A DNA stretch of 64,000 bases, from contig CAJINV010000001.1 of NCBI GenBank assembly GCA_905178155.1, positions 10,596,311-10,660,310 on the forward strand, given 5' to 3'. This DNA is from Amoebophrya sp. A120. Its lineage: Eukaryota; Protista; Dinoflagellata. This document shows, one piece after another, positions 1 through 64,000 of the stretch. How positions within the stretch are numbered: position 1 is the stretch's first letter; each line of letters opens with the position of its first letter. The notes below the pieces were generated by a model that did no database searches, had not been told where the DNA came from, and saw nothing but the letters and a program-made list of their open reading frames with translations. The translations under genes were made by a program, and so were the position numbers.

Positions 1-1
1 C

Positions 2-592
2 CACACGGGTTTACCAGACGAGCTCGCCACACTTCTGAACAAACATACAACCGAAGATGATTTTGCCGTTCATCCGTCGGAAATCTTAGTCGTGGCCTGT
101 CACGCGTGCCAGCACCTCACAGACGACACGATCGACATCGCGCAAAGTTTCGGGGTCCACGTTGCCGTGATGCCATGCTGCCACCGCGACCGCACGCAGG
201 GTCAACGGTGGAAAAGCACGGCGCGGCACCTCGCGGATACGTTCCTTGGTGAACAAAGCGGAATGATGGGAGAGGGTGGAAAAAGTGAAGACAAGAAAGT
301 CCGGAGAACAAAAAACGACCAGCTATTTGGCACCGTCACCGACCTTCTCACTGCCGGTAGGATGCAGGTCGGCGGGAAAAGCGCGGGAGTCCGCTATGAT
401 GTCCGCATGCGGTTTATCAACGAAAACATCACGCCCCAGAACCGCATTTTGGTCGGAACGGCACTGAGCCTTGCGGAAGAGGAGAGCAGCACGATGGCGG
501 ATACGAAAAAGCGGCAGCACGCGGAACGCCAACTCTCAGCGGCCTACCGTGCGGCGCACAAAAGCAAAGCATCAGTGAAGGAGCGACCATGA
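2..592 (+). CDS. 3' end of a putative SAM-dependent methyltransferase-like protein (5'-partial)
   Basis: Frame is open from base 2. Motifs VVACHACQHLTD, VAVMPCCH and ITPQNRILVG resemble the C-terminal LHAC / PCC / TPxN motifs of Methyltransf_32-like proteins. Stop at 590-592. Confidence 0.6.
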   Translation, partial: HTGLPDELATLLNKHTTEDDFAVHPSEILVVACHACQHLTDDTIDIAQSFGVHVAVMPCCHRDRTQGQRWKSTARHLADTFLGEQSGMMGEGGKSEDKKVRRTKNDQLFGTVTDLLTAGRMQVGGKSAGVRYDVRMRFINENITPQNRILVGTALSLAEEESSTMADTKKRQHAERQLSAAYRAAHKSKASVKERP

Positions 593-886
593 TGAAATGT
601 TCGTATAGGGAACCACTCCTTCGAAATTTGTTTTCGTATATGAAAAGCGACAACGACATTTTCCTTTGACAAAGGAATCAGTGAGCCAACATGATTCTAG
701 TTTTCTGTGGCCGGGGCATCTCCATCTGTTCATCTCTTCGAAAAACCGAGAGTTCGTTGAGACGAATCCATCGTATTCGTAAAGCACTTCCCCTACAACA
801 GCAACATTGTCGTTTCGTCGCAACTTCGTGTCGATTTCTTGAATGAGAGAACCTAGAGGAGCTCTGCTCGTCGCTCGCAATCGTGC

Positions 887-3800
887 ATGTCGTGCTGGTC
901 GTGGTAATTTCCTACTTGAGACGCGCAGAACAACAACTCTTTTCCACTCTTTGCTTCCGTAGCCGAGATTAGGCGTCGGTCTCGAATGGGCACAGTGAAA
1001 AAAGCGCAATTCATCTAATCAACAATGTCGCGACAGCGGGGTCGGAGACCAGCCTGTGACTGATATACAAAAGCAGGTCATCAAGAGCATCACGAAGAGC
1101 CACGAGATGGGTGACGGCGCGCACATCAGTAAGGCCGAGAACCTCGAAGCCGATCTGTTTTCCAACAGCAACAACCGATGGCACCTTTTCATGGCGCTCC
1201 GGCTGTGGCTCGTGAGCTTTTTGTTCCCTCTTGGGGCCGGCTTTGCCGACGTGGTTTACTTCTGGCGGTACGGGGTCTTTGCCGGCATCACGCTCCCGAA
1301 TCTCATTGCCTACGGCGTTGCCATCACCGAACGGTTTCTGCCGAACCACTTCGAAGACAAGTTGCAGCCTGACGAGGCGCAGCTCGCCCACAGGATCTCC
1401 TACCGCATGCACGATAAGCCTGGGGGTGTGCTGCTCGGCACCGTGGCCTGCACGGTGCTCGGGGCGGGCATCGCGGCCTTTGCCATGCGGGACCACCACC
1501 GCGTGGGGATTTTGTTCGGGTTGTTTGTCGTGGTGCTGGAAACGATTTCCGCCTGCCACTACGCCTTCGTGTTTCTGGAAAACCCACACGGAAACGAAAC
1601 TTTCCCGGTCGGGCTCCTCTGCTCCGCCACCGCGTTCGGCATTCAGAACTACTTCACGGCCCGCGGACCGCTGCAGATCAACACGGTGGGCATCACCAGC
1701 GTCCTGCAACGGATTCCCGAGCTGCTCTTCCGCGAGGTCTTGGATCCGGAACCCGGGCGCGCCAGCCACACCGCGCTCAACTTGAATGCGGCAGAGCAGG
1801 AGGACCAGTGGCATTTGGGCCGACGCGACTACGTGCGCGAAGGGACCGTGCTGCTGTGTCAGTTTTTCTTGGTGCCGGTTGGCTTTTTTCTCGGCGTCCT
1901 CGCAGCGGGGTACTCCTTCAGCCATATCCAAGAAAAAAACATTGTAGGTGTAACTTTTTTGGAGGAACAGCATTACAAATTTGTCTGGCATGACAGCAAA
2001 AACCTGTCATGCGCAGATAGTACGTGAAAACGCCCTTTAATGGATCCTACGATGCATGCCAAGCATGACACACACAATCATCTTGCATGATGCGCATCAC
2101 AAACTTACACTAACAACGTTTTTTTCTTGGATAAGCCAGCCGCACTTCGCACTCTCCGGGTACCCAATGGTGATTCATTTGTTGACGGTGTTACCCGCGT
2201 TCATTTTGCACGACATGATTCTGGTGCAGCACGAGCAGGGCGAGATTCGCTCGGAACAAGAGTTGCAGGAGGAGGCGGACGAAGCGCACCATCACCTGCA
2301 CGGCATGCGTGGCAGCAAGCAGCACATGACCGAGATGGCGGACTTCGCCGCGGCGCGGGGTGGTGAGGGCGAGTTCGACGATCTGGAAATGGAAGCAGGC
2401 GGCTACGATGAAGATGATTACGAAGGAGGGCATGTTGAAGTAGAGGATGCGGATGTTGACAACTTCGGTGGCAAACGACCCAGCGCTGGTACGGGCAAGA
2501 TGATGAAGAAAGGCAAAATGCCTCCGAAAGCGACCCCACCGGGAATGGGTGCCAAGTTTGCCGGCAAAAGCGCGATGAAAAGTGCGGAAATGAGTGCTAA
2601 GCAAGGCACTGCTGCAGGAAAAGTCAAAGGCGGCGCCGACGTGATGATGCCAGCGAAAGCGACGATGCCGGTGTCTTCGAAAGCTGCGTCGGCCAAAATG
2701 CACGCGATGGCACCGCATGCCGCTGCACCTTCTCCAGGGGGAAAGCCGGTTGGAAAGCCACACAGCGCCGAGGGAGAAATGCACGGCCCGGGAAAAGGCG
2801 ATCCGCTATCGCACGGTAAAGACGCAACGCACCCCGATCACAAAGGCGAGTTGCACAAAGGCGATCCGAGCGGAAAAGGTGTGTTGCCGGGGCACGAGCC
2901 GCACAAAGGTGATCCGGCCGGAAAAGGCTTGCCGCCGGGGCATGATCCGCACAAGGGCGATCCGACTGGGAAAGGCATGCCGCCAAGCCACGATCCGCAC
3001 AAGGGCGATCCGAGCGGGAAAGGCATGCCACCGGGCCACGATCCGCACAAAGGTGATCCGAGCGGGAAAGGCGTGCCTCCGGGCTATGATCCGCACAAAG
3101 GCGATCCGAGCGGGAAAGGCATGCCTCCGGGCTACGATCCGCACAAAGGCGATCCGGCCGGGAAAGGCATGCCGCCAGGCCACGATCCGCATAAAGGCGA
3201 TCCGTACGGAAAAGGGATGCCGCCTGGGCATGAGCACGATCCGCACAAGGGCGACCCGAGCGGAAAAGGCATGCCGCCAGGCCACGATCCACACAAGGGC
3301 GATCCGGCAGGGAAAGGCATGCCGCCGGGGCACGATCCGCACAAGGGCGACCAAGGCGGACCGAAAGGCATGCCGCCGCAGGAGCCGCACATGATGGATC
3401 CTAAGGGCAAAGGCAAAGCTAGCATGAAGGGCGAAGGTGAAGCCGCTCCTCCCGCCGGCCCAGGAGGTCCCGGGATGATGAAAGCAGGTCAAAAAATGAT
3501 GCCACCGGGCAAGGGCGGGAAGGAGGACGCGATGATGAAGGGCAAAGCTGCCCAAGACATGATGATGCAAGCTATGAAGGGCAAACAAGCCGACATGAAC
3601 ATGATGATGAAAGGTAAAGACGCCGACATAATGCTGAAGGGTAAGGACGCCAACATGATGATGAAGGGTAAAGACATCGACATGAAAGGGAAGATGATGC
3701 AGGGAAAACAAGCACTTCCGAAGCGTCCGCCGGGGTACTACTACCCAGAATTTGCGTCAGAAGTAGAAACCGACTCCGACAGTGATCTGCTGTTCAGCGG

Positions 3801-4281
3801 CAAGCGCAAGAGCAAAACCTTCAATCTGTTCGCCGGATCCAGAACTAGTAAAGAGCTCGTCGTTCCCAGGGAGAACATCTACCGCAGTGACGGAGAGGAA
3901 AGTGTAGACATTCTGGCCGAGACCGATGCCCTTCTGACGGACGAGGATTACTTTTATAGAACTTCATCCGGGGCTAGTACAAACAACTGCACCGGCGCCA
4001 GCGGCCTGAACGTGGTTGCCGTCACCTTCAACGAAGACGAAAGGGAATACATTCGCAATCTGCCCCCGAGAAATCGCGCGCCATTGAACAATCCGAATGT
4101 TCTCCGAAAGCACTACCACACGGTCCCAGACCCGCCGACAACCTCGTCTGACGAAAACACGGGAAGTAGCTCCTGGATCGTCTCCAGTGCTGTGCAGGCC
4201 CGTTCGGACGTGCGCTACGCCAGAGTGGAAAGGAAACGGGGACACGGACGGCTGCGACCGGCAAACTCGAACGCGTTCTGA
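887..4281 (+). CDS. DUF1275/YoaK-like multi-pass membrane protein with a long repetitive C-terminal tail
   Basis: Hydrophobic helices with GAGFADVV..GVFAGITLPNL and AFGIQNY..INTVGIT (DUF1275-like). Model: exon 887-903 (tentative), GT-AG intron 904-1036, exon 1037-1924, TIR element removed, exon 2139-4281. The junction reads YSFSQPHFALSGYPMVIHLLTVLPAFIL, completing a last TM helix. Confidence 0.7.
1925..2133. mobile_element. Introner-like TIR element (TAT...ATA, 5-bp direct repeat AGCCA)
   Basis: Left TATCCAAGAAAAAAACATTGTAGGTGTAACTTT vs reverse complement of 2101-2133 matches 29/33. AGCCA at 1920-1924 and 2134-2138. Removing 214 nt fuses ORF 1056 in frame to ORF 2056. Confidence 0.92.
2854..3390 (+). 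repeat. Coding 48-bp tandem repeat, about 11 copies of HKGDPSGKGMPPGHDP
   Basis: Directly visible in DNA and translation, with much third-position variation. Followed by MMKGK-type repeats at about 3530-3710. Confidence 0.95.
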
Positions 4282-4950
4282 TTTTTTTCGCGAAGGAGAA
4301 TCGAAAACGAACAAGAACAAGAAGACTTTGTATGTTTCTCACTGTACAATAATGCGACTTTCTGTTTCCTTCCTAGAAGCGCAAATCTCTAACTTCTACT
4401 TCACAACACGTAGTCAGTATGACGTGTACTGTACTGAAGCTGAACCAAAATCGATTTAGAAATTCATGTACAAAATGAGACTGTTGTGTAACGAAATTAA
4501 CGCTTTGCGGCTTTTACTTCCTGCTTCTATCAGTGTCTCTGAAAATGAAATGAAGAAAAAAGTTGAGGCTGCGATTTTTCGAGACAATGTACAAAGGAAC
4601 CCCAACAGAAGGAGAAAGCTATTGATTTGGAAACAAAGAATGAAAAAACGAAAACGGCGCCATCATTCGAAAAAGCGTTTACCTGTGGTGTTCTGCTTGT
4701 TTTTTGTTTTTACATGTCCCATGCTCTTCTCTTACAAGATCAACGACAGATCTTGACATTTAACAAGAAATCGAGTAGTAAAAATCTAATCTCAACATGC
4801 GCTCAAATCAAAATCATTTTGCGGAGAAGGAAGACGAAGATGTGAGTATGAGCCTCCTGTTTCTCGTAATGAAACTTGTATCGTAACAACTGAAGATGAT
4901 CCTCGTCAGGTAGCTTCTTGCCGCGGCGAATCAATTTCGCCCGCCAAAAA

Positions 4951-7579
4951 ATGATTGGCGATCAGTACGGCGCAATGAGCCGGCCCACGTTGCTGGAAAC
5001 GGTCGACCACCGCTCGGACGAGGGGTTGCTGAACGACCACCTCTACCGGTTACGCGCGGATATCGATATTCGCACGAGGCGATTGGAGCAGGAACGGAGG
5101 CGTCTCTGCGATCTGGAGGAGGGCGTTGCGAAGTGCCGTCGGGAATTCGAAACCAGACGAACGCGGTACCAGAAGCTCAAACACGAGTACGAGGGAAAAG
5201 CCGGAACGGAGGTAGGTGTTTTGCTCGTGCGGTAAACATGGTTTTCTCTCGGCGCACCTCTTCTGGTGGTTCGTATGATCTGCATCTGGTTGGGAGTCGC
5301 CTTTCGTGTGAAGTGAAAAACTCAACTTTTTTTTCAGCACGGCCAGGAGCGGTTACTGGAGACGCTGTTTCAGAAATTGAATCTCCTCCACCACAAAGAC
5401 TCCGAGTACGTTGGGACAATTACGAAACTTCGCCAGGAACGGAAAAAGGTTGATGGAATCTTCAAACAGCTCAAACAGGACATCCAGACACAAACGAGAG
5501 AGGTACTGACTTTGCCTATACCTATACGTCGCTCGCTCTTTTCTCTTGCGTACAAGTAAGTAGCGCTTTCGAGTGTTTTTGCATACCAAAATGAAAATTT
5601 TTTCAGCTGATCCGCGCCACCCATGTGTACGAGCAAGCGCAGGGCGAAAAGGAGGAGATGTTGGCCCAAACGAGATGCGTGGAAAAGCGCATGAAGGAGC
5701 AGCGGAAAGAATTCAAGGATATGGTCCAGAATATGCGGGAGGACTACGCGAAGCAGGAACGGATCCAGCGCGCCCTCCAGCTCCGGCAACAACGTGCGAC
5801 CTCTGCGACCGCAAGGAGTAACCGTCTGCAAGCCGATTCCCGGGTGACCCTTGGGCCTGGCGCCGGGCGGGGAGGCAAAGGCAATAACCAGCCTGCGTTA
5901 CCAGCACCCGGACCGCCTGGAGCAGGCAATAATTCTCGCAGTACAACTACCGCAGCTGCACATGGAGCTGCTGGTGTCGACCAGCAAAACAGAATACCAG
6001 TTCCGCCAAATAGCCTTCAAGCCGGCGGGTCCTCTTCTTCTACCCGAGGGAACTACCCTGCCGGACATCACAAAGGCGGTGTGTCGCCGTCAACCAGAAG
6101 TATTCTGTGGAAGAAGAAGCACGCGGCCAACCTCGACATCAGCATTCCAGAGGAGGAAAGGCAATTCGACGCGCAGGTGCTTTGTCGCCGGATCTTCCGG
6201 AACGCCTTTTTCAACGCGATTCAACGGCGCAGAATCAGGCAGTACACGAAGAACATCGAGATCTTCGTATTACAACGAAAAATGCCCCCACCCCCGAACT
6301 TGGGAGCATTTGTATTGCAAACCTTTCCAAATGAAACATTCGCCGTCTTGCATCTGTCAGCATCACAAGTTTCTTATCGTGAATAGCAAAAATTTGTATT
6401 GCAAAAGACCCCAGCACGAGCGGCTCTTGTCATGCAAGCGATGCGATCCATCCCTAGAATCAGCATCAGAAAGATTCATACTCCTTTCCTGCATGACAAA
6501 AAGTTTTCATTTGGAAACTGCTCATCACAAATATTTGCAATGTCAGGAATGGCAATGGGGGGCACTTTTCACTGTAATACTTCGACCAGGCATTTGACAC
6601 GATCAGGACCCTGACCGGGATACAAAATTTGGAGGAAATCGTGCGGATCTTCACGGAAATGGAGGACCGGTCCTACAGCTTGCTCACCTACGTCAACACT
6701 CTGCACGCCGACATTGAGCAGCTGGAGGTCGCGAACAAGCAAGCGCTGGACCACATCTACTCCGCGCGGCACCGACAGAATTCGCCGGACTTGGGCCGGA
6801 AAAAAGCGCTGTTGAGAAGTTTGGAATCCAAAATTCACCAGGAGGAAGCTGTCGTGTTGGAAAAGGAAGCGGATATACAACGAGGTAACAAGAAGTATCC
6901 AACAACTTTGTACGCCTTTTTATGTTTCTGTCTTCGCATTCTCTCTGAACCAAAACAATTACCCGCTTGCGATGCGTTCATCTCTCAAAACAGGTTTGGA
7001 TATCATCAGCAAAGTACGGGATCCATTACAGAAGACCGTTGAGGTCATGGGTGGGCTGCTGTTTGAAGCTTTGAAACTCCCAGAGGACTACAACACTCCG
7101 ACCGGACAGCGGCTCAACGCACTGACAACGCTGACGAAACAGCATGAGCAGGTAGATCGCTTGCAATGCCAATGCGATCTCGTAGAAGTTTCGTTCAATG
7201 GTGATCATGCATGTTGCCGCATCATTCCGCACTCGCAACAAACGAAGCTTTCTCACACCTACAGGTCCACGACAGTGCGTTGATTGTGCCAATAGAGGGA
7301 ATGCACATTCTTGAGAACATGCACGAACACCCGGTGCAAGAGCTGCTGAACTTCGTCGAGCATAACCTCTTACACTTCCGGGACTACATGGCCTCCTCCG
7401 CTCCATTACGAATCCTGAACAAGCCGGCGATTGGAAAAGCCATGCGAAAACCGCAAGATTTACCAACCGCGAAACTCGAAGACTCGGACACGGAAGGCGA
7501 CGAAATGCCGATGAGTCGCGCGGAGCTCCGCCTGGCGGTGGAAAAGTCCATTCATGCGAGGAAGAAAAAACGCGCTTGA
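4951..7579 (+). CDS. Outer dynein arm docking complex subunit-like coiled-coil protein (ODA1/CCDC114/CCDC63 family)
   Basis: Exons 4951-5211, 5338-5502, 5607-6267, 6585-6884, 6994-7151, 7265-7579; four GT-AG introns plus one TIR intron. The spliced motif IFDQAFDTIRTLTGIQNLEEIVRIFTEMEDRSYSLLTYVNTLHADIEQLE resembles the conserved ODA-DC segment. Confidence 0.8.
6268..6579. mobile_element. Introner-like TIR element (TAT...ATA, 5-bp direct repeat CTTCG)
   Basis: TATTACAACGAAAAATGCCCCC vs reverse complement of GGGGGCACTTTTCACTGTAATA matches 19/22. CTTCG at 6263-6267 and 6580-6584. Removing 317 nt restores a conserved in-frame motif. Confidence 0.93.
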
Positions 7580-8531
7580 TGAGGATGTGATAGAAGAAAT
7601 AGATGGATCAGTGAAGATCTGAGGCATGGATGTTTTTGAATCAGAATCATAGTTGATGCAGTATACACTCCTGAAATTTGTGACAAGCAAGTGCGTTTTT
7701 TGCTTCGGCGTTGTGCTTCTCGCTTCTGTATGATCTTCCAACAAGAGTAAGAGTTTCAGTTTTTAAGCGTGATGTACTGCAAAGCGTACATTTTTAAAGG
7801 TCAAAGACGTTCAAAGGTCATGGCGGCTCTCTGTAAAAGAAAAACCGCCTTCGCGAGTCAATCAGAACGCATCAAAATGTCTGTGGAACTGCGAAAAAAG
7901 GCAGGAACATCGGGAGGAAGCTGACCGAGCTGGCACCGAATATGGTTTGCAGCAGTACCGATTACTTGAACTGGCCGCCCTCGCTGAGAATTCTACTGTG
8001 TTCCACCTTGTACTGGAACAGGCAGCTTTTTCTGCCAACTACCGGTCTTCAATCGTTCCCGCGATTCGAACGAAGTGCGGCGACGAAAACGTGAAGAGCA
8101 TCACCCGGCTGAAATTGAAGCCGCTCGGCCGGGCGTCGCACGCTCCTCGCTGGCTAAGGCGCAGGAGCTTTTGGGCGCGGCGGATCTACGACGAAAACAG
8201 GGCGGCGCTACCTCCATGGCGTGACTCTCGCGAGCTAGCCGCGGAACTGCAAGGCGGCGGAATCCTTGCCCGTGGCCCGTACAGGTTTCCGCCCCAAGAC
8301 GCAGCCGGGGCGTGGCTGGTTGCCTGGCCGCAGCGCGATGGAAGGACCGCTTGGCCGCCCGCATTCATTGCGTGGGTGCGCCAGGCAACGCGATGGAGGG
8401 AATGCGCACGATCAGAAGTGGCGGCGCATGGGGCGCCCGCCATCGCCATTGCATTGCCCCCCTCCGGCGTCGCGCGGCCAGGGCCGTGGCGCAGACATGA
8501 TTGGGGCCCGGCGTGGGGCCCGAACGCGCAC

Positions 8532-8630
8532 CCGCCTCGGTTCGTTCAATTTTCGCCGCCGGGCCGCCTCGGTTCGTTCAATTTCCGCTGCCTCGGCTCG
8601 TTCAATTTTCGCCGCCTCGGTTCGTTCAGT
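8532..8630 (+). repeat. 24-bp tandem repeat x4 (CCGCCTCGGTTCGTTCAATTTTCG)
   Basis: Units start at 8532, 8564, 8588 and 8612; there is an 8-bp insert after the first and the last is partial. Confidence 0.9.
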
Positions 8631-9171
8631 CAGCGGGCAGCCTTTGCACTTCGTCCCGCAGCCCACTCGCCCCCTTCGTGGTTTAGTTGGAAAGCAGTCG
8701 CGCGCTGATCCTTTCGTAGGTTGGCGCCGAACGCAGGCGGCGCCAGCTCCAGAGCGGCGGAATGGGCTTGCGGAAATATGGGCACGGCGCAAATCCCGGC
8801 CGAGGAGGAGCATAAAAAAAGAGAGCCACGGCGGCGCCGCAGGGCCGGGCGCGCGCGCAGCGCGGCGGGGAGCTGGAAAGGCAGGGCGCGGCGCTTTCTA
8901 ATATATACCCACCGCCGCCCATATAAGTTCCGCGCACGCATGGCCCCGGCCTTCGCAAGTGCGAGGCTAGCGCCCGGGGGGTGCGCGGCCGTGGTGGCCT
9001 CCGCCGCCGCAACACGATGGGCCGCAAGCAACAACAAAAATAAAAGCGGCAGCGGCGAGGCGTCGCGAAGCGCTCGACAGCCGCCGGGCCGCCGCCTGGG
9101 CGGGCCGTGTGAATGTTTGTGCTTAGCTGGCCGCGCCAGCGTCGCGCGGGCCAATCGACCCCGCCGATTGT

Positions 9172-10397
9172 CAGACGGCCCGGCCCGGGCAAAATCAGGA
9201 CGGTAAAAGTTTGTTAAAATGTTGTTAATTTCCAAACTGCCTAGTTTTGGCGCCTTGGATTTTCCGGCCCGTTGTGCCACGGCCCCAGCCGTAAGGTTCC
9301 CCGCTTTCCGTGCCCCCGTCTGCTGCGCCGTTTCTGTTTGGGAGGCCGCCGCCGGTCTTCGACGGCGTTGCGCGCCCGGTCTCTCGGTGGCCCCCCCCTC
9401 CGCCGTACGCCAGGCGGCGCCCCTCCGGTCCTATGGCCTGGTGGGCCTTCGTGGTTTTCAATATTGGTCCGCGTGGCAGTGGCGCCGAGCGGCGGGAAAT
9501 GCTTGGGGGCCCACGCGCAGGCTGTGTAGTCTCCTTGTGGGCTTCCGTTTGGGCATTTATTTGGGCAAGCCGGGCAGAGCGGGCCTGGCCTTGGGCTGGC
9601 AAGTGTCGGCGGGCACCCCCGGCGTTTCCTGTGCTTTTGGGGTTTCTTTGTTTCGGGTCCGTTTTCCCGGGAGCCGGTTCTGGGAGAAAACACCGGGGCG
9701 ATTTTTCCCGGGAAGGCGATAAAATGTGCGTTAATTTTTGGGTTAATTTTTTGGGTTAATTTCATTTTAAGGCGATTCCTGTGGGAAATCGGCCCCAGGG
9801 AAATTAACACAAAAGATTAACACAAATATTAACACATATTTTAACACTAAAATTAACACAAGCCCAGCTCGGAAAATTAACACTGTCCCAAAGATTTTTG
9901 CTATGTGGGCGCCCCACCACAAAAGAAGCGCGGTTTTTGGAAGGCGAATGCGGCCGCGTCCCGCTTGGGTTTGGGACGGCCCACGCCGTGTCACTTGGCT
10001 TGCCGTGGCCGCCGGACAATGGGGGGTGGGGCGCATCGGGGTGGCCTGGGGGTTCGCCGTGAAGCGTTCGGCTTCCAGGGCAAACCACGGGCCACGCTTC
10101 CTTTTTCCCGGGGACAATCTGCACCAGGCGCCAATGGGGCCCGACGCTGCGCTTTTGCCCTATCCCCGCGGGCATAAATCTCGCGCGGCCCGCCCCGCGC
10201 GAAAACGCCCCGGCGGGCCCCCCCGCCCTTTGTGCTGGCCCGGCCCGCCCGTCGTCGGCTTCCCCGGCGTGGCCTGCCGGGTTTCCTCAACCAGCTGCCG
10301 CCGCAAAAAAAACTGGGGCAGCCGTTTGCGTTTTTCAGAATTAACACATAATTAACAGGAAATTAAAGCCGGAAGCTTGCCCGGGCCGGGCAGGTTG
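9172..10397. mobile_element. ~1.23-kb non-autonomous hAT-like TIR element, older copy
   Basis: TIR CAGACGGCCCGGCCCGGGCAA vs reverse complement CAACCTGCCCGGCCCGGGCAA matches 18/21. Flanks CCGATTGT/GCGATTGA match 6/8. Subterminal motifs and the central GTTAATTT/AAATTAAC array are shared with the element at 48252-49485 in opposite orientation. Confidence 0.75.
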
Positions 10398-11034
10398 GCG
10401 ATTGATTTATTTCCCGGCCCGAGCCTCCTCGTTTGTGCTTGTGGGGATGGAAGGAGGGGCCGGCCAGTCAGCAACCACGCAGGCAGGCAGGGCGCAGCAG
10501 GGTAGGCGCCGGCAGGGCCTGCGGGCCCGCCCTTCCTTGCACCAGCGACACCCCGTCCGACCGGTCGCAGCGCCCTGCCTGCAAGCAGGCCCGCGTCGGT
10601 GATTCGCGCCACAGAGGGGAGGCCTGGGATTCTGGCGCGTTGCCCCCTGCCTTCGCTCGTTTCGTGGCTGGCCACTGGCCCAGGCAATACAAGAAGGTGA
10701 ACCGCGGCCGAAGCAATGTGAACCTGATCCCTCTTGTGGAGACGATGGAGCACCCTGAAGGGCTAGTCAACATGAATTGCAGCAAGGCGATCTGGTCCGC
10801 CGTCAGATGTCCCATGCGCGCCGGGGGAGCATTTTCCCCCTAGATATCAGTGTTCGAAGCCGCCTTTGCTGCAGTAAAGACAGGGCAGTGAACGCTTCTC
10901 CTTCCGTTTTTCGTGTAATGTTATTGCCGATGGCATAATAAGAATAAAATATATAAGTACGATTGATACCTGCGGCCCACTGTTTGGGACAACCATAGAC
11001 ACACTCTCACTAGTGAAATTAATGATGGACGAAA

Positions 11035-11508
11035 ATGCAGCTTTTTGCGGTTGAACCCAAAGACGATTGCCCGCACGTCGGCGAGTGCGCCCGGAACGTT
11101 ACCGACTACGCCGACGTCAAGCTTGCTTCTGCAAAATGTCCCTCCTGCGACGAGCCGGATGAGAATTGGTTGTGCCTGAAATGCAAAGGGGTCTTCTGCA
11201 GCAGGTACAAAAACGAGCACGCGCTATTTCATTTTCTGGAGAACGACAGCCACTATGTCTGCCTGTCCTTCAGTGATTTGTCGTTCTGGTGTTACGCCTG
11301 CGACAGCTATGTCGTTGCCCCAGAACTCTTACCAATCCGCAAGCACTTCGAGGCAGAGAAATTCGGTGGCGAGTGTCAAACAGGCGTGGAGGCTATCGCG
11401 CAGCTGGTGACGGGGATAGCTGGAAGCAGCTCCACTGGTGAGACCGGGGGCTCGTCGTCGAGTACAGGTGGGGGCGCGTCCTCATCAAGCCGTGCGCCAC
11501 CAAATTAA
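11035..11508 (+). CDS. Stand-alone zf-UBP (BUZ, HDAC6-type) ubiquitin-binding zinc finger protein
   Basis: FAVEP..CPH, CxxC, ENWLCLKC..VFCSRYKNEHALFH, H..CLSFSDLSFWCYACDSYV: the full ZnF-UBP ligand pattern. Confidence 0.9.
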   Translation: MQLFAVEPKDDCPHVGECARNVTDYADVKLASAKCPSCDEPDENWLCLKCKGVFCSRYKNEHALFHFLENDSHYVCLSFSDLSFWCYACDSYVVAPELLPIRKHFEAEKFGGECQTGVEAIAQLVTGIAGSSSTGETGGSSSSTGGGASSSSRAPPN

Positions 11509-12182
11509 TGAGTTTCGCGATTTTGCTTATCAATTTTGACGTTTGCGTTTCCAATCACTTGCATTTTCAGAACGAGTTATCATCCAAGTTTAATACCCGC
11601 GTCGGTGACCTACAGGGCACCGGATCATATCTGCACTGATTCACTACTGCAGTGGTCAGCTGGGAATAATGCGTGCACAGAACGCCATAGACATCCAGAT
11701 TGGGACGCGTTCGTTATGTATCTTTTGTGAGCGCTACGGAGCGAAATCGGTCTTCTGGGTTGGGTGTTTTTTCCTATTCTACTCGCGGGCACAATTTGCG
11801 AAGCAACCTCCTGGGCATTTGTGGCAGATCGCCAACTCCCCTTTTTTTGTTTTTGTGCAATAGGCGGCCTGGACGGTTCCTTCGAGTGAGCAAAATTCTG
11901 GAGAGTCTCGATTCTATTGCTTTCGAGCACGAGAGAGTCTCGACCGGCAAGTGAATACTGCTACTTGGTGGATGCTGCGACCGAAAGTGCATGTATCTTC
12001 AGGCCACAACAAGGAGGGCACCATACTCATAGAGTATAGAAGACGCACCGTCTCAAAACGAAACATAACCGAGATATAATCTGCAAAAATATGCTTTGCG
12101 TTGGCACCAGCTGAAGATCCGGGCGAAAAATTTTTGATTACAAGGAGAGTCTTCCTCTCTGAATCACCCTCTCTTCCTTACT

Positions 12183-15100
12183 ATGGAAGTCGAATCCGAT
12201 GATCGGGTCGAGTACCAGCCGGCCACCGCGCCGCCGCCAACTCGGACCGTGGCCTCCCGCCCAATGTCGGCGCACCAGCCCTACAACCAACGCCGGCAGG
12301 GACCACAAAAGCAAAACCACGCGGACCGGCCCATTTCCGCGAAACCGAACCTGCAGGAGAACAAGGCCTCCGCGTCCTCTGCTCAGATCCTGGATGGCTC
12401 ATCTTCGTCCCCGAACCGATACAGGACCAGTCCGGACAGAAATTATTTCGCGGCAGGTGCTGGTTCCGGTGTCGGCGCTTATCAGCAGCAAGTACCAATG
12501 CCGACGAACATGGCAAAACCGCTTTTCTCCTACAACACCGCCGCGTCGTCCTCAACTGCCCGCGGAATGATGACTCACCAGCAACAGCAAGTGCAAGAGA
12601 TGAGAAAAACTTCTCGTACCTACGGGTCCGGTAGCGCAGCCGCGGCGCAGCACGCGCAGCGAGTGAACGGCTCGTTCGCGGACCACCTTCAGGCTGTGTC
12701 GATGAAGGAGCCGGAAGCGCCCCTCGCACCATCGGTGTCTTCGCAAAGAACGAGGCCTGGGGTAGGGAGTCAAAAGCAAAGCAATGAAAAGGGAAGGAGC
12801 GTAAGTGGTCGAGAACCCACAGGCAAGGAAACGATTCCGCAGTCCAATACAGCCGGTCCTCGTGGCAAGCAGCACCAGCAGCCGAACTTCCGGCAGGTGG
12901 AGCAGAATCTTTCGAGCCCGAATAAGCAGTTTTTCTTCTCTCCCGACACCTTCCCCTCGGTCAGAACAGGCGGACACGTGCAACCGGCGCGCCGGGAACC
13001 GGATCCGACGACGAGCAACCTGATTTTCTATCACGACGAACCGGAGGACGACGTGTTTTTCGATCCGGCGATGGAGCCGCAGGAGCCCGATCCCGGTCGC
13101 GCAGCGAAGAAATCCAGTAAAACTTTCCGCTACAAGTTTGGTCCAGCCTCGACCGTGTACGGGAAGGACCGAACGCTGAACTACACAACGCACTTGACCG
13201 ACATCGCGCACTACCGGCCCTACTCTGCGCAGCCGGTGGTCGAGGCCAAGCCGGTTTCCCGGCCGGTCAGCGCGTCCGGGTACGAAGACGGAGGCATGGA
13301 CGTGTTTATGGAGGAAGAGCCCGCGCCGCACGGCCACTTCGCGCACCGCCTGGACCCGGACCGCCCACGCGCCCAGTCAGAAGACGCGTATGGCTCCGGC
13401 GGTGCAGTACCGGGTTCCCTGCAAGTAAGAATGCAAGCAGACCGCGCGTATTCCGATTTGCCGCCGGAAACGAACGTGTTCCTTGAGCCCGCCGGGATAG
13501 CCGCGAAAGCGGTAAAGGAACCGAACGAAACGGGCGTCCAGATGGTCCGGCCGCCGAGCGCAATGGCTACTGCTGTAGCTGCTCCGGCGAAACCCGATGC
13601 AGCGAAACCACCGAAGCCGGCGAGCAAGCAGCGCCAGATTGTGTTTTCGGACAAAACCGCGAGTAGCTCGGCATCCAACGCTGCGCAGCCACCATCCAAC
13701 GCCGCTGCGTCTTCAGGCTACGGGTTAGGGAGCCAGCGGGTGGGCATCCAGGACATCTTGGCGCAGCCGGAAGTGCAGCAGAACGTGCCCCAGGTGCGGA
13801 AACCGCCGGTCGGCAAGTTTGATAAGGCTCCCCCGGGCGGGGACCCGCAGAACCCCTCGGTGCTTGCCATCCGACCCAGCAGCGCACGACCGCCACCGCC
13901 AAACCCCAAGATGGAGATCAAGTTGCCTCCCACGCCGTTCCACCAAGCGGTATTGAGTTTTCCCTGGATTACTGATATGGATATTGCATAAACAAGAACT
14001 GTCGAGGAAGAGGAGGAGCACTCCGACGCACATAAAACGCAAAAAGTGACTGAATTTCATACTCAGGCGAAGCAACTGGGCCCTCAGTGGACGAAGCTGA
14101 GCCGGCTTTATTCCGCACCTCCTAAACGTCCACCACCAGCCTTGGATCCAGGCGCACCGCTGGAGCGCGTCATCCCAGAGCCGGAATTCGAAACGCGCAT
14201 GCCTGTGAACAAACGTACTGAAACTGTTATGGGTAAAATCATTCTATGGTGATTGCATTGGAAGAAGGGTCGGCTCATGTGAATCGTCGTGTGCAAGTGC
14301 ACTTGCACAGAGCAAAGCGCCCACTTAGTACTTATGAAGAGAACAAAAGAGAATCATGAACCACGACAGGTAAACTCGTGGAGCTGCAACAAGCGGCACT
14401 AGCCGGGGACCGCAGGCTTGTCAAAGCCTACTGTATCACAAACAAAAAGTATCTCCACTGCACAGACGATGACGGCTTCACGCCACTGTATTTTTTGCTG
14501 CGATAATATTTTCATCCGAGATGATGTAGTTGACGTAGTTGTTCCGAGAGCAAATTGTTCATCCCTCAAAAAACCTTCTCAGCATCCTCTGTCACGCAAA
14601 TACAGGCACTACGCGGCCATCGGTGGAAGCGGCGAGTGTTTTATCAAATGTAAAAATGTCTGGGTCTGGAAGGGTTGGAACTTGTGATGCAAACTCTGGA
14701 ACACACAAAAAATTGTGTTGCATGACCGCCAAAAGCTGTCCATTTCTTGGCACGCAAGTAGGAAGTTTCTCATGCGGGACAGGCATCATGAGGCGTGCTC
14801 AACACCTGTGAAGCTTTTGCCTGCATCAGACGCCATTTGCGTGATCCGAAATATGCATGACAAATCTCGCAATCTTCCAGACCCAGACATTTTTACATTT
14901 GATATGTTTCCGGCAGATGCTGTACGCGGGGGCGGACCCCGAGCACTTCGGCCGGGGTCGGTGGACGGCCGCGCACGCCGCGGCGGCGAACGAGCAGACG
15001 CACGTGTTGCAGGTGATCAAGGAAGAGTGTCCGGAAATGTTTTCCTTCACGGACGACAAGGGGTGGACACCGCTCGAGTGGCTCCGGGTGGTGGTGGCAA

Positions 15101-15291
15101 AGACTTCCAAGGGTCCGACCGTTGGGAAAACCCAGTCTGCGCGGAACCGCAAGTCCTTGCTGCAGCCGGAGGTGCGGGAGGTCTCCAGATTCCACCACCC
15201 GCTCGCGCATCGGGACGAAAAAATCATGATGAGCAGAAGTGCACGGCAGGGGAAGAGCGCAAGGCCAGGGATTGGCGAGTGGCAGAGATAA
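12183..15291 (+). CDS. Low-complexity protein with C-terminal ankyrin repeats
   Basis: Exons 12183-13949, 14067-14248, 14606-14641, 14910-15291; two GT-AG introns and one TIR intron. Spliced: LWHYAAIGGSGECFRQMLYAGADPE..GRWTAAHAAAANEQ..DDKGWTPL. Confidence 0.8.
14642..14904. mobile_element. Introner-like TIR element (perfect 31-bp TIR, 5-bp direct repeat TGTTT)
   Basis: TATCAAATGTAAAAATGTCTGGGTCTGGAAG (14642-14672) is the exact reverse complement of 14874-14904. TGTTT at 14637-14641 and 14905-14909. Removing 268 nt restores an ankyrin repeat. Confidence 0.96.
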
Positions 15292-15690
15292 ATGCATCTC
15301 TTGTTCCATGATGGCGTTTAACTGATGTACTGAAACGTCCATGATGTTCTTCGCTGCACATTCGTGCAGTGCTGACTCTGACATTCTCCGCGCACGCAGC
15401 GTGCGATTACTTAGAAACACACACATAAGCATCCCCAAACAATGACTTTGTGCAGGGGTTTCGTCCCTCCAACTGCCATGGTGGTTACATGCAGCAGCCC
15501 TGATGTTCCACCAACATAGTGGATTCATATTATGCGAACGTCTTCTTCTTTGCATTCGATTTTCGACCGTGATTCGTCTGTGGCATTCTGAAACTGTGTA
15601 AGTAGAGTGCTCGCACATGATTAGAGTGCCTGTTCACGATCAAAATCCAAAACCGACGGCTGATGCTCGTTTTATCGTCATGTGCTACCG

Positions 15691-18600
15691 ATGGGCCGAG
15701 ATGAAGAGACAAGCTCGATCCACACAACGATCGGTGTAAGATCAGATGAGGATGTGGGTACTTCTAGGAGCCTCTCTGCGATCGTTGCAGCTCTTTCGGC
15801 GTTAGTGCGACACAGCAAACGCAGTCGCGCACAGTTGACACACAGTGTGCTTTGTGGACTTCTCTTGGAACACCACGAGAAGTGCTGGAAGAACGCAGAT
15901 GAATTTCTTCTCGGCTCTGGCCATGGCCAAGAGCCTGCAGCGTCCTTCTGGGAACGGGACGCGGAGGACGAGACCGATGATAAAAAAGTACACGTATCGA
16001 CGTTTGCCAAATCCTCGTCGACAAGCTCAACCAATGTCCTCCGCAAGACCGCACCAGAAGCCTTCTCCTTCGAGCGAATACACGGATACAAAAAAGGAAA
16101 CTTTGCAAATCTTCGCGCCTGGCTACTCGAAGACGCGAGCCTCGAAGCGCGACCACATGAAGATCATGTGCGGGCGAAAGACGACCGCGGGGCGGCAGCG
16201 GGGGCCGTGAGCCAGAGGAGTGAAAAAAGAATTGACCCTCCTCGAGTCGTCACGTTTAGCTACGGTCTTGTTCTCCAGGACCTTGCACCAAGGGAGTTTC
16301 AAGTGAAGTATCGCGGAGAGCAGTATGTGCAGTTGGCGGAAACCAATTTCTTCACGCGGATCGCCGCGGACTTGCAAACCGCGTTTGGCTCCTTTGCCCT
16401 CGAAGATGTTGACAGTACTAGTATCACGAATCCGCCAGCGTTTGTCAACATTTTGGATTTTGCCGCGCCGATCGCCGTGAAGAGGCAGCAGCTGGCCTCG
16501 GGAGTCCCAATCGCCACTTCAGACGACATCTACCAATGCTCGCTGTTCCAGGAACTCATTACGCAGATCTTGGCGCCGCGCGGCCGCGCAGATGGTTTTT
16601 CGGTGAAGATTATCGACGCGCAACTTGACCCCGAGGCCGTGCGTGCCGTCTTTGCCCAGCTGGTCGAGCTGCAGGAGCGATTCGGACAACGAAGACTACG
16701 TTCTGATGGTAGTGCGAACGCGTCTGCGCCTTCTGCTCCGTTCGTTCACTCCTGTCCGGCGTTGCTGGGTGCAGTGCTCGGATTGCTGCTTCCCCACATC
16801 GAGCAAGCGCTTCTACATAACGTAGATCCAGATGAGGTGCAGAATCTTCATGTCGCTGAATTCGACAACTCTTCTGGGGCTGACGGAAATAAACTTAAAC
16901 TCCAGAACGAGGTGCTGCAAAAAGTCTTGTCGGATCACCTTCGCCAAACCCTCGAGATTGAAAGGCAAGCCGTTTTGAGACTGAAAGTCGTTCAGTCCGT
17001 AGGGAAGCAGCTGTTTCCGCAAGCCTTTGCAACAACACGAGACGGGTTCGAACTCACACCGAAAAAGCAGCGCACCCGTCGAGAGGCTGAAGATGCTTAC
17101 GAGTTCGAGAAGGAGCAGCAAAGTCTGGACATCTACAATTTTGACTTCGCGGGCGAAGTAGAAAAGAACGCAACGACAAGTGACGCTCTAGCATTTTTCA
17201 CAACACTTCGCGGCCATGTTTCACGCGAGCTGCTTGCAGTTCGTCGGGGGTTTGTCTTCCCAAGGTTGTCCTTGATCTTCAAAACGCTTGCGTTGTTGGC
17301 GATTCTTGCAAATAATCGTGAGCACAGCAGAAGTGCCAATGTGCAAGACCACGACGCCCAAGCCGACATTCCTCGGCCTAGAACGGAACGGGGAGCAACC
17401 CACAGTCATGCCTGCTTGGACGACTTGCTTGCTGCAGAAGTTTCAACATCCTCTGAGAGTGCAGCAACGTGCATCGAGGACATAGTGGCAACAGAGAGCA
17501 GTCAGCAGCTGCGAGCGCTTGCTGTACCATCGACGACCCGAACGTCCAATAGTAATTGCCTCCTCCACGCACTGCAGGCTCGGAACGTGAGTGAATCCCT
17601 CGCCCGGGATGCAGACATCGTTCGCGCTGGATTCTTTTCGGACCTACCCTGCTTGCTAGTCCCAGAAAATCATTTGGAGCACACGCACACCGAAACCGAC
17701 AATTTGGCCGCAAAGCTGATCCGCAACAAGCAAGCAACTTTCGGCCTGCACTATTTCGTCGAGCACTTGACGCAGCACCACTTTGTCGATTCCGACCGCC
17801 TGGCGGCGAAAGCTATGCACCAGGTGGAGTTTGTCAATGAGAATTTTGACTTCAACGTCAAAGGATCGGCGGGCGTCAAATCCTCCACCGCATTTCTGAA
17901 TGAGCAGGCGGTGTGGAACACGAAAACCGAGTCGCAGCGGCTCCACGTTTTCCTTCCGCGCTACGTGCATCTTCTGGATATCACCCACACGCCATCTGCA
18001 CATCTGGCAGTGTATGTCGACGAGACGGGCGACAAGAAAGCTGGCGCTATCAAGAACTCTGATTCACCATCATCTCACAAGACGCTTGCTTTGAAACACT
18101 ACGTGGCGAAGGGCGCTGTGTCAGCGCCTGACTTCTTCGACAGTCTCGCTCGAGCGACAACCCCGGATACAAAATACAACAAACGGCATTCATCGAGAAC
18201 AAATTCGTCGTCACAGACCATGCAAACAACCGCACCGGCAGTGACAAAAAGTATCCGCATACCGAAACGGCTGCTTCAGATTGGTCCGATCAAGGAGTCG
18301 ATGCGAGTCACTTACCCGACTAGACGACACCTCCCCGCTGATTGGGAATTTCGGAGCTTTGGCGACGAGGACTGCGAGAATTTCATGCGAGCGAACCCGA
18401 TCGACGGCTTCCCCCGGGCTATCGAGTACTTCCGGAAGAAATTCATCCGTGGCGCGCACCGAGGCGATTTTTGTGTCCTCTTTGTCCTGTACCAGCTCGG
18501 CGGAGTAAGCATTGACAGTGATGTTTTGCTCTTCCACAACATCGAATCCCTGGTCGCCGACGCGGATTTCGTCGGCATCGACCGGTTCGAAAAGATCGAC

Positions 18601-18873
18601 TACGGGATTTTAGGCGTACGGCCGAAAGACATCGCGATCCGCAAGACGCTGCAGGACATGTACATGATATCGCGCGACTTCTTCACCGACCTGGACTTCC
18701 ACTACCTTGCGCCCTGCTCCATGCTGTATCACTACGTGCAGCGCTACTACCTGGCCCCCCAGTGGGGAGGACGAGGAGTTACAAGGTTCGCGCCGGGAAA
18801 TAATACTGCGGAAGATGACAAGGAGCAAACTTTTCGTGTTGTGTTGCACAAGGCGGAGGAAGTGTACGCCTGA
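15691..18873 (+). CDS. Large protein with a C-terminal GT32-like (DXD) glycosyltransferase domain
   Basis: 3.2-kb ORF. IPKRLLQ, DWEFRSFGDEDCENF and GAHRGDF..LFVLYQLGGVSIDSD match the OCH1/Gly_transf_sug pattern. The N-terminal ~850 aa are not recognised and the start is uncertain. Confidence 0.75.
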   Translation: MGRDEETSSIHTTIGVRSDEDVGTSRSLSAIVAALSALVRHSKRSRAQLTHSVLCGLLLEHHEKCWKNADEFLLGSGHGQEPAASFWERDAEDETDDKKVHVSTFAKSSSTSSTNVLRKTAPEAFSFERIHGYKKGNFANLRAWLLEDASLEARPHEDHVRAKDDRGAAAGAVSQRSEKRIDPPRVVTFSYGLVLQDLAPREFQVKYRGEQYVQLAETNFFTRIAADLQTAFGSFALEDVDSTSITNPPAFVNILDFAAPIAVKRQQLASGVPIATSDDIYQCSLFQELITQILAPRGRADGFSVKIIDAQLDPEAVRAVFAQLVELQERFGQRRLRSDGSANASAPSAPFVHSCPALLGAVLGLLLPHIEQALLHNVDPDEVQNLHVAEFDNSSGADGNKLKLQNEVLQKVLSDHLRQTLEIERQAVLRLKVVQSVGKQLFPQAFATTRDGFELTPKKQRTRREAEDAYEFEKEQQSLDIYNFDFAGEVEKNATTSDALAFFTTLRGHVSRELLAVRRGFVFPRLSLIFKTLALLAILANNREHSRSANVQDHDAQADIPRPRTERGATHSHACLDDLLAAEVSTSSESAATCIEDIVATESSQQLRALAVPSTTRTSNSNCLLHALQARNVSESLARDADIVRAGFFSDLPCLLVPENHLEHTHTETDNLAAKLIRNKQATFGLHYFVEHLTQHHFVDSDRLAAKAMHQVEFVNENFDFNVKGSAGVKSSTAFLNEQAVWNTKTESQRLHVFLPRYVHLLDITHTPSAHLAVYVDETGDKKAGAIKNSDSPSSHKTLALKHYVAKGAVSAPDFFDSLARATTPDTKYNKRHSSRTNSSSQTMQTTAPAVTKSIRIPKRLLQIGPIKESMRVTYPTRRHLPADWEFRSFGDEDCENFMRANPIDGFPRAIEYFRKKFIRGAHRGDFCVLFVLYQLGGVSIDSDVLLFHNIESLVADADFVGIDRFEKIDYGILGVRPKDIAIRKTLQDMYMISRDFFTDLDFHYLAPCSMLYHYVQRYYLAPQWGGRGVTRFAPGNNTAEDDKEQTFRVVLHKAEEVYA

Positions 18874-19443
18874 TAGGAGCACTCGCTGCCAAAGAGCAAT
18901 TTTTGAGAACTAATGATCTCGTCGCTCGGCGTGAAAAACGCTTGTTCTTTATTCATTGATTGTATGTGCCTTGTGGTATTCCGCCAAAAAATCCTCGTTG
19001 TTCCCCTTTGATGTCGCGTATGCCTTAGAGGTTCATCGACTATGCTCCGGCATTCGCTTTGTCGAGAGAGTTACAACACACGGCTTCTGAACAACCTCTA
19101 ACTATCTTGTTGTCAAATCGAAGATCGCTCGGTGTGCAGCAGCAATGACGTTTCCGTCCTCGTTGTTCGGCCTGAGTTTTCGTCTTGTCATCGTAGGCAC
19201 CTGTTTAGATTTTCATTTTCGGTGATTGGCGAACTTTTTACAACATTATTTCACTTCTGTGTTAAAGTCAAAGAGAAGAGGTGAAGCTCAAAATCGCGCT
19301 ATGCGTAACTATCAAAACTTGACTGCGCTGCCACGATGATGTCCAAAACGACGCCGCTCACCCGCTCTCTCGTACGCTAGCACCGCCTCAGCCGCTGCAA
19401 AAATTGTCGGCGTTCACGCATTAGAAGCCATCTGCGACGCGAG

Positions 19444-22400
19444 ATGGAGTACCCCTCCCCGCACACGAACTTCTTCCCCCTGACGCTTCCGTCTCCGACG
19501 CTGACCTTCGATCATGGAGGACGGCAGCAAAGTCAACAGCAGCTCGTGGCGTCTAATTCCGAAACCGCGGAGGCGCTGCGAGTGGCCGAAGAGAAGATCC
19601 AGGAGATGGATAGGCAGTAAGAAGACGTGTTGTTTTAAATCTCATCTTGCACCTCACATGATAATGATTCGGAACGGAAAATTCAGATGAAACGTGCGAC
19701 TTTCTTGATAGATCGTCCTTGAAGATCTTCTTCATTGCGTCAAAAAATCCCTTCCTAGGTTCGCCCAGCAAGTTCAGTTGGAAATGGAGAGGTACCGTGT
19801 AGAGCAGGTGGAACCGCAAATCGAACGCCTTCATTACGTCATCCGTGGGCTGGAGGAAGTTGCGCGGCAACGCGACGGAGAACTGACGGAAGCGCGTGAG
19901 ATGGTGCAGGAGCTGGAGATGCGCAACAGCGTTTGCATGAACGAGCTGCAGCAGGCGCGGACCCCGGGCTCTGCTACATTCGACGAGGGACTGCTGCAAG
20001 AACGTGGGTTCTCAGAGAACCTTGTTCCCGCCCGCAGGTCGAGTTCGTTTTCCGTAAACTACGGCGGAGGAGGAGGTGGAGGAAGAAGCAACAGCAGCCG
20101 AAATTACAACCATAACGACCAGACGAGAAGCAGATCCGGTAGCAGCGGAACGCGGCGCAGTCGCACCTGGTCCAATTCGCGCCCGAATCGATCGGACTGC
20201 TTCAACGGGCAGGACACGATTTTCGTCGATGACATTGCACTCGACGAACTGCAACAGCACCAGCACTTGACAGAACATCTTCACCCGAAGAAGAGACTTC
20301 ACGCCGCCACCGCATGGCGAAGCAGACTGATGAAACGCTGCTGCTTTTACCATTGGAAAACGTTCGGTCGTAAGGCACGCACTTCATTCCGCCTGCTAGC
20401 CCACGCTGCCGTCCGGTACAGCTGGCAGGTTTTCCGGGCGAGAGGGATCATGGTAGACAACTACAATGGCAAGAACACTTTTTACGATTATCAGCCCGAT
20501 TCATCCGGATTATACAACAACTATGATCCGCGGACGCAGTCTTTTCCAAACTACCCTGCAAAAACGCCGAATTCCTGCACGACTGCAACTTCCGCTGACA
20601 ACTACACGTTGTACGAAAACGTACCCCAGTATCCGCTCGACGTGGAGGATGCGGGTGGCAGCGTCGGGGGGTACAACCACGAGAGGTTTTCCCGCTTTGC
20701 GATTTCGCAGCACAGCAACTTCACCACTGTCCCCCGGGCGGACATCGCGCTGTTGCACGCGCTCTGTCTCTGCTTCTACAACAAATACATCCGGTCGAAA
20801 GCGCTGCAAGCCTGGAAAGCGGGGGTCCTGCAGGGACGGGAGAAAAAGCGACACAACGCCTTTCAGCTGGACCTCGCTGCGCAGACCGAACATGCACGGG
20901 CGCAGAACCGCCGCGTAAGGTCGCACAACCGTAAAACTGCGATGACCTTCGCGAACGTCCGCGATTTTCTGCAGTTGAAAAACGTGTTTTGCGCTTGGAC
21001 TCGCATCACGTACGAAATGAAAGACGTGGTGGCGCGGCAGCACGAATTTTTGGACGACATGCGCGAGCGTTTGGAGGAGCAAGCGTTGTTGCGTAATGCG
21101 GTAAAAGGATGGTTTGCAGTTCCGTCCAAGAGAAAGCAGAGGTCGCAGCGAGCTACGGTGTGTGGAAAACTGTTGGAAAACGTCTCGAAGCGATTCGTCT
21201 TGACTGCCTGGGGAAAGCAGGCGGAGAAAGAAAAAGCTGCTCGTGCCGGGAGCGCAATCCGGAGGAGAGCGGTGTCTTTTTTGGCGAAGAAGGCGAACAC
21301 ACAACTTTTGCGCACAGCACTCGGGCAATGGCAAGACGAGGTGAATGAACAGGCGAGCCAGCGGCTGAACCGATTGAATCATGAGATGAAAGCCGAATCG
21401 GCGAAAGCAGCCTACATCGATCTATTGCGGAAGAAATTACAGGCGGAAAAGAAAGCAGCGCTTCGCACTTGGAGCTCGCTCTCCATGTCGCTGAACGCTC
21501 GACGTGCGTTTGTCCTCCCAAGAGCAGAACGACATTGCGCCGCGACAGCGTTTGCTGTTTGGCGAGCCACCGCTGCTCCCCCGCTTCGTTCCCGGAAGTT
21601 GGGGTTTACGCGAACCGTTTTCGATTCCTGGCGCCAGTACTGTTTGCGGACCTCTGTGGCCTCGAATTCCATCGAAATTGGCAGCAAAGTTCAGAAAAGA
21701 GCCTTCCTCCACGACCTGTTCGCTTCGTGGCAGAAGAGCGCAGCTGAAGGATTGTCGTCTTCTCGCATCTGCAACGCCACCGCCGCGCCATTCTCGGCCT
21801 GCAGAACCCATCCAAGGCTTCTCCCACAAGCAATTTTTGCGAATTGGGTCACGGCGGCCCAGAAAACGAGAGCGGACAGGATTCAAGCCAGGCTGGACCT
21901 TCTACGGGCGAAGTACATAACGGATCGCGCGAGGCAAAAAACCTTGCAAATTGCCTTCGCCTTGTGGCGAACAGCAAAGTGCGAGACGACGAAGGAAAGG
22001 AAGCAGTACACGGATGAAAAGCAGCAAACCAACTTCGACCGAATGCTGCAAAGGGATCGACACCTTCGTCAGCAGTACTTGCGTGTTTGCACGACCCGCG
22101 AAATCGAGGAGCTGCAACGATTCTTCTTCCAGTTTTGGGCGGCAATTACCAGGCAGGAAGCCCGATTCAATGCACGGGATGCAGAAGACCGCAGACTGGT
22201 GAGCACTTTCTCGTTGGCGAAACTCCAAGCACAGCGCCCGTTTCTCCGCCTTCTGCACGACGACATTTTTCACTTGAACACGCAGCTGGTGTTCTACGGA
22301 TGGAAAACGCAAGTCGCGGGCGCAAGGAAGGTTCTGGACTTCGATCCGCCGAAGAACTCTGTTGTTCAACAGGCCGTTTGTGGAGATCAACAGCAGGACA

Positions 22401-23638
22401 AGGAGAACAAAGTCGCTGCAATTGATAACAAGGACCTGTTACGGCAAAGCAATGAATCACCAAGCAAAAAGGCTCTCTCCTCGCTCGCGAACAGAAGTCC
22501 GGAGACGAAGTTTCTGAATCGCCCACTGCAGGAACTAGAAACGAGCTCAGGTATTAGCTCCCCCGCAAGAGGAGCTGCGAGAATTTCCTCGAAGTTGCTG
22601 AAGTTCGGTCCGAAAAGTCCGAACATCTCGGCGATTGGCTTCCCGCCCGCGATGCAGAATCATCACCAGATCAACGTGGACTGGAGCGCGTCCATCGTCC
22701 ATCCGGAAGTAGAGATGACGCAGCTGATGCAACTCCAGAAGAAGCAAACAAGTTTGTTCGTGACCACATGCGAGTCGGTGTACCAGAAGGTCGCAGATCG
22801 GGACTTGCTACTTTTGCTGTTCAAGACCTGGGTAGCGTACGCAGAGAAGAAAAAACGCACGAAGGCCCACACGGGGCAACTGCGCGAGCTGCGAGAAACA
22901 ACACTGAATCTCGTTGCCGACATCCTCCAACGAGACTCCGCAAAAAAGCGACAGAAAACCGCTTTCGAAGCGTTTCGCCTAATACGGAACAATCGGGGTT
23001 CTTTGGTTGTACGAGAAAGACCCGACGGTGGTCCTCGTCCATTGGTGCAGCAGCAGAAGGAGCAAAATAATCCACAAGCCGCCACCTCCGCTATGGAGGG
23101 TTCTTCGCAGCTAGTAGCCGCGCCAAAAGCATCAAAACCTGCAGAATCGCCAGAACAGCAAGCCGTTGAGCTTTTCCCTGCGGAAATAGAGCAACCACAA
23201 GTGCCGTCTCCCATAGAAGAACTAGAGTACAACACGACCCCAATCGAAGCAGACAATCAGCGATATGATCCGCGTGTGGAACCAAGCTTCTCTGTTCGCA
23301 TCGACAACCTGAAAAGCACAGCGTCTCCCGCCTCCTATACTACCGCAAACCGAGCGACGACGAAGCGCCGCCACTCGACCGCTGGCATCAGGACGAAAAC
23401 CAATTACACACAGCAACCTCAACAACCTCGGCGATCGACCATTCTGGCACCAACCCCAACCGCGTATCTGGAAGAGCCAGCGCGCAGCTCGAGTATGATC
23501 GACGCCGCGACGAAGGACACCTACATCCGCGTGTTGAATTCCTCGCGCACAACGCGTTCCAGGCTGTCCACACGGGCACAACAAGACCAAAACTTCTCTT
23601 TGCAGGCATTGAATGTCGGTTTTCAGCCGTTCACGTAA
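19444..23638 (+). CDS. Coiled-coil protein with Sfi1-like (centrin-binding) F/LxxW repeats
   Basis: Exon 1 from ATG 19444, probable GC-AG intron at about 19614-19758, then a 3.9-kb ORF. More than 10 helical motifs ending in (F/L)xxW(K/R/Q), e.g. RTVFDSWRQ, DLFASWQK, IAFALWR, LVFYGWK. Confidence 0.6.
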
Positions 23639-24295
23639 AGAAGACAGAATCAAATGCCGCACTGGAAGAGGAGGAGGTCATCGAAACTGTATTGATGAAG
23701 GTCTAGTGTGGTATGTGAATAAAAACCAAAACTATCAAATAGAAGATGGTGGTCGAACCACAGTCTGACATGTCGTTCCGAGTTAATTATGGCGCTCTGT
23801 TTTCCTCGTCCTCCACGCTACCAAAACAAACTGAATCAATGCGCTGTGTCGCCCTTGTTTCAAACGTCGCGTGTTCTTCCTCAACTATTTTTTGTCGTCC
23901 TAAGAGAGAGAGGTACTTCCTGGGGGTTTTGTCTTCTACGTCTCAGTCATGTAACTTTTTTGAAATCAAATGTCAATGTCTGCTAAGGCTCCTGTCTTGC
24001 GAGGTCCGAGATCGGTCAGACATCCATTGTTTGCCCTGATGCTTTCTGACATTTCAAGTTTCTTCCTGGGGTCCAACTTTTTTCGTTTCTTGTGGGATGT
24101 AAAGCCTGGCTGAAAATAAACTGGGAAGCACTTTCAAAATTTTCGCATTAAACTTTGCGGAAAAGAACAGTTGAACCGACAGCGCGCAGTGAAATCTAAA
24201 GATAAAAGGTACGCAACATATACCAGTAAATTTCGGCAGGAAATATGTCTTTCGAGCGTGCGACCAGTAGCCGCGCCCCGCGAGCAAGTTCCATC

Positions 24296-26879
24296 ATGAC
24301 AAGGCTCGGCATTGCGGCCGTCGCCGCACTGTCCGCAGCCCCGACGGCGCTCTCCGCCAACAAAGGCGTCGACCCGGAGGCCCTACTCGAGCAACTCACC
24401 CTCGACGAGAAGCTGCAGTTTTTTCACGGAGATGCCAATACTTACGTCGGTTTCGTTCCCGGTGTCCCGCGACTGGGCATCCCGGCCATCACCATGCAGG
24501 ACGGACCCCAGGGGTTTCGCCAGCCGGATAGTGTGGTGACCACCGGGAGCAGCACCCAGTTCCCGTCGAATCTCGCGATCGGAGCGACCTTCGACCACCG
24601 CATCGCGTACTACTACGCCAAGTTTATCGCCAAGGAGTTCCGGGGCAAGGGGGCAAACATGCTCCTCGGGCCGGGGGTGTGTCTGAACCGCGTGCCATAC
24701 GACGGCCGGAACTTCGAGTACCTCTCCGGTGAGGATCCCGTGCTCGGCGCGGAGATGGCACCCTACTACGTGCAGGGCGCGTTGTCGGAGAACACCATGA
24801 CGTCCGTGAAGCACTTTATCTTCAACAACCAGGAAACGGAGCGCGAGTACGTGTCCTCGGAGGTGCCGGAGCAGGTCGGGATGGAATACTACATGAAGCC
24901 CTTCATCGCGGGCGTGGAAGCAGGCGCTTCGAGCATCATGTGCGCTTACAACAAGGTACTGGCTCATTCCTGCTTCATCTTTTCTTGTAGCCGAGTAGAA
25001 GATCATGCGCCTTAAAAATACCTCCTTCTTTCTCAATAATTCTTTCATGTTTACTCCCTAGTTCTCCAACTTGTCGCAAATCCACATGTAGGTAAATGGC
25101 ACCTACGCGTGCGAGAACGCCGACGTGATGAAGCGGTTGGAGAAGTTTAGCGACAACTACTTTGTGATGTCGGACTGGGGCGCAACGCACAGCAGTTTCA
25201 AAGCCGCCAATGCCGGCCTGGCCATGGAGATGCCGACGGGTATCCACATGTCGCCCGAGAACATGAAGAAGGCGCTCGCGGAGAAGAAACTGGACATGAA
25301 GACCGTGGACGGACTAGTGCTTCGTACTTTGAAGGCGTTGAAGCAGGCGGGGCAGTTGGACGGGAAATTTCCAAATTCCGGCGACGTGATGGCCAACGTA
25401 ACGCTTCCCCTGCACAAAATGGCGGCGACCATCTTCGTCGCGGAGTCCATGATTTTGCTCCACAACCAGTTCCGGCCACACACCGGGAACGGGAACAGCA
25501 AGCCACTGCCGCTCTCCTTGGAAAAGGGGAAAAAAGCGGAGAAAGTTTTCCCGGTCGGGTGTGGGCACGAGCTGATCACCGGGGGCGGCGGCAGCGGACA
25601 TGTCCTCCCGTCGATGACGGTCACCGTTGCCCAGGTGTTGCAGCAAAACAACCTGCTCGCCCAGAGCATGGAGGACGCGGACGCGGTAGTTTACTGCTTC
25701 AGTGAATACAGCGCGGAGAACAGCGACCGCTCCTGGCTCGGCGTGAAGGGTCCGGCTTCTATCCCGACCGACGAGTTGAAGAAGCAAATCGAAGCTGTGG
25801 CCGCGGATAAGAGCAAAAAGCTAATTCTCTACGTCTCCACTCCGGGGCCCTTTTTGCTTCCCATGGAACTGTCCAAGACCGACGCAGTGCTCGTCAACAT
25901 CTTTCCCGGCGAGCGCGCGGGGGAGGCCCTCGCTGCGGTCTTGTTTGGTCGCATGAGCCCCAACGGGAAGCTGCCGTTTGCGCTGCCGAACGTGGAGAAC
26001 GAACAAAAGATGAGCAAGGAGCAGTACCCGGGCGTCGGGCCGGTCCACGGCACGCACGCGCACTACACGGAAAACTTGGAGTTCGGTTACCGGTGGTACC
26101 AAGCGAGAAATATCCAGCCGAAATTTCATTTCGGCCACGGTCTGTCCTACGGGTTGGAAACCGCGCACATCACCAACGTGTTCTGGGCGAAGGAGAAGAA
26201 TTTAGTCCGGTTTTGCGTCGAGCACCAAGAGCCCGCGGTAGAAAATACCGCACAAGTAGAAAAACGATCTCTTGTGTCTGTCTTGGCGGAGGAAGCGAGC
26301 AACTTTGTCACCGCGAACTTGAAGACGACCGCCCACTTCCAGCCTCCCGAGCACGAGTTTCTCCGCGGGCGATTTCTGTCGCAGAGCCAACTTTTCACGC
26401 AGCTCGTGGAGGCCCCGGTGCAGCCAACGACCGCCGCTGCCAAGCTCGGGTCCGGCAGGCCGACGAGTGAATTGCTGCAGGAAGCGGTTTCGCAGCTCCA
26501 GAAGCAGCTGAAGGAGGAGGGAAACAAGCAGGCTTTGTCCCTGCACGGAACCGAAAACTTTGACCTGATCAATCTGCACGAATCCTCGAAGCAAATCCCC
26601 GTGAAAGTTTCCGTGCAGTTCTACGTGAAGCATCGGGGCAGGAAATTCCTCGAGCTGGTGCAGTTCGCCTCGGTTGACAACGTCATTCCCAACGAAAAAT
26701 CCTGCAGCCTCGCGATGTACGAACCGCCGGTGCAGTGGGACGTGAGTTCCGCAAAAATGGTCCGCGTCCCCGAATTCGACTTGTTCGTCTCGAAAAATGG
26801 AATCAGCGAGGCGGAGTACGTCGGCACCTACAACCACGACACGGAGGCGGCTTCCGAGCCCGAGGTGCTCTTCGCGTGA
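24296..26879 (+). CDS. Secreted GH3 beta-glucosidase
   Basis: Signal-peptide-like MTRLGIAAVAALSAAPTALS; LTLDEK, DGPQG, GRNFEYLSGEDP, KHF, CAYNK|VNG across GT-AG intron 24956-25091, nucleophile motif FVMSDWGA, FGHGLSY. Confidence 0.95.
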
Positions 26880-27947
26880 TCATTTTTACTGCAGTTGCGG
26901 TCGAAGCAGATGGGTCGACGTCGTGTTCCAGCCTTGTACTTATTCCGTCAGAGAATTATGTGCGTTTCCACCTCTTTTACCTGTTTTTGCCTTTGTTTCC
27001 TCTCAAATCAAAATGCTTTTTCTTCTTTTTACTCAACATCAGCATCTTCATGCGTGATACCAACGCTCGTCTCCTTTTCTTTGACCAGCTTTCCTTCGGT
27101 TTTGAGGAGACTACAAAATGAACCTGTAATTGCATCTGTCGCTTTTGAACCATCTTACGTAAAAAACGATTGGGAAAGCCGTAAAGTTGAAGTGAATTTG
27201 TGCTTCCTAATGACCGTGTCCTCGAAGTTACTTCAAATGTTCTGGCTAATGTGATAGTGGTTGTTGTGTAGAAGTTGTTTCATTTGTACATCAAATGGTG
27301 TCATCCACCCAGTTAGTAGCTATGTCATACTTGACGCGAAACTCGTGAAATTAACCTGGACAACGAGGGGCAACAAGGGGGCCATAAAGCGCGAAGGCCC
27401 CCGCCACAAGATTCTTGCATAAGGCTTCGCTCCTATCTTCGTCCCTTGTTGGCATCTTTGGCGCATCTTTTTATTCCAGGGACGTCAAAGTTGCAACTCT
27501 TTGCATCTTCTTGTCTAAACTTTTTTAAGGCCAACCGGAAGGCTACACAGCATAGCATACTTTTGATTGTATACCAGGGTTTATCTTCATTCTTTCACTG
27601 ACAAGACCACCTCTGCGTGCGCACCATATACCGAGCATGTGGAAGAAGTATTTTCCGCACTACACAATGACAGCCAAATTGGTATGCGTATGAGCGTCCT
27701 CTTCCAAAAAAATTATTGGTGGCAAGTGGATTTTCATTTCGAAAATACGAGAGTGCCCTCAATGTTCGTCTCTTCCGGTATGCTCAGTTCGTTTCTTTCT
27801 TTCCTGTTTCGAGCGGCAGTTCTCAAGCTTTCTTGTAGACTGAGGAAAAACGGGTATAGAACATGGAGGTCGAGTTGTCTTAGCTCCTATGTAGAGATAA
27901 AGCAGCTTCTCCGCTGCGAATAAGGCGGTGGCCCGCTTGCTGCCACC

Positions 27948-29462
27948 ATGGCGCCTACCGACGCAAGAAAACTCGTCGGCGCCTTGTTGCTGCAGCATGC
28001 AGTGCTTTCCACAGCCACTCGCGACGCGATAGTACTGGAGCAGAACCCGCTTGTTGCATTGGGGCGTTGGATCTTTCCTTCGGCCGCCCCGGAGGAACAG
28101 GTAGTCGCTGCTGCAGCTGCTACCGCCCCTGTGGTCGCACCTATTGCTACGGAGCGCGGAAGAAAGCAAACACCTGAATCAAGTGCAGCTGCCGAAAAAA
28201 CTTCGAATCGTCAGCAAGCGCCTAGTACGGCCGCGCAACTTGCGAAAGCGACCGCGTGGGAGCAGCTGGTTCACCATGACCAATTGTTCTCCCGGCTATC
28301 GGGCAAGGTGCAGAGCATCCTGTGCCAGGAGATCGCCAGCGACGAACACGCGGACACACCGGCCTGTCTGAATCGCGTCGCAGAGGTAGCGCCCGAGGCG
28401 TTGCCCGGGAGTATGCTTGTGACCTGCAACTTGCTCTCTCAAATCGGTAAAGAGGAGACCAAGCAGTGTGCCGCGAAAAGGACAACCTCGACGGTGCAGA
28501 CGCCGTCCGCAAAACAATCTGGAGTGGCCACACCTGAGCCAAACAAACGCACTCTGGCAGCTGCCGTTGCTGCGTCAACGAAGATGACGGCCGCAAATGG
28601 AAAGATTAACAATAAAGCTGGCCCGTTTGCAGCGTCGATGGAGATCAGCGTGAACACTTTGCTGCGCGCTGCCGACCAGCACACCGCGCAGGCTGCCGGA
28701 ACGATCACTGCGAAAAACGCAAGCACAAAGAAGAACAACAGCTTTGCTAAGGCAATGAAGAACAACTTGGAGAAGATGCAGATGGCGAAATCGGTTTCAA
28801 AAACGACCACCGAGCAGAAAAACTCCTTCGCAAAGGCCATGGCGCAGAACACAGCTCGTCTGCTGCAGAACCAAAAGCAAGCTCTAAAACAAATCGGTGC
28901 CGCGGGTCTGAAACAGAATCGGATGGAAGCTCGGAAGAAAATGCAGGCAAAGGCAGGACAAATGGCGCACTCCTCATCCTTCGCGAATGCTATGAAACAC
29001 AACGTCGCCCGAATGGTGCAGAACCAGCAGGCTGAAACGAAAGCAACCGTAACACGACAGCATCAAGTGGAAAACAAGCCGTCCTTCACGAAAGCTGTAA
29101 GTCAACACTTCGCCGCTTCGCACGCGTTCGCCGACGCAGCCAAGGCCTTCGCACGGAAGACGGAAACCGAGAAGAAAGTGGAGCAGAAAAAAGTCGCTGT
29201 CCGCACGAATGACGGAGATACTACATCGCATGCCCCCAGTTCTTTTGCGGCGTCGATGAGGCAAAATCTGAAATCGCTAACAAGCGAGCAAATGCAGACC
29301 GCCTCTACCTCTTCCGCAGCTGCTACAACAAAAACTCGTCCCTTCCCCGGGCAGATCCAATCGAAAAAGCCGCCGCGCGCCGTGCTCGCAGTCACATCCT
29401 CCAGTAGTGACGACAAAGACGCAGACGCCCTTGTGGACGCCATTGTCGGGGATATCGTCTGA
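27948..29462 (+). CDS. Secreted orphan protein with repeated SFAxAM motifs
   Basis: 504-aa ORF with a hydrophobic N-terminus, an Ala/Lys/Gln-rich body and a 4-Cys segment. Confidence 0.7.
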   Translation: MAPTDARKLVGALLLQHAVLSTATRDAIVLEQNPLVALGRWIFPSAAPEEQVVAAAAATAPVVAPIATERGRKQTPESSAAAEKTSNRQQAPSTAAQLAKATAWEQLVHHDQLFSRLSGKVQSILCQEIASDEHADTPACLNRVAEVAPEALPGSMLVTCNLLSQIGKEETKQCAAKRTTSTVQTPSAKQSGVATPEPNKRTLAAAVAASTKMTAANGKINNKAGPFAASMEISVNTLLRAADQHTAQAAGTITAKNASTKKNNSFAKAMKNNLEKMQMAKSVSKTTTEQKNSFAKAMAQNTARLLQNQKQALKQIGAAGLKQNRMEARKKMQAKAGQMAHSSSFANAMKHNVARMVQNQQAETKATVTRQHQVENKPSFTKAVSQHFAASHAFADAAKAFARKTETEKKVEQKKVAVRTNDGDTTSHAPSSFAASMRQNLKSLTSEQMQTASTSSAAATTKTRPFPGQIQSKKPPRAVLAVTSSSSDDKDADALVDAIVGDIV

Positions 29463-29916
29463 GTACTCATCGTGTTAGCTCTTCTTTTCCGGATGGTATG
29501 GTCTTGATGAATTGTTTTCCAGGAAGCTGCTTCGATGCAGTGAAATACAAAATCATCCATGACAGCAGTTGTCTCACATCATTCACATCACAAACTTCTT
29601 GCTTATCCTATGCATCATTACAGTATGTTGATGTTGATGTTCGTCTTCACAGCCCGGCCCTCCTAGTCCTTCAGTAAATTATGCACGTACGATGCCTGAA
29701 CGCAAAGACACGGAGCGAAACTGATGCAGGAGCACGTTCATGACAGTGAGCACGTTTTTCCGAGAGTGGTCCCACGAGGACTGTATTGGAAAACGAAAAC
29801 GCGAGAGCAAGGGATACTGTTAGAAACGAAATCAAAAGGAAAAGAAAAATCTCCCTTCTTTACATAAATGTGACCTCAACATCTAAGATGCGGTAGAGGT
29901 GGGCGCGACACTCACC

Positions 29917-31358
29917 ATGCGCCCAGCCGCCGCTGCGGCGGGCGTCTTCAAGTTGCTTTGTCTCAGGGTCGTGTTTTGCGACCTTCTTTCCGACCTCCTG
30001 TTCCGGCACTCGGAAGCCGCCCAGATCCAGCGGAGCGGCCGTTATCTTGGCTACACACCCCGGGGCCCCTTGGACTTCTGCTTCGGCACGCCTGAAGAAT
30101 GCGCACAAATGATGGCTACAACGCCTGCTCCGGCCGCTCCAGAGGAAGAAGAATTGCAAGAACAACCCGAGGAAGAAGTATTTGTTTCGCTCTACTTACA
30201 GTTTCTTCGGTTTCAATTTTTTCTATTTCGACGCTTCCTGGTTCACGGAACAAATTTTCAGTAGACTTTCTTTCACTACACTTACTACTCTTGGTCTGCT
30301 TGTGACCCTACCTTCCTAGTTCCCATCGGCGAAAATGTTTCAGGTCATCACCAATACCACGACCCTTGAGCCAGTCGCAGAGGAGGAAGAGGTGGTTGTG
30401 GAAACCACAACTACCGAAGCTCCAGAGGAGGAAACGGATCCGCCGGTGGTGATAGCAACACGGAAGGAAGTGTTCGCGTGTTCCTTGCACGAGACCTCGG
30501 ACCAGTGCTCGATTAGCGACGGTTGCGTGTGGCGCGATGATTTGGTCTACGTTTCGGGCGGCTCCATGGCCGACGGGTGCCAGCACCAGAACTGCGAATG
30601 TCTGCAAACGCCGCCGCCGTCGAAGGCATGGTCCCTGCTACTAGACATTGTCAAAGGTAGTACTTTGTACTCTTTGCTGCATTTTTGCTCTTTCTTGCTG
30701 CGTTCCTAGGCGTGTCCGGCTCCGGTCCGTCGTTGTTAGCAGCTGCCTGCATAATGGAATCGTCGCTTTTCTCGCCACAACGAAAAATCTGAAACGTCAT
30801 GACAGATCAAGACGACCCTGGGGACCTGTACCACAAGTGTCACTACTATTCCAAGAAATGGTGCGATTTGATGTGGAGCTGGGATCACCTGAGCTACCTT
30901 GTTACCGCAAATACCTGGAAGGGCCTGTGGTGCACCGCCCGCTGGTGTTTCGTGGACGAGTCCTGTCCCACGGCGAGGACTGTTTCTGCGAAACACGATG
31001 GCAAGCTCGAAACCGGTATTTCTATTCCATTTAAAAGGCCGCAATATCTTGATCTTCTTCTTCTAGCCACCATCACGCTCGTAACAAGACAGTAGAGTAG
31101 ACAAAACGCAATAAATGGTATGAGAAAACTAAGTACTGCCACGACTCCATGACTTGCCAACTAACAGCACACATCTCCTACGTCGCCTGTCCGCAGGACT
31201 ATGCTCAGATCAATCAGTTCAACTGGGTGAACACGGATTTCGATGCATTGAACACCACGGTGAGTCACCACGCTACCATGGAAGATCTAGCTCTGATTGA
31301 AGCGCACGCGGAAAAAGAAAAGGAAAGCGAGAACGAGTCGCCGGGGTCGACCACCTGA
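29917..31358 (+). CDS. Secreted Cys-rich protein with an acidic mucin-like stalk (5 exons including a 15-nt microexon)
   Basis: Phase-consistent GT-AG model with exons at about 29917-30177, 30344-30656, 30710-30724, 30806-31015 and 31168-31358. Contains WCTARWCFVDESCP...ISYVAC. Confidence 0.6.
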
Positions 31359-31877
31359 GACTGCTCCTCGCGATGCTGAAATTGAATAACAAGGTTGTGT
31401 GACTATAAAATCTAGTGATTAGGATTACGTTTCGTGCCATGCAGGTTTCTTTTGGAAAAATTAAAGAAAAACATCGCGTTTATTTCAAGCCCAGGGAACA
31501 CAGCTTTTGAAACAAATGACGAGCGGCGATCAGTCTTCGCCTGTGGTTGCAGTCGTCTGATGTTTCTTTTTCATGATTTCTGAAGGTGCTGGAACACTTG
31601 TGGAAATATTTCATCTACTCTCCAGCGCAAGATCTTCTCTGGGAGATGAAGGCTTGGGTTCATCTGCGTTTCAAAGACCGGCTTGTCCCAGTGGCCGAAC
31701 CTTGAGACTTGAAGTATGTTCTCTTCTTCTGGCGTCATCAGTACGGACAGAGCAAGAAAAATAGACATAGATGGTTTTTTCTTTTCATTAACATGCTGAT
31801 CGAGGATTACTTTGCTATGTTTTCGGACCAGTTGGAACAACGTCAAGTCAAAATCTGTATGAAATGCGAGCAGCAGA

Positions 31878-33245
31878 ATGCGTCTTTCCTGCCTTGTGGT
31901 AGCTGTGAGCTGCAGCCAAGAAGTAATTCGGGCCCTCGCTAGTACTTCTGCAAGCGTTTCAACATCCGCGGACATGCTGCGCAAGTATTTCATTCCTGTG
32001 GAGGCGGAATCTCGCGCCTTGGTCGACGAGCTGCTGCACTATGCGAAAACTGAAATCACAAAGCACTACGATGCCATCGCGCAAAACCTGGCAAAAAACC
32101 ATCTCACCAACAAGACCATCGACCTCCTCTGGCCCGGCGCGGGATACCTCTCAGTGGCGTGCGGCGGACAGTGGCAAGTGTTCTCGGAGCTGAAACATTT
32201 AATCAAAATAGACCGAATCTGTGGCGCCAGCGGCGGCGCGTGCAGTGCGATTCTGGCGGCCCCCAACACGGATGCGCGGTTTTTGCTCAACGCGTACTTG
32301 GCCTACGCAAAACATCAGGAAACCGAGGGACTGTCGTCCGAAGCGTGGCGCGTGACGGACTTGTGGAGGGAGGTGTACTTGGAGCAAGTAAGGCGGAGAG
32401 GAGTTGCACATGAACAAGAAAAGACGCTTTTATTGAAAAAGCGCTTCATCGCAGTTTCCTCTCACATGATATCCGCACCAAACACCGTCTTTCACGACTT
32501 TTCCAGCGCCGAGGAGCTTGCCAACGCCGGGGTCGCGAGTGGAGAGCTAACGCCCTATGGAATGACAAAGGGAGTGTTTGTCTCCGATAGCGATAACCCC
32601 AACGTCCCGCGAAACTGGTACGGTAGTCCTCAGCGTTACATGGATGGCGGGCTCGCGACGCACCTGTCATTTGTTCAGGACGCAGACATCATACGCAGAA
32701 GCGAAAATTATAAAGAACACCGCCCTCCAAATCCGTTCCTCACGTACAGTACATTTTTCCCGGGAAGAACCAGTAACGCAATCCGGTGCACGAAGGAATC
32801 CGTTGAGTGGCTCTTTCGACAGGGAGTGGACGACACCGTGGAATTCTTGCTCAATCCCTCCCTTTCCTCCACGGAAAGGATCATGCTCCACCGTGCCGAC
32901 CAGTGGGACTACTCCGGCATAATTGGCGGCGACATGACCATATCCCGGCACGGCCGACAGATTGTGGAAGAACAAATTTTCGCGCAAATTCGCGAGGTCA
33001 GGGAGAACAACGGCTCATCTTCTGCTGCGGCGAAAAATTTCGCGTGGGGAAATCGCGCAGTGTTCGGTCAGCATCAAGAGTCATCCTCGTTCTTGCAAAA
33101 CAGCTTCGGAACCGAACCAACAAACTTCATTCGCTTGTCCAACGAACGGCAGGATGTTAGAGCACCACCGCCTCCCGGTGAAAACGACGACGAGCTATTT
33201 ACTTGGCCTCTGATTGCGCGACCTCATAATAGTGCCACGCGATGA
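31878..33245 (+). CDS. Patatin-like phospholipase, probably secreted
   Basis: Oxyanion loop WPGAGYLS, nucleophile elbow GASGG (GxSxG), catalytic YMDGG and a hydrophobic N-terminus. Confidence 0.85.
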   Translation: MRLSCLVVAVSCSQEVIRALASTSASVSTSADMLRKYFIPVEAESRALVDELLHYAKTEITKHYDAIAQNLAKNHLTNKTIDLLWPGAGYLSVACGGQWQVFSELKHLIKIDRICGASGGACSAILAAPNTDARFLLNAYLAYAKHQETEGLSSEAWRVTDLWREVYLEQVRRRGVAHEQEKTLLLKKRFIAVSSHMISAPNTVFHDFSSAEELANAGVASGELTPYGMTKGVFVSDSDNPNVPRNWYGSPQRYMDGGLATHLSFVQDADIIRRSENYKEHRPPNPFLTYSTFFPGRTSNAIRCTKESVEWLFRQGVDDTVEFLLNPSLSSTERIMLHRADQWDYSGIIGGDMTISRHGRQIVEEQIFAQIREVRENNGSSSAAAKNFAWGNRAVFGQHQESSSFLQNSFGTEPTNFIRLSNERQDVRAPPPPGENDDELFTWPLIARPHNSATR

Positions 33246-33638
33246 ATCTTGTTCCGTTCTTGAGCACCCACATTTTCTGGCGGCTCATTTTTCCTTTTTT
33301 TGGCTTTTCGTGAGAGTACGGTAGACATGACGAGCGTTTTTTTGTCGCTGAGGATTGGGAGCGAGACGAGCGGTCGCAGAAGAAGAGGCTCGAGAAGTTT
33401 CGCACAACAAAAGTGACGCCCTGATTTTTTTCTTTCCGAAAGAGAGAGTGCTGGAAATAACAACCGCAAAATGTTAGGTATTGGTGCATTCTCCCTGAAC
33501 AGCGGCTCCCAGTGAGGCTAAACTAGACGTACAAACTACAACGCGCACGTGCACTTCTTTACGCAAGAAGGAAACTATGCAATATCATTATCAAGTCAGT
33601 ACCACAACTACGAATTACGATAGCAGCTATCTCTTCAG

Positions 33639-36600
33639 CCAAATCTCTGCAAGCAAAGGACGAGAACGGACCAAAGATGCGTCTGCTCGAACGGGCGCAC
33701 CGTGGTTGTGGGGAGCTGCAACTCGGGAGGCAGACCCCGCGTCCCTAGCTCACGAAAAATGTGATCACCTCGGAACGCAGACTCGCCCTCCAGATGGAGT
33801 TCTCTCGGCGCGACCTGAACATAGGGCCCTTTCGCGTACGGGCAACTACACGCAATACTGCAGGAAATAAAGCAAAAGCGCACACAAAAATTCTATTCAG
33901 CCTCTTTTTCGCAGTCTTTTGCTCATCCCCTCTTTTGATTTTGTTCTCAACGCCCACTCTCGCCACATGCCCTGCCGGCTTGACTACTCGCGCCGCCTCG
34001 TTGGTGAACAATGCCCGTACTTTGTCTATCTCCAGCTCTATCTACCATAACTGTCGAGCCAGCGGTGGAACCTTGGATTTCCTCGTCGACCCTGCCGACG
34101 TCACTCTGGGGTCCTCCCCCGGTATGACATCTGGAACCGCGACCGCAGAGTACAACAAAGTTTGTCTGGGCTCGGGTGTGGCTTGCCCGGACGGCGTGCA
34201 GTTGGACGGGCAGTGCGTGCGCGCGCCGGACCGTGTGGCGGTCACAACCTTGGACTTTACCCTGGACATCCACGGTGATTACTACCCGAGCCTGAAGGAC
34301 CAAATCCATTCCGCCAAGTATGTCTCAGCAAGTCTTGTCGCTGGTCGAGGGAGGGCTTTTGAGTGATTTGACAGTACTCATAAATCTCCCGCCGCACGTT
34401 GTGCTGCAATTGCCTACCTGCATTTTTGTTACGTGTTGATATTCTCGACCGCCCATGCAAACGTGCACATAATGTGACTTCTGAGCGTTGTATAACTCGA
34501 CATTGATTCTGTGCCCCCCCAGCACCAGCGTGTCGCTTTTCCTTTCCACCCGATCTTTGAGTGGGCGCACCGCCTGGCCACCGCACTTGGAATACCCATC
34601 TCCGAAATTGAAATTGCGACCCTGTTCACGCCCTTTCCGAACGCAATTAAGCCGACTCTTTGGAAGTTTCGACGCCAGGGGTTGCCTGGCGATTCAGCAA
34701 GACGGTCATTGGAAAATAAAAACGATACAACTGGCGGTGTCCCGACTAAAGCTGAACAAAAGCCAACAGTTGTAGCCAAAAAAACGAACCTCCGAGGGCG
34801 TCGGAGGCGCACGGCGACGGAGGCGCCGACACGGCGCTTCGCGGTCGCCTTTCACGTCGAGACGACGCGCGCCATTGTGGACACTTGCACGGACCTGTTA
34901 ACTGCTGTGGATTGGACCCTACTCGTGGGCGTTATTGGGCATCCAGTCACCTTACTCAGCGGCCCGGAGCTTCGCACGTGGTCGGCCAGCGCGGGGCTGA
35001 CCTTTTCCGCCTACACCGCCTGGCTCCAGCTGAAGACCGAGAACACGGAGAACCCGCCCCTGCACACGGAATGGGAGGTGGTCACGCTGAAGCAGCACAC
35101 TTCCGCGCCCATCACCGAATACACGAACGAATGGACACTGCTGATCTGTAACCAGGCCCTGTACAACATGCGGCTCACCATGACGCTGACCTGCGAGCAC
35201 AAGTACGACGAGCAGTCCACCGCCCCGAGCAACAGCGTGCTGACCACCGCCGTCCAGTTTCAGTTCAGCTACAAGACCCAGGTGGAGTTTGGCATCGTCA
35301 GCTCCGTCACAAACCGGATCAAGGAAACGCTGGCCGGGGCGATCTTCGGCACGAAGAACGTGGCCCAGGACCGCATGCTCACGCTCGTCGCGAACACGGG
35401 GCAGGCGAAAAGCAACGGACAGAGTTACTTCGAGGCGGGCGTGATCGTGCAGGCCCTGGTGCAGGCGCCCGGGTGGCAGTCCTACAGTTCCGAAGTGGCA
35501 GCGCAGGCGGTGCAGTCGTACTGCTGCAACGTGGCGAACGGCTTGAAGCTCCGCCAGAGCTTCTTCTCGCACCTGCAGCAGGGCCTTGCAGCCACGGACA
35601 ACAGCCAATTCACCGCTTTCGAGTCGTACATGGGGAACAAAGAAAGCAACTTCATCGACTTCTACGTGTCCATGGCGGAAACGTTGTATCAAAAGCGGAT
35701 CCCGAACCTGATCGGCGTTTGCGCGTCCACCGATACGACGTGCACCACGGACGCGCCTCTTGAGGGCACGAGTTCTGGTGCGGGAAGTGGGACCAGTTCA
35801 GGCTCGGGATCCGGCACGACCCAGCTCTCTCCCGGCGCGCAACTGTGCGCCAACCAGAAGACCTTCTGCGACTGCGCGGCGGCCAACTGCGCGTGGAACA
35901 GCGCCACGGGGTGCGTGGACAGCGGCGGCGTCCCGATTTCGTGCGTGCAGTGCCCGACCATGGCGAGCTGCCCCAACGCCGAGTGCGCCGGGTTCACCAA
36001 GCCGTGCACCTGCGCCACCGTGGACAAGTGCGCGTGGGACGTCAGCCGGCTAAGCTGTATCGTGAACTCTGTGGGCGTCAGCTGCGACAACTGTCCGAGT
36101 CAGCCTAAGTGCATGCCGCCGTTTGTGTTGTCCGTCACCCCGGCCAGCCAAGCGTCGGTCAAGTCGACGCAGGTCGACTTTTCCTTCCAGTTCTCTGAGC
36201 CGGTCTCGTTGACGAATCTCGGACAAACCACGCAATGGGCGACCATGCAGTGCACCAACGCTGGCGCCTCCAAGAGCATCGTGGCCGCGCACCGCATCAA
36301 CAGGGAGCGCGTGCACTTTGACCAGGTGATTTTGCTCCCTGCCGTCACAGAGCCAAACGCGGAAACCCGCACCTGCTCGCTGTCCATCGCAAAGGACACA
36401 CTGCAGGACAGCCACGGCCTGCCCTTTCCGGGTGTGACGCACCAAATCACGCTTCTGGACGCGGTGCCGCCCTACTTGAGCATGCACGGTCCGATTCACA
36501 GTGAAAACACGCAGCTAGAGTACAGCGATCCGCGTTTGCTGCTGCTGTTTGCAGAGCACGTCAAGACCGCGCCCGAAGCGATTCTCTCGCTGCCCCACTT

Positions 36601-48081: not shown

Positions 48082-49646
48082 AAATGTGTCATTAATTCGT
48101 GTCTGTGTGTGTTCTCCTTCGGTCGGATCGATGGAGGTTTCTTATTCTTTGTTAAAAATAAAAATAATTCATGGTTTGAAATGGTTTTAATTTGAATTCT
48201 CAATCGATCCAAAAATATTTCTCATTCATGGTAACTATTTTTCAGATGTATCAGGCAGCCGGCCCGTGGCAAGCTATTTCGTTAATTCCTGGCTGAAGTT
48301 TGGCTAATCCCCAAAGCGAAGGAGGGCAGGCGCAAGAGGGGCCCGACTAGAAAACGCGCCGGGGGTGCCACCATATTTCCGGGGGCGCATAGCCATCGCG
48401 GGCGCCGCCCTCCAGGCAACCCCCCCGCGCCCCCCTAAAGGGGAGGTGGGCGCGCGCCGGGAAAGGCGCCACAGGGTGCCCCGGCACCGAAGAAAGGCCC
48501 AGGAGCCTGTGAAGCCTGCGCGCGGGGGGCCTCCACCAAATCACAACGGAGGCCGGAACGCGACCCCGGCGGGCCTGTTGTTCGTGGGTTTCCAGAGCGC
48601 CACCCTTTCAATCTTCGGGGCAAATTGGGAAAGACACCGGTCGGGGGGAATCCATTCAAAGACGCAAAGGCCACGGGTGGGCGGGAACTGCGGGCGGGCG
48701 GCCTGCCGAGAAAAAGCAGGGCAAGTGGTGGCAAATGGCGCCAACTGAAAACCCAATGCTCTGGCGGAGTGACTGCCCCCCGGGCGGAGGTTATTTCCTT
48801 GGGTTTTTGGGGTAATTTGTGGTCTAATTTATAGTCTAATCTGTAGTTTAATTTTTGGTCTAATTTCAAAACCAACGAAACCTTCCCGATTTCGTTGTGG
48901 TCAGATTAACCCCGGAAATTACCGCCGGGATTACCCTCTTCATTAACCCCGGGATTACCCTCTTCATCGCGCCTGCCTGATTTCCAGAGCCGGGCCCGCT
49001 GCGCGTTGCCCCCCATAAATGCAAAGGCGCCGGGCCCCGGTGGATTTGAGCCATGGCCACGAGGAGCAGCCCCTGTGTGCCAAACCACACCACAGGACCC
49101 CCCTCCCTTGCAAAGATACCGGACAAAGAAAAACCGAAGGCCCGGGCAAGGGCCCGACCCGAGGCATTCCCTGAGGTAAGGGAAAAGAGTGCCCGAGGGC
49201 AGGCCACCACCAGAAGCAAAGGCGCCGCGCGCGCGAAAAGGCCCAACGATAAGCGGCCCCCATCCCCAAGAGGACGGGGGAGAGCACACAACCAGGGGAG
49301 ACGGCCCTTACGGCACCGACCCGGGAAAACAAAAAGCGGGGGCGCCACACTATGCCGCGCCCCCCTCCCCGAATGTGGCGCGTGCCCAAAGGGTGCCGCA
49401 CCCAACCAGCCGCCCCGCGATTCCCGGAATTAGTGACATTTTAAAAAAATTTTACTCACGGAAAATGCCTCGGGCCGGCTGCCTGAGATGTATTGAGAAA
49501 TTCTGGTCGGTTTTATGGTCGATTTTTCAAATATTTGAAATCTATTGGAATGATTGAGAAATTGAGATCGATTACCCATCATGAATTAACCATCCATCCG
49601 ATCATCCATCCAGACACATGGATGAACATGAATTAATGACACATTT
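48082..49646. mobile_element. Small (~320-340 bp) TIR element interrupted near its centre by the hAT-like element
   Basis: Perfect 17-bp inverted repeat AAATGTGTCATTAATTC (48082-48098) / GAATTAATGACACATTT (49630-49646), lying about 145 and 137 bp from the inner insertion site. Confidence 0.6.
48252..49485. mobile_element. 1,234-bp non-autonomous hAT-like DNA transposon
   Basis: 20-bp TIR CAGGCAGCCGGCCCG(T/A)GGCA (19/20); perfect 8-bp TSD AGATGTAT at 48244-48251 and 49486-49493; sharp GC boundary at both ends; no transposase ORF. Confidence 0.93.
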
Positions 49647-49783
49647 TTCTATTATCCGACATCGACTCTCTTTATTTTGGAATCTATGTTCTGGATTACG
49701 ATTGATATCGGAGAATAATTCATGATGAAATTCCGAATATTTCTGCAAAGATAAAAAGATTTTCTTTCATCATTCGAAAAAGT

Positions 49784-50190
49784 TATTCCAAGAAAATCGA
49801 AAAAAGAGATTCTAATTCTATATCGACATCAATTTTGAAAAAGATATTCCAAGAAAATCGAAGAAACAGATTCTATATCGACCGAAATTTTGAAAATCAT
49901 TACAATATTTTTTCGCAAAATGGACATCTCCTACTTAATTTATTTCGAGACTTTTTCGAAAATTTTTCTGTAGTCTTTATTTCAGATGATTTTTCGGAAG
50001 AAAAAAGCGTGGAATCTTCATCCTATGAAGAAATCAAAGATTCGAAAATCTTATCCAAAATCATAAATCTTGATGAAGATGATGATGGATCCAAATCTTA
50101 TTCGAAATCAATGATTCAAAAATCGAAAATCTCATCCAAAATCCTCAAGATATCAATGAATCTCGATGATGATGGATCCAAATCTTATTC
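49784..50190 (+). repeat. AT-rich imperfect tandem duplications (periods of about 61 and 81-87 bp)
   Basis: TATTCCAAGAAAATCGAA...AGATTCTA occurs twice (about 49784 and 49845). GATGATGATGGATCCAAATCTTATTC occurs at 50078 and 50165. Confidence 0.8.
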
Positions 50191-51209
50191 AATTTCTTCA
50201 TGACATCAAAAATTCATATCAGGTACCGGGGGGGCAGAAAATTCTCCATAGACCATGGTGGAGGTGTTTTTTTTCTGTGTTAATTTTGCAACATGCATGC
50301 AACTACTTGGACTCCCACGACCAGCGTAGAAATATGCGTTGCACGGAGACGAAGACTGAGCTTGTTCCCACTCGCAGTCTAACGCTCGACATGTTGATGA
50401 TGTGTGATCTACTTTCAGGAAAAGGATGAGTGCGACTGCGTCGAACAACACGGAACTTGAAACACCACACTGGAGCTGAACGGTATCCCACTGATAAAAT
50501 AGACGCTCAATTTGATTTTTTCTCTTTCTTTGCAATTTTTTTCTTTTCTTACAATCACTTCGTATGTTCTTATCTTGTGTCTTTCATATTCGTTCCGGTC
50601 TTGATGACCATGATCTTGAAAATTGAAATTTTGGCTTCTTTTTTCAATCTTCGCATTGATGAAGAAGTGATTCTGATTTTCTCGTTATTAAGGCGTCAAA
50701 TCTCGCGGGTCCACGTTTCGTTATTGTTTTCTCTCGACTTTACAAACATGAAAACAAAAATTTTACTCATGTAGTGCATCAGGGAGTAGATCGCGAATGA
50801 TATGGGGAAATGCGTCAGGAAAAACCGCTTGCAGATAAATGTCGATACTGTACAAAATTCGTATTTTTTCGTTGTTGAGCTTACGGAAAACACAGATGAA
50901 AGTTGAGTCCCTAGTTGTAAGTAACAGACAAATGATGTGATAAAGTAAAACAAAAGTAAGTATGTTATGCAATAAAAAACGCTACAAGGTTGCAAAATAA
51001 ACAAAATTTGGACTTGAAGACTATTGAAAAGCCTTTGTTAAACCTTTGTCCGGCAGCTATTTATCGCTGCGTAGAAGTTGTGTTTCGACAAAACAAGTTC
51101 AAAAATGAATCAAACCATGCCACGAGCATGGAGATGCTTCGCTCCTCCCTGCCGTGCCATTGCGCTTCTTCGCAGAGGATGCTTCGTGCAAGATTTTGTC
51201 ACGGGATCT

Positions 51210-54200
51210 TCACTGAGAGGAGTTCCGGGGATCCGGGACCGGCTGCGAGGAGTTTCGTGGGTCCGGGGGCGTCGGCGACCTCGACCTGTCCCGGTGAACA
51301 GGAGCTTCGTGCGGGGTGAATTGCCGGTCAATGAACGTTCGCTTTCCCTTTTCCTCGTCCGACACCTCCGGTCGTCCTGAGGTGAGCGCTGCGGCCGGCA
51401 CTCCTGACCGCATCCTCGCGTCGACCACTTGCACGGGCACTGTGCCGCGAGCAATATACGTGGACGCCTTCGCCGGATGATGATGGCCGTGATGTGCCTC
51501 TGGGGCGCGCAGCACACCTGCTTGCTCGGGCCTGCCAGAGGTCAGCGCCTCGGGCGGCACTCCCGTGCGCATCCTCATGTCCACAGCTTGTATACCGCCT
51601 CGCCCCAGGTAGGTCGACGCCTGCGCATCATCGTGAGCGGCTGTCTTGCCGTGAGCCTCTGGACCGCGCAGTACGCCCGCGTGCTCCGGCTTGCCGGACG
51701 TTAGTGCCTCTGGCGGTATGCCCGTGCGAAACCTCATGTCCACTTCCTGTACGCCGCCCCGGCCCAGGTAGGTCGACGCCTGAGCGTCATCACTTGCGGG
51801 TGTCTTGCCATACGGCTGCGCGCCGCGCAGCAGCCCCGCGGTCTCCGGGCTGCCGAATGCCTGCAGCTGCCGCATGTCCGCCGTTTGCACGCCGCCCCGG
51901 CCCAGGTAGGTCGACGCCTGGGCATCATCACTTGCGGGTGTCTTGCCATGAGCCTCCGGGCCGCGCAATAGCCCCGCGGTCTCCGGGCTGCCGGAGGTCA
52001 GAAAACGCCTCATGTCCATTGATTCTACGCCGGCACCGCCCAGATAAGTCGACGCTGCCCCGGTTTGTGATGCTGCCCCCGGACCAATTCCCGGTGCTCC
52101 ACCGGCCCCTCCGGTGGGTGCGCGGCCTGCATAGCCCGACGCTGCCCCCGTCGTCGATGGTGCGGCCTCACCCGGACGTCCGGCATAGACATGAACATTC
52201 TCGGTCACGGCACTGGGATCTCGGCCCCGGAATCCCGACGATGCTCCCGTTGGTGGCGTTGCCCCCGGTGGACCAGTCCCCGGTGCTCCACCGCCGGCAC
52301 CCCCGCGAGGGTCTCCGCCTAGAGAGCTCGACGCTCCACCGGGATTCGGGGCTCCGCCGGACCGCCCAGCGAGTGGTGCATTTCCGGCCCCGGTCGGTGC
52401 CCCAATAGGTGCTGCTGCCCCCGGACCAGTCCCCGGTGCTCCGCTGGCCCCTCCGGTGGGTGCTCGGCCGCCAAGATAACTCGACGCTGCTGCACCACCC
52501 GGAGGTGCACCACCCAGAAACTGCCTCATGTCCATCGATTCTACGCCGGCGCCGCCCAGATAAGTCGACGCTGCCCCGGTTGGTGGTGCGGCCCCCGGAC
52601 CAGTTCCCGGTGCTCCGCCGACACCTCCCCGAAGAGGGTCTCCGCCTAGGTAGTTCGACGCTCCGCCGGGACCCGCGCCCGGTGCTCCGCCGGACCGACC
52701 AGCGAATGGTGCATTTCCGGCCGCGCTCGTTGCGGTTCCGCCCCGTGAGCGGTACAGTGCTGACGGTGCCCCTGGACCACCGTCCGAAGCTCCGCCGTAC
52801 CTCCCCGTGAATGCTGCAGCTCCGGCCCCGGTCGGCGCCCCACCCGGGGCTGCTCCAGTCCCCGTCCCCGGTGCTCCGCCGGTCGCCCCGAATGGAGGTT
52901 CTCCGCCAAGATAGTTCGACGCTGTCCCGGGACCAGTGCCCGGCGCTCCGCCGGACCGCCCAATGGATGCTGCAGTTCCGGTACCGGTCCGTGCCCCACC
53001 AGGCCCTGCTCCCGTACCCGTCCCCGGTGCTCCGCCGGTCGCCCCGAATGGTTCTCCGCCGAGATAGTTCGACGCTGCCCCGGGACCAGTTCCCGGCGCT
53101 CCGCCGGACCGCCCAATGGCTGCTGCAGTTCCGGTACCGGTCCGTGCGCCAGCCGATGACGCGGCTCCCGGTGCTCCGCCGGACCGCCCCGTGGATGCGG
53201 CATTTCCGGCCCCGATCGGGGACCCCGCAGGAGATGCTGCCCCCGCCCCGGCGCCCGGTGCTCCGCCTGACCTTCCAGTGGCTGCTGCAGCTCCCGCTCC
53301 GGTGGCCTGAGCGGCATCGCCGGCAGACTTCTTGCCGTGGACCTGCCTAGCGGTCTTCTTGCCAACCCGCGGGCCACGTAGCTTATCTGCGTGCTCTACC
53401 GCACCGGACGTCAACGCCCGGGGGTCGACTCCCTTGTCCATGTCGACGGGCGTCGTCGTACCTCCACCGAGGAATGTCGACTGATTCGGAGAGCTTTCGT
53501 CGGAGCTGCTCGAGGATGATGATCCCTCTCTCGACAGTTTCATGGCTTTAGGGTTGATGGACATCTCCTGGCTCGAAAGCCGGGGATCCGGAGTGCCCTG
53601 ACTCGAGTTCCGGCGATCCGCCTCGTGTGCGTGGTGCCCGTGGGCAACTCCGCCGGGGCGAAGCATGCTCAAGTGCGAGGCGTGCTCCATTCTTCCGGAC
53701 GTCAGCGCCCGGGGGTCAGCCCCCTTCCTCATGTCGACAGGCTGTGTCGTGCCCCGTCCAAGGAAGGTCGACTCTTGGGCACCCGCTGGAATCTCCCCGC
53801 TGGAAGTCCGTGGCGGTGGTGATGGATCTTGGTCCACGACGCTCTTTTTCTTCTTCTGGGCGACGCCCGCACGGGGCCGGTGCAACGGCGACGCGTGTTC
53901 CGCCTGCCCCGAGGTGCGGTCGCCGGCGGGCTCGGTCGTCGTGCGGCCGAGGAACGTTGAAGAGTTCGGGCTGCTGAATCGCGCATTCGATCCTTGCTGA
54001 CTTGCTTGCGCGCCCGAGGTCCGGGGGCTCGGGGTCCTGGCGGTGCGCGGCCGGTGTAGTGGCGACGCGTGCTCGGCCTTGCCGGAAGTGAGCGCCCTCG
54101 GGTCGACGCCTTTCTGCATGTCGACGGGCTGCGTCCCGCTGCCTGCCAAGAAGGTGGATTCCATCTGCGCACTGCTTTTCCTTGCGGCACTCGGGCGGCC

Positions 54201-57200
54201 GCTCTGAATGGTACTGCGTCCGCTGACCGGATTTTTCGTCGTTACTTCCGGCTGGAAGTTGTATCCGCTGGGCTGATGGGTGCCGCTGACTTCTCTAGAG
54301 GATCTGAGCTCCGCGATCTGGCCCGTTCCGGTTTTTTCCGCCCATTGCGGTAGGTTTTCAGGCGTCGCGTGTTTGGGTCCCGCTCCCCCGTCCACGTTCT
54401 GAATGTTCAAAGGCCACACCGCGTCGCGCTCCAGTACCTTGAACTGCACGGCGTCGTCCCCCTGGAACCGGAAGGCGCTGGAATGGATTGACGCCCCCTT
54501 TTGTTTCACTCCCCCCGACATCATGCTCGACTTCCTCCTGGACTTCGCAAGCTTGCTCGACTCCCTCCCGTCCCCGGAGGTGCTCCTCTTCTTGTCGCCA
54601 CCCACCGACCGCCGCGACACCTGCGATGGGGCTTTGCCTTCCAACACCCGGAACTTTACGCTCTCGCTTCCCATGCCCGCGAAAGCGTTGGAATTGACCG
54701 CGATAGGATCCCCACCCGGCCGGAGTCCTCCCGACATCACCGAGGACTTTTTCCGCGACTTCCGCTCCCCACTGCTGGGGCCGCTGCTGCTGCCCGGTTT
54801 GGACGACGTCCTCCCGCTGCTGGGGGGCGCGCCAGGAGTCCCGGACAATCGGTCCGGCGTCTCGGCCCTGCCCGAGGTCAAGGCACGAGGGTCGACGCCC
54901 CGCTGCATGTCGATCGGTTGGGTCGTGTCGCGGCCGAGGTAGGTCGAGTCCACGTTTTTCGAGTCGGGGGCTTTCCCGGACACACGCCCCATCGCCTTCG
55001 CTCGCAGCGCGGTCAACTTCTCGGAGGCCATCCTGGACCGACGCCCCGCTCCGCGGAAGGACACCTTGCCGTCGGGGTTCGAGGAGTCCGACGAGGAGCC
55101 GCCCAGCTTCGTGGTAAGCGAGTGCGGGGACGTCTCCAACCGTACCTTGCGCGACAGGTCGTCGTGGATGTCCTCGTCGGGCAGCGTGGGCGCGTTGTGC
55201 TCCAACAGGTGGTCGCTATCGTCGTCCGCACCCGCGTGCGCGTCCTTCGTGGCCACGTGGTCGTAGTGCACCAGCGGGCCGCCCGGAACGCGCCGGCTGC
55301 CGAACATGGCGTCGTAACTGTTGCTGGTTGTCTGTCGCGCGCCCGAGTCCAGGTTGCTTTTTGGGCTCTCCGTGGAGATTGCGTCGCCCTGCGGGCCCTC
55401 GGGAACGTCGGGGATGCCGAAGTCGGGCGGTTCGGCATCTTCGGCGGGCTCCTCCGTGAGAATCTCCTCCTCCTCGTCTTCCAGCGGCGGCTCCTCCTCC
55501 TGGGTCTCCTCCAATGGCTGATCATCATCCGCCGGCTCTTCCCCGACCTCCTCGCTCAACGGCTCCTCCTCGAGGACCTCCTCGCTCACCAACAAACTGT
55601 CCATCATACCGTCGTCCGCGAAGGCCACGGCCCGCTCCTCGACCTGCAGTGCGCCGAACGAGTGCATCATCGCGTCGCCGGCCGCCGCGTTGCCCTCCTC
55701 CTCCGCCGGGCCTCCCACCGCGCAAGCCAGCACCGAAATGCAGCACATCACCAAAATCACCAATGCCACCAGCAATATGATGCACCACTGTGGTTTCAGA
55801 GTGAAGGTTGAATTTATCTTCGTGGAAACATATCTAATTTATCTTCGTGCTTGAACAAGCGGGCTCCATTTTTTCGCACGAATTCCGTGCAGCGTTGAAT
55901 GAAAAAAGACACGGTCTTCACGGCCTGAAAAAGCAGAAATGCGTAGTATTGCAGCAGGTAACAGTACTCGTATGGGAAAAAAGTCATTATAAGTACTTAC
56001 CTTCTTGCAGGCCGATGTCTCCTCAGTCTTCTTGTGCGATCCGTCGGCGCCGGACAGAGGGACCACAACTGGCGGACTTTCAGAGACGGGCAGAATGGGA
56101 CCAACCGGAAGAGGAGGAGTGGCGAGGGGGTTCATGGGCTCCTGCAAGAGCCCGCGGGAATTCCGGTCCAAAGCGTTCAATATTTCGTCGTCGGTACCCG
56201 GGCAAAAGGACCTTCCGTCGGGACACAAAACATAGCCTTGCTCCGCCATCAGCATCTGAAAAAAAGGATCGTTCAGCAGAGCCGACAAATCCCACCACCC
56301 CGAGGGTGTCGGCGCTGGAAAGTAGCCGGAGCCGCCCTGGTCGCTCCACGTCTGGTGCGGGAAGTGGTTCCGCAGCGCCATTGCATCCAGTGGTGCGTTA
56401 CCCGACACTGCCCGCGACTCGAGCTGATCAGGGGATAGGAATTCCATTTTTCTATCCAAGAAAAAACCGCAAGTGTCGGAGTTCTGTTCTGGTTCTGAGA
56501 AGCGGAAGCCTCGGTCAGATGACAAAAACAACACTTTAATACTTCTACTCACGAAAACATGCAAAACGATACGATGCCTCCAAACGAAGTGCTCCGCATT
56601 GCACCCGGACATGATAATGTCCGTCAGAGGCAAAGAACGATGATTGGAGTTTACATACTGTACCAAACGCTATACAAATCTTGAAAATTCAGTCTAAATA
56701 CATGCTCGAGTTCCATTTTCACCAAAAAGAACCTCGACTCTCACAATAAGTTTTTTCTTGGGTAGTCTCCGCTCTGAGGGTAATACACCGCGTACCGTCC
56801 AGGATCGACGGTGGTATCTTCCGTTCCGACCGCTTGCGCCGTCTTCGCGTCCTCTTCGAGCGACCCGGCTAACTCGTAGCCTCCACCCGGACCGTACAGT
56901 TGGTTGGGACCATAGCCGCCGTACTGTCCATCGGCACCTTCGTAGAACTGCCCCGCCCCTGCTGCACCCTCGGGGCGCCCGTTCCCCCGCAGTGGACTGC
57001 CAACCGCCCGCGAGCCCGCCCCGGAACCGGCAATGCCTTGGCTGGACATGAGGCCTCCCGCTCCGTGGTTCCCAGGATGTCCACCTGCCATTCCGGGGCC
57101 CCAGCCCCCCGGTCCGCGGGCCTCGTCGCCGCCTGCAGCAAGGGCACCCGCGCCGGCAGCTCCCGCCCCGAGCGCGCCCGCTCCAAAGGCGCCAGCACCC

Positions 57201-60200
57201 AAATTCAGGCCCCCCAAAGTGATGGGTTTACCGTCTCGCCCAATCGGTAGTCCCCTCGACCTATCGATGGGGATGGCGGGAACGCGCTGCACAAGGATGC
57301 CGATCCCGTAGTCGACCGGATTCCGGTCGCTGTAGGGGTCGTGCGGATGGCTGTAGGGGTCGTGGTCGTTCCGGAGGTGCTGGGGTCCGTGCCGGTTGCG
57401 ATAAGGGTGGTACCGACTCCCTGGACCGCGTCGTCGTACCAGAAGAGGCAAGCCGTGCGGGAGCATGTCGGCACCGGACGGGTACCACCCCCAAGAGTAA
57501 CGGGAACCAGGCATCTCGTACTCGTAGTAATGTGTACCTCCCGCCCCCAGTACCATTCCTCCGGCGGCGCCACCGGGTGGTGGTGCGATTGGCAGCCGTT
57601 CCTGCGACGCTCGGTCAGGGAGGTGGGGCGCCCGACCCCAGAAGTTCCAGCGCTGCCTGGCCTCTCCGAAGACAAACGTGGCGAGAATCCCCTCCATGAT
57701 GTCCCACGCACCCGCGGCGTCCCCCAAGCCGAGTGCGCGAGCCAGCGAGTGATGCGGAACGTAGATGACCACAAAGAGAGCGTGCATGATTTGCGTTGGG
57801 GTGCAGTAGGATCCGTCGTCTCCCGTCCACGCATCGTTCTCATCACCATAATTTGGCTTCTGGTATCGCGCCAGCGGAAAGGGTATGGGTGGCGACTCGT
57901 TCCCGCCATTTTGCACGGCCGCGTTCCAGTTTTCCACGGCCCGCCGCTCGCCGGCAACCAGCTCGTCCACCAACTCGGCGTAGAACATGAGTGGATCTTG
58001 CAGCGGCGGTAGCAGTGCGTCCGCGTTTGGCGCAACATCTGCCCCGCCGGCGCCCTCGCCGTCCTCGAAATAGGTTGCGTCCGGTTGCTGGCTCTGCAGA
58101 AACGATTGGTCCCCTGCGAAGTCGAGCTCCCTGTTCCGCACGCGTGCATCCTGGTGCCGGAGCACCATTTCTTCCAAGTCCATCACCGTCCGCTTTCCTG
58201 CCACCTCCTCCAGCTCCTCGCGGCGTCGCTGATGGATCTGGAAGCTGTCGGGAAGAAACTTGTAGCCCAGCTCTTCGTACCTCGCGGGAAAAATGAAGTG
58301 CGACCGCGGCGGGTCAACCTGTACGTTGTACGGATCCGGATCCTTCTCCCGCAGGATCTCGACTGCCGCGAAGATGTGTAGGTCGTCCATCATGTTTCCA
58401 GGTTCCTCGTCAGCAACCATCACAACGTCGCGCCGCGATACCGCCGGCGAGAGACGATAGAGCAAGTACATCATAGCAGCCCGATGGCTCGGCTGCGCTC
58501 CCCCCATCTGCTCTCTGCCCGCCCCTTGGGGGTTGTGAGTGGAAAGTTGGTCTTGGTCCAATTGAGACTGCACGTACTCTATCGCGCGGTCGTACAACGA
58601 GAGGCCCGCATTGAAAGGTTGCCGCTCGCCGCCCAGCGTCAGCTCGTTGGCGGTCAGCCTCTGGTGGTCCAGCAAAAACACAAACACCTGGTCGCGCTGG
58701 TCCTTCTCGAGAGCGTAACCACGGTAGCCATCCTGCGTAACGTACTCGTCCATCCGCTGCGTCTGGCGGTTGAACCGGGAATACTCCGCGAAGACCAGGA
58801 ACCTCACGTCCATATGCTTCGCCAGAAACTCCTGCATGTTCGGTGCTGCAATCGCTCGGAAGTCTTCCCACGTGCAGAGGATGAACGTACCAAGCTGCTG
58901 CTCTTGCTTTTTCTCCGTGTACGTTGGGTTGAATTTTGCCAGCGGTCCCGTACCACCACCGTTATCAAATCTCTCCATCAGCTCCCCCAGGCCGGACCAG
59001 TATGGCGTTTGGCAACTGTTACAGTCGGAACTGGTACATGAATTTCTCATGCAAAACGAACATCAACATGAACATCCACAAGGTGAAGCTGCTTCACGTG
59101 GCAAAAAATTCTGGAAAGGCTACACAGCACCTAAATCTACTGTGTGGACGAATTTGTAATGTCACAGGTGAAACCGCCCCGCTTTGACTTTTCCCATCCT
59201 TGCATCACAAATTCATGTAACAGTTGAGAATGTAAAAATTGAGAACGCCATAACCAGACGATGACGGTTCGGAACGCGAATCCGGCTTTGAAGTCTTCGT
59301 AGGTCTCTGCGTACCTCTCTTCGAAGTCTGGCTGGCTGATTTTGAACGCTCCGTGAGGCAAGATCGCGTGAAAGCGGTCCACCAGCGCACTTGTGAGCGC
59401 GGCGCGCACGTCCTCGAGCCGGTCGCCCATCTCATCGAGCACGAACAGGTTTGTGTCGCCGACCGCGTGGAAAAGGTGGGGCGGCCCCGCTCGTTCCTCC
59501 GTCGAGAATTCCAGGGCCACGGCATCGGACGAGCCGCCCGCGGGAGTCCCGGCGCCGAAGCTTATCCAGTACCCTTCCGCGTCGATGAAGCCGTGCTCGT
59601 CGCCGGACGAAGCAATCAGGTTGTTCTGTTGTTCGTTTTTGAAGATGCACACCGGGACTTGGCAGCTTTCTTTCTCGAGCTCTTCGTAGTGCTGGTCGCA
59701 GGCGTCTTCGGTGTCCACCTCTCGGTTGATTTTCACCGTGCGCACGAAGGGCCTGGCCCAATGCTCCGTGGGATGTCTCGAACGAAACAATGCGCGGCGG
59801 AGTTCGTTGTGCGGAAAGTAGTTCTTCCGGACCTCTCGGTCCCCGGGGCACCGCTTGCCGCGGTAGGGTTCCGGGATGTTCGGGAAGTCCACTATCTCAC
59901 CGGTGAGCACGTCAATGTAGGGATCCAAGGGGAACGTCCCGTCTGTCGCATACAAAGAATTCTCGCTCTCGCGCACGCGCTGGATCTGCGTTTGCACATC
60001 AAATCGCTGAACCGGCGGTGCTGCAAGGTCCTGCTGTGGATATTCGGCCGTCGGTACTCCTGGTCCTGCCATTCCATCACTCATATCGTCCCATGGTTCT
60101 TGCTGCAGGTCCTGCTGCTGCTGCTGCTGGGCGCGGGTCTTGTGCGTGTCCAAAAACGAAAGTGCCGCTTCGTGCGAGGACGCGGGGAGCTGCTGCGTTT

Positions 60201-61737
60201 GAAGCGCGGCCACTCTGCTCGGGGACCTCGGCGTCCCCACGCCATCCCCCCCTAGCACACGCGGGGCCGAGCTCTCGGGGTAGAAGCCGCCTTCCAGGAA
60301 ACTGGCTGCGCCCGCCTGGAATTGTCTCTGGTCGGCTTCCATAGCGTCTTCTCGTCCTCTGAGAAAGTTCAAATGTGGGGGCATATGATACATGTCCTGT
60401 GCGACTAGACGCGCAGCCAACTCCACCTTCCCCTCTACTGTTGTTCCGCCACCTTTCTTGAAAATGCCGCGTTGTCTTGTGTCTTTCTCCTGGAGGTGCC
60501 ACTCCATGCGCCCGAACGCGTCCACGTGTGCAATCAGGAACATTTCCGCCTGAGTAACTGTGTCGCGGAACGTAAGCACCGTCCCCCCGTGCTCTTCCCC
60601 CTCTTGTCGACTCTCCATCGCTTGCATTTGCATGGCTCCCTGGTGAGAGAACTCGATGAGCTTCTGCGCGTGCGTTTGGAGCCCCCTCTCCACCTCCGCG
60701 CGCTTGGCCGCCAGAACGTCGAGCGAAGGCTGGGGGCCGATGCACCCCTCGTTCCTCTGCGTGGGGACGTGCTGCACCAGGTACCGCGGGGGCATAATGT
60801 CTGGGTTCAGGTACTCCCATCCCGGCAGCAGGTGCGGCGCCTGCAGCCGCATACCGTCCTGAATCTTCATTTTCCACATCCCGTGGAGCATTCGCGGTTG
60901 GCGCGTGACGTGGAGCACTCCGTTCGCGTCCTGTACCCAGGCGACGGGCTCCAAAAACTCAGACTCCTGTCCGGCCAACTGCGCCGCGCTGCGGTAGTTG
61001 TACTCCGCTTGCGGCACGCTTATCGCCGGGCTTTGCTTGATCGTCAGCGCCTTATCATTTTCGGGAAAATTGGGCGCAGGGATGAGCGGTTGCGCCCGGT
61101 CACCAGGCCCCATCCTGTCGTCCCCGCCGAATAACGTGCTTCCTTGTTGTAACTGCTGGCCGGACGGCTCGGGCTCTTCGTTGGGCTGGATTGCTTCCAA
61201 AAAAGAAGAGTCCGCGGCCTCCACGCGCCCCATCGTCGTGACGTCGCTCTCCGCCAGGCCGAGTTGGTGCGCCTCACCTTCGCAGCCGCTCGCGTGATCT
61301 GCTTCGGGTTCGTTTTCGTCGGAATCCTCGGCACGCTTTGGTGGAAGAGATTTTTGCACTACTGCATCGCCTTCGAGCGGCGCCGGATCCCCGCCACCAG
61401 CGGCGGTAGCCGTGGTTTTTGCCGCCTCCTGTAGGCGAGGTTTGTTGACTTCTTCCCCCCACTTCTTGGTGCGAGCAAGGAAGCCGTCGCTGCCGTGGCC
61501 CATCAAAGTGGCGTAGCTGATGCCTCGCTTCGACAACCACGACGAGAACGATCCCGGTGTCGGCGACGGACCCGAGTCCTCATCTGGCGAAACGTGCTGC
61601 TTCTGAGGCTTTCGTTTCTCCAGAAAGTCGCGCGCTGCGCCCGTCCGCGCCTCGTGCAGAAGAACGATACCAGCCACGAGCGTGCGCATGCGCAGCCGGA
61701 AAGACTTTGATGTCTGTTTCATGGTGTAACTTGACAC
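51210..61737 (-). CDS. Giant (~3,250 aa) type I membrane protein: signal peptide, ~1,700-aa ectodomain, single TM, ~1,500-aa repetitive tail
   Basis: Four ORFs join in phase: 61737-59253, 58995-about 56765, about 56450-56001 and 55787-51210, through two TIR introns and one GT-AG intron (56000-55788). N-terminus RMRTLVAGIVLLHEARTGAA; TM WCIILLVALVILVMCCISVLACAV. Confidence 0.75.
51380..54950 (-). repeat. Coding repeats: ST(Y/F)LGRG..VDMRxGxDPRALTSGxxEHA and Gly/Ala/Pro-rich GRSGGAPGTGPGAAS(N/T)YLGG units
   Basis: Multiple dispersed and tandem copies are visible in the 1521-aa ORF translation. Confidence 0.9.
56453..56764. mobile_element. Introner-like TIR element, same TIR subfamily as 1925-2133
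   Basis: TATCCAAGAAAAAAC / GTTTTTTCTTGGGTA (14/15); degenerate direct repeat TTTTC/GTCTC. Removing 317 (or 314) nt fuses ORFs 56741-59050 and 55839-56666 in frame. Confidence 0.82.
59001..59252. mobile_element. Introner-like TIR element (~54-bp imperfect TIR, 5-bp direct repeat ACCAG)
   Basis: TATGGCGTT...AACTGGTACATGAATTTCTCATGCAA pairs with 59200-59252. ACCAG at 58996-59000 and 59253-59257. Removing 257 nt gives RTVIVW-SGLGELM in frame. Confidence 0.92.
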
Positions 61738-62781
61738 AAGGGAAAAATAATCAGAAACAGTTGGCGAGGAAAAGAGTCTTATTGAAATAAGAAAAAGGTT
61801 GGAGAAAATGATTGAAAATAGGCTTGGAAAAATCGATAGTGGTGTTGTTGCAAATGTTGTAAAATTACAATTTTCAAAGCGGTAGGCGTAAAAAAAATAG
61901 TGTAAAACAGTATGTTTATGCGAGTACTTGCATCCCGAATTCGTCGTGTTAAAAAGCGACCTTTTGATGTGTTCTCGAGAAAAGTGCGTGAGTCGTTGAT
62001 GTGGCCGAAAATTCTTTGTATTTTAGTGTGCTACAACGTGTGTAAGTACAAGTAGAAGGATTAGTTATTGTCAGAATGCAGTAAAATCAAGGATTCGCAC
62101 AAGGGCAAGTCCTGGTGGTGGGTTTTTGATTGGTTAGCGTGTTAACAAATTCGTCAGTGACATGGATAAGATGACAGACCTTGAACGATTCCAGACAACG
62201 ACAGCCAGGTTGTTCAGTTGTACGAAAGTGAAGGAAAGTGTCCTGTAGTACGAGTAACAGGGCGGTTTTTCACGCTCAAGACAGCCTCGACCGAACTGAA
62301 CTAGTTTCGAGGCTCAACCGAAGGCACTGGTACGACGTAGGAGGATTGTTTGAACGATAGAAGTAGAGCACTGGCAGCCTGAAAACCGAGTTACGAGAAG
62401 TGTCACTTCGTAGTCAGCACGGGAGACGAGGGCTCGGCAGCCAAACCGAAAAAAATCCTTGCCTTATTTGCACCGACGGGAATTCAGTACTTTGGGGTTG
62501 GTTCTGCACGAGAGAAAAAGAAAAACATGGAACAGCCATGCCGGAAAATTGAAAATTTTTCTGGGTTTTGAATCAGACGATCTTTTCTCACGTCCGCTGC
62601 GACAGCAACCGTGAGACGTGGCTAGATTTGACGTTGCTTATCTCGTGTTCGAAGAACACGCACACACACAATGCATACTTTTCAAATAAAAAAGCAACAC
62701 CGCACTTTTGCCTCCCCTCTTGCGCCGTTCCCGGTCAAGCAACTCGTGTGATTCGATTGCTCTCTATCGAGTTCTAGGTAC

Positions 62782-64000
62782 TCACGTCTGCGCCCCCGCT
62801 CCCGCCCTCTCCCGTGCAGCATCTGCCGCCGCCTTTTGCCGCAGCGCGATGAGCAACTGCGTGCGGATGCGCTTCATCCGTTTTTGCCGGGACATCTGCA
62901 TGTGGTGGTGTACCATCGACGCCACCTCGTCCCCTTGCCGGTCCTCGTCTCGGGCTGTCTGGGACGGTCGTGCCCCCGCGGAGGCGTCTTGCACCCCCGC
63001 TGGGGCCGCCGAACCGGTTGCTTTCTCCGCGTTGGCCGCAGACGTGGCGGAGCGAAACCCCTCGGGATACGTTTTCATCAGCTCCTCAACAATGTCGACG
63101 ATCTCCTGCCTGTACCAAGACTGGTTCGCCTGTTGCGCGGCCTCGCTCCCCTGCAGCGCCCGCCAGATTGGGCCCCAGGCCACCGGGTCCCGCGCGGGCC
63201 AAGCGGGATTCAAAGGGAACACAAACCCGTCCGCGACGCGGTCGGCCAAAAAGGCCCGCAACTCCGGCTCGGTGACCGAAAACCAGGACTTGCTTTTCGT
63301 CGGCTTGTATGCTCTGCAAAAATATCGCACTCGTATTAATTGCAATGATGCATGACAAATCTTGTTTGTTAGCCAAATCAGCATTACAAACTTCATTTTT
63401 CCTTCTGAGAAGATTTGTATTGCGATTTATACTAGTGCGATGCTTTTGCAATGCATAGCTTGGTCCTGCTCGGTGGGCCGCCTTGATGTGACGTTGGTAT
63501 CCCCGATGCGGGAGCTGTAGTCCCAGCGGCAGAAGTCTTCGCGCCGTCCGTGATGTTGTCTCCTCCATCTTTGTCCCAGATCACGAGATACTGGTCGTCT
63601 TGCTCCTGCGGAAACAGAAAGTTAAAGCACTCGGCGCCGTGCCGTACGGCGCCGCACTCCGCCATTGCGGCCACCGTCTTCGCGATGATGTCGATGGATG
63701 TCGGGTCCCCGAAGCCGTAGGTGGGCAGCCCCGGATTGAAGTTCCCCTGTTCGCAAGCGGCGGTCAAAACCTGCAGCCAGTTGGAGGTCCAGCTCTTGCA
63801 CGTGCGCCCGGCCGCGTCGTCCGCCGCCTGCGTTTCGAGTAGCTGCCGCGTTTGCTGCAGACACCACTTCTGCAGCTCCACCTGCTTGGCAGGCAAAGCG
63901 TCGTAGCTGATGGGACCCCGAGAAGCGATCAAGAGAGTGTCAAAGTCGCTCACCACCGGGTGGACACACGCTTCTTCATAGGCGACGAGCAATCCCAAGG
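62782..64000 (-). CDS. Class II (anthrax EF / CyaA / ExoY-type) nucleotidyl cyclase-like protein (5'-partial)
   Basis: HPVVSDFDTLLIA, GAVRHGAECFNFLFPQEQDDQYLVIWD and GFVFPLNPAW occur in the order of the EF/ExoY motifs. The two ORFs join in frame after removal of the TIR element. The 3' end is uncertain. Confidence 0.62.
63308..63457. mobile_element. Introner-like TIR element (150 bp, 5-bp direct repeat GCTTG)
   Basis: TATGCTCTGCAAAAATATCGCACTCGTATTAATTGCAAT vs reverse complement TATGCATTGCAAAAGCATCGCACTAGTATAAATCGCAAT matches 32/39. GCTTG at 63303-63307 and 63458-63462. Removing 155 nt gives SRTK-PTKSKSWF in frame. Confidence 0.93.

Follow-up and report, generated by a model that had tools for sequence, protein, structure and literature searches.

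Seven short inverted-repeat elements split coding regions on both strands of a 64,000-nt stretch of the Amoebophrya sp. A120 genome (the window), which raises the question of how genes interrupted in this way can be read and, if the elements leave at the RNA level, what sets the cut. Window exons are 100% identical to protein records named Amoebophrya sp. A120 (P0001, P0002). For this strain, the available parts of Farhat et al. 2021 (PMC7789003) describe introner elements with TAT, 7 nt and at least three A as inverted repeats and with direct repeats of 3-5 nt at exon borders, the border position being variable or unknown; the legend of Fig. S19 shows a 5-bp example. Because these TAT-N7-AAA inverted repeats and direct repeats were published for A120, the class is already known and the transposon-derived introns here are A120 introner elements; an earlier, sequence-only reading of the window overrated their novelty. 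The 2021 paper left the splicing mechanism open, and a fixed register, free ends, symmetry and a dispensable stem give specific tests of it. We add to the published picture a likely cut 1 base before the TAT end and 4 bases after the ATA end (-1/+4), which is likely the same in either orientation, and recognition that probably proceeds through reading of the end motifs and not their pairing.

Inverted-repeat elements in the window

The elements and the introns discussed with them are as follows.

1925..2133, + strand: element 1, 209 nt, repeat AGCCA; in a DUF1275 membrane-protein gene (Pfam DUF1275)
1924-2137, + strand: putative intron of element 1
6268..6579, + strand: element 2, 312 nt, repeat CTTCG; in an ODAD1 coiled-coil (outer dynein arm docking) gene, PF21773
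14642..14904, + strand: element 3, 263 nt, repeat TGTTT, 31-nt perfect arms; in an ankyrin exon; high-copy family
44168..46051, + strand: canonical GT-AG intron, 1884 nt; in the transcript common to elements 8 and 4
46108..46323, + strand: element 8 (new), decayed TAT..ATA; flanks AATCT / TTGTG
46107-46327, + strand: intron of element 8, ends TT..GT
46460..46751, + strand: element 4, 292 nt, repeat TGACT / TGCCT
56453..56764, - strand: element 5, 312 nt, repeat GAGAC / GAAAA on the gene strand
59001..59252, - strand: element 6, 252 nt, repeat ACCAG on the + strand; in the same gene as element 5
63308..63457, - strand: element 7, 150 nt, repeat GCTTG on the + strand; in a cNMP-binding-domain protein gene, PF00027

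All seven elements of the earlier reading were recovered at its coordinates, and they exceed chance: an arm score of at least 20 combined with a perfect 5-bp repeat gave five candidates in the window, whereas each of 20 rounds of local dinucleotide shuffling yielded none. Each starts with TAT and ends with ATA, except for the GTA end of 56453-56764, so that 13 of the 14 ends read TAT and one TAC. Their GC content is 34-47% vs 55% for the window. Five have perfect 5-bp repeats (AGCCA, CTTCG, TGTTT, ACCAG, GCTTG), and the repeats at 46460 and 56453 match at 4/5 and 3/5 positions. As had been claimed, GT-AG, GC-AG and AT-AC are absent, on the gene strand, from every register of the five elements with perfect repeats. 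The arms had also been called unrelated beyond TAT, which did not survive: an A-run near positions 11-14, the motif published for A120, is present in most (weak in element 6), the 14 terminal bases of elements 1 and 5 are identical, and pairs 1/3, 3/4 and 3/7 have short stretches in common. The terminal logo of the seven is the same as that of 242 related elements. An eighth, decayed element at 46108-46323, missed previously, has no trace of a direct repeat.

Removal of the elements from RNA

Removal of an element together with 5 nt is supported for 7/7 elements, through RNA-like contigs (two), public protein records (four) or a homolog (one). RNA-like joined contigs cover three elements in all (1, 4 and 8). 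They come from runs X1-X4, which are assembled contigs whose RNA nature is a guess, without a record as RNA; we treated them as RNA because X1 is uncovered over 8005-10672 and a GT-AG intron is skipped in each of the four. For element 1, a contig of X1 joins 1919 to 2134, removing 214 nt, and the DNA-like run X5 enters the element from both sides. Three joints were each seen in 4/4 runs, as contigs of one sample: that of the GT-AG intron (44167-46052), that of element 8 (46106-46328; 221 nt, unambiguous) and that of element 4 (46457-46755; 297 nt, free to slide up to 2 places right). The contigs that skip elements 4 and 8 also skip the GT-AG intron, and thus both kinds of intron coexist in one transcript, as the earlier reading had proposed. 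Joined contigs at element 8 reach depths of 174-260 vs 3.9 for a retained piece; the low-depth contig retaining the element has 0 differences from the window.

The remaining sites are read through proteins. In A120 record P0002 the site of element 2 is spanned by KNIEIFDQAF, and the A25 ortholog (P0003) is colinear and gap-free there, which at the protein level would fit an empty site. Homolog P0005 aligns gap-free over a 268-nt removal of element 3; matches in the raw RNA runs X7 and X8 (98 reads and 1 read) fall only on the arm of this element. Record P0001 reads QSG-E-MEF across element 5, and with elements 5 and 6 both removed the translation equals P0001 at 1716/1716 residues. Removal of 155 nt at element 7 gives a translation 100% identical to protein P0006 over 353 aa. 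An open-frame test over 180 nt did not discriminate (184/201 open at +5 vs 168-174 at other lengths); with longer windows it did.

Could the host genes be dead and the elements never spliced, or could the joined forms stem from DNA alleles without the insertion? Among the RNA-like contigs listed, elements 5, 6 and 7 are unbridged, which is neutral evidence, and joints for elements 2 and 3 are absent among the matches listed. Joined contigs at 1, 4 and 8, the GT-AG intron skipped along with 4 and 8, and the continuation of X5 into element 1 speak against this reading, as do protein records and homologs unbroken over five sites. It is already contradicted for three elements (1, 4, 8), and we consider it extremely improbable.

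Cut register and orientation

In the joined contigs, the intron of element 8 opens exactly 1 nt ahead of TAT and closes 4 nt past ATA. The earlier reading had suggested that imperfect repeats be used to fix the register, and they proved informative: the upstream exon keeps 3 to 5 left-repeat bases at element 4, and P0001, an annotated gene model, fits element 5 only with 3 or 4 repeat bases kept, so that both are compatible with 4. The -1/+4 register is therefore likely, being exact from one intron (element 8) and bounded by two (elements 4 and 5). In Table S4 of PMC7789003, as far as it was available, 9/9 predominant A120 non-canonical splice types begin N-T and none begins TA. Eight of the nine end A-N, which the -1/+4 register does not predict and which may come from aligner bias or older introns. 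Annotated splice counts of the Gozashti dataset, which show an apparent bias towards canonical dinucleotides, were not used.

Occurrence in both orientations, in line with the orientation-independent splicing raised previously as a possibility, is supported by family pairs, 107 in the same and 124 in the opposite orientation relative to gene strands that were inferred from ORFs, here and in the arm-mismatch counts below.

Transposon origin and copies

A survey of 323 arm-defined elements in a related genome upholds the proposed origin from a terminal-inverted-repeat (TIR) DNA transposon with a 5-bp duplication. Perfect 5-bp repeats flank 242/323, and 41 more match at 4/5; a perfect 4-bp repeat was found in 1, a 3-bp repeat in 4 and a perfect 6-bp repeat in 0. 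The target duplication is uniformly 5 bp, and this fixed length at unrelated sites (242/323 perfect) is that expected of MITEs. There is no strong target preference, the repeat having G at position 5 in 73/233 and A at position 3 in 66/233. Insertion into proto-splice sites (NNAG/G recreating GT-AG) was considered and rejected, with AGG at repeat positions 3-5 in only 3/77. Four matches to viral contigs, all in AT-rich DNA, were taken as chance.

The families are repetitive. In run X5, 7,139 contigs match 1-20000 and pile up on elements 1-3, with summed contig depth up to 108,272 on element 3 vs about 25 on unique DNA. Near full-length relatives of elements 1, 2, 3, 6 and 7 occur in another assembly, including a 95% identical copy of element 1 (L021) and 97% identical copies of element 3 (L008 and L075); relatives of this length were not found there for elements 4, 5 and 8. 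None of 14 ORFs scanned for a transposase matched a Pfam family; 6 of them belong to the L070 copy (2940 nt, the longest with a perfect repeat) and 8 to two larger elements of the window. A 972-nt copy (L031) has ORFs as well.

Terminal pairing and the cut

The sequence-only reading had the RNA stem act as a ruler for the splice sites. In this account of structure-guided spliceosomal splicing, the terminal stem would join the exon ends and the cut would fall a constant distance from the base of that stem. Near-certain terminal stems are predicted in 6/8 window elements, a stem would also explain orientation independence, and the available parts of PMC7789003 propose that hairpins join exon boundaries and report U1 snRNA as undetected in that study. 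Elements 4 and 8, however, leave at the expected length with their terminal triplets unpaired: in-register terminal pairing probability is <=0.03 for both, and element 8 has 2.2 expected arm-arm pairs and folds no better than shuffles (z 0.06). Conserved pairing of intron ends, as in euglenids, was thus not found, element 8 being spliced without a predicted terminal stem. Arm mismatches on the sense strand likewise show no excess of G-U over A-C (62:76 in the first 10 positions, 118:129 in 15, 158:186 in 20 and 178:200 in 25), a test of limited power because most copies are young and arm-selected, with ORF-inferred strands. Element 4 retains a predicted offset stem of about 17 pairs, so that, with the stems in 6/8, pairing could still bring the ends together. 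We judge positioning by the stem unlikely; from these predictions the stem appears dispensable, though it may help in young copies. Of the earlier interpretation, transposon origin, removal of the element plus 5 nt, both orientations and coexistence with GT-AG introns stood, and stem positioning did not.

The alternative to any spliceosomal route is excision by proteins, an endonuclease and a ligase that would recognise the ends of the element as is suspected for euglenid nonconventional introns, with GT-AG introns left to a normal spliceosome. It would suit first and last intron bases that are unconstrained, and euglenid TIR introns leave as circles without lariats by a mechanism still unexplained (review PMC11282704). 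Against it, the register puts TA at +2/+3, as in GTA donors of the window; A25 non-canonical introns starting TT, with TTA repeats, have the same +2/+3 pattern in the available parts of PMC7789003; and, in the available parts of PMC13326754, tunicates process their non-canonical introns with modified components of the spliceosome. We find it quite improbable, less so than dead genes or alleles.

Proposed mechanism

The explanation that we favour, as a joint claim and with moderate confidence, is that the elements are non-autonomous DNA-transposon insertions, flanked by duplications and removed from mRNA as introns by a spliceosome that reads their end motifs and cuts at -1/+4. A transposase would insert the element at nearly random exon sites, duplicating 5 bp. 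Excision of the element and 5 nt would bring back the original coding sequence, as indicated by RNA-like contigs for three elements and protein records for five, and insertion would thus carry no amino-acid cost. A relaxed spliceosome is the likely machine, and the cut would define an intron N-TAT...ATA-NNNN whose first base and last two bases derive from the host target and are free and whose +2/+3 is TA, as in ordinary GTA donors of the window. Since the ends are inverted repeats, the donor motif (TAT..AAAA) and the acceptor motif (TTTT..ATA) would read alike whichever way the element lies, and orientation independence would follow with no need of base pairing. One observation counts against this explanation: if one arm served as donor and the other as acceptor, the two might be expected to differ in composition, yet 5' and 3' arms on the sense strand do not (p>0.33 at all positions). 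A departure test of the arms gave 1/24 positions (24) at p=0.004.

More tentatively, and with somewhat more doubt than belief, we suggest a machine for which neither the first nor the last two bases of the intron matter, which needs no end pairing and which serves tens of thousands of introns, the -1/+4 offset exactly cancelling the duplication so that any insertion, in either orientation and any codon phase, would be silent at once; its +2T/+3A rule perhaps extends to the A25 TTA elements. The -1/+4 rule would explain the spread of insertions at so little cost and would place about 30,000 A120 intron borders correctly in annotation.

Comparison with known systems

The window elements show no difference in kind from the A120 introners of PMC7789003, as far as its available parts go. 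Common to both are TAT-N7-AAA inverted repeats, direct repeats at exon borders, a length of ~240 nt, the lack of an internal transposase and genes mixed with canonical introns. Here we found an A120 genome, the TIR motif, removal without GT-AG, genomic repetition and direct repeats (perfect 5-bp in 5/7, imperfect in 2, none at element 8). Where that paper gives repeats of 3-5 nt and a variable border, we find a uniform 5 bp, a likely -1/+4 cut, both orientations and a stem that looks dispensable; where it calls introner families strain-specific, A25 versus A120, 87-97% identical copies of three window elements occur in another assembly. The A120 families of Gozashti et al. 2025 (PMC12130899, sd07, in the parts available) are alike in that they are TIR-type DNA introners whose annotated ends are mostly non-canonical, and their superfamily is listed as unknown; in the 20 of 58 A120 rows covered, duplications are 2 to 5 bp or missing, and those rows give no single register.

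Euglenid nonconventional introns (PMC11282704) are similar in their TIRs, TSD-like junction repeats, non-canonical ends and probable MITE origin, but have a stem conserved at +4..6 / -8..-6 and are excised as circles, whereas no selection for pairing was seen here. The introns of Fritillaria borealis (PMC11282704 and the available parts of PMC13326754) are also MITE-derived, with TIR and TSD, and tolerated by an altered splicing machine; they prefer the ends AG-AC and AG-AT, whereas the +1, -2 and -1 bases of the window elements look free. Among transposons, IS3EU/GingerRoot (PMC10045372) has TA..TA termini, also found here: terminal position 2 (A) is unchanged at both ends in 267/267 and position 1 is T in 266 and 262, with a finder that tolerated one change in six terminal bases. 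Its duplication is usually 6 bp, in contrast to 0/323 perfect 6-bp repeats here; with no transposase among the ORFs scanned, we place the elements in no superfamily. Ginger2 (PMC10045372) has duplications of 4-5 bp, like the window elements.

Seven elements share TAT...ATA ends and a 5-bp repeat

All seven elements proposed from the sequence alone as non-canonical introns have TAT...ATA termini (one GTA), are low in GC and are flanked by 5-bp repeats, perfect in five of the seven. They are real features: a TAY...RTA pair scan returned five candidates with an arm score of at least 20 and a perfect repeat, and local shuffles returned 0 in 20 of 20. The claimed lack of a canonical register also held, as no GT-AG, GC-AG or AT-AC was found in any register of the elements with perfect repeats. 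The arms, described earlier as mostly unrelated beyond TAT, are more closely related than that, with an A-run around arm positions 11-14 in most elements and 14 terminal bases common to elements 1 and 5.

RNA-like contigs or protein records support removal of the elements

Elements in the window and evidence for their removal
1925-2133, + strand: element 1; 1919 joined to 2134, 214 nt out, in a contig of the RNA-like run X1
6268-6579, + strand: element 2; A120 protein P0002 and its ortholog in A25, a second Amoebophrya strain, uninterrupted across the site
14642-14904, + strand: element 3; homolog P0005 uninterrupted across the site
46460-46751, + strand: element 4; 46457 joined to 46755, 297 nt out, in four runs of one sample
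56453-56764, - strand: element 5; translation without elements 5 and 6 equals A120 protein P0001 at 1716/1716 residues
59001-59252, - strand: element 6; as for element 5
63308-63457, - strand: element 7; translation without the element matches protein P0006 over 353 residues

The predicted deletions of 214 and 297 nt were both found in RNA-like contigs, the RNA nature of these runs being a guess. Contigs of the DNA-like run X5 enter element 1 from either side. Contigs lacking element 4 also omit the GT-AG intron 44168-46051, in line with the proposed coexistence of both intron types. For elements 2, 3, 5, 6 and 7, splicing is supported at the protein level, where continuity agrees with the claimed removal; protein records encoded by the window itself are annotations, not independent experiments.

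Several neighboring features were observed. P0005 unites a zf-UBP domain with ankyrin repeats in a single protein, and the matching exons at 11026-15291, covered by two separate RNA-like contigs, may be one gene. Run X7 (raw RNA) gives no cover of the window genes, and about 95 of its reads carry the element 3 arm (14871-14905) with different flanks, so the same arm occurs in RNA of another strain or species. Inside the 1884-nt GT-AG intron, 44216-45935 (1.7 kb) is bordered by inverted ends of 28 nt and encloses GC-rich palindromes (44966-45349); flanking repeats were not seen, and its three ORFs lack Pfam matches. The GC-rich stretch 8005-10672, with zero X1 cover and many variant letters in X5, is probably another repeat. 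The intergenic 1234-nt element at 48252-49485 (arms beginning CAGGCAGCCGG, perfect 8-bp flanking repeat AGATGTAT, five ORFs with zero Pfam matches) resembles a non-autonomous hAT-type transposon.

An eighth element points to a probable cut register

The contigs that join element 4 also lack an eighth intron (46107-46327, 221 nt, ends TT..GT), and its joint is unambiguous. It contains a decayed element (element 8, 46108-46323; start TATCAAGAAAA, end TTTTTCATA) whose direct repeat has wholly diverged. Here 216 + 5 nt are lost, with one cut 1 nt ahead of TAT and the other 4 nt beyond ATA, and at both borders a contig retaining the intron bears out the genomic sequence. At element 4 the A of the left repeat is kept, permitting 3-5 left bases; at element 5 a Glu in P0001 permits 3-4. 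All three elements are compatible with four left bases kept. This -1/+4 register sets TA at +2/+3, the same as in GTA donors of the window. In the parts of PMC7789003 compared, Table S4 has 9/9 predominant A120 non-canonical types beginning N-T, which the register predicts, and 8/9 finishing A-N, which it does not. Support for the register comes from one intron that sets it exactly, two that bound it and one table that agrees in part.

Related elements have a 5-bp duplication, and removal with 5 nt most often leaves an open frame

Scanning with the element 3 arm gave 133 matching stretches; the 80 matches listed all came from one other assembly, which has element families in common with the window (identity up to 97%). 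In the related-locus set (132 overlapping loci, 525,738 nt), 323 elements were defined solely by TAT...ATA ends and arm similarity. The 5-bp repeat is perfect in 242/323 and matches at 4 of 5 positions in 41/323; perfect repeats of 3, 4 and 6 bp number 4, 1 and 0. With the element plus 5 nt removed, 67/195 cases had an open frame extending 300 nt to either side, compared with 23 for +3, 15 for +4 and 5 with the element kept. Target bases are near background composition, and the first base and the last two bases of the intron thus appear, on sequence grounds, to be free.

Both orientations occur, consistent with the suggested orientation independence: among 91 elements plus 8 from the window, 107 family pairs had the same and 124 the opposite orientation relative to gene strands inferred from ORFs, the pairs not being independent.

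In X5 contigs with the families of 1925-14904, elements elsewhere in the genome lie only ~25-40 nt apart, and related loci have comparable short gaps; exons this short limit how splice sites pair. A 972-nt copy (L031 5001-5972) interrupts what is presumably, from its sequence, the RNA polymerase II largest-subunit gene. The longest perfect copy (L070 6256-9195, 2940 nt) has near-perfect arms, a perfect GCCGT repeat and no long ORF; a search of its six ORFs for a transposase gave no Pfam match.

End motifs are favored over a stem as the ruler

The sequence-only reading had a terminal RNA stem positioning the splice sites. Selected RNA pairing should make sense-strand arm mismatches favor G-U over A-C. 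No such excess was found: G-U:A-C counts were 62:76, 118:129, 158:186 and 178:200 over the first 10, 15, 20 and 25 arm positions (225-257 of 267 strand-called elements), although young copies are over-represented in this set; element interiors show no skew. Moreover, elements 4 and 8 are excised at standard length despite predicted in-register terminal pairing probabilities of at most 0.03, with just 2.2 arm-arm pairs expected in element 8. Nonetheless, stems are predicted in 6/8 window elements, element 4 retains a predicted offset stem, and no donor-acceptor asymmetry is seen between the arms. Weighing these points, we consider it reasonably probable that the end motifs act as the ruler, and rather unlikely that a stem does.

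Proposed mechanism and relation to published introner elements

The data show that the duplication is fixed at 5 bp, that the families are repeated, that the element is removed together with 5 nt and that the register is exact in one case. A putative transposase would insert the element, and a spliceosome with relaxed checks at +1, -2 and -1 could remove it, reading N-TAT as donor and TTTT..ATA-NNNN as acceptor. Because the ends are inverted, these signals would be identical in either orientation.

Two genes of the window have exons that match, at 100%, proteins recorded under the name Amoebophrya sp. A120, and Farhat et al. 2021 (PMC7789003) describes A120 introner elements, so the window samples a published class in a published genome; the elements are real and already known. 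In the parts compared, that paper gives an inverted repeat of TAT, seven variable bases and at least three A, direct repeats of 3-5 nt, 29,850 repeated introns and, in the Fig. S19 legend, an example with a 5-bp repeat. The literature compared, in part, also comprised reviews PMC11282704 and PMC11453091, Gozashti 2025 (PMC12130899; 20/58 rows of its A120 dataset), PMC13326754, PMC10045372 and PMC12005148, which reports the genome of another strain, one with canonical introns. Within these portions, the fixed -1/+4 register, orientation independence and the pairing test are not stated; 2021 figures 3 and S19-S25 and further dataset rows may show part of them. The A25 introns, which begin TT with TTA repeats (PMC7789003, as compared), would be the same +2/+3 pattern. 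The evidence for these refinements of a known class is modest, yet they render an open splicing question testable.

Follow-up and report, generated by a model that had tools for sequence, protein, structure and literature searches.

A spliced Amoebophrya gene that joins tandem cyclic nucleotide-binding domains to a predicted class II nucleotidyl cyclase domain

The locus, its transcript and the introner

The window analyzed here, a stretch of 64,000 nt from Amoebophrya sp. A120, ends inside a gene on the - strand and contains the 3' third of it, that is, the final 353 codons (Table 1). An earlier note on this DNA had pointed to three motifs of the EF/CyaA/ExoY type, and all three lie on the - strand where it had placed them: the DFD of VVSDFD (63947-63939), AVRHGAECFNFLFPQEQDDQYLVI with its His at 63641-63639, and the FPLNPAW segment LRAFLADRVADGFVFPLNPAW (63261-63199), which is in a frame differing from that of the other two. 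The switch of frame is due to an intron of 155 nt whose cut point is ambiguous by 5 nt and which is skipped in contigs from runs X1 and X2. These runs come from a single sample and their RNA nature is a guess, but X2 looks RNA-like because it also skips an intron in the neighboring gene and has zero cover over 62092-62551; runs X5 and X6 gave short low-depth pieces only. The X2 contig is 3456 nt long, of which 2162 nt extend past the window edge, leaving room for the missing 626 codons of P0001 (979 aa), the database record of the gene's product and the best match of the first-exon search, from which the N-terminal two thirds of the protein were taken. The upstream exon encodes the metal-binding half of the class II cyclase domain together with a low-complexity loop, and the stop codon lies at 62784-62782. 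The cyclase gene is a real spliced and transcribed eukaryotic gene.

Table 1. Features of the cyclase gene within the window
Feature	Position	Strand	Evidence
Exon, extends upstream past the window; P0001 residues about 627-805	63458..64000	-	tblastn of P0001; transcript-type contig cover
D644-F-D646, aligned with EF D491/D493 (metal-binding aspartates)	63939..63947	-	both Asp in 70/70 rows of alignment A2
H746 to N752 (HGAECFN), aligned with EF H577 and N583, switch B loop	63621..63641	-	H and N in 70/70 rows
Non-canonical 155-nt intron (introner), high-copy family	63303..63457	-	X1/X2 joint, inverted repeats, hairpin, X7 depth
Last coding exon: end of cyclase domain (FPLNPAW, residues 835-841), linker, C-terminal helix, stop	62782..63302	-	100% identity to P0001 806-979
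Basic amphipathic C-terminal helix, residues 930-963	62833..62934	-	predicted helix 921-978; common to a subclade
3' untranslated region	62552..62781	-	X2 contig end at 62552; 62092-62551 uncovered

The intron has terminal inverted arms of 39 nt that are 82% complementary, a 5-nt direct repeat at its borders and a predicted hairpin with a z of -5.3, which none of 200 shuffles equaled. In run X7, where the intron is present, the summed depth at its ends is about 1e5 as against 44 for the exons, which shows the intron to be a high-copy element. It thereby fits the introners described for Amoebophrya, which are non-canonical introns with terminal inverted repeats and a direct repeat of 3-5 nt that recur across the genome (PMC7789003), and it has all of these features. 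The earlier note had taken the introner as a mark of domestication; it shows nuclear residence only, and the adjacent gene, too, contains a spliced intron whose ends are repeated. The latter, of 257 nt (58996-59252), is skipped by one X2 contig of 8284 nt, and the open reading frames of that gene (59137-62022 and 56741-59062, - strand) have no Pfam match. Two further introner-like elements (1925-2133 and 14642-14904), out of seven candidates in the window, have perfect inverted arms of 12 nt, 5-nt direct repeats and low GC.

Elsewhere in the window, Pfam matches fall on five + strand reading frames (25092-26876, 31863-33242, 34496-36922, 37005-38312 and 999-2024), the families being glycosyl hydrolase 3 C-terminal, patatin, bacterial Ig-like (Big_5), DnaJ and DUF1275, and 13 of the 18 long reading frames of the window have no Pfam match. 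Coding tandem repeats occur at 2853-3415, with a period of about 96 nt, and at 51376-54161, with several periods, inside a reading frame of 1542 codons.

Architecture and predicted fold of the protein

Neither of the two in-window exons matched Pfam, and the in-window fragment had no significant match among PDB sequences (best E 0.27). The motifs are nevertheless not a matter of chance, since the same fragment finds 553 homologues and both a family member and a family profile match EF in the PDB with the motifs in register. Specifically, all five PDB matches of the cyclase-only homologue P0102 are EF (E 6.7e-5), and an 11-sequence family profile has seven matches (E 4.5e-5), five to EF and two weak ones to ExoY. 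In register in these alignments, the D-x-D motif falls on EF D491/D493 and the His motif on H577. The catalytic residues of EF, R329, K346, K353, D491, D493, H577 and N583 (PMC9223806), correspond in HMMER alignments made via the homologue and the profile to R402, K420, K427, D644, D646, H746 and N752 of P0001. The upstream lysines for which the earlier note had suggested a search are thus present, as the K-x6-K motif I (K420, K427) within KGLNVKGKS at residues 420-428. The position of EF H351, a proposed general base (PMC9223806), is occupied by Lys in P0001, in 214 of 216 CNB-bearing and in all 71 CNB-less members. P0001 does not match PF03497 at E 0.1, yet PF03497 is among its precomputed database domains; the cut-off of 25 is exceeded by P0004 (29.3 bits), P0369 (27.2) and P0372 (25.4), most of the 69 scanned proteins scoring below it, and many members already carry PF03497 and PF00027 tags from automatic annotation. 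By every comparison run, the predicted active site of the cyclase domain is EF-like.

In P0001 the order is tandem cNMP-binding (CNB) domains, beginning at about residue 20 behind an N-terminal MPLCCC, then an EF/CyaA/ExoY-type domain of about 500 residues, and then a long basic helix, and the cyclase-type motifs are IYRP (400), KGLNVKGKS, VVSDFD (641), AVRHGAE (743) and FPLNPAW (835). The CNB region matches Pfam at E 7.5e-31, and its best PDB match is the Toxoplasma PKA regulatory subunit (E 8e-26). The phosphate-binding cassette of CNBs is characterized by a Glu and an Arg. That of CNB-B is canonical (FGERAL...KRAAS, on the pattern FGE-x-AL...RAAS) and that of CNB-A is degenerate, with both Glu and Arg and an odd tail (RKIS). 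In 193 of 209 proteins, 49-50 residues separate the last CNB cassette from the DPR motif at which the cyclase domain starts. The C-terminal helix, a candidate regulatory or calmodulin-target helix, has a motif that 16 of 169 tails share, the mean after shuffling being 1.75, for a pattern that was picked after the sequences had been inspected. A PKA regulatory subunit would be a short protein made up of a docking domain, an inhibitor site and two CNBs and have no catalytic domain, and this identity was rejected for P0001, where the 500-residue cyclase-type domain follows the CNBs. The tandem CNB-A/B module is like that of PKA regulatory subunits, PKG and Epac, but the output there is a kinase, an exchange factor (GEF) or an inhibitor site, whereas in P0001 it is the cyclase-type domain.

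The model of P0001 has a pLDDT of 79.5 and a pTM of 0.75, the latter despite 186 residues below pLDDT 50, which suggests a defined packing of the domains, and the CNBs are connected to the cyclase domain by two consecutive helices (338-357). It aligns with calmodulin-bound EF (1xfv) over 229 residues with a Z of 14.2 and an rmsd of 2.8 (model 347-850, EF 308-647), at rank 18 behind CNB proteins, and with CyaA over 234 residues (Z 14.0, rmsd 3.1). Because Foldseek with the full-length model had only CNB proteins among the matches listed, the cyclase-only homologue P0102 was folded separately (pLDDT 92.2), and all of its listed Foldseek matches down to rank 24 are EF, CyaA or ExoY, the next having an E of 0.12. 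By VIA, seven class II chains match P0102 at Z 15.7-9.3 over a background of 5.0, and calmodulin-bound EF fits better than free EF (rmsd 2.9 and 5.2). Against class II structures the TM-scores by query are as low as 0.24-0.32: about 230 of the 460 residues form a shared core, around which the periphery differs. The structural identity is 14-18%, and the ESM Atlas gave no score of 0.9 or more and a poor model. The comparison with EF and ExoY structures that the earlier note had called for has come out in favor of its assignment on predicted models, and catalytic residues, predicted fold and spliced gene agree in making this a eukaryotic class II cyclase homologue. In these models, the CA/CB catalytic core fold is present and the cyclase domain is a class II homologue.

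Set beside the known class II enzymes, namely EF (1xfv, 1k90), CyaA (1yrt), the ExoY proteins of Pseudomonas and Vibrio (5xnw, 7p1h) and the family PF03497, the domain has the same predicted CA/CB core, P0102 reaching Z 11.6-15.7 against six class II chains, and it shares with the toxins both lysines of motif I, the D-x-D pair and the switch B His and Asn. It differs from EF in that no secretion or delivery domains are seen, the helical domain has no counterpart, Lys stands at H351 and PF03497 scores are mostly below the cut-off. Unlike the class II toxins, moreover, the family is eukaryotic, nuclear and spliced, with N-terminal tandem CNBs, and this regulatory architecture of CNBs with a class II domain is not seen in bacterial toxins.

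Extent and distribution of the family

Three homologue searches gave 553, 333 and 766 matches, the best 120 of each being kept, and a profile search added more, so that the collection comprises 494 proteins, of which 476 match the cyclase-only HMM and 402 are near complete. In 396 of these 402 all seven catalytic residues are kept, and the same holds for 139 of the 145 that remain once redundancy is removed at 62% identity; these figures are biased upward since the homologues were gathered as best-scoring matches. CNBs are found in 217 of the 402. The named sources are all dinoflagellate (Symbiodinium, Effrenium, Durusdinium, Cladocopium, Alexandrium, Polykrikos, Gymnodinium, Biecheleria), syndinian (Amoebophrya A25 and AT5.2), haptophyte (Prymnesium, Scyphosphaera) or diatom (Pseudictyota, Conticribra, Cylindrotheca, Asterionellopsis, Ditylum, Corethron). 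FastTree separates 248 domains, most of them from CNB-bearing proteins, from 154 whose proteins are CNB-less. The latter group holds 16 of the 17 labeled diatom sequences and has a UFBoot of 100 in a 24-label IQ-TREE tree; since this clade is wholly CNB-less, the cyclase domain can do without CNBs. P0001 forms a clade with two Amoebophrya proteins of 58-60% identity (UFBoot 98, FastTree 0.95), and this grouping with orthologues indicates vertical inheritance of the gene there. The trees were midpoint-rooted with the bacterial class II sequences left out, and we therefore claim neither a donor nor a direction of transfer. One four-CNB member (P0391 / P0291), filed under the diatom Corethron pennatum, groups with the Amoebophrya clade (UFBoot 99) and represents either a syndinian contaminant in the Corethron transcriptome or a transfer.

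Other domains are joined to the family domain in some members: a phosphodiesterase (PDE) in P0115 and P0321, EF-hands in P0030, P0076 and P0103, and DEP in P0349 and P0373. If the assemblies are right, P0115 and P0321 carry a class II cyclase and a class I phosphodiesterase on one chain, in both orders, and so join synthesis and breakdown. DEP, another membrane-targeting signaling module, is borne by the CNB-less members P0349, P0373, P0436, P0447, P0452, P0473, P0474, P0487 and P0490. Database names such as PKAR, PRKAR2A, BCY1 and Prkar1b on members look like mis-annotation from the CNBs. In Symbiodiniaceae genomes the label of PKA regulatory subunit is attached to the family or cluster members P0127, P0220, P0221, P0224, P0225 and P0237, and counts of these subunits in Symbiodiniaceae may be inflated.

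Beyond the eukaryotes, pattern-limited scans, which would miss distant relatives, found no member among 25 pattern matches in viral contigs. In prokaryotic genomes two of 56 pattern matches passed tblastn, but their E values with the cyclase-only HMM (0.21 and 0.64) mark them as chance; they lie in actinobacterial proteins (L001 3001-3156 and L002 3001-3153) that we take to resemble glutamine synthetase-family enzymes and not cyclases. A tblastn search of plasmids and phages found no member and also missed EF itself, so that the search is too insensitive to speak against bacterial relatives. The profile search with alignment A1 had 99,835 matches at E 0.001, the best 150 of which were crowded by CNB, which puts distant bacterial relatives beyond its reach.

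A proposed endogenous cyclase and its alternatives

Based on these data we propose, with a probability of about 0.6, that the protein is a nucleotidyl cyclase tethered to a membrane and serving the cell itself, and that cNMP binding to its CNBs, rather than a host protein, probably acts as the switch. In the hypothetical mechanism the N-terminal Cys cluster would be palmitoylated, anchoring the enzyme at the cytosolic face of a membrane. Mg-ATP would bind in the cleft between CA and CB via R402, K420, K427, D644, D646, H746 and N752 and be cyclized to cAMP, although NTPs other than ATP are possible substrates. The binding of cAMP or cGMP to CNB-B would shift its C-terminal helix, which is continuous with the cyclase domain, and so order the active site. 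We slightly favor activation by the cNMP, either self-amplifying or as a relay from cGMP to cAMP, over feedback inhibition by the product. A precedent for this logic is Anabaena CyaB1, a class III cyclase that is activated by its own cAMP through a GAF domain: there, too, a cyclase is switched by a cNMP on its own N-terminal domains, although the fold is class III and the sensor is a GAF domain rather than a CNB.

An endogenous, cNMP-regulated cyclase is what the acylation motifs, the fixed spacing from CNB to cyclase domain and the fusions with PDE, EF-hand and DEP point to. The logic of N-terminal Gly and Cys acylation motifs is established, and MG..C or CC N-termini, which we read as predicted myristoylation and palmitoylation signals, occur in 43 of 185 probably N-complete members where about 2.3 are expected from composition. 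On the other side of the balance are the Lys at EF H351, the low TM-scores, the degenerate CNB-A and the existence of the CNB-less clade. In addition, the class II enzymes of bacteria have next to no activity unless calmodulin or actin is present (PMC9223806); a eukaryotic enzyme would encounter these in the cytosol of its own cell, and we count this against our proposal.

The same dependence raises the possibility that calmodulin or actin, acting in trans, is the main switch of an endogenous cyclase and that the CNBs merely tune it. All characterized class II enzymes require such a cofactor (PMC9223806), some members of the family have EF-hands of their own, and the CNB-less diatom members must have another switch. 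The basic amphipathic helix at the C-terminus of P0001, which is conserved in its subclade, resembles calmodulin-target helices; its motif is, however, missing from 153 of the 169 tails, and an IQ-like pattern is seen in only 13 of 287. The match to EF also ends at residue 647 and leaves the EF helical domain (659-800; PMC9223806) unmatched, and the fixed CNB spacing suggests direct coupling, so that a switch of this kind appears unlikely. Slightly less likely again is that the fold and its ATP/metal site serve some other chemistry, such as a different cyclic or linear nucleotide product or the transfer of a nucleotide to protein. This would accord with the Lys in place of H351, with the alignment of only about half of the domain to class II structures, and with large family-specific invariant segments (GWETGR, YGFGDP) that are unmatched in EF sequence alignments, but it has to be set against the exact match to EF at all seven catalytic residues, and the fusions with CNBs and a 3',5'-cyclic nucleotide PDE tie the domain to 3',5'-cNMP signaling.

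The earlier note had left the choice between an effector and an unrecognized signaling enzyme, and of these the signaling enzyme is the better option. That the protein is secreted, as a toxin or parasite effector, and raises cAMP in the cells of a host, prey or competitor is nonetheless suggested by the owner of the gene, Amoebophrya, being a parasite, by relatives in Prymnesium and Alexandrium, by hydrophobic N-termini in 8 of the 185 probably N-complete members, and by the fact that all characterized class II cyclases are secreted toxins (PMC9223806). We regard it as improbable. The signal peptide that was to be looked for upstream is not seen in P0001 by a crude hydrophobicity scan (best 10-mer 1.1), and the protein starts instead with an acylated-looking Cys cluster. 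Pfam scans of 69 proteins (12 + 57) found no toxin delivery domain (RTX, PA-binding or MARTX), and the named relatives are for the most part algae with a free-living or symbiotic life, the family extending to coral symbionts and diatoms. The cell's own calmodulin or actin would, moreover, switch on a toxin-type enzyme at home. Assignment as a toxin, in the sense of bacterial origin and delivery to a host, is thus at odds with a spliced eukaryotic gene that has neither a hydrophobic signal nor a delivery domain. That the sequence comes from contaminating bacteria, was recently transferred or is a defunct remnant might be thought of for a domain type previously known from bacteria only (PMC9223806), but with a spliced transcript and an introner, Amoebophrya orthologues at 58-60% identity, intact residues, and no true prokaryotic or viral member in the pattern-limited scans, it is scarcely credible, and splicing together with orthology refutes it.

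Our preferred reading, the endogenous CNB-regulated cyclase, can be placed beside what has been reported. Barrio-Hernandez et al. (2023; Nature, PMC10584675, Fig. 5b) described an algal 'Anthrax_toxA-like' cluster in which several proteins partly match EF structurally, and suggested toxin systems. Their cluster is probably the same family. The sections of that text drawn on here say nothing of fusions to CNBs, of the residues of the active site, of members from dinoflagellates or parasites, or of an endogenous role. Searches of the open-licence literature, the subscription journals being mostly outside this coverage, showed no report in which the CNB fusion, the integrity of the active site or an endogenous role is described. 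A 2022 review, in the part cited here, has class II comprise only bacterially secreted cyclases (PMC9223806). The gene is real and expressed, and it belongs to a large eukaryotic branch of class II cyclases that has hardly been studied and for which catalytic activity is predicted. A wider proposal, which we hold more tentatively and at somewhat less than even odds, is that dinoflagellates, syndinians, haptophytes and diatoms run a second, unrecognized system of cNMP synthesis on the class II fold, which in dinoflagellates and haptophytes would be a single-chain, lipid-anchored and self-amplifying switch, turned on by its own class of product via CNB domains like those of PKA and often carrying the wrong label of PKA regulatory subunit.

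Should eukaryotes have a large branch whose active site is intact, the definition of class II as bacterial and secreted only would no longer hold, and, if the proposal is true, class II is not a toxin-only class. The origin of EF, CyaA and ExoY would become testable, as a toxin captured from, or donated to, a eukaryotic signaling enzyme. Control of a class II enzyme by CNBs would amount to a new design of regulation, and the enzyme could serve as a harmless model for the activation of this fold. The eukaryotic branch would also supply major plankton groups, among them coral symbionts, bloom formers, their parasites and diatoms, with a source of cNMP that genome surveys overlook, partly because its members are automatically named PKAR or PRKAR.
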